Source of the DNA: an uncultured Phycisphaerales bacterium | GTDB taxonomy: Bacteria > Planctomycetota > Phycisphaerae > Tepidisphaerales > Tepidisphaeraceae | NCBI GenBank assembly: GCA_963758525.1 | Contig: CAVWVQ010000003.1 | Location: forward strand, 2,432,001-2,496,000 | Direction of reading: 5' to 3' | Length of the DNA stretch: 64,000 bases | The notes under the pieces: generated by a model | What the model was told of the DNA's origin: nothing | What the model saw: only the letters and a program-made list of their open reading frames with translations | Database searches by the model: none | Translations under genes and position numbers: made by a program | Shown: positions 1 through 64,000 of the stretch, piece after piece | Numbering within the stretch: position 1 is the stretch's first letter | Layout of the letters: each line of letters starts with the position of its first letter

Positions 1-359
1 CCATAGAGCCTTTCGTACATCTCTCCCGACTGCTCGTATTTGCTGACCGCATCCGCCGGGCGTCCTACCGCCTGCAGGAAAACGCCGACGTAGTACAGGT
101 TCGTCACGACGTCCCGGTTATCCTGATTCGGATAGAGACGCTGCCGCATTTCCAAAGCCGCCTGGCATTTTTTCAGTGCCTGCGGATATTGCCCCAGCGA
201 GCCAAGAAATGTGCCGATTGCCTGGAGCTGGGCTGCCGCCGCCGGTGAGTCGCCGGCGAGCCGCGTTGTTGGCTGTGTTGTGGACTGCGTCGAAATCGGC
301 TGAGCGATAAGGAGCGACGGTACAGCCAGCACCAGAGCACCACGCACCAGCGGGTGCAT
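1..359 (-). CDS. Secreted TPR-repeat protein, N-terminal part (runs off window edge)
   Basis: Own translation from ATG at 359: MHPLVRGALVLAVPSLLIAQPISTQSTTQPTT...LGSLGQYPQALKKCQAALEMRQRLYPNQDNRDVVTNLYYVG. Signal-peptide-like start followed by kinesin-light-chain-like TPR helices. Confidence 0.7.
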   Translation of the reverse strand, partial: MHPLVRGALVLAVPSLLIAQPISTQSTTQPTTRLAGDSPAAAAQLQAIGTFLGSLGQYPQALKKCQAALEMRQRLYPNQDNRDVVTNLYYVGVFLQAVGRPADAVSKYEQSGEMYERLY

Positions 360-519
360 TGCTGTGACTGTGGCTGCCGAATATGCATGACGCTTGCCTG
401 TCAGTCGTTACGATCCCGGCTGCACTCGACTGCAAGGCTGAGTTTCAATTATACAGAAACTCAGGCTTGAAAAGGACGGGTCCGGGTCTTTCCGGCGCGG
501 GAAAGTATAGTGGACGATT

Positions 520-2475
520 ATGAGCGAAAGCGAAAGCTTGGAAGAACTCGTGCGGGAGACGGTCGAGGTCACCGGAGCATCGCTCCCTGCACTGCTGGAG
601 AAGGACGCTCCGATCCTCGATCGGGCCGCGATCAGTGCTGACGGGCCGGGAGATTTCTATCTTGTCGGTCTGATCGGGGGCAAGGAAGTGGGCAAAAGCG
701 CCTTGGTCAACGCCCTGGCGGGGGAGAAGGTGACAGTCAGCACCGCGTATGGGCCGGGGACGGAAGTGGCAATCGCTTACGCGCACGCTTCTCAGGAGGG
801 CGGGGTGGGTGCGCTCCTGGAGCGGATCGTTCCGGGAAAGTTTCGCGTCGTGAAACATCAGGTGGCCGACCTGCGCGGGCTGGTGCTTCTGGATTTGCCG
901 GATATCGACAGCCATTACCGGGATCATCTGCAGACCACCCGCGCGGTGCTCCGGCATCTGCTTTTTCCCGTGTGGGTCGGAAGCGTGGAGAAATATGCGG
1001 ATCAGCAGCCGATGCGATTGCTGGCGCAGGTGGCGGCGGGGAACGCGCCGGAGAATTTTGTGTTTTGTTTGAATAAGGGGGATCAAGTGGAAGAAGGCAC
1101 GGAGGCACGGAGGCACGGAGGCACGAAGGGTGAGGAAGGGGGAGGGGGAGAGGCACGGAGGCGCGAAGGCACGGAGGCAGCGGAGGGACAGGCACGAAGG
1201 CACCAAGGCACGGAGGCACGAAGGGAAGGAACGGGGGGAGAGGATTCTGTCTCGGCTCCGCGTTTGTCTGCTGCACCTTTCTCCCCTCCACTTTCTGCTT
1301 CTCTGCTCTCTCGCGCGGGGGGCGAGGCGGTGGAAGAGTTGCGGGAGGATTATGCGGAAAGAATTGGCAGGACATTGGGTTTGGCCAGCGCGCCGCGGGT
1401 GTTTGTGATTAGCGCGATTCAACCTTTGCGGTTTGACTTGCCGGAACTGCGGGGGATGTTGATGCGGGCAAAGGCCGCTTCGGTCGTCAAAGAGTCGAAG
1501 GAACTTGCGACGCAACGGCAGGAGCGGTCGCTATTGAGTTGGTTGGGCACGCAGGAACTGCCGGTTCGGGCGCGGCGGCTGGCGCGGTTGCGGGAGGAGG
1601 CGGAGGAGTTGCTCTCCAACCGGCTGGGGGCGGCGCTGCTGGAGCGCATGGCGCCGCGCCTCGCCGCCGACGCGGGGGCGCGGCTGGCGATCGGGGATGA
1701 AGTGCTCGAAGAGCGAGTGGCGCGCTGGCCGATCGTGAATCTGGTGCATACGCTGTTTTCCCCGTTTCTGGTCATGGCGCGTGGCATGACCTCGCGGCAG
1801 GCGGTGGCGCCGCGAAGCGCCGAAAGCCTCGTGGACGCGTGCATGCGCGAGACGGAGGAGCCGGTGTCGACGCTGCTGCAGTCGGCCTTCGGGCAGTTGC
1901 GCCGATCGCAGCCGATCGTGGGAGAGTTGTATGCGGGGAATAAATTGTGGGAATCGGCCCCGGCCGATGCCGCGGCGGGGGAGTTGTCGCGCCGGTTGTC
2001 GCAGACGCTGCTGCATCAGCGTGCAGCCGTGCGCCAGCAGATGGCCGGGCGCGGGGCATGGGCTGGCCTGCCGATCCGCTGGCTGCTCACGATCGGCGCG
2101 GTGCTCTGGTTTCCGTTTGTGCAGCCGATTCTCAGCGAGGCGATGGCGAGTCATCGATCCGTCAGTTCACTGGCAGCAGCGGCACTGGTGATTGAAGTGC
2201 TCGGCGTCGATTACCTGCTCAAAAGTGCAATCTTTCTGTCGATTTGGTTTGTCGTGCTCTGGCTCGTCCTGAGATGGAACACCCAGCGCACAGTCGATCG
2301 TCTCGTGCAACGATGGGGCTCGGCGGATGTCGCCGACGCGTCAGTGAACCTCAGCGCGCAGTCGATGCAGTGGATGGAAGATCTCCTGTCGCCGATCCGG
2401 AATTCGGAGGAGCGGATCCTTTCGCTGGCCAAGCGGGTTGAGCAGTTTGACGAATCGACTCGCCGGGCGGGATGA
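520..2475 (+). CDS. Membrane-associated P-loop GTPase (MMR_HSR1/dynamin-like domain, C-terminal TM pair)
   Basis: G1 GGKEVGKS, G3 DLPD, G4 NKGD and hydrophobic C-terminal helices. Contains a repeat-derived in-frame insert. Confidence 0.75.
   Translation: MSESESLEELVRETVEVTGASLPALLEKDAPILDRAAISADGPGDFYLVGLIGGKEVGKSALVNALAGEKVTVSTAYGPGTEVAIAYAHASQEGGVGALLERIVPGKFRVVKHQVADLRGLVLLDLPDIDSHYRDHLQTTRAVLRHLLFPVWVGSVEKYADQQPMRLLAQVAAGNAPENFVFCLNKGDQVEEGTEARRHGGTKGEEGGGGEARRREGTEAAEGQARRHQGTEARREGTGGEDSVSAPRLSAAPFSPPLSASLLSRAGGEAVEELREDYAERIGRTLGLASAPRVFVISAIQPLRFDLPELRGMLMRAKAASVVKESKELATQRQERSLLSWLGTQELPVRARRLARLREEAEELLSNRLGAALLERMAPRLAADAGARLAIGDEVLEERVARWPIVNLVHTLFSPFLVMARGMTSRQAVAPRSAESLVDACMRETEEPVSTLLQSAFGQLRRSQPIVGELYAGNKLWESAPADAAAGELSRRLSQTLLHQRAAVRQQMAGRGAWAGLPIRWLLTIGAVLWFPFVQPILSEAMASHRSVSSLAAAALVIEVLGVDYLLKSAIFLSIWFVVLWLVLRWNTQRTVDRLVQRWGSADVADASVNLSAQSMQWMEDLLSPIRNSEERILSLAKRVEQFDESTRRAG
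1095..1224 (+). repeat. Octamer tandem repeat AGGCACG(G/A) inside the GTPase CDS
   Basis: aggcacgg aggcacgg aggcacgg aggcacga...; same unit as the intergenic array at 19077-19147. Confidence 0.9.
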
Positions 2476-2500
2476 CGAAACTGCGGGATTTCGCGCAGAA

Positions 2501-2592
2501 ACCGAGGGTGCAAGCACCGCTCGGCGTTCACGTTTTAAATCGCCGCTGACTGACAGAGATCTCCGAACGCCGAGGGTGCTTGCACCCTCGGT
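2501..2592. repeat. REP-like inverted doublet, family A
   Basis: ACCGAGGGTGCAAGCACCGCTCGGCGTTC ... GAACGCCGAGGGTGCTTGCACCCTCGGT between convergent genes; second copy at 7087-7171. Confidence 0.85.
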
Positions 2593-2605
2593 ATCGCGCT
2601 CCCGT

Positions 2606-3037
2606 TCACGCACCCGCAGATGAACTCTGCAAATGGGCATGCGCCAGCCGAAGGATTTCGCGCGAGCTTGCGTAGGTGAGTCGCTTCATGGCGGGTTCGA
2701 AGGGCAGATACGCGAAACCAACGTGTTCGTCGCTCAGGCGGATAGTGCCCTGTCCCACTTCGGCGAGGAAAAAAACAACCGTCTTGTGAACCAACTGATG
2801 CTTGCGATCGCGAAAGTAGTAGTTAATTTCCTGGTGGAAGCCTGCCATCGGCGTAGGATTGGCTAGTGACGTCTCTTCCTGCAACTCGCGCACTGCCGCC
2901 GTCAGATCGTCTTCCCCTTTTTCCACGTGCCCCTTGGTGAAGTCCCAATGTCTTCCATAATCCAAGAGCAGATATTCCCAATCAGCCGCGCTGCGACGGA
3001 AGATCACGAATCCGGCCGAGCGCTGAATGCGGGACAT
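2606..3037 (-). CDS. NUDIX hydrolase, Ap4A hydrolase-like
   Basis: Nudix box KGHVEKGEDDLTAAVRELQEETSL, plus SAGFVIFR and LSDEH motifs. Confidence 0.85.
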   Translation of the reverse strand: MSRIQRSAGFVIFRRSAADWEYLLLDYGRHWDFTKGHVEKGEDDLTAAVRELQEETSLANPTPMAGFHQEINYYFRDRKHQLVHKTVVFFLAEVGQGTIRLSDEHVGFAYLPFEPAMKRLTYASSREILRLAHAHLQSSSAGA

Positions 3038-3165
3038 GAAAAGGCTTTTAACGAAGCGCCGCGGCGGCTGCAAGGGTTGCAGCGCCGCGGCAAGGTAAAA
3101 CGTTACGACAGAGGCTGTCCCGCCCCAGGCTCACGGCGAACCATTATGAGAATGCGTAGCCCGGC

Positions 3166-3345
3166 CTATACCGCGGCTCCGTTAATCATCCGGATAATGA
3201 AGATGATGACCGCAAGGACGAGGAAGATTCCCAGCACCATCTTGCCCATCCCGGCGCTCATTCCCGCCACTCCCTTGGCGCCCAATACATAAGCGACCAG
3301 TGCGATTACCAAAAACACCAGACCGGCGGAAAGCAGCGTATCCAT
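3166..3345 (-). CDS. Small membrane protein, DUF1328/UPF0391-like (59 aa)
   Basis: Own translation MDTLLSAGLVFLVIALVAYVLGAKGVAGMSAGMGKMVLGIFLVLAVIIFIIRMINGAAV; AGGAG RBS upstream. Confidence 0.75.
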   Translation of the reverse strand: MDTLLSAGLVFLVIALVAYVLGAKGVAGMSAGMGKMVLGIFLVLAVIIFIIRMINGAAV

Positions 3346-3410
3346 GGGAGAGCTCCTGAGTGAGGGGTTATCATTTCGCGGGCCGCGCCCGCTAAACTTG
3401 CATTGAGCTA

Positions 3411-4330
3411 GGCTCTGTCTGACGGATCGAATGTTCGGCGCTCGTTAGGTATTGCGCGTTCTTCTATGATCGTCATGATGTTCTCCACATGGAGGACAGA
3501 TGGCGCACTACGAACTCACGGATGATCACTGGAACCTGATCAAGGCACTTTTCCCCGTACAAAAACGTGGCGGACGATGGAACGACCACCGCATCACGCT
3601 CAATGGGATGCTCTGGATTCTTCGCTCCGGAGCTCCATGGCGAGACATGCCCGAACGCTACGGGAAATGGAAGAGCGTCTATGATCGCTTCAACCGCTGG
3701 CGGCGCGAAGGCTTCTTCGATCGCATCCTCAAAGCACTGCGGATTCGACTCAACAAGGAGGGCAAGATCGATTGGGATCTCTGGCTCGTCGACGGCTCCA
3801 ATGTGCGTGCTTCTCGCGCTGCCGCCGGGCGCAAAAAGGGGGCGCGGCCTCGACTTCGAACCGGCCGACCACGCGCTGGGCCGCTCGCGCGGCGGATGGG
3901 GATCAAAGTTCCACGTGGTTACTGACGGAAAGGGCCTTGTGCTCGCCGTCACCGTTACCGCGGGGCAAACGCACGAATCCACGCAGCTCCACAAGGTGAT
4001 GCACGCGGTGCAGCACCCCTGCACATCGGCTGGCCGGGGAAGATCGCGGGCGACAAAGGGTACAGCTACGAAACCGTTCGCCAGTTCCTGGCCGATTGCG
4101 GGATCGAAGCCGTCATCCCGCGCAAATCCAATCAGCCACGACCAAAGGGCGAGCGATTCGATAAAAGCAGCTACCGCAAACGAAGCCGCATCGAGTGTGC
4201 TATCGGATGGCTCAAGGAATGTCGTCGGCTGGGAACACGCTATGAGAAGCTGGCTCTTAACTTCTTGAGCTTCGCCAAACTCGCTATCATGCTGAAATAC
4301 CTGAGGGTTCTCGATCCGTCAGACAGAGCC
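3411..4330 (+). mobile_element. IS5-family insertion sequence (IS427-like subgroup), 920 bp
   Basis: Perfect 20-bp terminal inverted repeats GGCTCTGTCTGACGGATCGA / TCGATCCGTCAGACAGAGCC; TA duplication (3409-3410, 4331-4332) in a CTAG target; transposase inside. Confidence 0.95.
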
Positions 4331-4333
4331 TAG
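3500..4333 (+). CDS. IS5-family DDE transposase split over frames (orfA/orfB slippery site A5G5 at 3833-3842; extra break near 4010-4040)
   Basis: LTDDHW...LRSGAPWRDMPERYGKWKSVYDRFNRW; LGRSRGGWGSKFH; DKGYS; YRKRSRIECAIGWLKECRRLGTRYEK. The stop TAG is formed by the target site. Confidence 0.9.
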
Positions 4334-4335
4334 TG

Positions 4336-4350
4336 GCAAATGGTGGGCCA
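4336..4350 (-). promoter_or_regulatory. Candidate sigma-54 (-24/-12) promoter
   Basis: Minus strand TGGCCCACCATTTGC with correct GG-N10-GC spacing, pointing into the IS and towards the DUF1328 gene. Confidence 0.4.
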
Positions 4351-4412
4351 GCGCGATGTTTACGTGTGTCCCCCTCATGTCCGACAGATGCAACGGACAG
4401 ATGTGTTAGCCC

Positions 4413-5990
4413 ATGGCGGATGACAGCAACAATTTGTCGCGTTCCATTTCTCAATGGCACAGACTTCCAGAGCGAAGCGTCATGCGGTGGCTCAGTGGCC
4501 TTGTCCCTATTACCTGGAGCCGCAGCGCCGGATGGTATCTGCGACTGCTGGCGCTGATTTACCTCGCGGCGTTCATCTCCCTTTGGGTGCAGGTTGAGGG
4601 CTTAATCGGCAGCCAAGGCATCGCGCCGGTCGAACCCTACTTGCAGGCGGTGCGATCGCACATGGGATATATCCCGTGGTGGCAGGTGCCGACTCTTTGC
4701 TGGATGAATACATCCGATGGCTTCCTCTGGTTGCAATGCGGCGCCGGCGCGCTGCTGTCGATCGTCGCGGCGCTCGGGATCGCACAGGTTCCGGTTTTCG
4801 CATTGCTCTGGCTTCTTTATCTGTCATTGACGGTCGCGAGCCAGCAGTTTCTGGGATACCAATGGGACAATCTCCTGCTGGAGGCGGGATTCCTTGCGAT
4901 CTTTCTGGCGCCGGTGCAATGGCTCGCATGGAGGCCGCGCTGGGCGGAGCCGCCAGTCATCGTCATGTGGCTGCAGCGATGGCTGATCTTCCGTCTGATG
5001 TTTCTCTCCGGCGTGGTAAAGCTCAACAGCGGCGACCCCAATTGGCGCAACCTCACCGCGCTGACGTACCACTACTGGACGCAGCCGCTGCCGACGTGGA
5101 CAAGCTATTACGCGTCGCATTGGCCCGTCGGATTTCAGAAGTTTTCCGCGGTCAGCATGTTTGTGGTCGAATTGGGAATGCCGTTGCTGATGCTAGGGCC
5201 GCGCCGTCTGCGAACGGCCGCAGCCCTGGGCGTGATCGTGCTCCAGTTGCTTATTCTTGCTACGGGCAACTACGGCTTCTTCAATCTGCTGGCCATCGCG
5301 TTGTGCGTGCCGTTGCTGGATGATTCGATGTTGCCGAGGTTGTGGCCGGGGCTTGCCCGCGCGCCAACGTCGCAACGGCCAGTGTCTGAGCAACCACGGT
5401 TTTGGATCACGGCAGCCTTGGCCGTTGTTGTTGTCCTGGTGACGGGCGTGCAATTTGCACGCACGTGCGGGCTGATCAGCAACTCTCTGCCGCTTCCTCT
5501 CGAACTTGTATCTGAGACGCTTTCGCCGCTGCGCTCGATGAACTCGTATGGCTTGTTCGCCGTGATGACGACGCAGCGCCACGAATTGATCTTCGAGGGA
5601 AGCAACGACGCCGCGACGTGGAAGGAATACGGCTTCAAGTGGAAGCCGGGTGATGTGAAGAAGCGGCCGGCTTTTTGCATCCCGCACCTTCCGCGATTGG
5701 ACTGGCAGCTTTGGTTCGCCGCGCTCGATCCACAGGGCAACATGCCGACGATTGACGGGCTGGTGCGGGGGATTCTGCGCGGATCCAAGCCGGTGATGGG
5801 ATTGATGGATACAGACCCGTTCGCGGGTCGACCGCCGCGATACGTGCGTGTAAAGGTCTACGATTATCGATTCACGAACGCGAACGAGGGATCGCGAACG
5901 GGGGATTGGTGGGTACGCACCGATACGGGGATGCATACGGATGCCTACACTCTCGCCAATGTCGGATCGTCGGATTCAGGGAGTGAGTGA
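4413..5990 (+). CDS. Lipase maturation factor (LMF1) family membrane protein
   Basis: YQWDNLLLEAGFL, FRLMFLSGVVKL, YHYWTQPLP, TGNYGFFNLL, PHLPRLDWQLWFAAL. Confidence 0.92.
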   Translation: MADDSNNLSRSISQWHRLPERSVMRWLSGLVPITWSRSAGWYLRLLALIYLAAFISLWVQVEGLIGSQGIAPVEPYLQAVRSHMGYIPWWQVPTLCWMNTSDGFLWLQCGAGALLSIVAALGIAQVPVFALLWLLYLSLTVASQQFLGYQWDNLLLEAGFLAIFLAPVQWLAWRPRWAEPPVIVMWLQRWLIFRLMFLSGVVKLNSGDPNWRNLTALTYHYWTQPLPTWTSYYASHWPVGFQKFSAVSMFVVELGMPLLMLGPRRLRTAAALGVIVLQLLILATGNYGFFNLLAIALCVPLLDDSMLPRLWPGLARAPTSQRPVSEQPRFWITAALAVVVVLVTGVQFARTCGLISNSLPLPLELVSETLSPLRSMNSYGLFAVMTTQRHELIFEGSNDAATWKEYGFKWKPGDVKKRPAFCIPHLPRLDWQLWFAALDPQGNMPTIDGLVRGILRGSKPVMGLMDTDPFAGRPPRYVRVKVYDYRFTNANEGSRTGDWWVRTDTGMHTDAYTLANVGSSDSGSE

Positions 5991-6015
5991 AGGGTGCTGA
6001 TTGAGTTGCTTCGCG

Positions 6016-6043
6016 CGTGGCATGGGCGTCCCGTCGCCCATGC
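6016..6043. repeat. Single REP-like hairpin, family C
   Basis: CGTGGCATGGGCGTCCCGTCGCCCATGC, similar to 32621, 57851 and 62661. Confidence 0.6.
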
Positions 6044-6206
6044 GAGGTCCACCATGAGTAATAGCAATCAAATTTTCAGATGCGTCTTGATTGTCGACTT
6101 GATCAAACATTTCAATTCCGACGTTCTGGCAAAATCTGGGCTCTGCGGAAATGTCGTCCCACGCGGATCAGTGTGGACGGCAAATTGCCGATAACCAGTT
6201 AAAGAG

Positions 6207-7058
6207 ATGAGCTACGTCGTCTGTCAGATCTTCGGCGGCTTCGGCAATCAGCTTTTCCAGTATGCGGCCGCGCAGAGCGTCGCCGCTGCGTCCGGCCGAA
6301 AGCTGCTCCTCTGGCCCGCAACCCACCTCACCCCCGACCGGCCCTATGCCTTGAGCAAGGTCGCTCCCCCCGAGCAGTTGATCACACATTCTCGCAACCG
6401 GATGTTGCAGTGGTATGTCGAGCCGAAGAGCGCGCGCGTCACGCGGACCATCGCGGCACTTCTGCGGCTTTCCTGCCGAGTCACCTGGCTGATCGACAAG
6501 CAGAAAGGGTACGACCCGAGCATCGAGTCGATTCCAGGGATTCTGGTGCTGATGGGATTCTGGCAGAGCGAACGCTATTTCTCTCAGTCGAAAGAAAAGG
6601 TCGCCGGGACAATTCGCCGCGCGTTTGGAATTGAGCCGGTCTCTAATGCAGACACGTCGGTATGCATCCACGTCAGACGCGGCGATTACATCGGCAACGG
6701 CCATCTGTCTCTCACGCCGATGAGCTACTTCGAGCAGGCGATTTCGTACATGCGATCGAAACTGGGGGCTCCGCAGTTCACGGTCTTCTCCGACGACCCG
6801 CAATGGTGCCGCGAGCAGTTCCGCGGATTCGCCGACGTGACGGTCCCTGACAACTCCGGCCGGCAGGAAGATCAGTTTCGGGAATTTTCCCAGATGGCGG
6901 GATTCGGCCATTTCATCATCTCCAACAGCACCTTCAGTTGGTGGGCCGCCTATCTGGGCACGCACCCCGGGAAAATCGTGGTCGCGCCAAAGCGATGGTT
7001 TTTGCCCCAAGCCAAGGCAGACTTTGATCCTGGACTGGACGGATGGGTGAGATTGTAG
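6207..7058 (+). CDS. Alpha-1,2-fucosyltransferase (GT11)
   Basis: GGFGNQLFQYA, GFWQSERYF, HVRRGDY, FSDDPQW, NSTFSWWAAYL. Confidence 0.92.
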   Translation: MSYVVCQIFGGFGNQLFQYAAAQSVAAASGRKLLLWPATHLTPDRPYALSKVAPPEQLITHSRNRMLQWYVEPKSARVTRTIAALLRLSCRVTWLIDKQKGYDPSIESIPGILVLMGFWQSERYFSQSKEKVAGTIRRAFGIEPVSNADTSVCIHVRRGDYIGNGHLSLTPMSYFEQAISYMRSKLGAPQFTVFSDDPQWCREQFRGFADVTVPDNSGRQEDQFREFSQMAGFGHFIISNSTFSWWAAYLGTHPGKIVVAPKRWFLPQAKADFDPGLDGWVRL

Positions 7059-7086
7059 TTGCCACGCGCCAGCGAGGGTTTGGGAG

Positions 7087-7171
7087 CCGGGGAACCGAGG
7101 GTGCGAGCACCGCTTGGCGTTGGGGAGACCATCGCGAACGCCGAGCGGTGCTTGCACCCTCGGTTCCCCGG
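7087..7171. repeat. REP-like inverted doublet, family A
   Basis: CCGGGGAACCGAGGGTGCGAGCACCGCTTGGCGTT ... AACGCCGAGCGGTGCTTGCACCCTCGGTTCCCCGG. Confidence 0.85.
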
Positions 7172-7368
7172 ACGCTGCCCTATTGCGGCGCACGAAAAGC
7201 TTCACTCTCAATGGGTCAAGGCACCACTTTTAGCAGCATCGGCATCCCGCACGTCTTTTTTCCCGCTTTGAAGGCGAAGATTCCCGAATTTACGGCGCGA
7301 TTCAGTCGATCCGCGTTACAATGAACGGCGGTCGAATCGGGCCGCCGGGGGAAAGAAAGGGATAGGCC

Positions 7369-7950
7369 ATGTCCACACTCTGCCCCAGTTGCGCCTCCAG
7401 GAACCTGGAAGGCGCTGACGAATGTTCGTTCTGCGGCGCGGATCTGCGATCCGTGGCGCTAGGCTCGGACCGCGGCGAAGAGGAACCGTCGGCGATGCAT
7501 CTGCCGCTGACGGCGATGGATCTCACCGTGGCCCACGCCGTCGCGCCAGACGCGCCGGTTGCCGACGCGGTGGACCTTCTGGTGGAGCAAAACATCGACA
7601 TTGTGCAAGTCGTCGAGAACAACCAGTTGATCGGCGTCTTGTCCGTGCGCGACGTCATGACGCGCTTGGGAGTCGATTATCCGGCCAAGCTCTCGCGACC
7701 GGTGCGCGAGTTCATGACCACGCGCGTCGAAACGCTGCCGCCCAATGCGCCGATTACGTTCGGCATCAACAAGATGGACGTCGGCGGATATCGCCACGTG
7801 CCGATCGTCCAGGACGGCCGGGTGGTCGGCGTCGCTTCCGCGCTGGATATGATGCGTTATCTGCTCAAAACCAGCCGCGAAGACACGGGTACGCAAGGGA
7901 CGATGACGCCCCCTTTTGACGCAGGGCCGCCCAGCGCCTTTTACACGTGA
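7369..7950 (+). CDS. Zinc-ribbon plus CBS-pair protein
   Basis: CPSC...CSFC at the N-terminus; two CBS domains (GVLSVRD, YRHVPIV). Confidence 0.85.
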   Translation: MSTLCPSCASRNLEGADECSFCGADLRSVALGSDRGEEEPSAMHLPLTAMDLTVAHAVAPDAPVADAVDLLVEQNIDIVQVVENNQLIGVLSVRDVMTRLGVDYPAKLSRPVREFMTTRVETLPPNAPITFGINKMDVGGYRHVPIVQDGRVVGVASALDMMRYLLKTSREDTGTQGTMTPPFDAGPPSAFYT

Positions 7951-7981
7951 CGCCACTTGCCCGCGTGCGAAGCACTCCGAT

Positions 7982-8093
7982 TCCTTTAGCCGCCTCGCTC
8001 GCGAGGCGTGGCCAGCGGCGCCGCTTTGCGAACGGCGCTTCACGGCATATCCGCGCCGTTGGACACGCCTCGCGAGCGAGGCGGCTGAAGGAG
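7982..8093. repeat. REP-like inverted doublet, family B
   Basis: TTAGCCGCCTCGCTCGCGAGGCGTGGCCA ... TGGACACGCCTCGCGAGCGAGGCGGCTGA between convergent genes; relatives at 25918 and 58525. Confidence 0.8.
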
Positions 8094-8145
8094 AAGGAAG
8101 TCGCTTCCGCGACTGCTGGGTGAGCAGACGACGAGGGGTTGACGA

Positions 8146-8742
8146 TCACCGCAAATTGAGAAACTCCAGCATGTGCTGCTCGAAGATCTTCTGCGCCTTG
8201 GGATCGTTAAGCGGAAGCCGCAGCTCGTTGATGACTTTGGTCCCCATGCCGATCCACTCGCGCCAGCAGTCGGCGCAGATTTTTGCGAAGATCTCCTGGC
8301 CTTGGGCATTGGAGAAAGGGGCCGACGCCATCCGCCGCGCCACCCGGCCGCAGCGCTGACACAAGACCTCACCCTCGCCGACCGGCTTCTCCACCCCGCT
8401 GGCCTTCAGTTCCGGAACGGGCGCCCCAAGCTCCTTGAGCTCGCGCAGCATGTCGTTCTTCGGCATCACGTCGCCGCGCTCGTGGGCCACGTTCACACCA
8501 GCGGTCAGTTGCTCGATCGCCTGATCCTTCTGCCCCAGTTTCAGCAGCGCGGCGGCCAGCAGTTGATACGCCTTGCTCAGCTTCGGATTCAGCGCCAGAC
8601 AGCGTTTCAGGCTGGCGGCAGCTTCCGTGGCGTTGCCCGCGTCAAGATACGCCCGGCCCAGCGAAAAATGCCCAAGTTCATTGTTCGGGTCATCCGTCGC
8701 CATCTTTTTGAACTGTTCGATTCGGCTCGCGCTATCGGCCAT
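8146..8742 (-). CDS. TPR plus Fe(II)-trafficking (YggX-like) domain protein
   Basis: N-terminal TPR (HFSLGRAY, AYQLLAAAL); C-terminal CWREWIGMGTKVINELRL...EQHMLEFL. Confidence 0.8.
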   Translation of the reverse strand: MADSASRIEQFKKMATDDPNNELGHFSLGRAYLDAGNATEAAASLKRCLALNPKLSKAYQLLAAALLKLGQKDQAIEQLTAGVNVAHERGDVMPKNDMLRELKELGAPVPELKASGVEKPVGEGEVLCQRCGRVARRMASAPFSNAQGQEIFAKICADCWREWIGMGTKVINELRLPLNDPKAQKIFEQHMLEFLNLR

Positions 8743-10734
8743 GATTGCTGCTCCTCAAAGGCTCATTATAGGATCGCGCCGCCTCGGCGGCCGTGCCCAG
8801 TCGCGTGAGCGTATCTCCATCGCGGTCGTAGAGGTAGATCACCCGCCAGGGTTGCGTTCGGGCATAATACTGGAAGAGGCGGATGTTCTGGGCGCCCAGG
8901 TCATGCGCTCGAATGATGCGCGCGTCATCGGGCCAAGGGGTGTCGGTGTTATAGACCGGCTCGTGATAGGGCAGGTTCACGCTCCGATTGAACGGGTGAT
9001 ATCTGAAGAGAACCACCGCGGGGTCCGGCGGCAGTGCCGCCAACGCATTCTCGATGCGGACCAGATCCATCCACTGGCTCCAGTTGAATCCATCGGTTTC
9101 GGCGATTGCGCCGATCGACATCGCCACGACGGCAAGCGCAAAGATCGCGGCCAACTTTGGCCACAGCGACCGCAATTGTTCGATCCCCAGCACCGCGAGA
9201 AGGAGTACGCCGGGAACGAGGACAATGAGGTAGTGCGGCTGATACCAGACCGATAACGTATACAATACGCAGAAGAGTCCCGCCGTTCCCGCGAGCGCGC
9301 GTCGGCGTCGATCCGCAAGCCCCAGCAGGCCGACGGGGATGAGGGTTGCCAGCAGCGGATTGGGCAGTGTCACGGCAAGTGTCTCGGGCAATCGGTTTTT
9401 CCACCACATGCTCAACACGCTCTCAGTTTCATGCCGGTAATAGTTCGGCCAGGTCGATGTCACCATCAGCTCAAGATCTTCGGCGAGTTTGGGCGCAGGG
9501 CGCGATGCCAATCGATCTGATGAAACCCGACCATTGGTCCCGGAAAGTTTTCGGCCGCAAACTCTCCCTCGGGAGTTACGGTCCACCTTAGCGTCATCGC
9601 CTTGTTCTGAATCGCCTGCACCGCCAGGAATGGCGCAGCTGACAGAACAAACAGCGCGACCACCGGCAAGAGCGCCAACGCCACTTTCAGGAAATTCCTT
9701 TTCCCCCTCACCTGGTCGTCCGGTGCAGGCCCGCGGCGCGGGGCGTTGGTCGATGACGGTCCGTCGGAGTCGAATCTGACCTTGAATGCACCGTGACCCC
9801 CAGCGCGCCGCTCTCCGGAGGTCCCAGACGACGTGATAAACACACGAGCTTCTTCAGACGATTCGGCGAGCATCGCCCAACACACCGGCACGAGATACGC
9901 GAGGGCGTCGAGTGGTCGAGTGATCAATGCCCAGCCTGCCAGGGCGCCGATCAGCAGCACCCATCGCGTTTCGCGATCCCCACGCCATCGCAGCCACGCC
10001 CAGATCAACAACAGCCCCAGCAGCAGCATTGGGGTTTGCGACAGGAGCATCAGCGCAAGTGATCGAAACGTGGGCAGCGATATCATCATCAGGGCAGCCA
10101 GCGCCTCCGCGACCCCATCGACCAGCTCCGTTACGATGCGATACACCAGCCCGACGCTCGCTCCAGCCGACAGAACCGGAATTGCCCAGAACGGCAGATG
10201 CAGCCAGACGCCCGCAACATCCATCAACGCGGTGCCGGGATAATAGATCGACCCATATGTTGGCGATGTAAAGATCAGGTACGAGGAAAAGAAGTCAGCG
10301 ACTTCCGGCGGGATCGCCGGCATCCAGAGTCGCCCGTGCGCCAGCATTTGAAGCTGGATCATGAAACTGTGCTCGTCTTGATACCGCAGGATAAAGTCCC
10401 AATCCTGCGCGTAGGCAACCAGAAGCAACACTGCCGATGCCGCAACCGCAATCAAGATCGCCGCGCAACACCGGCCACCCGCCGACGGCGTGCGAATCCG
10501 CGCGAGTTGCACCGACACCAATTGCCGGGCCGCGGGAATGCATCCCAGGATGATCGCGACGCCTGTCAACTTCAGCTGCAGCGCAGTTCCCAGGGGCGCA
10601 TGCATCGAGAAGTACCAGATCAGCGCCCCGATCAGCCAGAGCAAGACCGTTCGGACTCCGCCCGCCCCCTGCAGTCGATTACCCAGCGTTTTCATCTTGA
10701 TTACATTAGTACAAGAGCTTTCGCTATCGGACAT
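8732..10734 (-). CDS. GT-C/ArnT-like (GT39-type) membrane glycosyltransferase, paralog 2 (frameshift near 9520)
   Basis: ORFs 9466-10734 and 8732-9586 are collinear with paralog 1; YQDEHSF motif, YYPGTA, ITRPLDA and many TM helices. Confidence 0.7.
8774..8967. repeat. 194-bp near-identical direct repeat (copy at 10766-10959)
   Basis: One mismatch seen on visual alignment; covers the 3' coding ends of the two paralogs. Confidence 0.9.
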
Positions 10735-12534
10735 GTTCGTTGCGTCTCACAACCCCATCATAGTTTCGCGCCGCCTCGGCGGCCGTGCCCAGTCGCGTGA
10801 GCGTATCTCCATCGCGGTCGTAGAGGTAGATCACCCGCCAGGGTTGCGTTCGGGCATAATACTGGAAGAGGCGGATGTTCTGGGCGCCCAGGTCATGCGC
10901 TCGAATGATGCGCGCGTCATCGGGCCACGGGGTGTCGGTGTTATAGACCGGCTCGTGATGCGCCACGTTCACGACCGGATCGTTCGGATGATAGCGAAAG
11001 AGGACGACCGCAGGGTCTGGCGGCAACGTCGCGAGATTGCTTTCGATTCTGACCAGGTCCATCCACTGGCTCCAGTTATCCGGATCGGTTTCGGCAAACG
11101 CCCCGATCGACATCGCCACGACGACCAGCGCGAATATCGGCGAAAGGCCCGGCCAAAGCAGTCTTGCCTGCGCAATTCCCAGCATCGTCATTAGAAGCAC
11201 GCCGGGCACGATGACCATGATATAGTGCGCCTGATACCAGACGGAAAGACTGTACAACAGGCAGAACATTCCCGTCGCTCCCGCAAGCACCCGCCGACGC
11301 CGATCCGTCAGCCCCAGCAGCCCGACAGGGATCAACGTGGCCAGGAGCGGGTTGGGCAGCGTGACTTGCAGCGTTCGCGGCAGGCGCTCTTTCCACCATG
11401 CCGCCGGGAGGTTGCGAATCTGGTGCGCCCGGTACGCCGGCCAGGTTGATGTTTCGAGCAGTTCGCGATCCTCGGGAAGTTTCGGCTTCGGCGCGTGAGA
11501 CCAGTCGATGCGGTGAAAGCCGAGCATTGGCGCCGGAAAGTTCTCCGCCGCAAATTGCGCCTCCGGCGGCCGGATCCAGCTCCCCGTCATTCCCGAATTT
11601 TGAACCGCTTGGAGAAGCAGAAACGGCGCTGCGGCCACGGCGAAGAGAGCGGCTGTCTGCAATCGGGCGAGCGACAGGTTCGGCGCAACTCTGTTTCTCC
11701 TCTCCGCCAGCATGGCCCAACACACCGGCACGATGTATGCCAGCGCGTCGAGCGGACGAGTGATCAGCGCCCAGCCTGCCAACGCTCCCATCGCCAGCAC
11801 CCATGCGGGACAAGGGCTTTTCCGCCAGCGAAGCCACGCCCAGATGAGGAGCAGTCCGAGCAGCAGCATCGGCGTCTGCGAGAGAAGCATCAGCGAGAGC
11901 GACCGATATGTCGGAAGCGATGCCATCATCACGGCGGCCAGCGCGCCGGCTTCCCCGTCCACCAATTCCGTGACGATGCGATAGCAGAGCCCAACGCTCG
12001 CGCCTGCGGTAAGAAGCGGAATTGCCCAAAACGGCAGATGCAGCCAGATGCCCGCGACGTCCATCAACGCGGTGCCGGGGAAATAGATCGAGCCGTAGCG
12101 CGGCGACGCCAACACCGCATAAGAGGAGAAGAAGCCGGCGATTTCAGGGGGAATCGCGGGCATCCAGAGCCGCCCGCGGGCGAGCATCTGAAGCTGCAGC
12201 ATGTAACTGTGTTCGTCCTGGTAGCGCAGGATAAAGTCCCAATCCTGCACATAAGCAAGCACGAGAAACAGCGCCGATGCCGCGATGGAAATGATTATCG
12301 CCGCGCAAATCGCTGGCTCGCCGACGGGTCCCGAATCCGTTCAAGCTGCCTCGAGATCGCTCGTCGCACCGCCGGGACGCACCCCGCGACCACCGCGATG
12401 GCCGCCAACTGCCATTGCAGCGATGTCCCCCATGGGGCGTGAAGACAGAACAGCCAGACCAGCCCCCCGATCAACCACAGACCCAATGCCCGGATGCCAG
12501 CGCCGCTTGCGAGTCGATTACCTGGCGTTTCCAT
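10724..12534 (-). CDS. GT-C/ArnT-like membrane glycosyltransferase, paralog 1 (frameshift near 12300)
   Basis: ORFs 12295-12534 and 10724-12262 joined; YQDEHSY, YFPGTA, ITRPLDA; overlaps folE stop and paralog 2 start. Confidence 0.7.
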
Positions 12535-13144
12535 CTTTGGCGTACATCAGCGCGAGCACCTCCGCCCGACTGGCAGAGTTCTCCTTAAAGATACCACGCA
12601 ATGCGCTGGTGACCATGACGCTGCCCGGCCGCTTCACGCCCCGGATGGTCATGCACGTATGCGATGCCTCGATGACGCACGCCGCGCCAACCGGATTCAG
12701 CTCGTCCATCAGCGCGTCGGCAATTTGCGTGGTCAATCGCTCCTGCACCTGCGGCCGCCGGGCATAATCCTCGACGAGCCGCGCCAGTTTGCTCAGACCG
12801 ACGACGCTTCCTGCCGGGAGATATGCGACGTGGGCCTTGCCGGTGAATGGGAGCAGATGATGTTCGCAAAGCGAATGGAACGAGATATCGCGCAGCAGCA
12901 CGACTTCATCATATCGCTCATGAAAGACGGTTTTGAGATGCCGTCGCGGATCGACTCGCAATCCTGCCATCAGCTCTGCATAGGAGCGTGCCACACGGCC
13001 GGGGGTCTTTGCCAGGCCCTCGCGATCGGGATTTTCACCGACGGCCAGCAAGATCTCGCGAACCGCCTTCTCGATCCGCTCCTGATCGACCTGGCCTGCG
13101 TCCGAATCGTGGCGTTCAGTTTCCGGTTTGCGATTTGCCGCCAT
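12518..13144 (-). CDS. folE: GTP cyclohydrolase I
   Basis: [50 protein letters not shown]. Start may be 13159. Confidence 0.95.
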
Positions 13145-13244
13145 TGTCTCCACCACCATTCTCTGTTCGGCCCGATTATAGCCCGCTAATTCATCACGAT
13201 TCATTTCCGCGACCTGGAAACGAATGGCGTTGGTCTCGCGCTTT

Positions 13245-13275
13245 GATCCGGGTGATCCGTCCAATCCGTGGTTCT
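13245..13275. repeat. Short degenerate ATCCG(T/G) tandem motif
   Basis: gatccgggtgatccgtccaatccgtggttc in the folE/GDPD divergent intergenic region. Confidence 0.45.
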
Positions 13276-13332
13276 CCATGCGTATTGCGGGTTAGGATGC
13301 TCTTGTTCTGGAGAGAACTGATAGGACAGGCG

Positions 13333-14310
13333 ATGGCATTTCAACCCCACTTGCCGACTTCCCTTCCGCGGATCATCGGGCATCGCGGCGCGAGCGGGGT
13401 GTTGCCGGAACTCACTCTGGAGTCGTTTCAGCTGGCAATGGAATGCGGCGCCGATGCCATCGAGCTCGATCTGGTTGCCACGCGGGATGGCCGGTTGATC
13501 GCCCGCCACGATCTGGAACTTTCGGCGACGACGGATGTCGCGGACGTGTCGTGCTTCGCGTCGCGACGCACGCAGCGGAGCGTGGAGGGCCAGGTCATCA
13601 CGGGCTGGTTCGCCGAGGACTTCACGCTGACGGAGATCAAGTTGCTGCGGGCCCGGCAGCGTTTCTCATTCCGCGACCACTGGCAAGATGGCCGATTCGA
13701 AATTCCGACGCTGGAGGAAGTACTCGATGTCGCGAGCAATGCACAAACCGGTCGAAGCGTGGCGGTCTATCTGGAGTTGAAGCACGCCGCGCACCATGCC
13801 GCGGCTGGGCTGCCGCTTGACGAGCCACTGCTGACCGCTTTGCGGAACAGCGGGATTCGGTGGACCAAATCTTCGTGCTGCATTGAAAGCTTCGAGCCGG
13901 CGATCCTTCGAGCGCTTCGGCCGCGGATCGACACGGCAATCGTCCAGTTAATCGAGTCGGCGGAAATGACGTCCGCGGCACGGCTTGCGGAAATCAAAGC
14001 CTATGCCGACGGGGTTGGAGTCTGGAAGCGACTCATTGTGCCGACCATGGCCGGGAGCGCGGATGAGGCGGACGAGTCAAACCTTTCTCTTGCGGCGGCA
14101 ACGTCGCTTGTGAACGACGTACACGCGGCGGGGCTGTCGATCGAAGCGTGGACGTTCCGCGATGAGCTGCGATTTCTGGCCGCGGAGTATCGCCGCGATC
14201 CGGAGGCCGAGTATCGGCAGTTCTTCGAACTGGGTGTGGACGGAGTGATCACCGATTTCCCGCGGACCGCTCACGCGGCCCGGGCGCGTTTCTTCGGCGG
14301 GTCGCGGTAG
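13333..14310 (+). CDS. Glycerophosphodiester phosphodiesterase
   Basis: IGHRGASG..PE.T, IELDLVATRDG, GVDGVITDFP. Confidence 0.9.
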   Translation: MAFQPHLPTSLPRIIGHRGASGVLPELTLESFQLAMECGADAIELDLVATRDGRLIARHDLELSATTDVADVSCFASRRTQRSVEGQVITGWFAEDFTLTEIKLLRARQRFSFRDHWQDGRFEIPTLEEVLDVASNAQTGRSVAVYLELKHAAHHAAAGLPLDEPLLTALRNSGIRWTKSSCCIESFEPAILRALRPRIDTAIVQLIESAEMTSAARLAEIKAYADGVGVWKRLIVPTMAGSADEADESNLSLAAATSLVNDVHAAGLSIEAWTFRDELRFLAAEYRRDPEAEYRQFFELGVDGVITDFPRTAHAARARFFGGSR

Positions 14311-14322
14311 TTTCAGGACCTG

Positions 14323-14501
14323 TTAGAGCTCGTTGCATTACCCCCCTCTCCCGGTACTCCGGGAGAGGGCTGGGGTTGAGGGTGATTTTGACGACCAATA
14401 GGTGCCCGACGTTCAAAATCACCCTCACCCCCGCCCTCTCCCGGATTACCGGATTACCGGGAGAGGGGGCAAGTCGCTCGAAGTTCTGAAACGGGCTCTA
14501 A
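14323..14501. mobile_element. MITE-like shell with a nested family-D palindromic doublet (14341-14470)
   Basis: Terminal inverted repeats TTAGAGCTCGTTGCA / TGAAACGGGCTCTAA (13/15). Core CCCCTCTCCCGGTACTCCGGGAGAGGG...CCCTCTCCCGG..CCGGGAGAGGGGG. Confidence 0.65.
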
Positions 14502-14589
14502 CCATGTGACGAAGCCTCCGCGAGTTCTGAAACGGGTTCCACGACTAAGCCGCCTCGAAAATTCCGTCGCTCCATCTACAATCCGTCAC

Positions 14590-16120
14590 ATGCCGCATCT
14601 CCTGGGAATCGATATCGGGACCAGTGGAACCAAGACGCTGATTTGCGATGAGGACGGAACGGTGCTTGCCACCGCGATGGCCGAGCATCCGATCTTCTCG
14701 CCCAAGCCCGGCTGGTCGGAGCAGAATCCCGCCGACTGGTGGAGCGCGGCGTGCAAGGCGACGCGCGCCGTGCTGAAGAAGTCGAAATTGAAGCCCGCCG
14801 ACATCGGCGGCATCGGGCTTTCGGGACAAATGCACGGGAGCGTCTTCCTTGGCGAGGGGACCAAGGCGCTGCGTCCCGCGCTGCTCTGGAACGATCAGCG
14901 CACGGCCGAGCAATGCGCCGAAATTGAATCCAAGGCCGGCGGGCGCGAGGCGCTGATCGAGCTGGTGGCAAATCCCGCGCTGACGGGATTCACCGCGCCC
15001 AAAATCCTGTGGGTGCGTCAGCACGAGCCGAAGGTGTACGAGAAAACAAGGCACATCCTTCTGCCCAAGGATTACATCCGTTACCGCATGACCGGGGAAT
15101 ATGCGACGGAAGTGAGCGACGCGAGCGGCACGCTGCTGCTGGATGTGGCGAACCGCGTCTGGTCGGACAAGCTGCTGGAGTTGCTGCAGATCGATAAGGC
15201 GCTGTTGCCCAACGTGCACGAGTCGCAAGTGGTGACCGGCACGATGAGCAGCGAGGCAGCCCGGGAGATGGGGCTTGCCGTCGGCATTCCCGTGGTCGGC
15301 GGCGGAGGAGATCAGGCGGCGGGCGGCGTGGGAAACGGCATTGTCATGCCCGGTATCGTCAGCGCGCAACTGGGCACCAGCGGCGTGGTCTTCGCCCACA
15401 GTGATCAGCCGACGCGCGATCCAGGCGGCCGCGTCCACACGATGTGTCATGCCGTACCGGGCAAATGGTGCGTCTTTGGCTGCATGCTCTCCGCGGGAGG
15501 CAGCTTCCAATGGCTGCGCAACCAACTGGGGACGTCGGAAATAGCTGCCGCGAAAAAACGGGGCGTCGATCCATACGAGCTTCTGGTGGATGAAGCGGCC
15601 AGCGCCGGCCGGTTCGGAAGGACTTTTCTTTTTGCCCTATCTCACCGGCGAGCGCTGCCCTCATCCTGACCCAACGGCCCGTGGCGGTTGGATCGGCATC
15701 ACCGCCCGCACCACCCGCGCCATGCTCATCCGCTCCCTGCTCGAAGGTGTCACCTTCGGCATGCGCGATGCCCTGGAAATCATGCGGCAGATGAACATCC
15801 CCGTCTCCCAGGTGCGCGCCACCGGAGGCGGCGCCCGCAGCGCCTTCTGGCGACAACTGCAAGCAGACATTTACAAATCCCCCATCGTCCTCACCAATGC
15901 CGCCGAGGGCCCCGCCTACGGAGTCGCACTGCTTGCGGGTGTCGGGACCGGCGTGTGGAGCAGCGTCGAGCAAGCGTGCAAGGGATGCATCCGCCAGACG
16001 AGCAAAGTGTCTCCGGCAAAAAAAACCGCAGCGCTGTACGACCGCGGCTTCGCCACGTATGACAAGCTCTACTTTGACTTGAAGCCCCGATTCGCGGAAT
16101 TGGCGGCGCTGGGTTCGTGA
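14590..16120 (+). CDS. xylB: Xylulokinase (frameshift near 15605)
   Basis: [30 protein letters not shown]; continues [20 protein letters not shown] in the second frame. Confidence 0.9.
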
Positions 16121-16130
16121 GCCAGACTCA

Positions 16131-16325
16131 TCATTGAAACCGCTCCGGAGTCACTTCCAATCGCAGTGGTATTTCACGAATTTCCGTTGGCCGGATAAGA
16201 AGGTTATTGCCGGCAGCGGGAAAGAACGCTGGCGCAAGTGCGCGGGCATGCGACTCGTCGTCGGCCCAAAGGGTTCCGATAATCCGCTGGCGATCCAGAT
16301 CGTGTTGTATTACTGAGAAGCTCAT
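16131..16325 (-). CDS. Small hypothetical protein (about 64 aa)
   Basis: MSFSVIQHDLDRQRIIGTLWADDESHARAL...; GAAGGAG RBS upstream. Confidence 0.55.
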   Translation of the reverse strand: MSFSVIQHDLDRQRIIGTLWADDESHARALAPAFFPAAGNNLLIRPTEIREIPLRLEVTPERFQ

Positions 16326-16462
16326 ATACCACTCCTTCACATCCCTTCGGGCCAAAAGCAATCGCACCATTGCGGACCTTGATGAGACACAAAGGGTGTG
16401 CCAAAGCTGGTATTCGCACGCCGCCAATTGAGGCGATTTGCGGGCAACCTGTTTGGAAAGCC

Positions 16463-18164
16463 TTAGTCAAAAAGCGTGGGTTCGGGCTTGAGAGCGGGCT
16501 CGGCGGTGAGCGCGCGGGCGAAGTTGGGCGAACTGTCGTACAGCGCCGCGACGCGGGCGACCTGATCGGCATCGGAGGGACGTTTATCCCAACGAATCCG
16601 CTTAATGCGGGGAAAGCGGAGCGCGTAGCCGCTGGCATGACGGGCGCTGCGCTGGATCTGGTCGAAGGCGATCTCCAGAACAACTTGCGGCATCACTCGG
16701 AACACGCGACCAAAGCGCCCGACGGCGATTTTCTGGAACAACTCCGTGAGCTGCGCAATCTCCGCGTCGGTGACGCCGCTGTAGGCTTTGCCGACGTTCA
16801 CGAGGGCCGCGGCAGGATCAGATGGATCGCGGTCCCAAACCGCAAAAGTGTAGTCGCTGAGCACATCGCGGCGTTTCCCATGGCCGAACTCGGCAGCCGT
16901 GACGACGCAGTCGAGCGTTGGCAGATGGGTCTTCAGCTTCAACCAGGCTTGCCCGCGGCGTCCGGGGGAGTAAATCGAATCAGGGTCCTTCAGCACGATC
17001 CCTTCATTGCGCCGCTCGCGGGCCAGATCGAACGCGATGGTGATCTGCGGTGCATCTTTCGCTTCCGTTACCGTGGTCTTGAGGAGTCGTTCAAAGCCGT
17101 CGAGCAGCGCACGGCGATTGCGCAGCGGCTCGCCGATCAACAGTCTGCCGTCGACATAGAGAAGATCGAACGCCACAAAGACCACCGGGTTGTCCCGCAG
17201 CATGGCATGCGTCAGCGCCTTTCGGCCCAGACGTTTCTGCAGATGAACGAAGGGAAGGACCTGGCCGTCGCGCCAGGGAACAATTTCACCATCGAGCAGA
17301 AAATCACCGGGCAGTTTCGCAATCGCTTCAACGACGTCGGGAAAGCTTTGGTCGACCTGGTCCATCGTGCGCGTATAGATCGCGATGCGCTGGCCGGATC
17401 GATGGATTTGCGCGGATGCCATCGAGCTTGTCTTCCGCCCAGAACGCGCGGCCGGCGAGCGTCTGGGCCGCGGCGGCGGCATCTTCCTGCGGGGTTGCGA
17501 GCATGAACTGAATGGGATGAAAAAGACGGAATGCCGCGGTCTCCAGAGCATCGTTTCGCGCGAGCACGGCCACTTCATCGAGATCGCCGACAAGAAGCTG
17601 GCAGCGCTGAATCTGCAGGAGCGTTTTGCCAAAAGCCAGTGCGACCGCTGCCTGAAGAACGCCCTGCTGCGCGCCGGTGCGCAGATCGCCGAAAATAATC
17701 TTGGCAACATACGCTGCTTCACGGGGATGGGTGCAGTGAGCCAGCAGGCGGGCGAGAAGTTCACGTTTGAATTCCTGGACGCCGGTGGCGGCCAGATCGT
17801 CGAATGCGACTGCGACATCCTGGAGCGTAATCGAGTGGAGCGGCGACGGAGGCGGAACATCGGGCCAGACAGCGGAGATCGCTTCGCCGACTTCTCCATG
17901 CCTGCGAACGAGCTCGTGGAATTGCTGCGGCGCAACCCGCAGCAACTTGATCGCGACTTGCGAAAATGTGGCGAACCCAAGATTCAGCGTGCGTTCGTCC
18001 GTCGAAGCGAACGGGCGACCGGCGGCGAATCGCACCGCCAGGCGCAGGTCGCGTTCGGCCAGCGTTCGGAAATACTCGGCAAGCAGCTTTTGCTTGATAA
18101 GTTTTGAAGCGGTAGCCGCCAGCGCGTCGTTCACATGAGCGAACTGGAGCAGTGTTGCGTCCAT
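16463..18164 (-). CDS. ATP-dependent DNA ligase (frameshift near 17410)
   Basis: Motif I EDKLDGIR, LLDGEI, FVAFDLLY, EGIVLKD, WLKLK, ALRFPRI; N-terminal DNA-binding domain. Confidence 0.9.
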
Positions 18165-18307
18165 TCTGACAGAAGTTCTGTTCCACTCCGATGCAGCTCG
18201 CAAATCGAGCGCGAGAGAAGACCCAACAGATCCAACAGCTTACCCACCTTCTGGAATGATTGGGCGATGCGTGCGGCTTTTCCATGAGGCTGGCTGCCTA
18301 GCGCGGT

Positions 18308-18498
18308 TCATTCCCGTTTCCCGCCGGCCTCGTCATCGGGCAGCGGCGTCTGGCCGTCCTCCTCCTGCACTTCCTCTTGAACAACGCCGTCTTCCACGTC
18401 CGGCGGCATGTGCGAGATCTGCTGCGCTTCGGGCGGCGAGAACTGTGCGCCACTTCTCTCGGTGTCTCCGCCGGTTGGGTCGAAAATTCCGCGAATCA
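18308..18498 (-). CDS. Small acidic hypothetical protein
   Basis: MIRGIFDPTGGDTERSGAQFSPP...; acidic and low-complexity; weak support, start approximate. Confidence 0.4.
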
Positions 18499-18648
18499 TT
18501 TTGGACCTTTCGTCAGGCGTAACGCAGACGCAAATAACGATGCAACCCCCGTACCACAATACGCAGTTGCGAATGCCTCGGGCGCGGGCCTACCATGTGA
18601 CTCGCATCAATTGGAAGCACAACATCATTTTAGCGGAAGGAGCTTGTT

Positions 18649-19077
18649 ATGCCGGTTCGAAGCGCGGACGCAGTGTGGGAAGGCGATCTCAAATCTGGCA
18701 AGGGAAAAGTGAAGGTGGAGAGCGGATCCTTCGAGGGGCAATACTCATTTTCGACCCGTTTTGAGAGCGGCAAGGGGACTAATCCCGAAGAGCTGATCGC
18801 GGCTGCCCACTCCGGCTGCTTCGCGATGGCGCTGTCGGCGGGGCTGGGCAAAGCCGGCTTCACTCCAACGAAGATTTCCACAACCGCGAAGGTCACGCTC
18901 GACAAGGTTGGCGAAGGATTCAAGATCACGCTGATCAAGCTGTATACCGAAGCGTCGGTGCCGAAGATTGACGAGAAGCAGTTTGCCGAGATCGCGACCG
19001 CCACCAAGAGCGGTTGCCCGGTTTCGCAGGCGCTGTCGGCGACGAAGATCGAATCGGAAGCGAAGCTGGTGAAGTAG
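18649..19077 (+). CDS. osmC: OsmC family peroxiredoxin
   Basis: GTNPEELIAAAHSGCFAMAL and CPVSQAL; AAGGAG RBS. Confidence 0.93.
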   Translation: MPVRSADAVWEGDLKSGKGKVKVESGSFEGQYSFSTRFESGKGTNPEELIAAAHSGCFAMALSAGLGKAGFTPTKISTTAKVTLDKVGEGFKITLIKLYTEASVPKIDEKQFAEIATATKSGCPVSQALSATKIESEAKLVK

Positions 19078-19147
19078 GCATTGAGGCACGAAGGCACGAA
19101 GGCGCGAAGGCACCGAGGCACGAAGGCACGAAGGCACGAAGGCACGA
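19077..19147 (+). repeat. Octamer tandem array (GAAGGCAC)n, about 9 units
   Basis: gaggcacgaaggcacgaaggcgcgaaggcaccgaggcacgaaggcacgaaggcacgaaggcacga. Confidence 0.92.
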
Positions 19148-19279
19148 CGGGAATGACGCTGGCGCGGCGGATTTTGTTCCGCTCCGTCTCCTCTTTACTT
19201 TCTACCGTCTGGTGCTCTCGCGCAGGGCAGAGGGCCGCGGCTTTTTGGTTGGGGTGCTTCAATCGATAGCCCTGATAGC

Positions 19280-20422
19280 TTAGGGGGGCGGGAGGACCAT
19301 GCCCGGTGTGGCTCGGGGGTGGTTCGCGAGGCGATGGTAGAGCGCGACGGTGCGTCGCACCTGGAGATCGAAGCTGAGGTTCGTTCGGACGTGGGCGGCG
19401 GCGGCGGCGCCCATGCGCCTCAATCCTTCAGTGTCGGAAAGGAATGAGATCGCGGCGGCGACGAACTCCGCGCGATCAATCGGCGTCGATCGCCCGGTGA
19501 CGTCTTCGATGATCTGCGACATCGTGCCGCCGGTTCTTGTTCGCAGCACGGGAATGCCGGTGCTCATGGCTTCGACCGCCGAGAAGCAAAAGCCTTCGCG
19601 CAGCGACGGGACGAGCAGCGCGTCGGCGGCATGATACACGGGCAACGGATCGCAATAGCCCACCAGCTTCACGCGGTTGCCCAAATGTTCCGCGGCGATC
19701 CGCTCGCGGACGGGGCTGTCGTGCGGGCCGTCTCCAGCCAGGACAAAATGCAGTTGCCGCAGCCTGTCCTTCGCCGCAGATGCAACGTCCAGAATCCAGT
19801 CTTCATTTTTCGGTACATCGAGCCGTCCCACGAACGCGGCTACGACCGCGTTATCGGGGAGCTCGAGTTGTGCACGAGCGGCAGCGCGGGTCGCAGCGTC
19901 GGGAATCGGAAAGCGGGCAGGATCGACGCCGTGCGGAATCAGGGCGATTCGTTCGGCAGGAACCGCGGCGCTTTCGATGAGCCATTGCCACGCTTCTTCG
20001 GAGGGAACGTGGACAAAGTCGCCGAAATCGCTCAGCCATCGGCGCGGCCCCGCCAGCGAAATCCCGGGCTGGTGCAGCGTGTACAAAATCGGCGGGCGCT
20101 GCTTCTGACCGAGCCGGCGCGCGACGAGCGTCGCCCGGCGATAATGGGCGTGGATGATGTCCGCCGGGTGTTCGCGGAGGATGCGGCGGAGCTTTCGAGC
20201 GCTCTGCCACAGCGAGGGGAGATTTCCCTTCAGCGGAAGTTCGATCCACGGCCAGGGAGCGTTGTCAAACAACCTGCGCCATGCGCCATGTTCACCAGCA
20301 ATGCGGAGATCGTGTCCTTGCGCATGCATCGCCGAGCAAAGATCAAACAAGTACCGGCTCACGCCGCCGGCATCCGAGCCGGCGGTGAGATGCAAAATTC
20401 GCAGTGGGGGATCGGTGCTCAT
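19280..20422 (-). CDS. Glycosyltransferase family 4
   Basis: GGVSRYL, IPHGVD, FVGRL, EGFCFSAVEAMSTGIPV. Confidence 0.9.
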   Translation of the reverse strand: MSTDPPLRILHLTAGSDAGGVSRYLFDLCSAMHAQGHDLRIAGEHGAWRRLFDNAPWPWIELPLKGNLPSLWQSARKLRRILREHPADIIHAHYRRATLVARRLGQKQRPPILYTLHQPGISLAGPRRWLSDFGDFVHVPSEEAWQWLIESAAVPAERIALIPHGVDPARFPIPDAATRAAARAQLELPDNAVVAAFVGRLDVPKNEDWILDVASAAKDRLRQLHFVLAGDGPHDSPVRERIAAEHLGNRVKLVGYCDPLPVYHAADALLVPSLREGFCFSAVEAMSTGIPVLRTRTGGTMSQIIEDVTGRSTPIDRAEFVAAAISFLSDTEGLRRMGAAAAAHVRTNLSFDLQVRRTVALYHRLANHPRATPGMVLPPP

Positions 20423-20432
20423 CCGCGACGCT

Positions 20433-21107
20433 TCAGAGTTTGTTTTCTCCGTCTCGGGGCCTGCGAGCAGTTTCGTCGAGCGTTGCGCCGGACGTCGGCG
20501 AGCTCAGGCAATCCGGGGACGGGAGGAGCCCGGAATCGATCGTCTGCATCACGCGTGGCCCGAGGACTCGCGCCGGATTTCCCGCGGCGACGACGCCGGT
20601 GGGAATGTCGCTGACGACCACCGCGCGGGCGCCGATGACGCTGTTATCCGCGATGCTCACGCCCGGCCCGAGAAACGCCTGCGCCGCGATCCACACACCA
20701 TGGCCAATTCGCACCGGTTCGCGCACCAGCGGCAGTTCGACGCGCGTGTAATCGTGCGTGCCGGCGCAGACATACGTCTGCTGGCTCACGATCGAATGCC
20801 GACCGATAGAGAACTCGCCGAGGTTATATATCTGCACGTCGTCGCCCAGCATGCTGAAGTCGTCCATGCGGAGCAGCCAGGGGTGCCAGATGCGGACGGA
20901 TCGCCGCACGCAGGAATTGACGCCCATTTTCGCGCCAAACCGGCGAAGCAGGAATCGTCGCCACCGATAAGCGCGCGGAAGGCTGAAGCGGAAGAACGTG
21001 ATCTCAATCAGATACCAGAGCATCCGCCCGGCGTACTGCCCGCGCGTCCAAGGCCGACTCGCGGAGCGGTCCAACCGCTGGAAGACATGCGGCGGCGTTG
21101 AGTTCAT
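20433..21107 (-). CDS. WcaF-like hexapeptide-repeat acetyltransferase
   Basis: RRFLLRRFGAKMG, IWHPWLL, CAGTHDY, VVAAGNPA. Confidence 0.85.
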   Translation of the reverse strand: MNSTPPHVFQRLDRSASRPWTRGQYAGRMLWYLIEITFFRFSLPRAYRWRRFLLRRFGAKMGVNSCVRRSVRIWHPWLLRMDDFSMLGDDVQIYNLGEFSIGRHSIVSQQTYVCAGTHDYTRVELPLVREPVRIGHGVWIAAQAFLGPGVSIADNSVIGARAVVVSDIPTGVVAAGNPARVLGPRVMQTIDSGLLPSPDCLSSPTSGATLDETARRPRDGENKL

Positions 21108-21261
21108 CGCGGTCTGCTCCAGGAATTGCTCCGGCGCGAAGTATATGGGGGCCGGTGTCACGGCAAAAGGAGCGGCCCTTGCCACCCGTCGAGCAGCTCG
21201 CGCGGCGAATGACATGATGGTGCAATGTGTCACCAACCCGCAAAACGGTATAAATGGAATT

Positions 21262-22230
21262 ATGTCATTGCCGGTCGCAGAGCCGACATCCCCTTCTCGC
21301 GTCACCGGGCGCGGCAGCGCCGCGGATTATCTGCGATTGACCCGCCCCACCGACTGGCTGAAGAATCTGCTGGTGCTCACGGCCCTGGTGTTCGGAAGCC
21401 GGCTGACGCTCTGGACCGATTTTCGCGCGGCTGCCGCGGCATCGCTGGCTTTCACTCTGCTTGCCGCCGGGTTTTACGCGATCAACGACGCGCTCGACCG
21501 CTTCAGCGATCGAGCCCACCCGCTCAAAAAGCACAGACCCGTCGCCGCGGGCGAGATCGCGTCAACGCGTGCGGTTTTATTTGGCGCCGGACTCATTTGC
21601 GCGGGACTGGCCGCTGGGTTTTTGCTTTCCGGCAAAGTCGGACTGGTCCTGATTCTCTACGCCCTGCTGCAGGCGATTTACAACGCCGGAATTAAACGCG
21701 TCCCCTTCTACGACGTTGCCGCACTTGCCGTCGGATTTGTCCTGCGCGCCGCGGCCGGCGCGGCGGCAATTCATACGCACATCAGCGTCTGGTTCATGTT
21801 GGGCGTCTATTTCCTTTGCCTGTATCTGGGTTTCATCAAGCGCATGGCCGACCTGACCACGGCAATGAACAACGGCGCCGTCAACTGGCACTCGCCCGCC
21901 GGCTACGACGACCTGACCGAATTGAACTGGAACGCCGCCGTCAGCGGGGCCCTGGCGGTTGGAACATATCTGTCCTATACGCTTTCCAACCACGCCCAGG
22001 TGATTTTTGGTTACAAGGCGCTGCTCTTTGCGCTGCTTTCCCCGCTGGTCATCCTGGCGATGCAGCGGCTGTATCGCCGTGCCCGTCAGGGCTGTTCGGA
22101 CCGGCCGCTTGATGCGTTCACGCAGGATGCAGGCTTTCGGATGTCGGTGCTGCTGTTCGTTGCGATAACGATTCTCATGTTGTACGAATCGCACGCGGGG
22201 CCGTGGCTTAGCAAATATCTGCTCAAATGA
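21262..22230 (+). CDS. UbiA-family prenyltransferase (decaprenyl-phosphate phosphoribosyltransferase-like)
   Basis: RPTDWLKNLLV, YAINDALDRFSDRAHPLKKHRPVAAG, GFVLRA. Confidence 0.85.
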   Translation: MSLPVAEPTSPSRVTGRGSAADYLRLTRPTDWLKNLLVLTALVFGSRLTLWTDFRAAAAASLAFTLLAAGFYAINDALDRFSDRAHPLKKHRPVAAGEIASTRAVLFGAGLICAGLAAGFLLSGKVGLVLILYALLQAIYNAGIKRVPFYDVAALAVGFVLRAAAGAAAIHTHISVWFMLGVYFLCLYLGFIKRMADLTTAMNNGAVNWHSPAGYDDLTELNWNAAVSGALAVGTYLSYTLSNHAQVIFGYKALLFALLSPLVILAMQRLYRRARQGCSDRPLDAFTQDAGFRMSVLLFVAITILMLYESHAGPWLSKYLLK

Positions 22231-22296
22231 TTGCGTTACCGCGCTACGTGTGATCCTGCGGCGATACAAGTTCAGGGTATAGGGACGAGTTGCATC

Positions 22297-22353
22297 GCGG
22301 TGCAGGCTTCCAGCCTGCTTTTGCAACACCGGCAGGCTGGAAGGCCGCACCAC
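22297..22353. repeat. REP-like doublet, family E
   Basis: GGTGCAGGCTTCCAGCCTGC...GCAGGCTGGAAGGCCGCACC; copy at 49391-49450. Confidence 0.8.
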
Positions 22354-22440
22354 AAAGGGAACTCGCGATCACCCAGCGTGTGATTCGGATTCCGCGCTCC
22401 GTGATTTCGCCAATCGGATTGGGTTGGTTACGATCCTCTC

Positions 22441-22989
22441 ATGTCCGACAGCGCCTCCATCTATGCCCCCTGGCGGATGAGTTACATCCGCTCTCTCTCC
22501 AAGCCTGGGGGCGCGAGTTGTTTTCTTTGCGATGCGGTGGCCGCGACCAGCGACGCCGAGCGCCGCGATCGGCTGGTGCTCTGGACATCCGCTCACACCA
22601 TCGTGCTGCTCAACCGCTATCCCTACACCAATGGCCATCTGCTGGTCGCGCCGTGCGCGCACAAATCCGATCTGGAAGCCCTTAGCTCTGAAGAGCAGCT
22701 CGACCTGACGCAGCAAACCGCCAGCGCCGTCGCGCTGCTCAAGCAGGCGGTCAGCGCTCAGGGATTCAACATCGGCATCAACATCGGCCGTTGCGCCGGC
22801 GCCGGACTTCCGGACCATCTGCACCAGCACGTCGTTCCCCGCTGGGCCGGGGATGTGAATTTCATGCACGTTGTCGGAGAAGTGAGCGTCATCCCCGAAG
22901 CGATGTCGCAGTTGCACGCGGAGTTGCTTCGGGTATGGGAAGCTACGGTTCGGAGTCCGAATGTCGAGGCTCCGTCATTGGGGCTTTGA
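22441..22989 (+). CDS. HIT-family hydrolase (FHIT/Ap4A phosphorylase-like)
   Basis: YAPWRMSYI, CFLC, LNRYPYTNGHLLV, HLHQHVVPRW. Confidence 0.9.
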   Translation: MSDSASIYAPWRMSYIRSLSKPGGASCFLCDAVAATSDAERRDRLVLWTSAHTIVLLNRYPYTNGHLLVAPCAHKSDLEALSSEEQLDLTQQTASAVALLKQAVSAQGFNIGINIGRCAGAGLPDHLHQHVVPRWAGDVNFMHVVGEVSVIPEAMSQLHAELLRVWEATVRSPNVEAPSLGL

Positions 22990-23020
22990 AAACCATTACT
23001 GTCGCAACTCTCAGCAGTTG

Positions 23021-23160
23021 GGTGTAACTTTTATTTGTGGCGATTGCAGATTTTGCGATCGTAGGGCGGGATTCATCCCGCCGTTTTCTCAGCCGGCCAA
23101 CAAATCGGCGGGATGAATCCCGCCCTACTCGGAGCCGATCGCCACTTTCGAGCGCCACAC
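23021..23160 (-). repeat. ~140-bp dispersed element containing a GTAG-footed REP doublet, family F (23061-23128)
   Basis: GTAGGGCGGGATTCATCCCGCC...GGCGGGATGAATCCCGCCCTAC; the whole unit including flanks matches 49767-49903 in the opposite orientation. Confidence 0.85.
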
Positions 23161-23215
23161 CCCAGCAGTTCCCTTCTTTTGCGTTTTTGCCCTTACGCCC
23201 GTAATTTAACTGCCA

Positions 23216-23488
23216 ATGCAAGATTCCATCCGCAACAGTCTCCAGCCCGGCGCCCGCGTGCGGGTGACCCAGCAGATCGCGGCCCGCGACTACGCGTGGA
23301 GCAATGAAACGACCGGTGCCGTGGTTTCTTACGAGCAGAAGCCAACCGGCAGTTGGTACGCCCACGGGAAAGATGACAAGCTCTGGCTCGATCGCCTGAC
23401 CGTCCGCAAGCTGGACGGCGAGCTGACGACGCTGAATCTCGATGAATTCAGTAAGATCGAGATCCTGCCTGCAAAAACGGGCGCTTGA
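23216..23488 (+). CDS. Hypothetical protein (small beta-rich domain)
   Basis: 90-aa ORF, TGSWYAHGKDDKLWLDRL; co-oriented with neighbours. Confidence 0.7.
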   Translation: MQDSIRNSLQPGARVRVTQQIAARDYAWSNETTGAVVSYEQKPTGSWYAHGKDDKLWLDRLTVRKLDGELTTLNLDEFSKIEILPAKTGA

Positions 23489-23491
23489 TCC

Positions 23492-23797
23492 ATGGCAGGG
23501 CGCGATTACATCGCCGCGATCAATGATCATGGATTCCACGTCGAACGGGGTGTTTTGAACGTCCGCCAGATTGACGAGCTGATTGAGGTCATCGAACGAA
23601 GCGCTTCGTCGGACGAGCCCCATGCAATGCGCAACATGCGTCCGCTTCTATTGCACGCATCGTCTGCTGCCAGCGTCCCGTTGCATCGGCGTGTGATTCA
23701 TCTGGAGTTCGCCGCTGCCATGCTCCCGCTCGGCCTCGAATGGCACGAAAGCATTCCCTTGCCCCCCAATTCCCCCCGGATAGAGTATCCCGCCTGA
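23492..23797 (+). pseudogene. Internally deleted PhyH-like 2OG-Fe(II) dioxygenase remnant
   Basis: PhyH-like N-terminus (NDHGFHVERGVL) joined directly to a PhyH-like C-terminus (MRPLLLHASS...HRRVIHLEF); HxD core absent. Confidence 0.6.
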
Positions 23798-24360
23798 TGT
23801 CGAAACCGCAGAACGCATCGACGGGTCCAACGCTTTCGCCGACCGCGGTCGCCGCCGCCGGCTGGCTGCTGCCGGGGGCGGGATATTGGCTTGTCGGACA
23901 GCGCGGCCGGGCAATCACGGTGGGCGTCACCATCATCATCCTCTTCGTTGCCGGGCTGCTCATCGGCGGGGTACGCGCGCTGGAAGTGCCCGGCTATGGG
24001 ACGCACGGGCAGCGCATCAACGTCTCGATCTATCGCGACCGCCGAAATCGAATCGTCGAAACCAGCGGCGATGATCTCTCCGACGAAAATGGCATCTGGG
24101 TGATCCGCGCACATCCCCTCGACGAAATACGCAACAAGCCCTGGTCGATTGCGCAGGTGATGACCGGGCCAATCAGCATCGCGGCGGCGTACAGTTCCGT
24201 CGCCGCGTCAGCGCGTTCCGGGCCGGGCGGTGCGCCGCTGGGTGCCAAATCGCACGCCCGTGTCAATGAGATCGGCGTGCTTTACACGGCGGTGGCGGGG
24301 ATGCTGAATTTGCTGGCCATGATCGACGCGGCACATCGCGCCACGCAGGAGGCGCTGTGA
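23797..24360 (+). CDS. DUF6677-like membrane protein
   Basis: WLLPGAGYW...LFVAGLLIGG...IGVLYTAVAGMLNLLAMIDA. Confidence 0.7.
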   Translation: MSKPQNASTGPTLSPTAVAAAGWLLPGAGYWLVGQRGRAITVGVTIIILFVAGLLIGGVRALEVPGYGTHGQRINVSIYRDRRNRIVETSGDDLSDENGIWVIRAHPLDEIRNKPWSIAQVMTGPISIAAAYSSVAASARSGPGGAPLGAKSHARVNEIGVLYTAVAGMLNLLAMIDAAHRATQEAL

Positions 24361-24605
24361 TTGTTCTCGCGTGGATTCCATTTCTTCAGCCGCTCCCCTT
24401 CGCGTGGCACGACGGCGTCTGGCCGTTTCTAATGCTGCCGCTCTGCATTGCGGTGGCAGTGGTCTATAAATCGATCAAGTGCGAATTCATGTCGCAGGTT
24501 CCTCGCCAGGCCGCCGAGATCACGCTCTGGATTCTCTTTGGCATGGGCAGCGCCGCCGTCGCCCTCGCCGGCATCGTCAAGAGCGTCGAGATGTGGCGCA
24601 GCTGA
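24357..24605 (+). CDS. Small hypothetical membrane protein
   Basis: PFLQPLP, LPLCIAVAVVYKSIK; GTGA overlap with the upstream gene. Confidence 0.7.
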   Translation: MIVLAWIPFLQPLPFAWHDGVWPFLMLPLCIAVAVVYKSIKCEFMSQVPRQAAEITLWILFGMGSAAVALAGIVKSVEMWRS

Positions 24606-24613
24606 ACTAGATC

Positions 24614-24643
24614 TGAACCCTGACGCCCTGAACCCTGACCCCT
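24614..24643 (+). repeat. Heptamer-like tandem repeat CTGA(A/C)CC
   Basis: tgaaccctgacgccctgaaccctgacccct. Confidence 0.6.
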
Positions 24644-24684
24644 CGCTGGCTCTTTACCGGCTCTTTCCGTACTAATACTCCGGC

Positions 24685-25248
24685 ATGAATCTTGTGCTGC
24701 TCGGCGGACTGATCGGCGGATCTCTTTTTTTGATGTGGCTGGAGCGGCGCGGACTGCGCACGACACTGGCGCTGAATTTCAAGGGCGACGTCAAACGCGA
24801 GAGCCGCTGGGCGGCGCAGTACGGCCAGGCCGCGTGCACGGCGGTGGCCGTGGTGCTGATCTGGCAGCTCGATCCTCCCCGGCGTCCAGCCGCGCTGGCG
24901 CTGATCGCCGCAAGCGCGGCGACATCGATCCTTTCGATGATCGTGAAGCGATTGCTCGGCCGCGTGCGACCGGGCCGTCCCGAGGCCGGCCGGTTTCTGG
25001 GACCATCGTGGCGTCACGCGAATTTTCGCGAGAGCTTTCCATCCAGTCACAGCGCCAACGCAGTGACGCTCACGGTCTTTCTCGCGTTTTTGTATCCGCC
25101 GGCGGCTATGGTCTTCTGGGCCCTGGCGCTGCTCTGCGCGACCTTGCGATACTTGCTCGATGCCCACTGGCCCAGCGACGTGCTTGGGGGCATTGCCCTC
25201 GGGTATGCCGTGACGTATGAAACGATCCTGCTGTTGAAAGTGCATTGA
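24685..25248 (+). CDS. PAP2-family phosphatase
   Basis: KRLLGRVRP, SFPSSHS, RYLLDAHWPSDVLGG. Confidence 0.9.
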   Translation: MNLVLLGGLIGGSLFLMWLERRGLRTTLALNFKGDVKRESRWAAQYGQAACTAVAVVLIWQLDPPRRPAALALIAASAATSILSMIVKRLLGRVRPGRPEAGRFLGPSWRHANFRESFPSSHSANAVTLTVFLAFLYPPAAMVFWALALLCATLRYLLDAHWPSDVLGGIALGYAVTYETILLLKVH

Positions 25249-25892
25249 TGTCGCTCAATTGGGACATCGCGCAGGTCGCCGACCGGCTCGGCGAAGCGCT
25301 GGCCGCCGCCGAGAGCGAGCTGCGCCTCGAGCAGGCGGTTTACGGACTGGACACGCGCGACGAACGCTCGCTGCAGACCCTTCTGGCCGAACGATTGTCC
25401 GCGCATTACAGCGTCGCGCGCGAAGTGCATTATCCGTCGAGCTTCGGAAAAAAACTGACGCATCGCATGCGCTGCGATCTGGTGCTCGCTCCGATTGGCA
25501 AACCGCTCCGGCTCGACACGACGCCGCCGACGCTCTTCGATCCTCCCGTGTTCTGCGAGCCCGGCGAGGCGCTCTGGCTGGAGGTCAAAGTCGCCTATCA
25601 ATATCGCGAGGGCAACGTCCGCCATACCGGATACGGCGCTCAGTGGCGCGCCGCGATCGTCGAAGACCTTCGCAAGATGGAGGCCGAACCCCACATTCAC
25701 GAGGCCGCGCTGGTGCTGATTGTCTTCAACGAATCCGACTCCGTGCTGGAGAAGGATCTCGAACTGTTTGAAGACATCCTCGTCAGGAAGGAGGTCCTCG
25801 CGGGATTCCGGCAGGTCCGCAAAGTGCCGCTTCTCGATCGCATCGGGCACAAGCTCTGCACGGTCTCCGTGTGGCCCACGATTCAAAGGTGA
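25248..25892 (+). CDS. Hypothetical protein with putative PD-(D/E)xK nuclease-like motif
   Basis: E...REVHYP...RCDLVL...WLEVK...DLRKM pattern; TGATG coupling to PAP2 gene. Confidence 0.55.
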   Translation: MSLNWDIAQVADRLGEALAAAESELRLEQAVYGLDTRDERSLQTLLAERLSAHYSVAREVHYPSSFGKKLTHRMRCDLVLAPIGKPLRLDTTPPTLFDPPVFCEPGEALWLEVKVAYQYREGNVRHTGYGAQWRAAIVEDLRKMEAEPHIHEAALVLIVFNESDSVLEKDLELFEDILVRKEVLAGFRQVRKVPLLDRIGHKLCTVSVWPTIQR

Positions 25893-25917
25893 TCCGGAGC
25901 AGTTATTACTTCCGCGG

Positions 25918-25972
25918 TTAGCCGCGACGCGCAGCGGAGCGCTTGCGGACTCGACAACTGCGTCGTGGCTAA
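25918..25972. repeat. Short palindrome related to family B (possible bidirectional terminator)
   Basis: TTAGCCGCGACGC...GCGTCGTGGCTAA between convergent genes. Confidence 0.55.
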
Positions 25973-25995
25973 GCAAAAACATTAGTCGCGCACGG

Positions 25996-26687
25996 TCATT
26001 TGGGCCTTTCCCCCTGCGACTGCGGCGTCCCTTGATCCAGCATCTCCATGCGCTCCAGATACGGAACCGACCGCATAGTTCCCACCGCCTGCAGGCGATG
26101 AATCACGTCGGAAACTTCCTTCGTCCAGCTTTGAACGTCGCGCAGCTCGGAAATGATCTGCCCGGCGTTCGCCGGCGGATTGCGAATCAGATCTTCCAGC
26201 GTGACCATCACCGCCTGCATCGGCTGACTGAGCTGATGACAGGCTTCTCCCAATGCCTGAATCAGCACGCGTTGCCGATCGGCTTCGGTCAGCAGGCGGA
26301 CGCTGCGCTGAATGCGCAGGGCCACGCCGATGCGCCAAGCAACACCGGAAAGATGATCGGTTTGACCACATAATCGTTGGCGCCGGCGTCGAGGCCGCGC
26401 ACGATGTCGTCGGACTCGCCCAGGGCCGTGACGAGAATGACGGGCAGCGTATCGTGCGTAAAGCGCTTGCGGATTTCCCGGACAACTTCCATGCCGGACG
26501 CCCCCGGCATCTGAATATCCAGCAGGGCCAGGTCGGGGGCTTGTTTTTCGAGGGCGGCAAGACACGACCTGCCGTCAGCAACCGCCTCGACGGCAAACCC
26601 GCTTTTGGCGAGCCGGCGCACCAGCATATCGCGGCTGAGCTCCTCGTCTTCGGCTACCAGAATTCGCGGGGGCTCGCTCATCACCAT
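25996..26687 (-). CDS. Response regulator with C-terminal HisKA-like helical hairpin (frameshift near 26335)
   Basis: REC: LVAEDE, LLDIQMP, VTA, DYVVKP; second frame ACHQLSQPMQAV. Confidence 0.75.
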
Positions 26688-26707
26688 GGAGTGCACGTGC
26701 CGGCAAT

Positions 26708-27636
26708 TCAATTACTCAGTCGGCGCCCGCAAAGCCCCTCAAGCACCTTCAGCGGAGAACTCTGAGGCGTCACCATCGCCTCGATCGGCACGATAAACGT
26801 CTGCTCCAGCGCAAACTGGCCCGACATCACCGCGTGCGGCACGGTGTCAGTATAGACCAGCCATGTCGAAAATGGAGGAAACTCGATTCGCTGCCTCTCC
26901 CAGTTCTTTTGAAAATCGTCGTTCTCTTTCAGATAGTCATGGAAGTGCAGCATGAACTTGTCGTAAGGAGACCGATCGGGAACGCCGACGATTTTGAGCA
27001 GTGGTGACAAGCCGCGCCGCAGCGGGCGCAACGGGGAGGCGGCCTGTTTCGCGAAGCGGTCCAGGCCCGCCTGGGCGCGAGGCGCTGGGCGATCTTCTCG
27101 AATGGACCGATGACTTCCCAGATGCGCGGCACCGTTGGATTGATATTGGTGAACACGCGCAGGATGCGCGCTCCATTCGTCGGGCGGGTTGGAAACGCAT
27201 CGACATGGGCCAGATCGTTACGCTTGTGCAATGGAAGATCGCGCCCCTGCTCCTCCACGGGACGAAAACTGGCGTAATCCAGCTTCCACTTGTCGGCGTA
27301 AGGCTTCAGAAAGCCGCGCAGAAACTCGGTGACGGTGCGCGAGTAATTGCGCATGAGTTCCTGCAGCCGGGCGGTTTCGGCCGGGTCGTCACCAGACGCG
27401 CCGCGCAGCACGTCCGGCACCGGCCGGTAGGAAACGTTCTTGTGATGGCGGAACCCGCTCTGCTTTTGCGAGAGAAGAAACTGCCGATCGTCCTCGGGAA
27501 AACTAAAGGGGATATTGGGAAAGTAAAGAATCTGCCCTTGCTCCAGCCGGCTGCAATATTCGCGGGCCTGGACATTGGGGTCTGCGGCGATCCATCCAGC
27601 GGGATATGAATAGTCGGAAATTTCCGTCCATGTCAT
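26708..27636 (-). CDS. Kdo hydroxylase (KdoO-like) (frameshift near 27070)
   Basis: KNVSY, HVDAFPTRPTNGARILRVFTNINP, RSPYDKFMLHFHDYLK, VPHAVMSGQFALEQT; AGGAGG RBS. Confidence 0.85.
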
Positions 27637-27761
27637 GCAGGCAACCTCCTCATGAGAGAGATTGTCTGATGGAAGAGTCCTGTTGCCAATATTCAGGATA
27701 GACATTGCCGCCGTGACTTCCGAATTTCATTAGTCGCGTTCGTTGCGAGCAGCGACATCCT

Positions 27762-29780
27762 GTGTCGACTCGCGTATTTTGGAATGCGCGTATCTGGAAT
27801 GCCTTCATTCGGGCGGCTTGGGGCGATATAGTCACTGAAGTGACGCGAGGATCCAGAATTGCGGTTTTGTCGGCGTTTACCGCCGTCGCATTTTTGGCAT
27901 CTCTGGGACATCGCGATATCGCAACCAGCCACGAAGCCCGCGTGGCCCAGACTGCGCGCGAAATGGCCGTCACGGGTTGGCCCTTGTCGGCGCGGAAGGT
28001 GAACGCCCCGCCGGTCGCGCTGACCAGCATTCGTGGCATGGTCCGGCTCACGCCCGATCTTCTGGCGGAGCCGATCGCGGTCAATAGCTGGGCTGTCCCC
28101 CTTCTCAACGGCGAAATCCGCCTGCAAAAGCCGCCGCTTCCCTACTGGTGCGCGGCGATTCTCTTTCGGCTGTTTGGTTTCAGCGAAGCCGCCGCCCGTT
28201 TTACTCCAGCACTGATGGGCTCACTGGCGACGATCTTTGTATACGACCTGACTCGCATGCTGCTGGGCCGCTGGAAGGCGAGACTTGCCGCGCTCGTCTG
28301 GATCACCACTCTTTTCATCCCTGAAGAATTTCGCAAGGCGATGGCAGATCCGTATCTGGCGTTCTTCACGCTCGTCTGCATCTGGGCATGGATTAAGGCC
28401 GCCAAGATCGCGCGCGACGGGCGCAGTGCGCAAAACGATCCCCGGTCGGCGCCTCTGTGCGTCGTCATCTTCTACGTATCTCTCGCTTTGGGAATCCTTG
28501 CGAAAGGGCCGCCGCTTTTTTTGCACATCGGCATCGCTCTCGCTGCGTTTCACTATTGTTATCGCTGGCCGTTGCCGCGCGGGTTGGGCGGCCATCTCAT
28601 CGGACTGACGGCTCTGGCGCTCATCGCCCTCCCCTGGCCGATCTACGTCATCCGGCACATCCCCCATGCCGTCGATCTGTGGCGCTATGAATCGGTTGGC
28701 GAGCTTTCGGATAACGTCGAGAATGCCCGCCCGCTATGGTTCTACGCGCCCAACGTCGTCTTCATCGCCCTCCCCTGGGCAGCAGCATGGATCGCCGGCT
28801 TCATCGTGCCGCTGCGGCGCGCCAGGAATTCGAGGGTGAGCCGCTCTTCCCCCCTTCCCTGGTACTCCGCGGGAGGGTCGGGGTCGGGGCCGGGGCCGAG
28901 ATTGGAAACAGCGCAGACGTCCAAGACCCAGCAGGACCAGGAGAGTGAAGGACCCGCTTCAGTGCTCAGTCTCCAAGGATTTCCGCTACGTGCCTCTACC
29001 CGAGGCCGGCGGCTTTTCCCGATGATCTGGTTTGCCGCCACCGTCATCTTTTTTTCCTTAGTGCATCTCAAGAAGAATCCCTATCTCCTCCCCGCCGCTC
29101 CCGCGCAAACGCTGCTGATCGTTGAAGGGCTTGCCGCCGCGCTTGCGGTCGCCCGGCGTGCGCGCGGCTGGACCTGGGGCGGCGGAATTCTCGCCGCCCA
29201 GACCGCGATCGGAATCGCCGGATGCATCTTCGTTCTCATCGCCCTGCGCGTCGCTGCGCCACCGGCCTATCGCCATTTTGCAATGACGATCTGTGCCTTG
29301 GCCGTCTGTTGCTGGACGATCGTCGTTCTTCAATTACGAAACCCGATGGCGTGGGTCTGGTGGCAGGCAAGCGGGTATCTGCTTCTCATTCTGGGCGTGA
29401 TGCTGACGCTGGAGACAAGAATCGACAACGCCCGCTCCGCCAAGTCGCTTTGCGCCGAGTTGGCACTGCACGCCGAGGCCCCCGACACCGCCATCTTGCG
29501 AGCGCGATTGCCCGAAGAAGTCGCTGTCTATCTGCCGCTCAAGGAAGAGCCAGCCCTGGCACGGCACGTCCTGGTGGTCGTGGATGATCAGTTTGCGGCG
29601 CGCGAGCGTGTCAAAACGCATGTCCCACCGCCGATTCCGTCTCCCGAACATTTCGATAGCAGCTTTCCCGACGGCCGCGTTCTTTTTGTCGATCGCATCC
29701 CGATGAAGACTGCCCCCGGCGACGCGCGATGGAAGGTCTACGATCTGACCGTCGAGCGGTTGCGTTACGCAGCGAGATGA
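27762..29780 (+). CDS. ArnT/GT39-family membrane glycosyltransferase (start may be ~27840)
   Basis: HEARVAQTAREM, RLQKPPLPYW, LAKGP and multiple TM helices; repeat-derived insert at 28827-29007. Confidence 0.85.
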   Translation: MSTRVFWNARIWNAFIRAAWGDIVTEVTRGSRIAVLSAFTAVAFLASLGHRDIATSHEARVAQTAREMAVTGWPLSARKVNAPPVALTSIRGMVRLTPDLLAEPIAVNSWAVPLLNGEIRLQKPPLPYWCAAILFRLFGFSEAAARFTPALMGSLATIFVYDLTRMLLGRWKARLAALVWITTLFIPEEFRKAMADPYLAFFTLVCIWAWIKAAKIARDGRSAQNDPRSAPLCVVIFYVSLALGILAKGPPLFLHIGIALAAFHYCYRWPLPRGLGGHLIGLTALALIALPWPIYVIRHIPHAVDLWRYESVGELSDNVENARPLWFYAPNVVFIALPWAAAWIAGFIVPLRRARNSRVSRSSPLPWYSAGGSGSGPGPRLETAQTSKTQQDQESEGPASVLSLQGFPLRASTRGRRLFPMIWFAATVIFFSLVHLKKNPYLLPAAPAQTLLIVEGLAAALAVARRARGWTWGGGILAAQTAIGIAGCIFVLIALRVAAPPAYRHFAMTICALAVCCWTIVVLQLRNPMAWVWWQASGYLLLILGVMLTLETRIDNARSAKSLCAELALHAEAPDTAILRARLPEEVAVYLPLKEEPALARHVLVVVDDQFAARERVKTHVPPPIPSPEHFDSSFPDGRVLFVDRIPMKTAPGDARWKVYDLTVERLRYAAR

Positions 29781-29804
29781 ATCTGCAAAACGGACGGACC
29801 GGCT

Positions 29805-29991
29805 TTAGGGCCCGCGCACGAATAACTTGCTCAAATAATTTCGAAGTTAGCGGAGGGCGATTCCCCTGTAGCACAGCCGTCTGGGCTGTGATTTCGGGCC
29901 ACAGCCGAGACGGCGCCAAGACGGCCGTGCTACGCAATTGCGTCACCTGTAGCTTCGAAATTGCTCAAGCTATTCGTGCGCGAGCACGTAG
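29805..29991. mobile_element. MITE-like element with nested GTAG-footed REP doublet, family G (29867-29933)
   Basis: Inverted ends GCGCACGAATAACTTGCTCAA / TTGCTCAAGCTATTCGTGCGC; empty homolog at 56790-56900. Confidence 0.75.
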
Positions 29992-30057
29992 ATTGGCGAC
30001 TCACGACCGGGAAAATATCTTATCATCTGAGCATGGCGTTAGTGCGGATGGGCAAGA

Positions 30058-31173
30058 TCAATACGTCCTGCCGATGTACCCCACGATCGCCCGCTTCAGC
30101 TCGAGGGCATCGAACGCTCCCGTTTGTCGATAGAGCACTTTCCCGCCGGGCGCCACCAGCAGCGTAAACGGCACGGGCCCCTGCCAACTTTTATCCAGCG
30201 CATTCACCAGCGCGTCCTTGTCGTCGCTGCTCCAGATCCGGTTCTCGAATGCCAGGTGATGCTCCTTCAAGAATTCCAGAACCTGATCCTTTTTGTCCGC
30301 ATCGTCCATGCTGATGGTAATGGTCTCCAGCTTGCGACTTCGATAAATCCGGTTGATCTCCAGCAGCTCCGGCATTTCCGCCACGCACGGCCCGCACCAC
30401 GTCGCCCAGACATTGATCAGCCGAAGGTTCTTCGAGTCGTTCGCCGCCAGCTTTTTCACCCCGTCCGCATCGACCCCTTCCAGCGTCACTGGCTCGGCGT
30501 CCCATTTCTCAATCGCCTTTTTCGCGTTGCCGGACTTTTCGATCCACTTCGTCGAGCAACCAAAGACATGCGTTCTCTCCACCGGCACCGGCTTCCCCGC
30601 CAGGATCGCCTCAATCGCGTTGATCGCGTCGGTGTGATGGACCGTCTTCACATCCGAGTCATCGATGCGGCCCTCGTATCGCAGCTTCCGATCTCCGTCA
30701 AAGATAAACACATGCGGCGTCGCGACGCATCCATACGCGTGCGCCGTTTTCTGCGTATCGCCGTCATACAGATAGGGAAAATTAAACTGTTGTTCCTTCG
30801 CTCGCAGCTTCATGTCGTCGAATGAATCGCTGACGTCGGAGTAGCGTAACTCATCGAGCAGCAGCGCGTCGGGATTGTTCGGATTGATCGCGACCACGGC
30901 CACGCCCTTGTCGCGGTAGTCGGTTGCAAGTTTTTTGATGCGTCCTTCGTATGCCTGGGCCGTGGGGCAGTGATTGCAGGTGAAGACAACGACGAGGATC
31001 TTCGCCGACGCGAAGTCGTGAAGCGTGTATTGCTTGCCGTCGACACCGGGCAGGTTGAAATCGGGGGCGGTTGCGCCGATGTCCAGCGTGTGGACCTCGG
31101 CGGCATGGGACAGGGGAGACCAGAGAAGCAACGCCACTACGGCAATCAGGATGGGGCGGTTCATACCATTCAA
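30058..31173 (-). CDS. Exported tandem redoxin (AhpC/TSA-like plus TlpA-like domains)
   Basis: Signal peptide; FTCNHCP and WATWCGPC motifs. Confidence 0.85.
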   Translation of the reverse strand: MNGMNRPILIAVVALLLWSPLSHAAEVHTLDIGATAPDFNLPGVDGKQYTLHDFASAKILVVVFTCNHCPTAQAYEGRIKKLATDYRDKGVAVVAINPNNPDALLLDELRYSDVSDSFDDMKLRAKEQQFNFPYLYDGDTQKTAHAYGCVATPHVFIFDGDRKLRYEGRIDDSDVKTVHHTDAINAIEAILAGKPVPVERTHVFGCSTKWIEKSGNAKKAIEKWDAEPVTLEGVDADGVKKLAANDSKNLRLINVWATWCGPCVAEMPELLEINRIYRSRKLETITISMDDADKKDQVLEFLKEHHLAFENRIWSSDDKDALVNALDKSWQGPVPFTLLVAPGGKVLYRQTGAFDALELKRAIVGYIGRTY

Positions 31174-31219
31174 TACCGAGCATGCGAGCCGGCGCTGCGT
31201 GATGGATGACCCTCGAGCA

Positions 31220-32569
31220 TCACCGCGTATTCGACCCCATCGGCGTCAGCACGTTCAGCCGGCCGCGCTTGATCGTCAGCGGCACGACCGGATCTTCCGG
31301 ACACCGGGCGGCAAATTCATCGTAATATTTATTGATGAACGTGCGGGTCGCCCAGGCGGTGCCGTCGGCTAAGCCGCAGATGGTGGTGCCGGGCATGATG
31401 CCCATGGTTTTTTCCAATTCCATGAGCATGTCGATGTCTTTTGCCCGGCCCATGCCGTCCATGATGCGGTTGAGGATCTTGTGCATCCACCCGGAGCCTT
31501 CGCGGCAGGGAGTGCATTGGCCGCAGCTCTCGTGGGCATAGAAGCGGACGCAGTTGCGGAGGGCGGCAACCATGTCGGTGTGCTCGTTCATGACGATCAT
31601 GCCGGCGGTGCCGAGGCCGAGGCACCCGCCGCGGAAGCGGACGTCGTCGAAGTCGAGCTTGATGTCGAGTTCGTTGGGCCCGAGCACGCCCATGGAGATT
31701 CCGCCGCAGATGGCGCCTTTGTATCTGCCGCCTTTCATCCCGCCGGAGAGCTCATTAATGGCGAACTCGAGAGTGATTCCCAGTTCCTGTTCGTAGACGC
31801 CCGGCTTATTGACGTGGCCGCTCATGCCGTAGAGCTTGGGGCCTGGGGAGCTCTTGGTTCCCATGGATTTGAACCAGTCGGCGCCGCGCTCGATGATCGG
31901 GGGAACCAGGCAGAGCGTTTCCACATTGTTGATCACGGTCGGCCGGGCAAATGCGCCGGCGATCGCGGGAAACGGCGGCTTGTTGCGCGGCCAGCCGCGC
32001 TTGCCTTCAAGGCTTTCCAACAATCCGGTTTCCTCGCCGCAGATATAGGCGCCCGCGCCGCGGTGCACGAAACATTCGAGCTTGTAGTCGCTGCCGAGCA
32101 TCCCCCGCTGGCCGAAAATTCCCTTCTCATACGCCTCGGCGATCGCGCGCTCAAGCACCTTCGCCTGATGGTGGTACTCGCCGCGGATGTAGACGTAGGC
32201 AATGTCGCACTGGGTCGCCCGGCTGGCAATCGCGATACCTTCGAGCATGGAATGCGGATCGAAATCAATGAGATACCGATCCTTAAAGGTGCCCGGCTCG
32301 GATTCGTCTGCATTGACCGCAAGGTAATGCGGGCCCTTCTTTTCCTTGGGAATGAACGACCACTTCTGCCCGGCACTGAAACCCGCCCCGCCGCGGCCGC
32401 GCAGGCCGCTGTCGATCATCAGCTTGATGATCGCTTCGGGCGACATCTCCAGCGATTTCTTCAGCGCGGCATACCCACCGGTCGCGACGTAGTCGTCGTA
32501 CCAGTGGACCTTCCGTTTTGCGGGATCGGCATCAATTCGCTTGGTGAGGACCGGTTCGGTGAAAGCCAT
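31220..32569 (-). CDS. nuoF: NADH-quinone oxidoreductase subunit F
   Basis: GLRGRGGAGF, NADESEPGTFKD, GAYICGEET, ESCGQCTPCREG, TICGL. Confidence 0.97.
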   Translation of the reverse strand: MAFTEPVLTKRIDADPAKRKVHWYDDYVATGGYAALKKSLEMSPEAIIKLMIDSGLRGRGGAGFSAGQKWSFIPKEKKGPHYLAVNADESEPGTFKDRYLIDFDPHSMLEGIAIASRATQCDIAYVYIRGEYHHQAKVLERAIAEAYEKGIFGQRGMLGSDYKLECFVHRGAGAYICGEETGLLESLEGKRGWPRNKPPFPAIAGAFARPTVINNVETLCLVPPIIERGADWFKSMGTKSSPGPKLYGMSGHVNKPGVYEQELGITLEFAINELSGGMKGGRYKGAICGGISMGVLGPNELDIKLDFDDVRFRGGCLGLGTAGMIVMNEHTDMVAALRNCVRFYAHESCGQCTPCREGSGWMHKILNRIMDGMGRAKDIDMLMELEKTMGIMPGTTICGLADGTAWATRTFINKYYDEFAARCPEDPVVPLTIKRGRLNVLTPMGSNTR

Positions 32570-32620
32570 AATTGTCTCAGTTCGTCTCTATTGTTGACGC
32601 CGCTGATCAAGGTTGCTGCC

Positions 32621-32732
32621 CCGTGGCATGGGCGTCTCGCCCATGTTAGCGGCACGGAGCTTCAAAAAAGCCCTTGCTATCCCAAGTTTTCGACTCCCGC
32701 GTCGCCAACACGGGCGGGACGCCCGTCCAACG
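32621..32732. repeat. REP-like doublet, family C
   Basis: CCGTGGCATGGGCGTCTCGCCCATGTT ... AACACGGGCGGGACGCCCGTCCAACG. Confidence 0.75.
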
Positions 32733-32785
32733 CGCAGAGACTCACTACTTCTTCAATCGTGGCAGATAATTCTCACCACTGGGCG

Positions 32786-33001
32786 CTAACTTTCAATCTT
32801 CTTCTTCGGAGCCACGATCACTTCGTCGATCACGGTTCGCCGGAGTGTAACGCCTGGCTGATTGGGAATCTGCTGCTCTTGAACGCGATTGTCGCGATAT
32901 ATCGTCTTTGGGCCGCCGGGATCCGTGTCGATGGCCTTTTTCACGTGTCCGACCTGCCGGCCCAGCCAGCCCCAAAGACCTTTGCCGCGCGGAGTGCTCA
33001 T
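32786..33001 (-). CDS. Small hypothetical protein (71 aa)
   Basis: MSTPRGKGLWGWLGRQVGHVKKAI...TLRRTVIDEV; ATGA overlap with the upstream gene. Confidence 0.65.
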   Translation of the reverse strand: MSTPRGKGLWGWLGRQVGHVKKAIDTDPGGPKTIYRDNRVQEQQIPNQPGVTLRRTVIDEVIVAPKKKIES

Positions 33002-33279
33002 GGGTGATCGCTGGGTTCGATGCCGAATTCTTTTTGCGCCAACCGCAGCGCGTCTTCGCGGGACACATGCCAGGTGTCGCCGACGAACCCGCCGTCGGCG
33101 TCCATGCGATAGAAGACCCAGCTTCCCGCCTGCTCTTCGATGACCAGCCGCGAAACCATGCCGCTCTGCGGGCGAACGCCCACGCCGCGGATCGAGCCGA
33201 GATTCATTGCCGCGTGCGGCAGGCAATCATTGCTCGCCGGCATCGGCTTTTTCAACAGGATGCTGATTTTGCCCGGCAT
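32998..33279 (-). CDS. Small hypothetical protein (93 aa, GDTWH motif)
   Basis: VFYRMDADGGFVGDTWHVSREDALRLAQKEFG; starts 1 nt after the upstream stop. Confidence 0.65.
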   Translation of the reverse strand: MPGKISILLKKPMPASNDCLPHAAMNLGSIRGVGVRPQSGMVSRLVIEEQAGSWVFYRMDADGGFVGDTWHVSREDALRLAQKEFGIEPSDHP

Positions 33280-33280
33280 T

Positions 33281-33871
33281 TTATTTCTTCGGCAAATTGC
33301 CGATGGTGCGCGTCTGCGGGTCGTAGTTGTCAATAAACAGCTTGATGTCGTTGATGGTATCGTCGCTGTGCCCAAAACTCAGAATTGCGTCCTTGGCCTT
33401 TGCTTTGTCGTATCCCATCACCGATTCCTGATACGCCGCGACAAACATCGCCGTCCGCCGAACCCCCTGCGCACAGTGCAGAAGCACTGGCTGACTCGAC
33501 GGGGTCTGGGCGATCTTGAGAAACGCCTGAATATCGTCGCTGGTCGGCCAGCCGCCAAGCTTCACCGCAATCCGCTGATACTGAACTCCTCTGCCCGCGA
33601 GATATGCCGGCTCCATCCCAAATTGAGGTTTCTTCGGATCTTTCAGCTCAGTGTCATCGATGAGGCTCACCACCGTGTTAGCCTTTACCTTTTCTACGGC
33701 AGCGCCCAACTCCTGAATCGAGCGGGCTCCGTCGCGATACAGCACGCCCGGCTGAACCGTCGCCAGGTGATAGGTGCTGATGTGAAGATGCACCGCTATC
33801 GCCAGGCCCGTTCCGACGATCAGAACACCAATTAACGCGACAAACCGCTTGCGCGTGTCTTTGCTGATCAC
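33281..33871 (-). CDS. Membrane-anchored tyrosine/dual-specificity phosphatase family protein
   Basis: N-terminal TM; PGVLYR; CX5R loop LLHCAQGVRRT. Confidence 0.85.
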   Translation of the reverse strand: MISKDTRKRFVALIGVLIVGTGLAIAVHLHISTYHLATVQPGVLYRDGARSIQELGAAVEKVKANTVVSLIDDTELKDPKKPQFGMEPAYLAGRGVQYQRIAVKLGGWPTSDDIQAFLKIAQTPSSQPVLLHCAQGVRRTAMFVAAYQESVMGYDKAKAKDAILSFGHSDDTINDIKLFIDNYDPQTRTIGNLPKK

Positions 33872-33878
33872 TTGGTCG

Positions 33879-34457
33879 CTAATGCTTTTCCTCGTCCCAG
33901 GTGATGGTGGGGTCCTTGAAGTCGTGCGCCTCTTCCGGGAGCTTTTCGATAAGCTCGTCGATCATCTGGACGGTTACGTCTTCGTAAAGCACTTCATTGC
34001 ACAAAACCGCCGGAGCCGTCCCGCAGGAGCCGAGGCACTCGAGCTCGACCAGCGTGAACCGTCCGTCGGCGGTGGTTTCGCCGAGTTCCAGACCCAGTTT
34101 CTCCTGAAGATGCGCGGTAATCTCGCGCGACCCGCAAATCTCGCAGGAGAGCGACCGGCACACCTGCAGGAGATACTTTCCCTTCGGCTTCAGCCAGTAT
34201 TCCTCGTAGAAGGTCGCCGTATCAAGCACCTCCGCCGGCGAAAGCTCCAGAAACGATGCGATCTCTTCCATCGCCTGCATGGGAATCCAGTTGTAAGCAT
34301 GCTGCACCGCGTGCAGCGCCGGCAGCAGGACCGCGCGCTTCGTCGGATAGCGCGGGAAATACTTGCTCGAGAGCGTGTGCTTGATCTCATCGGTCAGATA
34401 TGGCTCATCTCGTTTTTCAACGACAGCCGTCCGGCGGTTTTCGGTAATCCAGGCCAT
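33879..34457 (-). CDS. nuoE: NADH-quinone oxidoreductase subunit E
   Basis: TATFY, CRSLSC, ECLGSCGTAP 2Fe-2S ligands. Confidence 0.95.
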   Translation of the reverse strand: MAWITENRRTAVVEKRDEPYLTDEIKHTLSSKYFPRYPTKRAVLLPALHAVQHAYNWIPMQAMEEIASFLELSPAEVLDTATFYEEYWLKPKGKYLLQVCRSLSCEICGSREITAHLQEKLGLELGETTADGRFTLVELECLGSCGTAPAVLCNEVLYEDVTVQMIDELIEKLPEEAHDFKDPTITWDEEKH

Positions 34458-34468
34458 AGCGACGAATC

Positions 34469-34804
34469 CTAATCGATTTCCACCAGCGGCTCTCCCCTTC
34501 GCAGAAGATCGAGCGCATCCGGAAAAGCTTTCACCAACCGTGCCTGCAACAACAACGTCGGCAGGTTTCCGATATTGAGCCAAAGTATCTGTGGTGGATG
34601 ACCTCGACGCTCCACCAGTTCTACGAAATCGTAATCCTTTGTCACGATGACGATTTGTCCAAAACGACTTCCGGCTTCAAAAAGGTCCAAATCTTCGGCG
34701 TTCCGAAGCCCAATTTCATCCAGTGACTTAGCAGCAACATCGAATTTCGTTGCAAGCCAGGAGGCCAGCGCGGGATCTAAATGTGCATCCAGCCAGAAGG
34801 TCAC
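34469..34804 (-). CDS. DUF5615 PIN-like toxin
   Basis: FWLDAHL, AEDLDLF, IVTKDYDF, GHPPQILWLNIGN; GTGA overlap with DUF433 gene. Confidence 0.85.
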   Translation of the reverse strand: MTFWLDAHLDPALASWLATKFDVAAKSLDEIGLRNAEDLDLFEAGSRFGQIVIVTKDYDFVELVERRGHPPQILWLNIGNLPTLLLQARLVKAFPDALDLLRRGEPLVEID

Positions 34805-35025
34805 ACAACTCCCAGCGTCGGATGAGAGACGCGCTTGGCGGCGAACTCCAGGCACGCACGCACATCTTCCACCTCGACGTACGGAAGCTGAACCGTGATC
34901 TCCTGCGGAGTCATGCCTTCAGCGAGCAATTCCAGCACATCCTGCACGCGAACACGCATCCCGCGAATACACGGCTTGCCGCCGCACTGCCTGGGGTTGA
35001 ACGTAATGCGTTCAAGGCGATTCAT
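34801..35025 (-). CDS. DUF433 antitoxin
   Basis: ITFNPRQCGGKPCIRGMRVRVQDVLELLAEG...DVRACLEFA. Confidence 0.92.
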   Translation of the reverse strand: MNRLERITFNPRQCGGKPCIRGMRVRVQDVLELLAEGMTPQEITVQLPYVEVEDVRACLEFAAKRVSHPTLGVV

Positions 35026-35041
35026 GATGGCTCACCAGATT

Positions 35042-36310
35042 TTACCGATCCAATTCCGCCGCGATCACATTAATGCTTCCCAGTACCGCAACAACGTCGC
35101 TAATCATGTGCCCTTCAATCAACTTCGGGAACACTTGATAATTAATGAAAATGCACGGCCGGGTGCGGGCGCGCCACGGCACATTTTCGCCGGCGCTGAC
35201 GATGTAATATCCTAGCTCGCCGTTGGCGCTTTCGATGCAGCCGTACACCTCGCCCTTGGGCGCGGCAAATCCGCGGTTGGTCATGATCAGCTCGAAGTGC
35301 TGAATCAACCCTTCAATACTGCTGTACACCTGCTCCTTGGGCGGAAGCACTTCCTTGCCTTCGGGGCTGACGTTCACCGGGCCGCCCGGAATGTTGTCGA
35401 TGAGTTGGCGGATGATGTGCAGGCTCTGCTTCACTTCCTCCAGCCGGACCAGATAGCGGGCGTAGACGTCGCCGGTGGTCATCACCGGCACTTGGAAATT
35501 GACCGCCGGGGTCCCCTGCCCGTCCCAATTGTCCGCGTAACAGAGATATGGCTCATCCTTGCGGATATCGCGACGCACGCCGGATGCCCGCGCCATTGGG
35601 CCGGTGATGCTCCATGAGATCGCCTCTTCGCGGGTCAGAACCCCCACGCCCTTGGTGCGATCGACGAAGATCCGATTCTTATTGAGCAATTTTTCGACAT
35701 CCTCGGAAGCCCGCGGCATTGCATTGTCGACGAAGTCTTTGACCATCCGCTTGAACAACGGCTCATCGGGAAGGTCCATGTTCAACCCCCCTACCCGCGT
35801 CCAACTGGTGTGGAAACGCTGCCCGCTCATCAGCTCGACGATATCGTAGATTTTTTCGCGCTCATTGAAGCCGTACAGGAACGCCGTGAAAGCTCCAAGA
35901 TCCAGCCCAGCAGCGCCGATGCAGAGCAAATGGCTCTGAATCCGCCCCAGTTCGTTGGCAATCGTCCGCAGCACCTTGCATCGCGGCGTCAGCTCGATCC
36001 CCATCAGCTTTTCAGTGGCGTGATGCCAGGCCAATTCGTTGTAGATTGGCGCGGAATAATCCATCCGGTCGACGATCGTGACATATTGATTGTAATTGAG
36101 GTGTTCGCCGAGCTTCTCGAAGCCGCTGTGAAGATAGCCGATATGCGGGATGCACTTGACGATGCGCTCCCCATCGAGCTCCAGGACGATGCGCAGGGTG
36201 GTATGAGTCGCCGGATGCTGGGGTCCGAAATTCAGCGTCCAGCGGTTTTCGCCGTCAGTTTCCACTTCCGGCGTGTCGTCGTCGATGACTGGTGACAATG
36301 TATAGGGCAT
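35042..36310 (-). CDS. nuoD: NADH-quinone oxidoreductase subunit D
   Basis: LNFGPQHPATH, GYLHSGFEK, RMDY, GELGYY, terminal ELDR. Confidence 0.96.
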   Translation of the reverse strand: MPYTLSPVIDDDTPEVETDGENRWTLNFGPQHPATHTTLRIVLELDGERIVKCIPHIGYLHSGFEKLGEHLNYNQYVTIVDRMDYSAPIYNELAWHHATEKLMGIELTPRCKVLRTIANELGRIQSHLLCIGAAGLDLGAFTAFLYGFNEREKIYDIVELMSGQRFHTSWTRVGGLNMDLPDEPLFKRMVKDFVDNAMPRASEDVEKLLNKNRIFVDRTKGVGVLTREEAISWSITGPMARASGVRRDIRKDEPYLCYADNWDGQGTPAVNFQVPVMTTGDVYARYLVRLEEVKQSLHIIRQLIDNIPGGPVNVSPEGKEVLPPKEQVYSSIEGLIQHFELIMTNRGFAAPKGEVYGCIESANGELGYYIVSAGENVPWRARTRPCIFINYQVFPKLIEGHMISDVVAVLGSINVIAAELDR

Positions 36311-36599
36311 ATCCGCAAATCCTTCACTACGCAGGCTCCGCGCAGACCCGCGGCGCCGGCGACGCGGATTATACCGGCCATGCGGCGTCTCGCCAGCGAG
36401 TGCGAGAAATGCAGGCGCGAGAAATGCCTGGACGAGCGGCGCGATAGTCCTCTGGCCTTTCCGGCGCGGATGAGTTCTCGTCGGACTTCTTAGTCAGCAA
36501 TCGCTGGCACAATGATTTGCGAGCCTGCGGCGATTTGAGAAGCGAGTCACCGGCGGCAGGCTTCTGCCTCTTGGTTGTCTTCGCGATGAGTGGCTGATG

Positions 36600-37787
36600 T
36601 TACGCCGCCGGGCGCTGCTGCGATGGACCTGACGTCCGAGCGGCGTCGGGAGTTGCGGGAGGCTCGTCTTCACGTAGCTGCCGGTGGATGTCCACGATGC
36701 GATCGAGGCTGCGAACCAGTGCGTTGACAACGTTCGGGTCGAACTGCGTGCCGGAGCCATCGACGATAATCTTCAGCGCCGCGTCGACTTCCATCGCCGC
36801 CTTGTAGGGTCGCTTGTTGGTCAGTGCGTCGAAGACGTCGGCAACAGAGACAATCCGGCCCGCGAGCGGAATCGCCTCGCCCGCAATGCCGTTGGGGTAG
36901 CCACGGCCGTCCCACCGCTCGTGGTGGGTTGTAATGATCGTTTGCACCAGGGCCAGGAGCGGTTGAGAACCCAGGGATGGTGACTCGACGGCGACTTCAT
37001 CGTGGGTTCGGACCGCCTGCCATTCTTCATCGGTGAGCGGCCGGGCGATCCGTGCGCCGGTCATGCAATGTCGCTGCATGAGCGCGAACTCCTCGCTCGT
37101 CAGCTTGCCGGGTTTGTTGAGGATGGCATCGGGCACCCCGATTTTGCCAACGTCGTGCAGTTGCGCGGCGAGCCCGATCAAACGGGCGTCGCTCTCGCTG
37201 CAGCCCACTTCGCGCGCCAGCACGCCGGCGTACCTGCCGACGCGAAGCACGTGCTGCCCGGTGGTGTCATCGCGTAGCTCGCCGGCTCGGGCCAGGCAAT
37301 AGATCACCTGCAGATTCGACGCCTCGAGTTCTGCCGTGCGAATTTGCACCTGGCGCTCGAGTTCCTGCGCGTAATGCGCCAGATGATCGTGGTGCGCCTT
37401 AACGATCAGGGCGTTGCGCAGTCGCGGGATGAGGTCATTGGGATCGACGGGTTTGGCGAGAAAGTCAGTGGCGCCTGCATCGAGGCATTTCAGCTTGGTC
37501 TGGGCATCGGTTGAGGCTGTGAGGATGAGTACCGGCAGGTGCCGCAGTTGGTGCGTTGCGCGGATGGACTGGAGAATCTGGATGCCATCGATCTTTGGCA
37601 TCATGACGTCCAATAAAACGACGTCGGGTGATTGCTCGGTGATCAAAGCGATCGCAGCCGTTGAATCCGTGGTTGAAACGAAGTCGCTGTAGCCAGCGCC
37701 CTGGAGATGCTTGCGAACGACCTTGATGTTGATCGATTCGTCATCGACGATCGCAATCCGGGCTGATTTGTGGTCGTTTGCAACCAT
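36600..37787 (-). CDS. REC plus HD-GYP response regulator (cyclic dinucleotide phosphodiesterase)
   Basis: IVDDE, LLDVMMP, FLAKP; LHDVGKIG, HHERWDGRGYP, DVFDAL..RPYK. Confidence 0.92.
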   Translation of the reverse strand: MVANDHKSARIAIVDDESINIKVVRKHLQGAGYSDFVSTTDSTAAIALITEQSPDVVLLDVMMPKIDGIQILQSIRATHQLRHLPVLILTASTDAQTKLKCLDAGATDFLAKPVDPNDLIPRLRNALIVKAHHDHLAHYAQELERQVQIRTAELEASNLQVIYCLARAGELRDDTTGQHVLRVGRYAGVLAREVGCSESDARLIGLAAQLHDVGKIGVPDAILNKPGKLTSEEFALMQRHCMTGARIARPLTDEEWQAVRTHDEVAVESPSLGSQPLLALVQTIITTHHERWDGRGYPNGIAGEAIPLAGRIVSVADVFDALTNKRPYKAAMEVDAALKIIVDGSGTQFDPNVVNALVRSLDRIVDIHRQLREDEPPATPDAARTSGPSQQRPAA

Positions 37788-37818
37788 CGTTAGACACCGA
37801 ATCAGCTGCCTGCAGGTG

Positions 37819-40362
37819 TCATTTGCTATCGGTCACTTGCTCGCGAGCCTTAAGGGTCGCGCCGGAAGGGGCGGTAATCCTGCCTGCCAGGCCCTGCAAA
37901 GCTGAGAGCGCTGCACCGATGTCATCAAGCTGCTTCTGCCGCGCCGCGTGCTCCAACTGCTTGGCGGGGCTGGTCAGCGCATCGAACCCAGCCGTTCCAC
38001 CGCACCCTTTCACCCAGTGCGCAAGGCGAGCGAGGTCTTCCAAATCACCCTTGGACCACGCCTCCTGAATGGCGCCGAGCTGCTCGCCAAGCCGCTCCAC
38101 GAACTCTTCGACAATCTCGCAGAAGTCCGGATCCTCAGTCGGCAGCGTGGAACAAATCCGGCTTTCGTCGGAAGTGATGCCGGATGTCATGGCGATATTG
38201 TGTTCGTCGCGTGACGGCAAACCCGCGGGCTTCTGTCCGACATATTCGCCGACCGTGCGGACCAGCAGATCCATGTCGATCGGCTTGGTGAGGAAGCCCG
38301 TGCAACCCGCGTTGCGGCATTTTTCCTCGTCGCCGCGCATCGCGTGGGCGGTGAGCGCGATGATAGGCGTTTGCAGCCCTTTGCTGCGCAGCAGCGTTGC
38401 AGCGGCATAGCCATCCATGACCGGCATCTGCATGTCCATCAGAATGACATCAAACGGCTCTGCCAAGGCCATGTCAGCGCCGATCTGCCCGTTCTCCGCC
38501 TGCAGGACGGTGACGCCGGCGCGTTGGAGCACCAGCGAAATCAACTTGCGATTGGAGACGCCGTCCTCGACGAGCAGCACCCGAGCCGGCGGCAGATGAA
38601 GCTCTGACCCGTCGGCGTGCCGGGCGCCCGCCAGCGACGCGCTGGCCTGGGCGGCGCTGAGCATCGGCACGTTGGCAAGCGGGCCGGTCCCGATGATGAC
38701 ACTGAAGGTGCTTCCCGTGCCATAGACGCTGGCAACCTGAATCGATCCGCCCAATGCCTCAGCGATCTGCTGGCTGATCGACAGACCCAGGCCCGTGCCG
38801 CCGAATCGGCGGGTGATGGACGTGTCCGCCTGCGCGAACGGCTGGAAGATGCGATTCAACACTTCCGGCTTCATGCCGATGCCGCTGTCGATCACATCGA
38901 GCTTGAGCTTGGGCGTCGTCGACGTTGCATCGAGAACCGACGCGACTACTCGGACCGCCCCCGTCTCGGTGAACTTGATCGCGTTGCCGATCAGGTTGGT
39001 CAACACTTGGCGCAGGCGGGTCGGATCGGTTTCGATCGACTCCGGGATCGGACCCTCCCAACTGGTTTCAAGTCCAATCCCTTTCTGACGCGCGCGCACG
39101 GAGAGCACGTTGGCAATCTCCGCGATCAGCTTGTGCGGCGCGCAGCGGCTCAGCTCGATCTCCAGCTTGCCGGCCTCGATCTTGGAAAGATCCAGCACGT
39201 CGTTGATCAGTTCCAGAAGATGCTGGCCGCTGGAATGGATCGTCTCAAGATATTCCTGCCGCTCCGTTTCGTTTTCCTCATATCCGCGGCGAAGCACCTC
39301 GGCGAATCCGAGGATGGCGTTCATCGGCGTGCGAATCTCGTGGCTCATGCGCGCCAGGAATTCGCTCTTGGCCCGGTTCGCGGATTCGGCCACGTCCTTC
39401 GATTTGCGCAGCTCGACTTCCTTCTGCTCCAGCACGGTGACGTCGTCGAAGCTGGCCAGAACTCCCCGGTATTCCCCTTCGCCACCCTGGATCGGGGAGC
39501 AGTTGACGGAAAACGTGTGCCAGTTCGATTGCGCATTGCGCAGCCGCATGATCGAGCCACGTTGCGTCGCGCCCTCGCTCATCGCCTTGCGCCAGGGCGC
39601 CGTCTGCGCCGCTGCGTCGCCGCCCTCCTGCCAGGGGAGCGACGAAACCGGCGTTGCCAGCAGCTCGCTGGCAGGCTTTCCCAGCAGATCCGCGAAAGCC
39701 TGGTTGGCGAGCACGATGCGCTCCTCGTTGTCGATGACGAGCAGGCCTTCCGCAAGTGTGTCGAGCGCCGTTCGCACGCGGGGCGGGACCGCCTTGGATG
39801 GATCCAGGTGCTGCAGCATTTTCCGCAGATAGAACATGAAGGCCATCATGGACAGGGACAACACGAAGAGAATCAGCCGGATAGGCGGCGAGCTGATCAG
39901 GCCCCAGATCCCGGAGCCTTGGATGGCGCGGAAATGCATCTCGACAACGCCCCACCGCTTCTCGTCCGCCCAGATGGGAACGTCGATGTTCTGATAGATT
40001 GCCAGCGCCCCGGCAGTACGCGCCGGCGTCCCGATCGCGGTGACCACGCGACCGTCAGCCTTGCGAATCGTGGCAGACGCAATGTCGGGATCGCGCTCGA
40101 CCATGGCGCGGAACGTCAGCGGCAACTGCTCTTCCGCGCCGCGGGCAACGTCCAGCGAGCAATGAACGGCGATCACTTCGCACAATTTGCCGCGACCGTC
40201 CATGATGGCCTGGGTCTCATTGGGAATGATCCCAAGCGACAGCGCGCCCAGCAGGATGCCGCCCAGCAGAAGGATTTGTCCAAGAACGATTCGGGCGCGT
40301 GCCGGCACTCGACCGGCCAGCGTCCGGAGCCATTCCAGGGGTGTCACGGTTTTGGAGCTCAT
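37819..40362 (-). CDS. Membrane hybrid sensor kinase (2 TM, PAS, HisKA, HATPase, REC, Hpt)
   Basis: MSHEIRTPMN, NLIGNAIKFT, DSGIG, GGTGLGL, LMDMQMP, LAHWVKGCGG. Confidence 0.93.
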   Translation of the reverse strand: MSSKTVTPLEWLRTLAGRVPARARIVLGQILLLGGILLGALSLGIIPNETQAIMDGRGKLCEVIAVHCSLDVARGAEEQLPLTFRAMVERDPDIASATIRKADGRVVTAIGTPARTAGALAIYQNIDVPIWADEKRWGVVEMHFRAIQGSGIWGLISSPPIRLILFVLSLSMMAFMFYLRKMLQHLDPSKAVPPRVRTALDTLAEGLLVIDNEERIVLANQAFADLLGKPASELLATPVSSLPWQEGGDAAAQTAPWRKAMSEGATQRGSIMRLRNAQSNWHTFSVNCSPIQGGEGEYRGVLASFDDVTVLEQKEVELRKSKDVAESANRAKSEFLARMSHEIRTPMNAILGFAEVLRRGYEENETERQEYLETIHSSGQHLLELINDVLDLSKIEAGKLEIELSRCAPHKLIAEIANVLSVRARQKGIGLETSWEGPIPESIETDPTRLRQVLTNLIGNAIKFTETGAVRVVASVLDATSTTPKLKLDVIDSGIGMKPEVLNRIFQPFAQADTSITRRFGGTGLGLSISQQIAEALGGSIQVASVYGTGSTFSVIIGTGPLANVPMLSAAQASASLAGARHADGSELHLPPARVLLVEDGVSNRKLISLVLQRAGVTVLQAENGQIGADMALAEPFDVILMDMQMPVMDGYAAATLLRSKGLQTPIIALTAHAMRGDEEKCRNAGCTGFLTKPIDMDLLVRTVGEYVGQKPAGLPSRDEHNIAMTSGITSDESRICSTLPTEDPDFCEIVEEFVERLGEQLGAIQEAWSKGDLEDLARLAHWVKGCGGTAGFDALTSPAKQLEHAARQKQLDDIGAALSALQGLAGRITAPSGATLKAREQVTDSK

Positions 40363-40381
40363 GGGAATTCCTGTCGAACGA

Positions 40382-43300
40382 TCATGATTTTTTCCTGTTG
40401 CCGTTGACGAGGCCTTCGAGTCCTTCATCGTCATTGTTCCGGTGCCGGCCCGAACCGATCGATTCGAGAATGGGCAGCGGATCGACGAAGTTCCAGGCCG
40501 GCATGGAGGAGAGCAGACTGCTCAGCAAAGAGCCGGCGCGGAAAATCCAGACGAAGTAGGCCAGCGACATTCCGATGGACATAAACGACGCGGTTCCCGC
40601 CCAGACTTTGACCTCCGAGTGCATGTTCTGCTTCATCGCGTCCAGGTCGACCCAGAGCTTGCTGTTGTTGGCCAGGAGCTTGCGCGTGCTGGCGAACTCG
40701 GCGCGCATCGATTCCCGATGGAGCAAATTCACCGCCGAGTCGTCCCGCGCCGGCGTGGGCGGAACGACGGGGGGCGCCGCTGCCGCTCGCTGCGCAGCGT
40801 TGGCCGCGGCTCTCGGAACCGGGCGGGCCGCCGGCGCGGCGGCGGGGGTCGCGCCCGGCGTCTTGCTCGCAGGCGGCGAAACGTCGGTGGAATCCGGGGC
40901 CGGAGCAGACTTGCCATCGTCTCCAGTAGCTGAAGTGGAATCCGAATCGTTCGTCGTGGTCTTTGCGACAATCGAATCGGACAGCTTCGAATTTTGATTG
41001 GGAGCAGACGCCGGCGCAACAGTTGGAACCACGGGAGGCGCAGGCGAGGGCGCGGGGGCAATCGGAACGGCCTGACGTTTCAGCTGGAACGCAACGGCGC
41101 CGGTCGTCCGCCCCACCGCATCCTGGGCCTCGAACTGGAACGTGTCGGGGAAAGGCACGCCGCCGGCTGGCGCGTAGCTGACGGCGCCGCTGTCGAGGTC
41201 ATCGCGCGTGAAGGAGCCGTTCACGCTCAGCGGAGTCCCATCGAGCAGCAATGTTCCATGCTGGGGCAGCGAGAGAATGACGTAAGAAACGCCCTCGGCC
41301 GCGCCCGTGGGCTCGGCGACGTAGAGGGAGTCTGTTGTGATCGGAGCGGGTCCCTGGTTGGGGAGATCCAAAGATGACCGGCGAACCAGCAGCGGCGCGG
41401 GGATGACGGTGACCGCCGCCTGCACCGGGCTGCCGCCAAGGCCCGAGTCCGATGGTGACACCGACGCCTGAATGGTAAACGCACCAGGCGCAACCGAGCC
41501 GGCAGTTGGTGTGAAGCGGAGACCCGCCAGGCCCTGCGCGAAGGTGATAAAATCGCCGTCGCCGATCGGCGTGACCCCATTCTGCTGCACGAGAGAGCCG
41601 CCGGCAATGTTGGTGATCTTGAAGTACCCTGCCAATGAACCATCCGCCACATCCGGCGTGATCACCAGGCCGGTGCTGGTGCGATGACCTTCCAGCACCT
41701 GCGTGTCCGTGACGCTCGGAGTATGCGCAATCGGCGTGACGTCCACCGCGATCGTCATCGTCGCGGACTGCGGCCCCGGAACGCCGGTGTTCCCCAGATC
41801 GTTGAGCGTGACGGCGAGCGTCGCCGGCCCCGAGTAATGCAGGGCGGGCGTGAAGATCAGGCCATCCAGCGCGGCGTCGAGAGAGCTCAGCGTCCCAGTC
41901 AATGTGATGGCAGATGCCGGGCTGTTCGACGACGAGGAGGTTGCCAGCGTGCCGTCGGTCGCCGACAGCGTGAGTTGTTCCGGATGGTTCTCCGAATCAA
42001 CGTCGGCAAGGGTGATGCCGTCGCCACCGGCCGGTGAGAGTCCGAGCGGCACATCCTCGACTGTGGACTGCGCCGGCGGGCCGGAGATCGCGGGGGCGTC
42101 GTTTACGGCAACGACATCGATTGGGCGGTCGACCGGGTCGCTCGAAATAAACACATCAACGACGCTGAACTCGGCGCTCCTCGCCGCGACGGAAGGGTCG
42201 TGGCTGGAGTTTGCATACGCCACCGACTGCAGCGCTGACTGGTAGGTGGTCGCCGACGCAGCTCCGCTGAGCGTCAGCACTCCGTTGGCCGCGTCCCACG
42301 AACCGGCGATTCCGTTCTGATCCGTGAACTGCAGCGTATCCTCAGACGGAACGAATCCGATGACACGTACCGTCGCACCCGTGAGCGGCGCCGCGTTCTG
42401 GTCCGTGATGGTCAGGCCCGGAGAGATCTCGGCAGCGCCCTGACCTTCTGTGTACGCCAGCGCGCCCGAATCAACTGCGAGCGTCTGCTTGCGGGCGACC
42501 GACACGGTCGCCGTCACCACGCTTCCGCCGAGCCCCGAATCGTCGGAAGTTGTCGACGCCTGCACTTGAAAGCTGCCGGTTGGCGCGCTGCCGGCAACTG
42601 GAGTGAATTTCAGCCCGGCTTCTCCCTCCGCGAAGGGGATGAAATCTCCGCCAGCCACTGCGCTTCCATCTGAGAGGGCGAGGCTTCCGCCGGTGATTCC
42701 GGTGATTTTGAAATAGCCGGCGAGCGACGCATCCAGTGCATTTGGAGTGATCGCCAGCCCGCTTGTTGTTTGCGCGGTTTCGATCGTTTGCGCCGGCGAC
42801 ACGGATGGCTGATGGGCGATGCGGTCCACGGTGATCGACACGCTGTCCGTGTCAGAGAGCGCGCCGCTGGGTCCCACGTTAGCCGGATCGGCGGTAACGA
42901 TCTGAAGCGAAGCGGCGCCCGCATAGTGCAATGCCGGCGTGAAGATCAGTCCATTGAGCGCGGCCCGCAGTTTGGCAAGCGTGCCGGTGAACGACACGGA
43001 GGAATCGCCGATTCCCGTGCCGCTGGTGAGCGTAACCCCGGAACCGGCGGCAAGTGTGACGGCGCCGTTCGAGGCGGACAGCGTGACCAGGTCGGTTCCG
43101 GAGCCGATCGATCCGTCGTTGACGGAGATTAAGCGTGTGGATGAGAAGATCAGTGGCGCGTCCTCGGCAATCGTCTGCGCGACGGGCACTTGATTCACCG
43201 GAGGGCCGGCCACGGTGATCGAAGCCGTTGCGAGCGAGCCGCCAAGTCCTGCGGGATTGTTCGCGGTGGACGCCTGAACGTGGAACGTGCCAGTTGCGAG

Positions 43301-46300
43301 GGAGCCGTTTGTCGGCATGAAGCGAAGTCCCGCGGAGCCCTGGGCGGCGGTGACAAAGTCGCCGTTGAGGATCGCGTTTCCGTTTTGATCGAAGAGCGTT
43401 CCGCCCGTAATGCCGGTGATTTGAAAGTAGCTTACCACCGGTCCGTCGATCGCATTGCGGGCAATCACCAGCCCGCTGGACGTCTCCTGGTTGATGACCG
43501 TCTTCGCATTCGTGATTGATGGCGTATGAGCGACCGCTGTGATCGCTAATGCAATTGTCGCATTGGCGCTATTGACCCCTTCGCTCACGGAAGCGGCGAG
43601 GCTGGCGCTGCCCACATAGTGCGTCGCCGGCACAAACTGCAGGCCGTTCATCGCGTTGTTCAGGCTTGTCAATGTTCCGGTGAACGTCAGGGAAGCCGCG
43701 CCGGACGCCGTGCCGCTGGTAAAGGAGATTCCGGAGACGCTTGCGAGCGTGAGTGTCCCATTTGTCGCCGTCAGAGTGACAGAGGCGTTACCGTTCGCGT
43801 TGCCAGGATCGCTCACGCTGATCGCGTCGGAGTTTCCGGCGGAGAAGACCAGCGGCGCATCTTCCGCGGTCGTTCCTGTGGCAGGCGCGGCGAGCGAGGG
43901 AACGGGTCGTATTGTTATCGTTGCAGCGACGATCGATCCGCCGAGCCCCGAAGCGCTGTTCGATGTCGAGGCTTGGACGCTGAACAAGCCTGCTGCCGTC
44001 GAGTTGGTTGCGGGATTGAAAAGCAATCCTGCTTCGCCGGCGGCGAAGGTGATGAATTGGCCGTCGCTGATCAGATTTCCATTGCTGTCGGAAAGTGAAC
44101 CGCCGGCGATCCCGGTGATCTGGAAATATCCCGGTATCGACGTATCGAGCGAATTGGGGGTGATGACCAGACCGCTGGTGCTTTGGACATTTTCATTCGT
44201 GCTGGCGGTGGTGACCGACGGCGTGTGAGCGGCCTGATCGACAGTGATTGCGACCGACCCGTTCACGGCGTTGGAGCCTTCGCTCACTGAGATTGCCAGG
44301 CTTGCCGACCCGGAATAGTGCGTGCCCGGCACAAACTGCAGGCCGCTCAGAGCAGCATTGAGATGGGCGAACGTACCGCTGAAAGCGTCACTGCTGCTGC
44401 CGCTGAAACTGCCGCTGCTGAAGGTCAGACCAGTTGCACTTGCCAATATCAGCGTGCCATTGCTGGCGGTCAGCGTTACGGAAGCGGTCCCGCCGCTGTT
44501 GCCGGGATCGCTGACCGAGATTGCGTTTCCGTGGGCGGCGGAAAATACCAGCGAGGTATCCTCGTTGGCGGTCGCGTTGGTGGGCGAAACGAGAAGGGGC
44601 ACCGGCTTTACGACGATGCTGTCAGCCACGACCGAACCCCCAAGGCCAGACGCACTGTTGGATGTCGACGCCTGAATATCGAACATGCCGGCGACGGTCG
44701 AGTTGGTTGTGGGATTGAAAACCAATCCTGCTTCGCCGCTGGCGAAGGTGATGAACTGGCCGTTGCTGATCGGATTTCCATTATTGTCCGACAGTGACCC
44801 GCCGGTGATGCCGGTGATCTGGAAGTACCCCGACAGTGAAGAATTCAGTGCATTGGGAGTGATGACAAGACCGCTCGTGGTCGGCGTGTTTTCGTTGGTG
44901 GCAGCGGGGCTTGCCGTTGGAGTGTAGGCAACCTGGGCGACGGCGGGCGTTGCGTATAGCTGGAAGAAGACTCCATTGTTGTCGCCGGCTCCCTGCCCAT
45001 CCCAGGCGACCACCGCATGCGCGTCATACCAGGCGATCGCTGCATCCTGCTGATTGCCCTGGGTTGTGGTATTGACGAGAAATTGGCCGCCGTTGGCAGA
45101 CCCGTCCGCCTTGAACGCCTGTCCGAAGACGCCATTGCCGTTCCCATCGAGATTATTTCCGGCAGTCCACGCAACCAGATAGCTGCCGTCAGCGCGCACG
45201 GCAATCGCCGGCTTGGTCTCCATGGCGGCGCCGGGGTCGCTCAACTGCACCGGCGAGGCGTCCAGGGCGGTGCCGGCCGCATTGTACCGGCGCGTATAGA
45301 TGCCCTGACCAGGGCCACTCTCGGACCAGGCGACCACAAAGTTTCCCGAATCGTCGATGCCCACCGCGGAAAGATCTTGGTTATTGCCTCCGCTGGCGCC
45401 GACCAGGATTTCTGCCGATGGCGAGCCGGAGGCGGGAAGCAGAGCCGCCTTGATCGTCTGTGCAGGGTTCTTGTCCGTCCAAGTCACCACGCTGCCGCCC
45501 TGCGGGTCGGTTGCGATCGCGGGATTGGTCTGCGGTCCAGTGACGGTCGCGTTCATCAGAACGGCGCCGCCGTTGGCCGCTCCGGCGGCGGTGAAACGCT
45601 GCGCGTAAATTCCGTCGTTGTCGCCGGCCCGGTTTCCCTCATAAACAATGGTAAATGAACCGTCGGCTGCCATGGCGACAGCGGAGGGTGTATTGCCCTG
45701 TCTCGCGGAGCTGACCAGCGTATCACCGGTCAGCGCGGTTCCCGCCGCGTTAAACACCTTGGCGTAGACGCTATTCCCGTTACCGTTCCACGAGACAACG
45801 AACTGGCCCGATGTGTTCATCGCCACCGACGGCGCGGGGGAGCCGCCGGCCTGCAACGTGTTTACCTGAAATTGGCTTCCGACGGCAGTGCCGGACGCGT
45901 TGTACAGTTGGGCGTTCACTTCGCCGCCCGCGGCGCCATCCTCCCAGACCACGATAAAGTTGCCGGAATCATCCATCGCCACCGCAGGCAACTGCTGGTT
46001 GCCCCCGGTGGAGGCGGTGTTGACCAGTGTCTCGCCGCCCAAAGGCGTGCTGACCGGCCCGGCCGCCCCGATCGTGAAAGGCCTGCTGCCCGACAGCGGT
46101 CCGGCAGTTGCCGTCACGGTGCCGGTGCCGGTCGTAGAGGGGGCCAGGTAGAGACCCGAATTGCTCAGCGTGCCCGGCCCAGTCAGTGAATAATTAATCC
46201 CCGGCTGAGGCGACACCGCATCGCCGAACTGGTCTTGCACCGTTCCAGTGAACTGCTGCAGATCATTTGCCGGCACCGTGGCATTGGCTGGCGCGACAAC

Positions 46301-48176
46301 CACTAATGTCGCGGTTTGATGGACCATCACGTTCACGGAACTTGTGGTTGACAGTCCGCCTGCGTCGGTGACGGTCACCTGAAAAACGTAGGAGCCGGCT
46401 TTGCTGAACGTTGCCGTGGCGTTTTTCGAGGCATTGGTTCCGTTGCTGCTGAAATTGACTGCCGCCGGCGGTGTACCCGTAGTGCTCCAGGTGTAGGTAA
46501 GATTGGATGCGCCCCCATCGTCGGCCCCGAGAACGCTTAATGCCGTGGCGGTGCCGTTGACATTGTTCGGCGCCGCTGCCGCGGGCGTGGCCACCGTTGG
46601 AGGCGCGTTGACCGTGATCGTCACCGTTGCCGCGCTCGAAGTCAGAACGCCGTCAGTGGCCTTATAGGTAAATGAGTCTGTTCCGGTGTATCCGGAAGTG
46701 GGGGTATATGTGAACCCTCCCTGCTTGGCCGGGTCCCATACAAGCGTGCCGTGCGCGGGATTGGTCTGCAGAATTGCGGTTAGCGGAGAGTTGAGAAAGT
46801 CGGTGTCATTCGATAACACTCCGGGAGCTGCGACCGTAAGTGTCTGATTTTTATTGACGGCATATTGGTCATTCGTCGCGGCGGGCGGGAGTAACAACAA
46901 CGTGTCCGCCCAGTTTCGCTGAACGGCACGGCTCATGGCGATGGGCGTTTGAATTCGGCCAGTGGCATATTCCAGATTCCAGTTTCCGCCCAGGGCTTTC
47001 TGCCCTGTCAGGTCAGTGCTGGCGGCCACGGCCGCGCCGCTCAGATTCGCAATTGCGTCGACAAACGCCTTTCCACTGCTTCCCTCGGCAACATCGCAGC
47101 CGTAGAGCAGCAGGTCGGCTCCTGAGGCAAGCGATTGACGCCATGCATTGATCGACGCGGCATAGGTGTCCAGGTCGCCGGCGCTGAGCAGCACGCTTCC
47201 AAGTTGCAGCTCCCCCGCATTGCCGTGCGTGATGAGGTGAATCGCCGTGATCCCAGTGCGCCCGGCGAGCGTGTCGGTGATTTGCGCGACGCCGTCGCGC
47301 GTCGGGTCTAGCAGCACGATTTGATCGCCGGGCGCGGCCTGCCGGACACCGGCGAGCAGCGTTTTCCAATGCGGGACAGAGGTATCCACAAAGACAATCG
47401 CTGTATTGCGATGAACAGTGGCAATATTCGGTTGAGCCCCCCTGCCGTGCGTGGCTAGCGTGTGCTTTTGGCCTGAAGTGCTGTCGACCTTCAGGGCTCC
47501 AGCGGGTGTCGGCTCTGGCGGCGCGCTGTCCGGCAGGCTTCCCGCCAGGTAGCGCTGGCTGAAAATTTCCTGTATGCCGGCCGGTCCTTTGCCGTGCCAT
47601 GAGACGGCGAAATCACCGGCCGAATCGATGGTGACGGCAGACCGTCGCGCCTCGCCCGTCTTGCTGCCCGACACGACGTATTCGTTGCCCGCAGGCTCGC
47701 CGGAGCTGTCGTATTCGCGAGCGCAAATCGCGCCGCCGTTTTCGCTGCTGGTCCAACTGACCACAAAGCTGCCCGACGCGTTCATCGCCACGGCAGGCTG
47801 TGCCTGATGTGCGGCGGCAGTCTGATTGATACGAAACTCGGAGCCGACCTGCGCGCACCGCTGTGTCAAATCGTTGGCCGTAAATGCCCGGCCCCTGCCC
47901 GTCCTGCCCGTTATCAGACCAGACGGCGACGTAGTTGCCCGATCGGTCGATTGCGATCACGGGGTTCAGCTCGGCGTAGGTCTTATTGGTATTGACGACC
48001 TTCTCGGTGCCCGTCAGCGAGAAGCTGAACATCATCCGCGATTCGAGCCGCTCAACCTCGGCTAGTTGCCGAAAGATGCAATTGAAGCGCAGGCTGCTTC
48101 CGATGGCGGCAGCGCATGCCAGCGAACGACGACAGAGCGAGCGCAACTGTTTCAAACCGATGGCTTGAGCAGACAT
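40382..48176 (-). CDS. Giant surface protein (~2,600 aa): LEPRxLL-like motif, DUF4347, Ig/cadherin-like repeats, C-terminal TM (frameshift near 47860)
   Basis: ERLESRMMFS; DUF4347 (IHLITHG...LLLYGCDVA...GGNWNLE); Ig-like TDSFTYKATDG; five GYF(Q/K)IT(G/N)I(T/A)GG repeats; Pro/Ala linker; TM followed by SSMPAWNFVDPLPIL. Confidence 0.85.
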
Positions 48177-48443
48177 CCTTGGATTCCCGAGGTGGAAAAA
48201 TCCGCGTTCGAATGCGCGTAGCATTCCAAGGATTGCTTATCGGCGTCGCTTGAATTTTGATGGACAGTTCAACGCCCCAGAAGGGGATGGTGTGGTTATC
48301 GGGCCTGCTCACCAGCGGACGAATTGCAAGGCCGCGCACTGGCTAAACCGCCAGCCCTGAGGCCCCTGCTTGCTTTCTTATCGGTATCATCGACAAGGCG
48401 TTCGGCAACCGAAGTTCCGCGAATCCTTAGACGCGCAGAGCTG

Positions 48444-48505
48444 TGTCGCACAGCCGTCCCGGCTGTGATTTCAAACGAGCTCACCCCTGAGAAGGCTGTG
48501 CTGCA
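48444..48505. repeat. Degenerate REP doublet, family G
   Basis: TGTCGCACAGCCGTCCCGGCTGTGATTTC...GGCTGTGCTGCA resembles 29867-29933. Confidence 0.65.
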
Positions 48506-48517
48506 TCATGCTTCGCA

Positions 48518-49201
48518 CTATCGTGGAAGCGTGTCCGACGCGGCGCCCGACAACAGGTTCGCCAGTCGCGCATCAAGCAATGTTGGCTGAGTTGCGGGGT
48601 CCTGCTTGCGCAGTGCTACGGCCATCGTGTCTCGGTCTGCCGAAACTCTGCCCGACAGCTCCCCTTCCGCCCGGCTCCGCTTTTCATTCGCTTCAGCCAG
48701 CTCTTGTTGCAAATGATCGCGCTCGGTTTTCAGTTGCCCGGCGGCGTCCGACACGCCTTTCACCTGCTCGTCCGCGTGCCGCAGCTCCACCTGCGAGCGC
48801 GTGATCGTGGTTGCGGTCCACCCCACCGCTACCAGCAATGCCACAGCCATGGCACCCACCGTGCACCAGGCGATCAGCGAGCCGCGCCGGGCCGTGCGTG
48901 TCTCTTCCCACGCGCGGTCGGCATCGATGCGCGCCAGCCGGGCATCCTCCTGCGCGGTCTTCACTATGGCGGAAGTGGCCCCCAATGCGAACTGCACCTG
49001 GTTCTCCGCCTGCCCGGCCACGACGGACAGCGCATCGGCGCCAGGAGCCGCGATGTCGGCAACGTCAATCAACACTTCCAACTGCCCGGCGGCGGTCCGA
49101 CGGCTCTGTAATTTGCCGCTCTTCATCTGCCGTTCCACCGTGCGGGGATGCACTTTGAGCGCGGCGGCAGCTTCGGCGAATGTCACCCATTTATCCGGCA
49201 T
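48518..49201 (-). CDS. HTH (excisionase/MerR-like) plus TM plus coiled-coil protein
   Basis: WVTFAEAAAALKVHPRTVERQMKSGKL; TM LIAWCTVGAMAVALLVAVGW; heptad-rich C-terminus; GGAGG RBS. Confidence 0.75.
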   Translation of the reverse strand: MPDKWVTFAEAAAALKVHPRTVERQMKSGKLQSRRTAAGQLEVLIDVADIAAPGADALSVVAGQAENQVQFALGATSAIVKTAQEDARLARIDADRAWEETRTARRGSLIAWCTVGAMAVALLVAVGWTATTITRSQVELRHADEQVKGVSDAAGQLKTERDHLQQELAEANEKRSRAEGELSGRVSADRDTMAVALRKQDPATQPTLLDARLANLLSGAASDTLPR

Positions 49202-49390
49202 AGGTCCTCCATGACCTCTCAAGAATGTGTGCGAAAGTGAACAGGCCTACTGTCTGCACCAACAGTGACCGCGCTGACATCCCTGTCAGCGAGTCACCTT
49301 TTTAGCCTCTGGGCGGCATCACTTCAAGGTCTGGCTGCGGAAAGCCAGCACAATTGCAGGACAATTGCATCGGTACTTTTGGAACGCAGT

Positions 49391-49450
49391 TGCAGTGCAG
49401 GCTTCCAGCCTCCCCGAGGTCGCCGAAGCAGGCTGGAAGCCTGGACCACA
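49391..49450. repeat. REP-like doublet, family E
   Basis: GTGCAGGCTTCCAGCCT...AGGCTGGAAGCCTGGACCACA. Confidence 0.75.
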
Positions 49451-49766
49451 AACGCACATGGAATTGTGCTGCCCGCACGATTGCCTTGGCCTTATAAGTT
49501 TGTCGGACAAGCATGCAGCGTTCCTCCAAAGTTTTATCGGACCTGAAGTGGGCGGGCAAACGCCGGGCAACGCCCCAACTAATATGATTAACGTATATCT
49601 ATTTATGCATATGTATTAGGGCTGCCCAGTCCGAAGTTTTATTCGCCACGCTCCTCAGGATCCGCGAGCAGAGTCGATCCGGGCCTCCACGAACTCTTTT
49701 CGCTTGCAACGCAACATTTGCGCTGGCGGTAATCTTGCGTTTGTTCTCAAGCGCCGCGCATGGTGG

Positions 49767-49903
49767 TTGGCGCTTGATAGCGGGACGATTAGCTCCGAGT
49801 AGGGCGGGATTTATCCCGCCGATTTGCTGATTGCCGAGAAAACGGCGGGATGAATCCCGCCCTACAAACTCTGGATCTGCGTTCTCCACCTCAAAAGTTA
49901 CAC
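49767..49903 (+). repeat. ~140-bp dispersed element with family-F REP doublet (49799-49865)
   Basis: Reverse-complement match to 23021-23160, sharing the end AAAAGTTACACC. Confidence 0.85.
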
Positions 49904-50023
49904 CGACGGCAGACAAACGGCGGGAAAAGGCGGATGATCCCACGAAGGCCCACGAACGAATTCACCGTGTCTCTGCGGTCCCTTCGTGGAATCTATTGTA
50001 CAGTTCGCAGGCATCAGATAGAT

Positions 50024-50039
50024 TGTTCCACGTGGAACT
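50024..50039. promoter_or_regulatory. parS: parS centromere-like site
   Basis: TGTTCCACGTGGAACT (14-bp perfect palindrome core) matches the chromosomal parS consensus; 46 bp upstream of parB. Confidence 0.9.
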
Positions 50040-50085
50040 TTGTCGTCAGGGGCCGTAACGGCCATTTGGGAAAGGAATCCCGATC

Positions 50086-51075
50086 ATGTCGAAGATATTG
50101 AAGCCACGGCTCGGCAGGGGGCTTAACAGCTTGATTTCCGTGGCCGATTTCCCAATTCACCGCGAAATACCGGCTGAATCCGACATAGCCGAGTTCGAAG
50201 TCGGCTCCGGCGGCCACAACGCATCAAACCCGCCCATGCCCACGTCGGATTCCCCGCCCGCACCCCAACTGCCGCCACCAACACAGGGTGTCGCAGAGTT
50301 GGCGATCGACGCAATCGTACCCAATCCGCACCAGCCGCGCCGACAGATGAATGATACTTCGCTGGCTGAGCTTGCCGCTAGTTTGAAGGGTACCGGCTTA
50401 ATCCAGCCGATTATTGTGCGCCAAGTGGGGGAACGCTACGAGCTTATTGCCGGTGAACGACGGTGGCGCGCGGCACAGCTCGCTGGATTCACGCACATCC
50501 CAGTGATCATCAAGGATGTGGATGCCTTTGCCCAGGCACAGATGGCGCTGGTAGAGAATATTCAGCGCGAGAATCTCAATCCCATCGATCGTGCGCAGGC
50601 CTATCGCATGTTGATGGCCCAGCTTGGTCTCACCCAAGCCGAGCTCGCCCAGCGGATGGGAGAGGATCGCAGCAGTATTGCCAATTATCTGAGATTACTG
50701 GACTTATCGGATGCCGTGCAGAAGTCCGTCATTGACGGGCGTCTGTCGCTTGGGCATGCCAAGCTCCTGGCAAGCGTGCCCGACATTCTGGAGCAGCAGC
50801 GTCTTGCACAACTCGCTTTGTCGCAGGAATTGTCCGTACGCAATTTGGAACGTCTGATTCAAGGACAAAAGCAGCAGCCGTCGACGACGCCAGTAAGCTC
50901 TGGTGGGTCTGCTCATCTAATGGATCTGGAAAAGAACCTGTCGCGGCAATTGGGGATCCGTGTGCAAATTCGTTCTGCCGGGCGCAGCAAGACGAAAGGC
51001 CGGCTGATCTGTCATTTCGCCAACCTCGATCAGTTTGACGAATTGATGGGACGGCTTGGTCTCTCTGCGGAATAG
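50086..51075 (+). CDS. parB: Chromosome partitioning protein ParB/Spo0J
   Basis: LGRGLNSLI, PNPHQPR, LIAGERRWRAA, ENIQRENLNPI, HTH RSSIANYLRLL. Confidence 0.95.
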   Translation: MSKILKPRLGRGLNSLISVADFPIHREIPAESDIAEFEVGSGGHNASNPPMPTSDSPPAPQLPPPTQGVAELAIDAIVPNPHQPRRQMNDTSLAELAASLKGTGLIQPIIVRQVGERYELIAGERRWRAAQLAGFTHIPVIIKDVDAFAQAQMALVENIQRENLNPIDRAQAYRMLMAQLGLTQAELAQRMGEDRSSIANYLRLLDLSDAVQKSVIDGRLSLGHAKLLASVPDILEQQRLAQLALSQELSVRNLERLIQGQKQQPSTTPVSSGGSAHLMDLEKNLSRQLGIRVQIRSAGRSKTKGRLICHFANLDQFDELMGRLGLSAE

Positions 51076-51202
51076 CAGGTTAACTTTGGACGGCAAGCCG
51101 ACTTTCACGTCCCGCATCTTGCCCGGCAGAAATCTTCGTTTATCCTTTGCAGTACGCGTATTGTCCCACAAATGTCCGGCACTTGCCGGGTGGCCTTTGC
51201 AC

Positions 51203-53064
51203 ATGAAAAACTCACCAGAGCTCGCCGACTTGATCTTCAACACGATTGATAGTGTGGTGGTCATCGTCGACGGCGCTGGCGCGGTCGTGCGGATGAACCC
51301 GTGCGCCGAGCATGTCACCGGTTATCGTACTTGTGAGGTAATGGGCAAGCCCTATTGGTCCGTCTTTGTCGCCGCCGATGAGCAGGCGGCGGGGGAGAAG
51401 CGATTCGCCATGCTGCTTTCAGGCGAATGGCCGTTGAACTACGAGTGTGAATGGACAAGTCGCGATGGAACCCGCCGGCAGATCCGCTGGTCGATCGGCA
51501 TTCTGCGCGATGCGGGCGGAAGAGTCGAAACTGTCGTCGGCACCGGAACCGACATTACCTACAGCCGCCGCGCCGAGAGCGCCCTGCGCGATCAGACACG
51601 CATGCTGCGGTCGGTGCTCGACAGTGTTGGCGATGGTGTCGCGGTCGTCGATCAGGAAGGGGAGTTCCTTGTTTATACCGCTGAGCTGGAGCGGATCGTC
51701 GGACGGCCCCAGCCGATGGCTTCGCGCGAGGAATGGCCGAGGTATTTCGGATTCTTCCTCCCGGACGGGGTGACCTCGTTCCCCGCGGCAAACTTGCCGA
51801 TGTCGCGCGCGATGAAAGGGGAGGACTCCAATGAAGTGGAGATTTTGATTCGCCGTCCCGATTGGCCGGAGCCGCGATGGTGCAGCGTGAACGGGCGGCC
51901 GCTGCGCGACGAGTCCGGACGGGTGCGCGGCGGGGTCATCGCATCAAGGGACATCACCGACCGCAAGCGCACCGAAGGAGAGATCCGCTTTCGCAAGAGC
52001 TTGCTGGAATCGCAGATGGAGGCGTCAATCGACGGCGTCCTGGTCGTCGACGAGAGCGGCAAGATTTTGCTATCCAACAGCCGATTCGCGAAAATCATGG
52101 GGGTTCCCGACGACGTCGTGCGAAAGGGGATTGACGAAGACGCAATTGCGGCCACGCTCCAGCAGGTTCAGGATCCCGATGAATTCATGGCCCGCATCAG
52201 ATGGCTCTACCAGCACTCCGACGAGCAGAGCCGCGACGAAATCCGTCTGAAGGACGGGCGCGTCATCGATCGTTTCAGCACGCCGGTGCGGACGCCCGAG
52301 CGGGAGGGAAGCCCGATGGTGCATTACGGGCGACTGTGGATCTTCCGCGACATCACCGACCTGAAAAACGCCGAGGCCGCCGCCCGCCAGAGCGCGCAGG
52401 TCGCCTACCGCAACGAGGTGCATTTTCGCCAGCTTGCCGAGCACACGCGCCGCCTGGCTCGGGAAATCGATCACCGCGTCGGGAATAATCTGGCGGCGCT
52501 GCTCGGACTGGTCTCGGTCACGCGCACGCGCGTGGCCAGCGTCGATGCTTTCGCCGACGCGATTCAGAACCGATTGCTCGCCATGGCGAAGGTCCATCAG
52601 TTGCTCCGGGAAGGGAACTGGAAACGCGTTGCTCTCGCGGAGCTGATCTCATCCGTTCATTCGACGATCGTGCAGCCGCATGCGCGGGTGCGCTTTATCG
52701 CATCAGGTCCAGAAGTGTGGATCGAGCCACGGCAGGTTTCTCCGCTGACGATGGTGCTTGTCGAGTTGCTGACCAACAGCGCAAAGCACGGTGTCTACGG
52801 CGCATCGGGGGGGAACTGGCGCTCTGCTGGCAGGCCGTGCCTTGCGACCCGGGAAGCAAATCCGCATGCGTCGTGCGCATCTCCTGGATCGAGCGCGGCG
52901 GGCCGCAAATCGCCGGGCCGATCGTTCCGTCGCTCGGCACAGAACTGGTCGAGGGCTTCATCACCCGCGAGCTGCTGGGCAGATGCGAACTGCGGTACCC
53001 GCCCGAAGGGGCGGATCATCTCATCGAGTTTCCGCTGCCCGACACCGACCCGGCGAGCGAGTAG
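51203..53064 (+). CDS. Soluble 3-PAS sensor histidine kinase, HWE/HisKA_2 type (frameshift at G7 run 52807-52813)
   Basis: PAS ends TDIT/RDIT/RDIT; EIDHRVGNNLA; ELLTNSAKHG; second frame WIERGGP...SLGTELV. Confidence 0.85.
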
Positions 53065-53084
53065 GGGGGGCGGCTGGAAATGGC

Positions 53085-53131
53085 GAATGACGAAACCAGA
53101 AACCAGACTCAAGCCCGAATGACGAATGACC
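53085..53131 (+). repeat. Heptamer tandem motifs GAATGAC and GAAACCA
   Basis: gaatgacgaaaccagaaaccagactcaagcccgaatgacgaatgacc. Confidence 0.6.
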
Positions 53132-53174
53132 ACTGGTTGCCTTGCCGCTCCTCACAAGCGACCATGCGGTCACC

Positions 53175-55046
53175 ATGGCCAAGTTGCTAAAACACCGTCG
53201 TTCCGCACGCGCAGCGGCGCGCCCCGCATCCTCGAATGGAAAGATCAAATCGCTGCCGCCTCGGGCGCAGGTGAAGGAAGCCGACTGCTGGGATCTGAGC
53301 AGTCTCTTCACGGACGATGCCGCGTGGGACGTGGCATTCACGCAGTGGGCGGCGCGTATTCCCGAGTACGAATCCTTTCGCGGCCGACTCGGCCAAAGTG
53401 CCCAAATCCTTGCCGAATGCCTGACGTTCGACAGCGCGTTTGAGCGCTCCGGCGAGCGCCTCGGAACGTATGCGTTTCTCAAAACGGCACAGGATCAGGC
53501 CGACAGCAAATACCAGCGCATGAAAGGGCGGTACGAGCACACGGCAACCCGGCCAGCGGAGGCGTCGAGCTTCATCCGCCCGCAAATCATGGCGATCGAT
53601 CCGATCACGATGGAAGGCTTCCTGCAGTCGCCCGAGCTTGCGGAATGGAAACTGCTGCTCGATCGCCTGCTGCGCTTCCGGCCGCATACATTGGGCGGCG
53701 GCGAGGAGCATCTGCTTGCCATGCAAGGGCAGATGAGCGAGGCGTCCAACCAGATTTTCCGGCAGCTTAACGACGCCGATCTGAAATGGGGACATGTCCG
53801 CGACGAGAAGGGCAATCGCGTCGAGCTGGGGCATTCCTCGTTCTCCGCGTTTCTGCAATCGCCCGACCGGCGCGTGCGGAAGGAGGCGTTTCACCGCTAT
53901 TACACGCAGTACGATGCCCACCGCAACTCGCTGGCCGCATCACTCAACGGATCCGTCCAGCGCGACGTCTATTATGCCAAGGCTCGCAAATACGAGAGCG
54001 CTCTGGCGGCGGCGCTATTTCAGGACAAGGTCCCGGCGACGGTCTACGACAGTCTGATCGCGTCGGTCCGCGCCAATCTTCCCGCGTTGCACCGCTATTA
54101 TGAACTGCGCCGACATCGCATGGGGATTCGCGAGATCCATCATTACGACACCTACGTGCCGATCCTCTCCGATCTTGAAAAACGGCACACGTGGGACCAG
54201 GCGGTGACTGTGGTCGTGGACGCGCTGGAGCCGCTCGGCGACGAATATTGCCGCGAGCTGCATCGCGGGCTCACCACCGCGCGATGGTCCGACCGCTATC
54301 CTAATCAGGGAAAGCAAAGCGGCGCGTTCTCCAGCGGCAGCTTTGACGGGCCGCCCTACATCCTGATGAACTATCAGCCGCGCGTGCTGGATCACGTCTT
54401 CACGCTCGCTCACGAAGCAGGGCATTCGATGCACAGCTTCTATTCGGCCAGGAGTCAGCCCTTCCAATATTACAACTACACCATCTTTGTCGCGGAGGTC
54501 GCCAGCACGTTCAACGAGCAGCTTCTCGCCCGCCACATGATGGCCAAGGCGAAGACGAAGGGAGAACGGGCGTTTTTGCTGAACCGCATGATCGACGGCA
54601 TCCGCGGGACGATCATCCGCCAGACGATGTTTGCCGAGTTCGAGAAGATTATTCACGAGCACGCCGAGAAGGGCGAGCCGCTCACGGTCGATTTGCTCCG
54701 CAGCGAGTACCGCAAGCTGCTGGATGCCTACTTCGGGCCGGACTTTGTGATCGACCCCGAACTCTCGCTCGAATGCCTGCGGATCCCGCATTTCTACCGC
54801 GCGTTTTACGTCTACAAATATGCCACCGGCCTCTCCGCCGCCATCGCGCTGTCGCAGCGCGTCACGCAGGGGGGAGCGACGGAGCTAAACGACTACCTCG
54901 GCTTCCTCAAAGGAGGCTGCTCGCAATATCCGCTCGATCTCCTGCGCGGCGCCGGCGTTGACATGGAGCAGCCCGCCGCCGTCAACACGGCGCTGGGGCT
55001 TTTCGATTCGCTGGTGAGCGAGTTGGAGGAGTTGCTGCCGAAATAG
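53175..55046 (+). CDS. pepF: Oligoendopeptidase F (M3B)
   Basis: WDLSSLF, GKQSGAFS, TLAHEAGHSMH, FVAEVAS, RIPHFY. Confidence 0.93.
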   Translation: MAKLLKHRRSARAAARPASSNGKIKSLPPRAQVKEADCWDLSSLFTDDAAWDVAFTQWAARIPEYESFRGRLGQSAQILAECLTFDSAFERSGERLGTYAFLKTAQDQADSKYQRMKGRYEHTATRPAEASSFIRPQIMAIDPITMEGFLQSPELAEWKLLLDRLLRFRPHTLGGGEEHLLAMQGQMSEASNQIFRQLNDADLKWGHVRDEKGNRVELGHSSFSAFLQSPDRRVRKEAFHRYYTQYDAHRNSLAASLNGSVQRDVYYAKARKYESALAAALFQDKVPATVYDSLIASVRANLPALHRYYELRRHRMGIREIHHYDTYVPILSDLEKRHTWDQAVTVVVDALEPLGDEYCRELHRGLTTARWSDRYPNQGKQSGAFSSGSFDGPPYILMNYQPRVLDHVFTLAHEAGHSMHSFYSARSQPFQYYNYTIFVAEVASTFNEQLLARHMMAKAKTKGERAFLLNRMIDGIRGTIIRQTMFAEFEKIIHEHAEKGEPLTVDLLRSEYRKLLDAYFGPDFVIDPELSLECLRIPHFYRAFYVYKYATGLSAAIALSQRVTQGGATELNDYLGFLKGGCSQYPLDLLRGAGVDMEQPAAVNTALGLFDSLVSELEELLPK

Positions 55047-55113
55047 GATTTCTGCAACAAATGATCGCTCGTGGGATGACCACAGGGGGAATTCATCTCA
55101 ACCGGGAGACTCG

Positions 55114-56374
55114 ATGCGACACACAACGGGTTGGATTGCGGGTTGGATTGCATGCTCACTGGTACTCGCGGCCGCCGGCGCCTGGACGCTGGGAAGCGGG
55201 GAGCAGCCGAAGACGAAGAATTTGGCGAACCTGACTGCGATGGCGATTTCGACAGCCACGGACTCGGCCAACGAATCGATCGCGCAACTCCGCGCCCTGG
55301 GCCCGGCGGGGCTTTCGGCGCTGATGACCACATATCGCGCGGACATTGATGCTCATCGGCTCAATCCCAGTGGCGATGCCGATCCGCAACGGTGGGGCCG
55401 CATCTCTGCGGCACTGGATGGCGTCGCGAAACAGCGCGACGCGTGGGCGTGCGGACTCTATTGGTACACCGATCTTCCCGCCGCCCAGGCCGCGGCCTGG
55501 GCGGCGGGCAAGCCGATTCTCTCGCTGCACCTGCTCGGCCGGCTCGATCAGGAGCTGAGCTGCACCAACAGCCGATTCTTCCGGGTCACGCTCTATCCCA
55601 ACAAAGCCGCGCAGGACGCCATGCGGAACGGGTTTGTGCTCCACTGGCAATCCGAACGGCCGGTGCCGACGATCACCATCGACTTCGGCGACGGTCGAAA
55701 GATCGTCCGCACCATCACCGGCAACAGCATTCACTACGTGCTCGATGCCAACGGCCGCGTCATCGACGCCATTCCCGGACTCTACGGCGTGCAACCGTTC
55801 GTTGAGCGACTGAAGGAAGCCGCCGCGATCGAACTGGCCGTTCGCAACAAGTCGGACAACGATCGCGGGCAGCAACTGGACGCCTGGCATAGCCAGCAGA
55901 TCGCCGCGACCGACACGGCCTGCCAGGCCGATCTGCGCGCCCTCAATCTCACGGCCGTGCCGCCCGCGGACGATCTGCCGCGCTGGCAGGCGCTGGGCAG
56001 TTTGCACTCGAAGCAGATGCAGGTCGATCAAGGCGTGAACAGCGTGATTCTCGCGAAGCATCCCCAGGTATTGCGCCGGACGTTTGGCGAAGAGCAAGAT
56101 GATTGTCGAGAATCCGCTGGTTCGAATCGTTCGCAATATCGAAAACATGGTGGCGGCCGACAGCATGCACAACGAGTATGTGCTGCACCGCCAGATCCAC
56201 GAATGGCTCGCGCAGGACCAGGCCAAGGCGGGACTGGACGCCTTTAACAATCGCGTCTACACCCAGCTTTTTCTGACGCCTCCGTCCGATCCCTGGCTCG
56301 GCCTCGCGCCTCCCGACGCCTATTCCGCGCTGGATCACGATGGGCTTGTGCAAACTGCCGAAGCACAAAGGTAA
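55114..56374 (+). CDS. Exported hypothetical protein with thioredoxin-like core (frameshift near 56070)
   Basis: Signal-peptide-like start; LYWYTDL...GKPILSLHLLGRLDQELSCTNSRFFR; second frame FNNRVYTQLFLTPPSDPWLGL. Confidence 0.65.
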
Positions 56375-56391
56375 GCAATCCTCGGACGACT

Positions 56392-56799
56392 ATGACCTAC
56401 GACCAACTGATCTCGCTGTACTTCGAGCGCTCCAACGCGCTGCAATGGTATTGGACACTCTATGTCGTCATCATCGGCGGGCTGCTCGCGTTCTCGTCGA
56501 TTCGTAAAGAGCCGGACCGCGTCACGGCAGCCCTGGTGACAGTGCTGTTCTGCTTTTTCGCCTACAAGAATCTCGGCGCCATCCACGACGTCACGGACCA
56601 ACGGCTGGCGATTCTGCAGATGATCAGGCAATCATCTCCGGTGGAAGCGGGGCGCGCTCACGACGCGTTGCTCGAAGCAACGCTGCATCCGCCGGTGTAT
56701 GAAGCCGTGCGAAATTTCCATGTCGCCAGCGATCTGTTGACGATTCTTGCCGTCTGGGCGATGGAACGCCGCCGCCGGCGCGCGGCCGCTGCGCGATGA
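56392..56799 (+). CDS. Hypothetical membrane protein
   Basis: 135-aa ORF with about three hydrophobic segments. Confidence 0.7.
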   Translation: MTYDQLISLYFERSNALQWYWTLYVVIIGGLLAFSSIRKEPDRVTAALVTVLFCFFAYKNLGAIHDVTDQRLAILQMIRQSSPVEAGRAHDALLEATLHPPVYEAVRNFHVASDLLTILAVWAMERRRRRAAAAR

Positions 56800-56900
56800 T
56801 GACCTGCTCAAATAAACTCGAAGCCGGCCGAAGGTGATTCCCCGTAATTGCGTCACTTCCAAATTCGACATTGATCAAGTTATTCGTGCGCGAGCACTCA
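56790..56900. mobile_element. Empty copy of the MITE-like element at 29805-29991
   Basis: TGCTCAAATAA..TCGAAG...GATTCCCCGTAATTGCGTCAC...TTGATCAAGTTATTCGTGCGCGAGCAC aligns end to end. Confidence 0.75.
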
Positions 56901-56945
56901 GCTGCGCCGCTATGCAGCAGCGATTCGCAGTTTCGATGCTATTCG

Positions 56946-58484
56946 TCAAATTGCGCGGCTCGATGCCGTCCGCTGTACAGCGCCGTTAATCGGGGGAAAA
57001 AGAATTCCAAAGCCGCGAATCGCCGCCTCGGCTTCCGGACGAATCACCATCGTGGGACGAGCGTTGCGCAGCATGGCAATCGCTTGATCCGGCGACTCTG
57101 CTTCTCCACTGGCAATCAGCCATGCGCCAGCCACGGCGGCTGTGCGCGAGTAGCCGGCTTTGCAATGAACATACACAATGCCGCGCGCGGCACGCTCGCT
57201 GATCCACGCACAAGCGTCGTGGAGCTGCGCCGGCAAAGGCGCGGTCAAATCCAGGAGGGGGAGATTACGGTAATCCAAGCCGCGAAACGCGCGCGGCTCG
57301 GAGAATTCAGCGGTGAGATCGAGAACCGCAGTAACGCCGGCGGCGATCGCCGCCCGGGCCTCGGCGTCGGAGAGCTTGCGGCCGATCCAGACGTGATCGG
57401 TTACGCGGTTCCATGGCTGGCACTGTCGCGCGTAGTGTGCCAGCGAGAGGCGCTGGCCAAGCAGGATCGGCGCCAGCAGCAGTTGCGTTGTGAAGGGAAG
57501 TCGGCCGTGGTTCTTGCGATAGATTCCCGGCCCCAGCCCGCAATACGCGACGCCGATCAGCAGACACGATGTCGCCGGCCAAAAGAGAAGCCACGTCCAC
57601 GGCCGGCTGATCAGCGCGCCGGTCGCCAGCACCAGCGCACCAGCCAGGTAGTATGTTCCCGCGCGGATGTTCACGCTCGCCGGCTGTCGTAGCGGCTCAT
57701 CCGCGATGAAATGAAAGCACGCGATGGCCAGCCCAAAGCCAGTGATGACGTCGATCACGTGATGTTGGTAAGTCAGCACCGCTGAGAGCAGGATCAACGC
57801 GAACCAAAGCCAGATTGCGGCATGGGCGCTTCTCTGGAGGAGACACTTCCCCGTGGCACGGGCATCTTGCCGGTGCTGGAATCGTGGTACGGAAGCAAGC
57901 TCTCGATATCCGCGATTGCTGTCGTTCCATGTCGCTAACACGGGCGGGACACCCGTGCCACGGGGAGAATCCGTGCCCCCATCATGAGGCTCGCTGAAAA
58001 CCTCTCGTGCGTTGCCCGGAGAGGGTGTGACGCGAGCACGGAATTGTTTTGCATAATGCACGGCCAGGATCATTCCCAACGCGATATGAAGCGACGGGGC
58101 CTGATTGAACGGTTGGTCGGCGGCGCGGAAATTGTCGAAGATCATCCCGAGCCAGCCCTGCACGGGCGGGCGGTCAAACGCGAAGCGCAAAGGGAATAGC
58201 AGAAAGCAACAGCCGGCAATCAGGATGGCGGCGGCGATGCGCCGCGCCAGCGTACGGCGCTCCAGATCGTCGCGGCAGAAAAAAGGGGACGCGATAAAGA
58301 AGAGGTCGATCGACAGGTAGGGAAGGATCATCAGCGGCACGAAGGGAATGTGCCGTTCCCACGAGAACGGAAAGCTGGGCACGTGCGGCCGAAGAGAGGC
58401 GAGCCAATTGGTCGTGCAATACACAACGAGAAACAGCGCACAGAGCAGGGCGGAGGTTTTGGCGGCTTTCCAGCTCATCTGCAT
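56946..58484 (-). CDS. PAP2 plus dual-specificity phosphatase fusion (YnbD-like)
   Basis: WERHIPFVP, FNQAPSLH, YQHHVID, YVHCKAGYSRT; in-frame repeat insert. Confidence 0.88.
   Translation of the reverse strand: MQMSWKAAKTSALLCALFLVVYCTTNWLASLRPHVPSFPFSWERHIPFVPLMILPYLSIDLFFIASPFFCRDDLERRTLARRIAAAILIAGCCFLLFPLRFAFDRPPVQGWLGMIFDNFRAADQPFNQAPSLHIALGMILAVHYAKQFRARVTPSPGNAREVFSEPHDGGTDSPRGTGVPPVLATWNDSNRGYRELASVPRFQHRQDARATGKCLLQRSAHAAIWLWFALILLSAVLTYQHHVIDVITGFGLAIACFHFIADEPLRQPASVNIRAGTYYLAGALVLATGALISRPWTWLLFWPATSCLLIGVAYCGLGPGIYRKNHGRLPFTTQLLLAPILLGQRLSLAHYARQCQPWNRVTDHVWIGRKLSDAEARAAIAAGVTAVLDLTAEFSEPRAFRGLDYRNLPLLDLTAPLPAQLHDACAWISERAARGIVYVHCKAGYSRTAAVAGAWLIASGEAESPDQAIAMLRNARPTMVIRPEAEAAIRGFGILFPPINGAVQRTASSRAI
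57851..57963. repeat. REP-like doublet, family C, inside the YnbD-like CDS
   Basis: CCGTGGCACGGGCATCTTGCCGGTG ... CACGGGCGGGACACCCGTGCCACGG. Confidence 0.85.
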
Positions 58485-58524
58485 TCGCAACTGATAGGGC
58501 CTCAGTAACAGACGGCTTGGAAAC

Positions 58525-58656
58525 CTGTTTAGCCGCGCCGCGAGCGAAGCGCGTCCAACAACGTTCTCTGGACGAATAGCGCAAGCCGGCATACCACGTT
58601 CGTTGGACGCGCTTCGCTGCGCGGCGCGGCCAAACAGCTTCTGTAACGAGCTGTAA
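58525..58656. repeat. REP-like doublet related to family B, with an adjacent TIR-like end
   Basis: CTGTTTAGCCGCGCCGCGAGCGAAGCGCGTCCAAC ... GTTGGACGCGCTTCGCTGCGCGGCGCGGCCAAACAG, then TTCTGTAACGAGCTGTAA. Confidence 0.75.
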
Positions 58657-58657
58657 A

Positions 58658-60409
58658 CTAAGCGGGTAACGGAGTACCCGCGTCTTCCGATGCCTTTCGC
58701 CGCCGCGCGACACACACCGTGAATATGCCCGCCTCGTCGATCTCCTGTGACATCTTTTCAAACCCGGCCTCATGCACCAGCGCATCCATCTCCGCCTGCG
58801 TGCGGCGTCGCATGATCCATGGCTTGCCTTCGCGATTCGTGAGCACGCGCGCGATGAATTCCACCTGCGGATGCCAGGGCTGACAGGTATAGATCAGATA
58901 GCCGCCCTCCTCAATCGCGGCGGCAATTCCGCCGAGCGATCGGCGGATCGGGCCGTTCTCGGGGAACAGCTCATACAGGCCGGAAACGATCGCAATTGTC
59001 GGACGGGGAGCGACGGCCGCGAGAGAAGCGCCGTCAAACGCGTCCCCCAGTACGGTCTCGATTGCTTTCACGCCCAATTGATTTGCCAGCGACGAAACCG
59101 CATCGAGATTTTCCTGCCGGTAATCGCGCAACATTGCGCTGGCGGGAATTTCCGCCATTGCCTTCATCGCTTCCACGACATACCTGCCACCGCCGCAGGC
59201 GATGTCGAGAATGCGAACCGGTCGTTTCGCTTGGGCGAGTTGCTGCATGCTCATCCGGAGCACTTTTTGCAGATGTTCCCCGCGAACGCGAATCCCGCGC
59301 CAGCCGATGCTGTTCAAATAGAAGTAGTCGATCAGCCAGCCGACGAGCATGCGCCCGGCGGGCTGATTCCGGTAGACATAGTCGAGCGTGAGCCCTGAAT
59401 CGAATCCACTTTTCCATCCGAGGCTGACGCCGCGACTGAGCCGGCCGATGCTCTTCAGGAACAGGGCGATGAGCGACCAGTGCACCTTTCCCGGGCCGCG
59501 CAGCAGATCGTATTCGGTTCGCGTGTATCCGCCCTTGTCAGCGTGAACCAGAGCGTGCGGGCAGGCAGTGCGATCGAAACATTCAAGGACAAAAGCCCGG
59601 ACTCGCTGCACAACCTCCTGTCGATCGGTCTCCTGAAAAATCGAGTGATACGCGCCGGGCAGCACGTCGAATTGCTTCACCGATGAACTGAGCCTTGCAT
59701 AAAACTCCTGCTGGGCGGAAAGCTCGACAACCCAGTCTTTTCCCGCCGCGATGATCAGCGTTGGAGTGGAAATTGCGCCGGCATCCTTTACCAGTCGCGC
59801 GGAAGTGTCGTGCAGGTCGAGCAGCATGTTCACGGCAATTTGCCGGAAGACCATCGGGTCCTTCTCGTATTGCTCGACATGGGCCGCGTCGTGCGTAAGC
59901 ATCCGCGCTTTCACGTAGCTTTTCACGACACCCGGTCCGAATACTTTCTCTTTGATACGGAGGAAGGGGATCGCCAGCGGAACATAGAGCCGAACGCGAA
60001 ACGCCGGGGCCGCCAGCACCATGCCGCGGATGGGCGGGGCGTAGTCATGGACCCACCCCGCGGCGATGACCGCTCCGATGCTGTGGGCGATCACGATCGT
60101 CTGCCGCAGATCGATGCCGTGCGCATCACAGAGGTGCCGGGCGAATGTCTCGGCGTCCTTGATCACCGCCGCCACGCCGGGCCCGTGGCCGCGTTCTCCG
60201 TCGGACTGGCCATGTCCCCTTTGATCCCATGCGAAGATGGCGCAGTCGTCCAGTTTCAGGTCGCCGGCGGTTTCCTCCCAGAATCCCGAGTGCTCGTGCC
60301 CGCGGTGAAACAGCAACACCGCTTTGGCGCCCGGCATTGGCGGCATCCACGCCCGATAGAAAAGCCGCGTACCGTCCCACGATGTCATGGTGTGCGTCGT
60401 CAATCGCAT
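58658..60409 (-). CDS. Bifunctional alpha/beta hydrolase plus SAM methyltransferase (YnbC-like)
   Basis: FHRGHEHS, AHSIG, GFDSGLTLDYVY, LDIACGGG, QPWHPQVE, MRRRTQAEMD. Confidence 0.9.
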   Translation of the reverse strand: MRLTTHTMTSWDGTRLFYRAWMPPMPGAKAVLLFHRGHEHSGFWEETAGDLKLDDCAIFAWDQRGHGQSDGERGHGPGVAAVIKDAETFARHLCDAHGIDLRQTIVIAHSIGAVIAAGWVHDYAPPIRGMVLAAPAFRVRLYVPLAIPFLRIKEKVFGPGVVKSYVKARMLTHDAAHVEQYEKDPMVFRQIAVNMLLDLHDTSARLVKDAGAISTPTLIIAAGKDWVVELSAQQEFYARLSSSVKQFDVLPGAYHSIFQETDRQEVVQRVRAFVLECFDRTACPHALVHADKGGYTRTEYDLLRGPGKVHWSLIALFLKSIGRLSRGVSLGWKSGFDSGLTLDYVYRNQPAGRMLVGWLIDYFYLNSIGWRGIRVRGEHLQKVLRMSMQQLAQAKRPVRILDIACGGGRYVVEAMKAMAEIPASAMLRDYRQENLDAVSSLANQLGVKAIETVLGDAFDGASLAAVAPRPTIAIVSGLYELFPENGPIRRSLGGIAAAIEEGGYLIYTCQPWHPQVEFIARVLTNREGKPWIMRRRTQAEMDALVHEAGFEKMSQEIDEAGIFTVCVARRRKASEDAGTPLPA

Positions 60410-60476
60410 CGTTCACCGAATAGCATAGGCGAACACCATTGGGGGCATGACAACGGCCGCGGCCTGGCGAGGGCAA

Positions 60477-61177
60477 TCACTGCTCCTGCCGCGCTTTCGC
60501 CTCGAGCGCGGCGAAGATTCGCCTCAACCGTACGGCGATGGTTTGCACGCACCCGATGATCACGAGCAGGCATGTCAGGTCCAATAATGTCAGCGATCCC
60601 AAACTGATATGGCCCCAATTCCACCGAAGCTGAGCGAAGGTGAGCCACGCGCCGATATGCAGAGCGACCATCCGCCAGGGCTTGGACATGACGCCGCCGA
60701 ACTGGCGGCTCGCTCCGACCGCCTGCCCAAACATGCCGACATATGCCGTCAACAATGCCATCATCGCCGCCCAGTATCCGCTTGCGGGCGCGCACAGCCC
60801 GCTGTGTGCAACCCCCGCGAAAATCAGGATGTCCGACACCCTGTCCGGCAGATCATTGAGGATCTCCCCGCGCCAACTCGCCTTGTCGGCGCTGATGGCG
60901 ACCATTCCGTCGAGCATATTGAGCCACAACCGCAGGTAACAAAGCAGTGGGGCGATGATCAGGAGCCATGGCTGGCGGAATGCGCCCAGAAACAGAGCCC
61001 GGCGCCGGCCGCCGCCACCATCGATAGATAGGAGATCGTGTCGGGATCAACGTTCCAGCGGACGCAGAGACGGACAGGTAAACCGGCAGTTTTGCGAAAT
61101 GCGTTGGCAATGGGTCGGCGCGACGTGGGTTGGTATGCAGCCTTGGCGGAAGTTCCCTGCTCCAAAAGACTGCTCAC
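60477..61177 (-). CDS. CDP-alcohol phosphatidyltransferase (YnbA-like) (frameshift near 60980)
   Basis: SRRPIA, PDTIS, NMLDGMVA...GEILNDLPDRVSD, GGVMSKPWR. Confidence 0.85.
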
Positions 61178-61178
61178 A

Positions 61179-61442
61179 TCAATTCCTCTGCCGGACTGTC
61201 GGACAACGCCCGACAGACTCAATCACGCGAACCGGAGTTTTTGATTCAATCGTCCACACCAGAGCGCGACCCGTCCCCTTTGTCCGACACAAACCAATTT
61301 CCTGCTCCAGTTGCTTCGTCCACGTCGGACACGGTCGGGCATACGGCAGGTTCAATCGTTCCTGCAGTTGCGCCCATGTTAAGCCATGAGCACTGCGTTG
61401 CAGTTGCCGGCGAATCAAATCTCGAAAATCGGTGTACCGCAT
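61179..61442 (-). CDS. Small hypothetical protein, possibly winged-helix
   Basis: MRYTDFRDLIRRQL...GLTWAQLQERLNLPYARPCPTW..LEQEIGL.R.KG..RALVW. Confidence 0.6.
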   Translation of the reverse strand: MRYTDFRDLIRRQLQRSAHGLTWAQLQERLNLPYARPCPTWTKQLEQEIGLCRTKGTGRALVWTIESKTPVRVIESVGRCPTVRQRN

Positions 61443-61621
61443 AAGCTGCCCTGGATCAGCCAGAAATCATCATCGTGCATATTTTCAGACACTCATCCAC
61501 CGTCCGAAAAGAGCGGTCTCCGCTACGTCCTGTCATCGCTAATGCGCAGTTCCTGCGGCTGATCGCCGAGCGGATGGCAATCACCCTCGGCTGCCCGCTG
61601 AGATGACGCCACCGTCGGCTC

Positions 61622-62536
61622 TCACTTTGCCTCCGCATAATGCCGGCGCACCTCTTTGGAATTCATCGCAAAGAGCAGCGCGACCGGATAGGACATGCTC
61701 ACCAGGGAGACGACCGCTACCACCCGCACCACTGCCAGGCCGGGAGAGTTGCCGCGCACGGGTAATCCTGCGAAGAACTCGAAAACCAGCATGCTGCTGA
61801 AGATGCCGGCGACGACGGCGAAGCATATTTTGATTGCGGCGTATCGCAGATGCCGTTTGCGGCTGCCGGGCGAGCCGCGCAGGAGCAGGATGCCGGCGAC
61901 GAAAAGATAAATCGCCAGGCCGAAGCTGCCGACGTCTTCGGCAACGACCATGGCGACGATGAACGAGTTGATGTGCATCTTTGCGAAGGGGCTGGCGGGA
62001 AATCCGCCCAACGGCGTGGAGAACGTCTGCCCGGCAGGGGTGATCGTCAGCATCGTTCCTCCCTGGGAAGCGCCGTGACCAATGCCGATGGTCACGGTAC
62101 CCGTCGAATCCTGCGAGGTCGATCGCGACCATCCGGACCGCTGGCCGATCAGGTGCTGATTGGGAGCCTGCAATGCGGCCGTGAGCGCCTGCAACTGCGC
62201 CGGGTTCAGTCCCTTCGGCGCCGAGGACTGCACGCTCGCGACCGTCTGTGAAACCTGAGCAGGCGTAAGCGGCGCGAATGCGGCCGGCTGCGCCGCCTGA
62301 GTTATTTGCGGCATCGCCTTTGTGATCATGTAGATGCCGAAAACTTCCATTCCCGTGATGAGACATGTGATCGCGCTCAGGCAAGCCAACACGATGCTCA
62401 CCACGCCCACCGCGATCAGGATGCCCGGCTGGCGCGCCACGACCGGCGTGGAATAGGCGATCGCCGCCAGGGGGATGTGCGACGCCGGATCGATGACGGA
62501 AGACGTTGCAGGAAGTTGCGGTACAAGTTCTGACAC
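61622..62536 (-). CDS. Hypothetical membrane protein
   Basis: RQPGILIAVGVVSI plus about four TM segments around a soluble loop. Confidence 0.65.
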   Translation of the reverse strand: MSELVPQLPATSSVIDPASHIPLAAIAYSTPVVARQPGILIAVGVVSIVLACLSAITCLITGMEVFGIYMITKAMPQITQAAQPAAFAPLTPAQVSQTVASVQSSAPKGLNPAQLQALTAALQAPNQHLIGQRSGWSRSTSQDSTGTVTIGIGHGASQGGTMLTITPAGQTFSTPLGGFPASPFAKMHINSFIVAMVVAEDVGSFGLAIYLFVAGILLLRGSPGSRKRHLRYAAIKICFAVVAGIFSSMLVFEFFAGLPVRGNSPGLAVVRVVAVVSLVSMSYPVALLFAMNSKEVRRHYAEAK

Positions 62537-62660
62537 GTAGCTCCCCGAATACTGAAAGCGCTGATCTTATACTGGAGCTGACGACGCAGCGTAATACCTG
62601 TGGGTCGATAAGCGACAACGGTCCGCCATGGAAGAGCTTCAGCCTGGGCGGGCCTTGCCT

Positions 62661-62781
62661 CGTGGCACGGCGTCCCGCCCGTGCTGGCGACGGGGGAGGA
62701 GAAGGGGCATCGGATCGCGAGGGGTTTTCCCAATTTCCGCGTCACCTGCATGGGCGAGACGGGCGAGACGTCCATGCCACG
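62661..62781. repeat. REP-like doublet, family C
   Basis: CGTGGCACGGCGTCCCGCCCGTGC ... GCATGGGCGAGAC...CCATGCCACG. Confidence 0.75.
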
Positions 62782-62791
62782 CGAAGCGAAT

Positions 62792-64000
62792 CTACTTTTT
62801 CGACTTCTTTGCAAACGAGATTGCATCGATCGCGGCTTGCGCCGCGGAGAGCCTGGCAATGGGGACGCGGAAGGGGCTGCAACTGACGTAGTCGAGGCCG
62901 ACCTCGTGGCAGAAGGTGACGCTCTTGGGGTCTCCGCCGTGCTCGCCGCAGATGCCGCACTTGATGCCGGGCCGGGAAGCTCGGCCTTTCTGAACGGCCA
63001 TGCGGACGAGTTGCCCCACGCCGGCGGTGTCGAGGCTCTGGAACGGATCGCGCTCGAGGATTTCTTTGGCGATGTAATCGGGAAGGAAACTGTTCACGTC
63101 GTCGCGGCTGTAGCCGAAGGTCATCTGCGTCAGATCGTTAGTGCCGAAGCTGAAGAACTCGGCGGTCTGGGCGAGTTCGTCGGCGGTCAGCGCGGCGCGG
63201 GGAACTTCGATCATCGTGCCGTAGAGGTAGGGGACCTTGACGCCCTGTTCCTTGAAGACGGCCTTGGCGGTTTCGTCGGTGAACTTCTTGAGATAGTCCA
63301 GCTCGGCTTTGGTGCCGGCAAGGGGGATCATGATTTCCGGCAGCACCGAAATCTTCTGTTTCTTGCATTCACAGGCGGCTTCGATGATCGCACGCACCTG
63401 CATCTCGAGAATTTCCGGGTAGGTGACCGCCAGGCGATCGCCGCGGTGGCCGAGCATCGGGTTGGATTCGTGGAGCTGCGAAACGCGGTGGCGCACCTGT
63501 TCGAGCGAGAGGCCCAGGCTGTGAGCGAGCTCGGCCTGCTCCTTTTCGGAGTGGGGGAGGAACTCGTGAAGCGGCGGGTCCAACAGGCGGATGGTGACGG
63601 GCAGGCCGGCCATCGCCTTGAAGATGCCGATGAAATCCTCGCGCTGGTAGGGGAGCAGTTTGGCCAGGGCGAGCTTGCGCCCTTCGATGTCGGTGGCGAG
63701 AATCATCTCACGCATGTTGTGGATGCGCTCCGCGTCGAAAAACATGTGCTCCGTCCGGCAAAGGCCGATCCCCTGAGCACAAATTCGCGGGCGCGGGCGG
63801 CGTCGGCGGGAGTGTCGGCATTGGTACGCACCTTGAGCGTGCGCAGCTTGTCGGCCCATTTCATAATGATGGCAAAGGGGCCGCTGACGCCTGGCGCAAC
63901 GGTGGGCATGGCGCCTTCAATGACCTCGCCGGTGGAGCCGTCGATGCTGAGCGTGTCATCGGGGCCGTACACTTTGCCGTTGATGGTCAGCGTTTTTTGC
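62792..64000 (-). CDS. ppdK: Pyruvate phosphate dikinase, C-terminal part (frameshift near 63775)
   Basis: [57 protein letters not shown]. Confidence 0.95.

What the first reader, a model, noticed from the sequence alone, without database searches (positions are those of the whole stretch)
1090..58040. Four different repeat types inserted in frame into four genes of one window
Seen: the GTPase (1090-1320), GT paralog 2 (9700-9870), ArnT-like gene (28827-29007) and YnbD-like gene (57830-58040) each carry a 50-80 aa hydrophilic insert. For three of them the DNA matches a repeat that is also intergenic in this window; the fourth is a palindrome absent from the adjacent paralog. All keep the reading frame and appear to lie in loops. 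Known: in-frame palindromic inserts are best described for Rickettsia palindromic elements. Inference: this lineage routinely domesticates several REP and short-tandem-repeat families into protein loops, and the density here suggests a genome-wide process.
Basis: partly seen in the sequence, partly recalled or inferred. Interest (0 to 1): 0.8.

Follow-up and report, generated by a model that had tools for sequence, protein, structure and literature searches.

The report
Mobile repeats keep refilling protein loops
Four genes in this window carry in-frame inserts built from three families of short DNA repeats scattered through the genome, and related bacteria fill the same predicted loops, including loops of essential enzymes, with other unrelated repeats, which likely reflects tolerated selfish DNA rather than a useful new protein part.

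Summary
All four inserts are real, in frame, hydrophilic and missing from most orthologs. They come from three families, not four: an 8-nt tandem repeat (dynamin-like GTPase), a BoxC-like palindrome (ArnT, and a decayed copy in GT2), and a REP encoding the peptide of Opitutus GTAG-19 (YnbD). Genome-wide, 52 of 1336 repeat elements lie inside long ORFs. In 940 orthologous genes they are about 43-fold depleted, and 14 of 15 inserts are frame-safe against about 19% by chance. This window is the densest of 98 tiles. Across the family the same loops of ValRS, PriA, the GTPase and ArnT hold unrelated repeats in different genera. Some of these repeat families flank RAYT, DUF559 or four-helix-bundle genes, and whole cassettes sit in frame in DinG, DnaE2 and ValRS. 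Best reading: selfish insertions filtered by selection and repeatedly replaced, not domestication. Intragenic REPs are published (Rickettsia, Opitutus); I found no paper on the family-wide loop turnover. This scan noted the same themes on other genomes. Translation is untested.

The parts
520..2475 (+). Host 1: dynamin-like GTPase, 651 aa, open frame, GTPase motifs conserved with orthologs
   Evidence: Pfam MMR_HSR1 weak; alignment A1; best fold matches bacterial dynamin-like BDLP 2J68/2J69, E 5e-9, low TM-score
1090..1329 (+). In-frame insert just after the NKxD motif: AGGCACG(G/A) 8-nt array (1095-1224) plus a pyrimidine-rich tail
   Evidence: pLDDT under 50 at residues 204-262
19076..19147 (+). 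Intergenic copy of the same 8-nt array
8732..10734 (-). Host 2: PMT_2 (GT-C) glycosyltransferase paralog 2, split by a 1-nt deletion near 9500, likely a sequencing error
9713..9865 (-). 153-nt in-frame insert: decayed two-armed CCCTC..GAGGG (BoxC-like) element
10724..12535 (-). Adjacent paralog 1 without the insert; own 1-nt deletion near 12308
27867..29780 (+). Host 3: ArnT-like GT-C glycosyltransferase, open frame
   Evidence: fold match to ArnT 5F15/5EZM, E 1e-13
28818..29003 (+). 62-aa loop; one BoxC-like arm at 28843-28890, the rest not assignable
   Evidence: pLDDT under 50 over the loop
14337..14475 (.). Intergenic two-armed copy of the BoxC-like family
56946..58484 (-). Host 4: YnbD-like membrane protein with dual-specificity phosphatase domain, HCxxGxxR motif intact
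57828..58049 (-). 74-aa insert between two hydrophobic segments: inverted GTGGCACGG REP pair (57846-57967) plus a decayed BoxC-like arm (about 57984-58031)
   Evidence: (fold z -3.4)
32617..32726 (.). Intergenic copy of the GTGGCA REP family
62657..62785 (.). Intergenic copy of the GTGGCA REP family
6014..6047 (.). Single intergenic arm of the GTGGCA REP family

Best explanation
The four inserts are copies of three dispersed repeat families that sit in frame in predicted surface loops, likely because selection removed the copies that broke a gene and tolerated these. The repeats are inferred to be the gene-less ends of small cassettes (inverted repeats around a RAYT transposase, DUF559 nuclease, four-helix-bundle or GxxExxY gene) that spread through the genome. 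Most land between genes. A few loops accept them, so those loops are filled, decay (GT2, ArnT), and are refilled or overwritten by whichever repeat is active in a lineage. Shown: repeat origin, frame preservation, depletion in genes, different fillings of one loop, cassettes flanked by some of these repeat families. Inferred: mobility, which enzyme moves which repeat, translation, neutrality.
For: Repeat origin with shuffle controls. 19 of 75 insertions against G034 orthologs match 5 or more other genomic places, against 1 of 225 control coding segments. In 940 ortholog pairs, 16 elements in 14 genes; all 16 keep a multiple of 3 and 15 are stop-free. Counting DinG's two ends once, 14 of 15 are frame-safe against about 0.19 expected, P about 1e-9; density 0.017 per kb against 0.74 outside called genes. 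ValRS loops hold repeat-like inserts in 10 of 11 and 13 of 16 cases, other ValRS insertions in 1 of 28. G036's BoxC-like insert in the GTPase loop lies outside the 100/99-supported clade holding this genome, and G036 has many copies of that repeat. Cassettes: 2 of 5 DUF559 loci have BoxC-like arms on both sides; 4 of 8 four-helix-bundle genes and 14 of 46 Y1-like hits have one repeat family on both sides. Whole cassettes in frame: REP-RAYT-REP in DinG, an 8-mer-flanked four-helix-bundle gene overlapping the open DnaE2 frame, Y1 domains in ValRS of G001 and G026.
Against: No RNA or protein evidence was available. No RAYT gene flanked by the YnbD repeat was found in this genome. The four-helix-bundle cassette in DnaE2 carries a sibling 8-mer (AGGGAC..), not exactly AGGCACG. 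A family's share inside genes does not track its share of stop-free frames (Spearman 0.16, p 0.55, 16 families), so frame selection alone does not explain which families get in. One insert (UbiE/MenG ortholog) has in-frame stops. 119 of 940 genes carry small frameshifts in this assembly, so gene integrity cannot be read directly. No empty and filled pair of close strains was available.
Confidence: 0.68

Rival explanations
1. Adaptive domestication: the repeat-encoded loops have been recruited for a function such as regulation, binding or mRNA structure.
For: Some loops are filled in many genera: 16 of 30 ValRS loci at one loop, 18 of 40 PriA matches broken at one position.
Against: The fillings are unrelated in sequence, length and peptide. 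The loops are short in many relatives. Old copies decay while keeping only the frame.
Confidence: 0.08
2. The tandem-repeat loops arise in place by replication slippage of local sequence, without a mobile element.
For: Slippage explains copy-number growth in the GTPase array (16 units, 74% matches); purine-rich profiles give background hits (33 on the reversed genome against 150).
Against: The same 8-mer occurs at about 125 dispersed elements, often as mirror-image arm pairs, as in PriA. Palindromic families fill the same loops. Related arrays flank four-helix-bundle genes.
Confidence: 0.1
3. The inserts are removed at the RNA level, like 23S rRNA intervening sequences, and never reach the protein.
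For: Two-armed elements fold into long stems (YnbD z -3.4); the four-helix-bundle cassette has the layout of the Coxiella IVS (PMC4990558, passages).
Against: Strict frame and stop avoidance is expected only if the insert is translated. IVS excision as described cleaves the RNA into fragments. GTPase, ArnT and GT2 inserts form no stable stem.
Confidence: 0.07
4. The host genes are pseudogenes or the inserts are assembly artefacts.
For: GT2 is frameshifted; the assembly has many 1-nt deletions.
Against: Three hosts have open frames and intact motifs. ValRS, found at one locus only, is also split by a frameshift here, so such breaks are likely errors. Independent assemblies show inserts at the same loops.
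Confidence: 0.05

Closest known systems
Intragenic GTAG REPs of Opitutus terrae (Di Nocera et al. 2013, PMC3733652; read: abstract, passages, section 5, parts 1-2 of 3 of supplement 3; Figure 1 not held)
   Same: Several REP families in frame in many genes of one PVC genome (70 O. terrae rows). GTAG-19 dimers encode GTGVPPV...HGRDARAT, the peptide of the YnbD insert. Targets include DnaE2, UvrA, PurL and helicases.
   Different: That list covers GTAG/CGTC palindromes only; in the parts read there are no 7-8-nt tandem arrays, no BoxC-like family, no whole cassettes in frame and no comparison of one loop across a family.
Rickettsia palindromic elements (Ogata 2000, 2002; seen only through passages of reviews PMC10969869 and PMC3184786; the 2002 paper is not held)
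   Same: About 150-nt repeats read in frame inside housekeeping genes, thought compatible with the fold.
   Different: Nearly half of RPEs are genic as reviewed; here 4%. Sequence relationship not tested. Here tandem arrays and gene-bearing cassettes do the same.
BoxC / PIT / TM intrastrand-triplex repeat (Holder et al. 2015, PMC4666352; passages and Table 1)
   Same: CCCTCNCCC...GGGNGAGGG-N3-GGGNGAGGG layout, often in inverted pairs.
   Different: The first spacer is 7-9 nt here (76 matches; 0 with the published 3-6). E. coli copies are always intergenic; here 24 of 259 loci are inside ORFs and two DUF559 genes are flanked by it.
REPtrons / TnpA-Y1 family (Quentin et al. 2018, PMC6006769; passages and section 27)
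   Same: Y1 transposase genes flanked by hairpin repeats that are also dispersed; class 3 is reported mainly from Planctomycetes.
   Different: The paper discarded unexpectedly long proteins as fusions or annotation errors; here such units sit in frame in DinG and ValRS.
S23p-bearing 23S rRNA intervening sequence (Warrier et al. 2016, PMC4990558; passages)
   Same: Four-helix-bundle gene inside terminal inverted repeats with tandem heptamers.
   Different: Here the cassettes lie between or inside protein genes, and gene-less arms are in coding frames.

Membership tests
GTAG-type REP (GTAG-19-like), YnbD insert | Short stem-loop with a GTAG/GTGG tag, paired as an inverted dimer | tested here: met
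   GTGG-tagged arms at 57846-57967, fold z -3.4
GTAG-type REP (GTAG-19-like), YnbD insert | Dispersed and mainly extragenic | tested here: met
   109 loci, 4 inside ORFs, 0 on the reversed genome
GTAG-type REP (GTAG-19-like), YnbD insert | Match to the published GTAG-19 sequence | tested here: inconclusive
   Encoded peptides match supplement 3 rows; the DNA consensus is in a figure that is not held
GTAG-type REP (GTAG-19-like), YnbD insert | A RAYT gene flanked by this REP | tested here: inconclusive
   None found in this 91%-complete genome; other families do have one
BoxC/PIT/TM repeat, ArnT and GT2 inserts | TMECO consensus with a 3-6-nt first spacer | tested here: not met
   0 strict matches; 76 with a 7-9-nt spacer. 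A relative, not a strict member
BoxC/PIT/TM repeat, ArnT and GT2 inserts | Forms an intrastrand triplex | not testable with these tools
   needs CD or NMR
Rickettsia palindromic elements | Repeat inserted in frame in a conserved gene, absent from orthologs | tested here: met
Rickettsia palindromic elements | Sequence homology to RPE families | not tested
   no RPE sequence was fetched
Rickettsia palindromic elements | Insert is present in the expressed protein | not testable with these tools
   no proteome or RNA data on hand
S23p/IVS-type cassette (source of the 7-8-nt arrays) | PF05635 gene between inverted tandem arrays | tested here: met
   4 of 8 by k-mer family on both sides, 6 of 8 by eye; DnaE2 case confirmed
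S23p/IVS-type cassette (source of the 7-8-nt arrays) | Located in 23S rRNA and excised by RNase III | tested here: not met
   the loci inspected lie between or in protein genes; excision itself not testable
REPtron | Y1 HUH transposase gene flanked by its own repeat on both sides | tested here: met
   23 PF01797 matches; 14 of 46 Y1-like hits have one family on both sides, 7 of them a terminal-inverted-repeat type

The most novel reading that the evidence does not exclude
Several unrelated 'gene-in-a-hairpin' cassettes (RAYT, DUF559, four-helix bundle, GxxExxY) and their gene-less arms preferentially insert into older repeat remnants, so a few loops of essential proteins act as long-lived landing pads that are overwritten again and again: a protein-internal niche for mobile DNA that needs no splicing. 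Hints: nested and composite inserts (a heptamer array inside a BoxC-like pair in G009 ValRS; two families in YnbD; three in DnaE2), the same family at both ValRS loops in 4 of 9 genomes by eye, and only 1 of 28 repeat-like inserts at other ValRS positions that also vary in length. Caveat: those other positions may hold old folded subdomains rather than tolerant loops.
Probability: 0.35. Interest if true: 0.75.

Novelty: new variant of a known kind. Interest (0 to 1): 0.5.

Why it matters
In-frame repeats are usually described one genome and one repeat family at a time. Here one bacterial family shows the same loops of ValRS, PriA and other proteins holding eight or more unrelated repeat kinds, and sometimes a whole transposase or four-helix-bundle gene. 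That maps naturally tested insertion-tolerant sites, warns that such indels are poor phylogenetic markers, and makes two open questions testable: what moves BoxC-like and heptamer/octamer repeats, and whether insertion is targeted to older repeats or only filtered by selection.

Tried and rejected
GT2 insert as a separate palindrome family: rejected. ArnT's second half as the right arm of the repeat: not supported, 252 of 1000 shuffles score as well. Stop-free capacity as the predictor of which families enter genes: no correlation. A protein Ig-like repeat and two transposase-end families were dropped from the repeat counts, four k-mer families in all. The family-wide pattern scan used a 9-nt spacer where this genome's repeat has 8, so its counts are not used; one search corrected it for 5 genomes only. 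Shared ancestry of the YnbD inserts of this genome and G007 could not be excluded: same site, same REP superfamily, unresolved tree. G003's long loops in the GTPase and GT homologs and the same-genus ArnT loops showed no repeat by eye and were not tested against their own genomes. G034 has few repeat-like inserts of its own by the BLAST test (2 of 97; half its genome held). Sequence search of the PDB with the ArnT-like protein found nothing; the fold search did. Public runs: no RNA holder listed, one DNA run with a 0.05 share that covers only 946-1230; no evidence either way. Only 2.4 of 4.9 Mb of G034 could be compared, and PriA loops were read for 14 long-loop and 2 short-loop genomes chosen, plus G000 and G034. 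Ten paper searches listed no paper on family-wide refilling of one loop, on DUF559 with BoxC-like arms, or on four-helix-bundle/GxxExxY genes with tandem arrays outside rRNA; subscription papers and bioRxiv supplements are not covered. Unpublished genome G004 is one short-loop row in each; it was left out of the alignments, trees, and no claim depends on it.
Full report
Setting. The window is G000:C3:2432001-2496000 of a 6.47-Mb, six-contig genome, GC 0.61, 91% complete. No call names the organism; the nearest named YnbD homologs are Phycisphaerales, Tepidisphaeraceae and other PVC genomes, so a planctomycete is inferred. Against 2.4 Mb of a family member (G034, about half its genome), 119 of 940 ortholog pairs show a small frameshift, 64 of 126 events being 1-nt deletions. 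ValRS, found at one locus only, is split the same way, so I read these as long-read errors.

The four inserts. All four exist, keep the frame and are hydrophilic. The GTPase loop is 80 aa against 3-14 aa in 22 of 24 orthologs; the exceptions are G003 (61 aa, no repeat seen) and G036 (42 aa, BoxC-like repeat). The GT2 insert is 153 nt relative to the adjacent paralog, and 15 of 16 scorable homologs are short there. The ArnT loop is 62 aa against 3-13 aa outside the genus, but 43-45 aa in both same-genus genomes, so the repeat may have entered an already long loop. The YnbD loop is 74 aa against 0-6 aa in 8 of 9 family loci, and short in 71 of 72 scorable loci across several phyla. AlphaFold2 models place the GTPase insert (pLDDT under 50 at 204-262, rest of the model mostly 80-95) and the ArnT insert in unstructured loops; low confidence is partly expected where the alignment has no rows. 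Folds match bacterial dynamin-like proteins and ArnT. GT2 and YnbD loops were not modelled; they lie between hydrophobic segments.

Three families, not four. Profiles from intergenic copies outside the window match the GTPase (8-nt AGGCACG[G/A] array), ArnT (CCCTC..GAGGG palindrome) and YnbD (GTGGCACGG REP pair), each above 300 of 300 shuffles (the YnbD profile there rested on 3 sequences and was rebuilt from 85 arms). The GT2 insert has weak hits to both arms of the ArnT family in the right order and aligns end to end far above shuffles and coding controls: it is an old copy of that family. YnbD also holds a decayed arm of it. The YnbD repeat encodes GTGVPPV...RDARAT, as O. terrae GTAG-19 dimers do (PMC3733652 supplement 3). 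The CCCTC family has the BoxC/TM layout with a longer spacer (PMC4666352).

Genome-wide. About 40 short repeat families were found by k-mers. After dropping four non-repeat families, 1336 elements remain, 52 of them inside 46 long ORFs of my own gene model. Anchored on orthologs: 16 elements in 14 of 940 genes, all multiples of 3, 15 stop-free; the exception is a UbiE/MenG ortholog with two stops in a 447-nt insert, which may be real or error. With DinG's two ends counted once, 14 of 15 are frame-safe against about 0.19 expected. Density is 0.017 per kb in conserved coding DNA and 0.74 per kb outside called genes. Hosts named through their G034 orthologs include CarB, PriA, DinG/YoaA, TreY, PurL, RarA, RadA and IleRS, and ValRS has two inserts. 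With profiles for the three window families, 39 ORFs carry one; this window is the only tile of 98 with three, which chance predicts about 0.7 times.

The same loops in relatives. In 30 ValRS loci, inserts of 12 aa or more recur at reference positions about 205 (11 loci) and about 531 (16 loci), aligning near residues 205 and 511 of Thermus ValRS 1GAX (surface exposure not checked). By a tandem, hairpin or library test, 10 of 11 and 13 of 16 are repeat-like, against 1 of 28 inserts at other positions. By eye the first loop holds seven to nine unrelated kinds. PriA matches break at one position in 18 of 40 genomes; 8 of 14 long loops read from other genomes are repeat-like, again of many kinds (chosen for being long). 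In the window's genes, G036 has a BoxC-like insert in the GTPase loop and falls outside this genome's clade, G021 has four CCTTCAT heptamers in the ArnT loop, and G007 has a related REP at the YnbD site, where shared ancestry is not excluded. Kin are not independent, but unrelated repeat kinds at one site need separate events.

Likely sources. The genome has 23 Y1 transposase, 8 four-helix-bundle, 4 GxxExxY and 6 DUF559 matches. Two DUF559 genes sit between BoxC-like arms; four-helix-bundle and GxxExxY genes sit between mirror-image 7-9-nt arrays (4 of 8 four-helix-bundle genes by k-mer family, 6 of 8 by eye; 3 of 4 GxxExxY by eye); 14 of 46 Y1-like hits have one repeat family on both sides. 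Whole units occur in frame: REP-RAYT-REP in DinG (579 nt), a four-helix-bundle gene with AGGGAC-type 8-mer arms overlapping an open DnaE2 frame, and Y1 domains inside ValRS of G001 and G026. That these genes move the repeats is inference; for the YnbD family no flanked transposase was found.

Mechanism. Repeat arms spread, most copies land between genes, those that break genes are lost, and those that keep the frame in a tolerant loop persist, decay and are replaced (0.68). Whether insertion also seeks older repeats is open (novel case). Domestication is unlikely because no insert sequence is kept. Translation is inferred from frame selection only.

What is known. In-frame REPs and RPEs are published for Rickettsia and for O. 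terrae, with the very peptide seen in YnbD. I found no paper, in ten searches of the held library, on one loop being refilled by many repeat kinds across a family, on tandem arrays from four-helix-bundle cassettes in coding frames, or on DUF559 with BoxC-like arms. Unchecked notes of this scan report each of these themes on other genomes; I reached the cassette and loop results before reading them, and they gave me the BoxC and IVS papers.

Verdict. Observation partly confirmed, interpretation partly supported. A new variant of a known kind; interest 0.5.

Noticed in passing
L099:598-3210 (G000:C3:1311954-1312623, - strand): DinG/YoaA helicase carries a 579-nt in-frame unit: REP, RAYT-like HUH domain (NF047646 E 1e-16, under its cut-off), two REP copies.
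   Followed up: partly
L348:138-4569 (G000:C3:4375037-4379468): DnaE2 has a four-helix-bundle gene in another frame inside its open reading frame, flanked by 8-mer arms, plus three further repeat-derived loops.
   Followed up: partly
L250 and L252 (ValRS of G001 and G026): A Y1 transposase domain of about 700-750 nt sits in frame in ValRS at the same loop in two genera.
   Followed up: partly
L240 (ValRS of G009): A GAATGAC heptamer pair is nested inside a BoxC-like pair in one loop.
   Followed up: partly
window 11685-11705 (- strand): GT paralog 1 has a purine run resembling the right end of the BoxC-like repeat at the site where GT2 has its insert, and is 4 aa longer there than most homologs; it may be a deletion remnant.
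   Followed up: no
window 8800-8940 and 10790-10930: The two GT paralogs are about 70-75% alike but nearly identical over about 165 nt near their 3' ends: recent gene conversion or an assembly effect.
   Followed up: no
window 3408-4333: A DDE transposase element with 23-nt perfect terminal inverted repeats; about 30 k-mer loci of its ends in the genome, one copy interrupting a Y1 transposase gene.
   Followed up: no
window 29807-29987 and 56799-56898: A low-copy palindromic element with two copies in the window; the first has an ACAGCCG-type REP pair inserted in its middle.
   Followed up: no
window 40382-47869 (- strand): A 2495-aa ORF with repeats of about 233 aa, not examined.
   Followed up: no
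window 14506-16120: The FGGY sugar kinase appears split in two ORFs, another probable frameshift error.
   Followed up: no
L041, L273, L319: YnbD homologs carry further long inserts at other loops, some repeat-like by eye.
   Followed up: no
G000:C3:1241179-1241677: UbiE/MenG ortholog with a 447-nt composite insert and two in-frame stops; another frame is open across them, so compensating indel errors are possible.
   Followed up: partly

Follow-up and report, generated by a model that had tools for sequence, protein, structure and literature searches.

Among the closest described counterparts of the element analysed here are REP dimers from Anabaena variabilis and Halothiobacillus neapolitanus. 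In the available portion of PMC3733652, these dimers (GTAG-15 and CGTC-1, respectively) are regularly enclosed in a palindromic shell, and the authors report that no shells without REPs were found and leave the shells unassigned to any element. Cleavage by TnpA-REP at CT has been shown for two systems, and one of the enzymes also cuts at CA (accessible text of PMC8266576). The accessible part of 10.1101/2021.07.10.451892 places REPINs and MITEs in different classes. In the literature covered, which largely leaves out subscription journals, we found no account of REP doublets carried by DDE MITEs and none of ISAzo13 MITEs, and the REP literature examined contained no direct demonstration of REPIN insertion.

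The window, which is the whole stretch of 64,000 nucleotides that was analysed from the source assembly (G000), contains a REP doublet that resembles these systems in part. It shares with REPINs, as these are described in the accessible parts of PMC3116915, PMC3733652 and PMC8266576, inverted GTAG-footed hairpins, a short spacer, an extragenic position and a high copy number, and the REP is present in 19 of the 141 genomes of the order. It differs from the REPIN/RAYT systems in that the doublet nearly always lies within a DDE-type element with 3-bp target repeats, and in that we found no RAYT gene with this exact REP on its flanks. With the MITEs of DDE insertion sequences (ISAzo13, PF07592) it has in common the terminal inverted repeats of an autonomous element, 3-bp TNA/TWA flanks and non-coding content; unlike them, its interior is the REP doublet of an unrelated HUH system, and the matching autonomous element occurs only in other genomes (L090, G058 and G021). 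Like the GTAG-15 and CGTC-1 shells, as far as the available text of PMC3733652 describes them, it holds REP dimers within one palindromic shell, whereas here the end sequence and the target repeat tie the shell to an IS family, and the shell also occurs once without REPs. Judged from its sequence, the locus is a real composite of two known parts and not direct proof of REPIN mobility.

Structure of the filled element and its shell

The filled element (29808-29987) is situated between two convergent genes and consists of a 59-nt left arm, a single T, a 66-nt core that runs from a GTAG at 29868 to a CTAC ending at 29933, and a 54-nt right arm; TTA precedes it and GTA follows it (Table 1). An initial annotation of the locus had described a 67-nt difference between this site and a second site in the window. 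That difference (29867-29933, the T plus GTAG...CTAC) is real and is bounded by GATTCCCC and GCAATTGCG. The core was also recognized correctly as a GTAG-type REP doublet, with a GTAG foot followed by a palindrome, two inverted REPs and a short spacer. In folding, the insert was more stable than its shuffles on either strand (z = -5.0 and -4.9; 0/200 shuffles equal). Its length is atypical, the insert measuring 67 bp against a modal doublet length of 55 nt (34 of 63 complete doublets), and the core contains an extra 11-nt internal duplication; the copy at C3:4496578 has one too. The CT that was noted before GTAG is present at this copy, but in the family it precedes only 14 of 38 left REPs (CC precedes 15) and 1 of 38 right REPs. 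Because CT is not conserved, and because TnpA-REP enzymes cut at CT and in one case also at CA, its occurrence at this one copy is weak evidence.

Table 1. Features of the filled element, its neighbours, the core-less copy and a decayed doublet (window coordinates)
Feature	Position	Strand	Remarks
PMT-type glycosyltransferase gene	27762-29780	+	Neighbour of filled element
Left flank TTA, likely 3-bp target duplication	29805-29807	+	TNA follows 19/37 MITE termini vs 3.6% background
Left arm of MITE shell (terminal inverted repeat: outer ~29 nt)	29808-29866	+	Profile E 4e-19; 21 of the first 22 nt are identical to the left end of L090 (ISAzo13 element)
Left REP, GTAG foot and 7-bp hairpin	29868-29890	+	
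Spacer, 9 nt	29891-29899	+	One direction in all arm-bearing copies
Right REP, inverted, with 11-nt internal duplication; CTAC end on + strand	29900-29933	-	
Right arm of MITE shell, including right terminal inverted repeat	29934-29987	+	Profile E 5e-16
Right flank GTA	29988-29990	+	2/3 match to left flank
Redoxin gene	30058-31173	-	Neighbour of filled element
Decayed doublet of the same REP family, arms undetectable	48445-48504	+	Profile E 1.6e-6
Left arm of core-less copy, outer terminal repeat decayed or lost	56799-56843	+	Profile E 1.2e-6, model positions 15-59
Right arm of core-less copy, then TCA	56844-56897	+	Profile E 1e-13; 91% to filled consensus

The description of the shell as a MITE is borne out by terminal inverted repeats that match an autonomous PF07592 element. 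This element, L090, came from a metagenome scan; it is 1315 bp long, encodes a 413-aa PF07592 protein (E 5e-140) and is flanked by TTA on both sides. The remaining 5 of 6 metagenome matches were short or unresolved elements in which that gene is not beside the repeat. Similar ends precede ISAzo13 coding sequence in L100 (G058, same family) and in three contig-end copies in G021, and the shell ends also resemble those of a PF07592 transposase remnant in the source genome (C1:308729). Target features of ISAzo13 were measured in this analysis: 9 of the 11 elements examined had identical TWA flanks. Seven MITE copies have both termini intact (at least 15/19), of which two show perfect 3-bp duplications and four match at 2/3 positions. 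Shell and doublet likely spread as one unit by means of a DDE transposase, because the terminal repeats match an ISAzo13 element and the flanks are biased towards TNA. The 90.9% complete assembly yielded no intact ISAzo13 whose ends match; its one C-terminal and two N-terminal ISAzo13 remnants have different terminal repeats. Since the assembly contains no intact cognate element and even the two most similar shells share only 91% identity, the shell family is likely inactive now.

The right arm may represent the 3' end of a transposase gene, with the CTAC of the REP overlapping Asn-Tyr codons, although the case is borderline: the 12 nt after CTAC fall in about the top 5% of 17,561 genomic CTAC sites scored against 16 IS ends, and the distance from CTAC to the end is 54 nt in the shell versus 48-59 in the IS. 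A 28-nt pattern gave 0 matches in the metagenome, and a pattern search of genome contigs gave 4, all to MITE-like elements of Polyangia that have similar ends but lack a transposase. Short elements with similar ends and TWA flanks are also found in unrelated genomes (L091, L092, L095 and L071-L074), and L095 encloses REP-like hairpins.

Other repeats are present in the window. Palindromic families occur at 23061-23128 and 49799-49865; at 32616-32738, 57846-57968 and 62669-62787; at 7982-8092; at 7087-7171; and at 14351-14452. Among them are another family of GTAG doublets and sister REPs with a GTGG foot, and one palindromic repeat lies in frame within the ORF at 56946-58715. Tandem arrays of 8-bp units were seen at 1087-1252 and 19076-19178, and repeats with a period of ~700 bp at 41463-44922 are probably repeated domains of a large protein.

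Shells and doublets across the source assembly

Separate profiles for the left arm, the right arm and the core were built from BLAST-found copies and searched against the whole assembly (6.47 Mb, 90.9% complete). The core was found at 73 loci, the left arm at 25 and the right arm at 37, and the reversed-genome control gave 0 matches. Both arms accompany the core at 19 loci, the right arm alone at 16, the left arm alone at 4 and neither at 34, so that at least one arm is present at 39/73. Two-armed shells contain the doublet in 19 of 20 instances, the sole exception being the empty copy at 56799. Arms without a core were found at two further places: C3:3651811, a right-arm piece that retains the end of the right REP, and C4:114342-114384, a 43-nt mini-element made up of the two terminal repeats only, with TTA on both sides. 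Scanning the assembly for the terminal repeat (36 matches) revealed no additional empty shell. A lone terminal repeat lies at C3:890040-890059.

Complete doublets with both feet number 63, a count that leaves out 10 partial cores; 38 have arms and 25 are arm-less. Shell junction sequence, defined by test words taken from the filled copies, is retained in 18 of the 25 arm-less doublets versus 4.7% by chance. The doublet is thus not seen here as a moving unit of its own with varied flanks, 56 of the 63 being located in shell arms or shell junction remnants. Arm-bearing doublets are all at one site with the spacer in one orientation: the spacer has A first, beside the left REP, in 31/38 and T last, as in a flipped insert, in 1/38, and this single spacer also has A first. 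The initial annotation had presented the filled and empty sites as direct evidence of REPIN mobility, an interpretation that we do not retain; the doublet occurs in 19/20 two-armed shells, an outcome that the annotation itself had named as counting against it, and does so at one site and in one orientation, which argues for one old capture followed by joint spread rather than for a fresh insertion.

Mean pairwise identity is 88% for the core and 65% for the shell, the four copies nearest the consensus are all filled, and shell and core distances are weakly correlated (Mantel test, rho 0.30, p = 0.06). Slippage-type variants exist in the family, namely the 11-nt duplications, an arm deletion at C2:423103 and the TIR-only mini-element at C4:114342. 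A relative that had been placed at 48444 does belong to the family, but is decayed and has no detectable arms (Table 1). The element was not found in two genomes of the same genus (94% and 81% complete), and weak core matches were obtained in 2 of 40 relatives.

Origin of the core-less copy at 56799

The arms of the filled and core-less sites were compared separately. Left arms are identical at 35/45 nt (29822-29866 versus 56799-56843) and right arms at 45/54 nt, and in the core-less copy the arms are joined directly at 56836-56852 as GATTCCCC GTAATTGCG. The two sites had been said to align end to end; the arms do match, but the outer left terminal repeat at 56799 is decayed or missing, as it reaches 10/19 nt at best and has no matching flank. 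The right end of the core-less copy matches the first 22 nt of L090 at 21/22. Contrary to the earlier view that there is no clear target duplication at the insert, the commonest right junction in filled copies is GTA (8/38), which copies the first three bases of the REP.

We favor, with a probability of roughly two in three, spread of shell and doublet together, as one unit, through an ISAzo13-family DDE enzyme acting in trans, followed by loss of the doublet at 56799. The nesting, the copy counts, the match to ISAzo13 ends and the TNA flanks are the observed part of this explanation. A miniature transposon of ~170-180 bp with ISAzo13-type terminal inverted repeats would carry the GTAG REP doublet at one fixed site as the result of one ancient capture, either by RAYT-mediated joining or by recombination. 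Shell and doublet would then have been amplified jointly by the ISAzo13-family transposase in trans, the copy at 56799 would later have lost its doublet when replication slipped across the hairpin from one (C)GTA repeat to the other, and the composite would be immobile at present. Polymerases have been documented to slip at hairpins that short direct repeats flank (accessible part of PMC4134008), and in silico removal of the hairpin from the copy at C3:732962, which has the CGTA repeat, produces CCCC GTAATTGCG, the observed junction. The same junction would be expected from an insertion with a 3-4-nt duplication and, against a loss, only 2 of the 38 arm-bearing copies today have the 4-nt CGTA repeat on both sides of the hairpin base. 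The higher conservation of the core relative to the shell (88% versus 65%) would, moreover, call for selection, conversion or a RAYT-linked mechanism that maintains the core.

The state of preservation of the core-less copy bears on whether it is instead a surviving pre-insertion shell, the doublet having inserted once into an empty MITE whose filled form then out-replicated the empty one. The copy is 87% identical to the filled consensus and ranks 5/20, being nearer to it than 15/19 filled copies; only 3 of 35 right arms are nearer the consensus than its own. Its 13 differences in 99 sites have P = 0.003 at a true divergence of 25% and 0.05 at 20%. This young appearance argues against a pre-capture relic, which is expected to be as worn as the oldest copies. 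An empty ancestor is required if the doublet was inserted, and the clean junction fits such an ancestor, but only 1/20 shells is empty. The unrooted arm tree (bootstrap 16-90) is too poorly resolved to place the empty copy inside the filled clade, which leaves room for a pre-insertion shell, and at most 4 of its 13 non-consensus sites are common to any filled copy (permutation p = 0.32). Joining at CT would predict that CCCCT plus AC be kept, and these bases are absent from the empty copy. Repeated insertion into shells did happen in genus g6, in which a shell with several cargoes is found (see below), and for the copy at 56799 we consider a pre-insertion origin unlikely.

The empty site could also be an assembly or library artefact, in which a polymerase skipped the hairpin. 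In sequencing runs, one of which contained the organism at a small share, no contig crosses the junction at 56843/56844, so that these runs speak neither for nor against it. The hairpin is strong and contamination of the assembly is 6% by marker genes, but the 63 other doublets were assembled intact and an error in the consensus needs skipping in most reads, so we give this explanation very little credence.

The REP family, its RAYT genes and a second shell

In comparison with the 19 of 141 genomes that have the REP, the terminal word of the shell is present in 2/141, and for this reason the REP is, by its distribution, older and wider than its composite with the shell. Many copies of the REP in other genomes are shell-free. 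Among 23 PF01797 (Y1) matches in the source assembly, none is a RAYT with this REP on both sides. A Y1 gene 110 bp from the doublet at C3:3467402 was considered as the cognate RAYT and rejected, as it belongs to a multi-copy element that has its own ends and truncates the right arm of the shell. Multi-copy Y1 elements that encode almost identical proteins and have inverted ends of their own are located at C3:305758, 303867, 223035, 3467565 and 4614154, at C1:316102 and 312138, and elsewhere; at C3:2875729, an ISAzo13 remnant is interrupted by such an element.

RAYTs with sister REPs on their flanks occur in G044, G101 and G000. The sister REP in G044 differs at 3/23 positions (by eye), and the RAYT that it flanks is 45% identical to a RAYT-type protein with an HUH motif encoded in the source genome (C3:1311988-1312596, minus strand). 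The presence of this protein makes it conceivable that a RAYT excised the doublet at 56799, that is, that the loss was a REPIN excision by an HUH enzyme, and REP doublet excisions have been seen in population reads of P. fluorescens (accessible part of PMC3116915). Those excisions, as described there, are asymmetric and leave ~6 bp of the right REP, whereas no base of the right foot remains at 56799, unless GTA is the start of the left REP. In addition, the REP that flanks the RAYT of this genome is a different one, with GTAC as its foot, and CT at the junctions is not conserved. We regard excision by a RAYT as quite improbable, and slippage as the preferred mode of loss.

In four genomes, a DinG-type helicase gene contains, in frame and at an identical position, a RAYT-type Y1 domain together with the REPs that flank it. 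The loci are L193 (G000, C3:1311988-1312596), L137 (G044), L144 (G101) and L133 (G091). Pfam Y1_Tnp and Helicase_C_2 were both matched in the three relatives (G044, G101 and G091), and in G000 the locus is an ORF. A literature search for RAYT with DinG returned nothing related.

A second shell carries the same REP in a sister genus (g6). In G100, which is of the same family, 16 of 28 REP loci fetched, among 37 exact matches listed, are inside this different shell, and second-shell loci in G100, G101 and G007 comprise L051, L066 and L151-L192. Flanks were compared for 29 two-ended copies from these three genomes with spans of 90-340 nt only, and match best at 8 bp (mean 0.66 versus 0.16-0.37 at other lengths; 5/29 perfect). 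The cargo of the 29 copies is this REP type in 20, a GGAG-type doublet in 6 and something else in 3. An unrelated shell with 8-bp target repeats and the same REP indicates that capture recurs; capture of REP doublets by MITEs has, on this comparison, happened several times in this bacterial family. The earlier suggestion that MITEs take up REP doublets therefore gains from an other-genus shell with at least three kinds of cargo, but no empty shell accompanies it: no short empty pair of second-shell ends was seen by eye among the end positions listed. No parent IS was seen in the first 260 nt of 18 stretches beside unpaired ends. The two unrelated shells might be taken to mean that MITEs are recurrent, RAYT-driven landing sites, joined between CT and AC and then amplified by DDE transposases, with 56799 as a surviving pre-insertion shell; we find this doubtful. 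If it were true, amplification of the composite by DDE transposases would provide a RAYT-independent route for the expansion of a REP family.

The locus at 29805 gives no proof of REPIN insertion. Counts of REP doublets, or pairs of filled and empty sites, should not be read as RAYT activity. Carriage by DDE-type MITEs offers an explanation for REP dimers in palindromic shells such as those described in the available portion of PMC3733652, and a REP family can owe the majority of its copies in a genome to a DDE-type MITE that carries them.

Follow-up and report, generated by a model that had tools for sequence, protein, structure and literature searches.

A conserved pair of unnamed domains, one in giant repeat proteins and one in membrane sensors, as a candidate receptor circuit linked to c-di-GMP enzymes

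Organization of the locus

The window analyzed here is a 64,000-nucleotide stretch of contig CAVWVQ010000003.1 (assembly GCA_963758525.1, genome G000) from an uncultured Phycisphaerales bacterium. Three co-oriented genes on its minus strand encode, in order, a giant repeat protein, a hybrid histidine kinase and a REC-HD-GYP response regulator. The intergenic gaps measured 19 nt (giant gene to kinase) and 31 nt (kinase to regulator), in agreement with the approximately 20 and 30 bp given in the original prediction. The features, with the basis of each assignment, are as follows.

47871..48224, minus strand: 5' piece of the giant gene, beginning at 48224 or 48176 and offset by one base from the main ORF
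48024..48053, minus strand: LEPR-XLL-like leader motif ERLESRMMFS (sequence reading)
40382..47869, minus strand: main ORF of the giant protein, 2,495 aa, with DUF4347, Big_9/cadherin-like, PKD and further Ig-like repeats
46898..47398, minus strand: DUF4347 domain (Pfam E 1e-55)
40748..41074, minus strand: Pro/Ala/Ser/Thr-rich low-complexity stalk, 109 aa core (composition)
40385..40684, minus strand: unnamed conserved C-terminal segment of the giant protein (alignments of homologues)
39754..40308, minus strand: unnamed membrane sensor domain (alignments and structure model)
37819..40362, minus strand: hybrid histidine kinase, sensor-PAS-HisKA-HATPase-REC-Hpt, 847 aa (Pfam and motifs)
36600..37787, minus strand: REC-HD-GYP response regulator, 395 aa, predicted c-di-GMP phosphodiesterase (Pfam and motifs)

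A promoter and terminator scan of the locus returned no sigma-70-like site and terminator counts close to chance. An HTH_17 membrane protein encoded upstream (48518-49222) was considered as part of the module and rejected, as it had no homologue among the loci searched. The exact triad of giant protein, kinase and REC-HD-GYP regulator recurs in G665, a genome of the same family.

The giant repeat protein

As assembled, the giant gene is read in two frames, with the 5' piece offset by one base from the 2,495-aa ORF (47869-40382). One contig of run X2 (151 nt, depth 2), otherwise identical, lacks one base at the frameshift site, and in G665 a similar giant-protein N-terminus lies inside a single open frame; for these reasons the frameshift is probably an assembly error. 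Read-through would give a protein of 2,597-2,613 aa, which matches the single protein of about 2,600 aa proposed originally, although the gene as assembled is frameshifted.

The leader is basic and a hydrophobic signal peptide is absent, with no hydrophobic window in the 5' piece. While the ERLESRMMFS motif of the window scored below the NF012209 (LEPR-XLL) threshold, this model matched 5 of the 7 homologous giant proteins scanned, and the strict LEPR-XLL motif was present in 24/31 complete giant ORFs. A similar LEPR-XLL-type leader motif was found in 72 ORFs of this genome. Pfam analysis of the giant protein identified DUF4347, Big_9, PKD and cadherin-like domains, and RTX nonamers (GGxGxDxL), as in classical RTX cargo of type I secretion, were not found in the 2,495-aa ORF. 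The DUF4347 domain (PF14252) scored 188 bits against a cut-off of 24.6 and contains a protease-like pair, His215 and Cys258 (residues counted in the 2,495-aa ORF), of which the His was kept in 36/37 and the Cys in 37/37 aligned domains. These residues are predicted to be a cysteine-protease-like dyad of the CPD-like kind, and the likely role of the domain in the giant protein is self-processing.

With respect to the C-terminus, the stalk (109 aa; 21% Pro, 26% Ala) and a short tail (27 aa) were found as predicted, while the accompanying TM helix proved just moderately hydrophobic. By a generous measure, homologues had a median of 226 order-poor residues upstream of the segment (range 40-355, n=54). 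The segment itself comprises approximately 95 aa, with an amphipathic helix followed by a small-residue-rich hydrophobic helix bearing SxGYxxWxxRxG, then LLSSxLSSLPAW, DPLP and an acidic tail. Its best 19-residue Kyte-Doolittle mean was 1.41, compared with a median of 1.585 in homologues (n=54), 26/54 of which reached at least 1.6. Such moderate hydrophobicity weakens the case for membrane retention of the segment. The structure model was helical but of low confidence (pTM 0.31), and no Pfam family was matched in more than 2/65 members at E<=0.1. In segment alignment A3, the search pattern itself selected the invariant columns S[ML]PAW...DPLP, which were therefore excluded as evidence of conservation.

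The kinase, its sensor domain and the regulator

The kinase is 847 aa from an ATG after AGGA, or 871 aa if started at 40434. Pfam assigned PAS-HisKA-HATPase-REC-Hpt with no HAMP match, and His341, REC Asp643 and Hpt His782 are intact. In the regulator, matched by REC and HD_5, the intact residues are Asp60, HD at 211-212 and HHERWDGRGYP at 288. The domain orders of both proteins and the intact motifs described in the original prediction were thus borne out.

The sensor at the kinase N-terminus consists of a TM helix, an extracytoplasmic PAS-like/sCache fold, a second TM helix and a conserved LDPS..P.RV linker, and it contains an invariant Trp. The structure model (pLDDT 91) matched WalK (Z 10.8), a PhoR-type PAS domain (Z 10.3) and the LapD periplasmic output domain, which was tied with WalK (Z 9.9, rmsd 4.8 over 113 residues) and was ranked first by Foldseek (E 2.7e-3). 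Among Atlas look-alikes two unnamed clusters came first, followed by GAPES4, sCache_4, CHASE and LapD-type clusters. At the sequence level, no Pfam family was matched in more than 5/65 sensor members at E<=0.1, LapD_MoxY_N was not among the 25 families listed of 27 for these 65 members, and a search of solved structures with the sensor alignment gave nothing significant. A metagenome scan for close sensor relatives produced 297 pattern matches, with 0 confirmed. From the model we are confident that the sensor has an extracytoplasmic PAS-like fold, of the kind by which LapD binds a protein partner.

Pairing of segment and sensor across genomes

Linkage was analyzed for 83 segments in 80 flanked loci from several phyla; many of the sampled genomes are incomplete MAGs, and kin are non-independent. 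The linkage of giant gene and kinase withstood this comparison, as the sensor gene lay directly downstream of 66/83 segments, with 2-156 nt between the stop codon and the beginning of the sensor domain. Of the other 17 segments, 2 had no downstream DNA and 15 had no adjoining sensor. Three of these 15 were extra giant genes inside a sensor-holding cluster, and in the genomes of the other 12 a sensor was present elsewhere (12/12). In the phylum of the window the segment was found in 4/251 genomes and the sensor in 5/251, namely the same 4 and G023, where it lies near a contig end. Two segments and two sensors were present in G137, and in G200 segment and sensor are 5.5 Mb apart. In the class of G256, all 20 segment-positive genomes (of 401) had the sensor, adjacent within 300 nt in 18/20, and the sensor was found in 21/400 genomes, these being the same 20 and one marginal match (E 8e-6). 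Short or broken segment-bearing ORFs preceded some sensors (L057/L141, L144-L147), and others had no preceding segment ORF (e.g. L138, L140, L142, L151).

Carriers span Planctomycetota, beta- and gamma-proteobacteria, Nitrospira and deltaproteobacteria. The sample includes the cultured and non-pathogenic carriers Aquincola tertiaricarbonis, Denitromonas halophila and Amphritea atlantica. No natural segment-sensor fusion was found in the loci or among the 145 representatives listed from the best 150 of 5,369 matches, and in those representatives the tails after the segment motif were at most 82 aa. Profile-profile comparison found segment and sensor to be unrelated. Inter-protein covariation (mutual information, 65 pairs) gave a top z of 5.25 against a mean of 5.41 for the maxima of 30 shuffles, a comparison of low power because 65 pairs are too few sequences. 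The tree distances of segment and sensor were correlated (r 0.78), as would be expected from co-inheritance alone. No description of the pair was found in the literature searched, which covered few subscription journals and no supplements.

The outputs of the 66 linked sensors were a kinase in 55 and a GGDEF-containing protein with the active-site motif kept in 9, with 1 split and 1 cut off. Of the kinases with room downstream, 36/46 were followed within 2.5 kb by a gene of the GGDEF/EAL type and 10/46 had no c-di-GMP enzyme within that distance. The gene after the kinase was usually REC-GGDEF/EAL in this cross-phylum sample and REC-HD-GYP in none (0/46), which rules out HD-GYP as the conserved output. 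The c-di-GMP breakdown by HD-GYP originally proposed is therefore a local variant, recurring with the triad in G665. Judged by these sequence comparisons, the conserved unit is segment plus sensor, two unnamed domains, rather than adhesin plus HD-GYP, and the two very probably constitute a dedicated, genetically locked pair. As they are nearly always found together across several phyla, they likely form a receptor circuit.

The direction of signaling was considered in light of the sensor fold. In a Lap-like, inside-out arrangement the periplasmic domain of the sensor would be an output, holding or releasing the giant protein according to c-di-GMP or phosphorylation state. The leading LapD fold match and the LapD_MoxY_N clusters among the Atlas look-alikes are consistent with such control, which we nevertheless regard as very unlikely. 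WalK and PhoR-type input domains match the sensor equally well, the kinases or GGDEF domains on the cytoplasmic side are, by motif, catalytically intact and not degenerate receptors, and LapG (PF06035) had 0 matches in this genome (91% complete), with a positive control in Caulobacter. Because the membrane protein is, unlike LapD, an active kinase or GGDEF enzyme, signal flow is predicted to run outside-in.

Association with an ABC-less export cassette

While no secretion genes adjoin the locus, as had been noted originally, the same contig carries, at a distance of approximately 620 kb, a cluster of HlyD, GAF-like-HlyD, M50 and SecA_DEAD genes (G000:C3, ~3.092-3.101 Mb), where GAF was matched by tblastn alone and M50-HlyD is split in the assembly. 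In the 80 loci, HlyD was present in 19, M50-HlyD in 17, GAF-HlyD in 14 and SecA_DEAD in 5. M50-HlyD was found in 16/20 segment-positive genomes compared with 36/381 others, and in 5/5 further segment-positive genomes; the 4/20 without a match are draft genomes. From this linkage and co-occurrence, the giant protein is a candidate cargo of the ABC-less HlyD/M50/SecA_DEAD exporter. Contrary to the original proposal, the circuit is not self-contained, since the giant proteins have an LEPR-XLL-type leader, lack a classical signal peptide and co-occur with the exporter. The proposed path from giant protein through neighboring sensor to c-di-GMP has strong comparative support, whereas self-containment and c-di-GMP breakdown by HD-GYP do not hold.

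Only 16 of the 52 M50-HlyD-positive genomes carried the segment. The 36/52 without it rule out the segment as a general export signal, and as it tracks the sensor rather than the exporter, the segment is not simply an export tag. These counts also bear on a reading without contact between the two domains, in which the segment would do no more than anchor the protein or give a second signal for export, with the sensor binding a small molecule and linkage serving co-regulation. In favor of it, Cache/PAS-like folds commonly bind small ligands, many fold matches of the sensor are ligand-binding domains, a covariation signal was absent, and the exporter is a common third factor. We consider this reading unlikely, as segment and sensor co-occur even when their genes are apart, the sensor lacked the segment in one marginal case in 400 while 36 genomes have the exporter without either, and the two domains persist through the exchange of all their fusion partners.

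Alternatively, the sensor may bind the segment and read the amount of giant protein in the inner membrane, or its cleavage by M50, as an inventory or export checkpoint with no outside contact. HExxH and NxxPxxxxDG were intact in 9/9 M50-HlyD proteins recovered by motif search. Site-2 protease substrates tend to have destabilized helices, which the Gly/Ser/Ala-rich segment with its central Arg-x-Gly resembles. Sensors with no adjoining giant gene often lie beside the exporter (G200, G553, G023, G256:C129, G616:C67), and the short segment-bearing ORFs before some sensors also fit. However, the outputs are c-di-GMP enzymes with no transcription factors, which suits a lifestyle switch more than expression feedback, and the 36/52 M50-HlyD-positive genomes without a segment indicate that the protease has other work. 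On balance we consider a checkpoint rather unlikely, and it and the outside-in explanation can both be partly true.

Proposed mechanism

Our main reading, to which we assign a probability of roughly 0.5, is that segment-sensor binding and a phosphorelay would carry the state of a predicted surface adhesin outside-in to a c-di-GMP enzyme. Across phyla, segment and sensor occur together whether their genes adjoin or not, and upstream repeats and downstream outputs are exchanged around them. The ABC-less HlyD/M50/SecA_DEAD(/TolC) system would export the giant protein N-terminus first via the LEPR-XLL-type leader, and export would stall at the hydrophobic segment, leaving it in the inner membrane with the unfolded stalk spanning the envelope. 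There the segment and the kinase's sensor likely bind each other. If the outer part were pulled or lost, the segment would contact the sensor TM helices and periplasmic PAS-like domain differently, and the giant protein could be shed or reset when cut by its own DUF4347 or by M50. Transfer from His341 to Asp643, His782 and Asp60, for which His-Asp-His-Asp two-component chemistry is established, would then switch the HD-GYP phosphodiesterase, or elsewhere mostly a GGDEF/EAL enzyme. We infer both the surface or contact sensing by the giant protein and the segment-sensor binding from sequence.

How touching a surface changes c-di-GMP in bacteria is a long-standing question, mostly studied with flagella and pili, and this module represents a different and directly testable candidate route. 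With such a circuit, the c-di-GMP switch between the free and the attached lifestyle would receive information on the state of a surface adhesin. Two unnamed domains are kept together across phyla while inputs and outputs swap, and the segment alone was found in 3,862 clusters (E<=1e-10). More tentatively, they may represent a widespread and undescribed trans-envelope receptor class, in which a giant adhesin, threaded through an ABC-less exporter, would be held in the inner membrane by the segment, and the segment in turn would be recognized as ligand by a dedicated PAS-like receptor. Pulling or proteolytic shedding (by DUF4347 or the intramembrane protease M50) would then switch plug-in kinase or GGDEF/EAL/HD-GYP outputs. 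If true, this logic would parallel that of Notch and adhesion GPCRs in bacteria.

Comparison with known systems

RpfC/RpfG is a phosphorelay from a hybrid kinase to a REC-HD-GYP regulator, and the locus resembles BarA/RpfC-like and RpfG/NosR-like systems in its HisKA-HATPase-REC-Hpt to REC-HD-GYP order with intact motifs. However, the named NCBIfam equivalogs all score far below cut-off (the best match of the regulator, NosR-family, is also below it), the input domain belongs to a family without a name, and a giant protein serves as partner. In PilS-PilA, a kinase senses its partner membrane protein intramembrane; here, too, a kinase is predicted to sense a membrane segment of a surface-structure protein. 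Unlike PilS-PilA, the partner is a single-chain repeat protein of 1,200-3,000+ aa and the output is c-di-GMP turnover, not transcription.

LapD-type receptors have a degenerate GGDEF-EAL behind a HAMP domain. In the module, as in LapA/LapD/LapG of Pseudomonas fluorescens (PMC4359373), a giant surface protein built of repeats is connected with c-di-GMP via a protein of the inner membrane, whose PAS-like periplasmic domain resembles that of LapD in fold (as it does WalK), and release may depend on cysteine-protease-type activity. In contrast to LapD, the membrane protein here is a kinase or GGDEF enzyme with intact motifs and PAS but no HAMP match. Further differences from the Lap system are that no LapG was found, the putative protease sitting within the giant protein; that RTX nonamers are absent and the exporter has no ABC subunit; and that the conservation lies in a hydrophobic segment at the C-terminus.

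The Pseudomonas aeruginosa effector Tce1 (PDB 9qpe), described in PMC13323088 as a putative cysteine protease with a proposed cysteine-protease fold, has the same Pfam-named domain and His/Cys pair. The direct sequence match of its DUF4347 chain to that of the window is weak (E 1.4), DUF4347 here is internal and N-proximal in a giant repeat protein, and nothing connects this locus to injection. The module supplies a testable function for DUF4347.

The secondary SecA_DEAD / Peptidase_M50-HlyD / GAF-HlyD / HlyD locus was described by Kamneva, Poudel and Ward 2015 (PMC4452313), and the same genes recur beside giant genes and are present in this genome. The passages of that paper on the cassette name no cargo, and its main text contains none of 'kinase', 'GGDEF', 'cadherin' or 'adhes', although figures or supplements may show such neighbors. 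The segment/sensor pair accompanies the cassette as an add-on in just a minority of the genomes that have the exporter (16/52), and the module offers a candidate cargo and signaling role for an export cassette known since 2015 from genome comparison only.

Organization of the three-gene locus

Three genes lie head to tail on the minus strand, with gaps of 19 nt (giant gene to kinase) and 31 nt (kinase to regulator), which bears out the co-oriented row with short spacing of the original prediction:

3' end at 40382, minus strand: giant repeat gene, first of the three
40362-37819, minus strand: hybrid kinase, 847 aa, with the same ATG start in public gene call P0038
37787-36600, minus strand: REC-HD-GYP regulator, third of the three

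Pfam analysis assigned DUF4347, Big_9/cadherin-like and PKD domains to the giant protein, a PAS-HisKA-HATPase-REC-Hpt architecture to the kinase, and REC and HD_5 to the regulator. Every phosphorelay and HD-GYP motif was intact by sequence, as had been anticipated. The giant gene is broken near 47,860, where a shift of one base separates the 5' piece from the frame of a 2,495-aa ORF; the expected length of ~2,600 aa was therefore recovered on reading through the break (2,597-2,613 aa), but not in the gene as assembled. This break is probably an assembly error, since one 151-nt contig of sequencing run X2 has one base fewer at this point and is otherwise identical, and G665, a genome of the same family, has a similar N-terminus within a single open frame. 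The M50-HlyD gene is also split in the source assembly (G000). A hydrophobic stretch was present at the C-terminal position of the proposed transmembrane (TM) helix, but it was weak by hydropathy (1.41).

With respect to DUF4347, the His was conserved in 36 and the Cys in all 37 of 37 aligned copies. In the available part of PMC13323088, a DUF4347 protein whose structure has been solved is considered a putative cysteine protease; together with the conserved residues, this suggests a self-processing domain. The available part of PMC13723633 gives DUF4347 only as a matrix-protein domain.

Several neighboring genes were recorded. The giant gene is preceded, at a distance of ~300 nt, by a single-copy gene in the same orientation (48518-49222, minus) whose product joins an HTH_17 (BldC-like) DNA-binding domain to a hydrophobic helix and a coiled coil; no homologue was found in the loci searched. 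Divergent from the locus, a ParB gene precedes one for a multi-PAS HWE-type kinase (50086-53122, plus). nuoD and nuoE are separated by a DUF433/DUF5615 (PIN-like) toxin-antitoxin-type pair (34469-35025, minus), nuoE and nuoF by a dual-specificity-phosphatase-like gene (33281-33871).

Linkage of the segment and the sensor

Two stretches, each present once in G000, lack a family name: the C-terminal ~95 aa of the giant protein (the segment) and, in the kinase, the N-terminal ~185 aa (the sensor). A motif scan of species-representative genomes returned at least 121 stretches; 80 loci with flanks, from beta- and gammaproteobacteria, Nitrospira, deltaproteobacteria, planctomycetes and one Polyangiales by record title, were counted and 41 short ones left out. 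These 80 loci contained 83 segments, 66 of which were followed by a sensor domain 2-156 nt past the segment stop, so that the giant-gene/sensor-gene part of the predicted neighborhood is conserved. A further two had no downstream DNA. Among the 15 segments without a directly following sensor, three were extra giant genes inside a sensor-bearing cluster, and the other 12 had a sensor elsewhere in the genome (12/12).

Two genome samples were picked independently of the motif. Within the phylum (251 genomes, G000 included) the segment occurred in four genomes and the sensor in those four plus G023, where it sits 329 nt from the contig start; G137 had two of each, and in G200 the two lie 5.5 Mb apart. 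In the class of G256, read as Gammaproteobacteria because G256 is a Pseudomonadales MAG, the segment was found in 20 of 401 genomes, every one of which also had the sensor; the sensor gave one further, marginal match (E 8e-6; one of the 401 unscored). The two were adjacent in 18 of the 20. Among near relatives of G000 the distribution was patchy (0/2 same-genus and 3/12 same-family genomes, a tally that takes in the unpublished genome G666, which enters no other result here). The segment family comprised 3,862 clusters at 50% identity (E<=1e-10), and the segment was near the C-terminus in all 145 listed proteins checked. Segment and sensor are very probably a dedicated pair, and they form a real, widespread and apparently unpublished module; no account of it was found in the literature searched.

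Short (82-242 aa) or broken segment-bearing ORFs preceded the sensor in several Nitrospira and other genomes (L143-L147, L141/L057) with an intact giant gene elsewhere; such an ORF may be a decayed remnant of a giant gene that relocated, or may act on its own as a small ligand. A Thiotrichales contig (L062:2518-11342) carried two complete modules facing each other, one with a kinase and REC-GGDEF-EAL and the other with a fused GGDEF-EAL, and could serve as a natural test of how specific the pairing is.

Outputs and structure of the sensor

The 66 linked sensors, whose attached domains were called by phmmer with single reference domains, comprised 55 kinases, nine GGDEF proteins (GGDEF alone, with HD-GYP or with EAL), one split and one cut off, and a PAS domain followed the sensor in all 65 of sufficient length. 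Downstream sequence of at least 1,300 nt was available for 46 kinases; a GGDEF/EAL-type gene lay within 2.5 kb in 36 of them and was absent in 10, and REC-HD-GYP was the next gene in none. Judged from this gene content, the constant output is predicted to be c-di-GMP turnover and not HD-GYP breakdown. The exact triad first described (giant gene, kinase and REC-HD-GYP) recurs in G665, and in G668 the architecture was sensor-PAS-GGDEF. The outer part of the giant protein also varies, with no DUF4347 match in that of G665. Nitrospira/Nitrosospira sensors of ~650 aa (L012, L040, L068, L075, L143-L146) had a divergent kinase module scoring weakly against the kinase of the window, possibly CheA-like or another subtype; two of the loci continue with a further kinase and a GGDEF gene.

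The sensor was modelled confidently (pLDDT 91) as a TM helix, a PAS-like/sCache domain and a TM helix, its best matches being the extracytoplasmic domains of WalK (Z 10.8) and of PhoR type (Z 10.3) and the LapD output domain (Z 9.9). The modelled fold is a common one and by itself indicates no function. Modelled alone, the segment formed one long, low-confidence helix, with its firmest part around YxxWxxRxG.

Export

No classical signal peptide was present in the giant proteins, which instead had a basic leader; among the 31 complete ORFs of at least 1,200 aa, 24 carried a LEPR-XLL-type motif in it, and NF012209 matched 5/7 scanned. Recurrent neighbors across the 80 loci were HlyD (19 loci), M50-HlyD (17), GAF-HlyD (14) and SecA_DEAD (5), the cassette of Kamneva et al. 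2015 (PMC4452313), whose main text, in its available part, mentions neither kinases nor GGDEF; its supplements may show such neighbors. M50-HlyD occurred in 16/20 segment-positive genomes versus 36/381 others, and M50 domains found by motif search had HExxH and NxxPxxxxDG in 9/9. The segment tracks the sensor much more tightly than the exporter. Because this cassette recurs and co-occurs, and in G000 sits ~620 kb from the locus (with several TolC-family genes also in the genome), the locus is not the self-contained circuit first proposed.

G000 had 72 ORFs with an LExRxLL(S)-type leader motif, but only one HlyD/M50/SecA_DEAD cassette and only one segment-bearing protein were found, giving many possible cargoes for one exporter. 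Two genomes showed other gene orders: in G553 (L170, G553:C31) the exporter comes before the sensor, which is followed by a giant frame of 7,543 aa; in G200 (L169, G200:C4) the sensor was divergent from a full exporter and the segment-bearing frame was 11,600 aa.

Proposed mechanism and comparison with known systems

Beyond the observed anatomy, linkage, co-occurrence and output swapping, we propose that the giant protein would be exported N-terminus first, with the segment retained in the inner membrane and an unfolded stalk spanning the envelope; the segment would bind the sensor, and pull or shedding would switch it. We give such outside-in reading of the surface state of the giant protein a probability of about 0.5. 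Counted against it were the lack of any segment-sensor covariation signal, the modest hydrophobicity of the segment, and sensors with no adjacent segment or only short or broken ones. The main rival, that the sensor acts as an inventory or cleavage checkpoint, appears rather unlikely.

In its proposed working, the outside-in module most resembles a reversed Lap system, as far as the available part of PMC4359373 describes it. Unlike in that system, no LapG was found in G000, the receptor is a kinase with intact motifs and not a degenerate one, and the 2,495-aa ORF of the giant protein has no RTX repeats. Omnitrophota giant proteins, in the available part of bioRxiv 2023.11.21.568195, have fused SecA domains, a different arrangement. 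The module would belong with partner-read membrane sensors, and there is a fair chance that it represents a new class of adhesin receptor.
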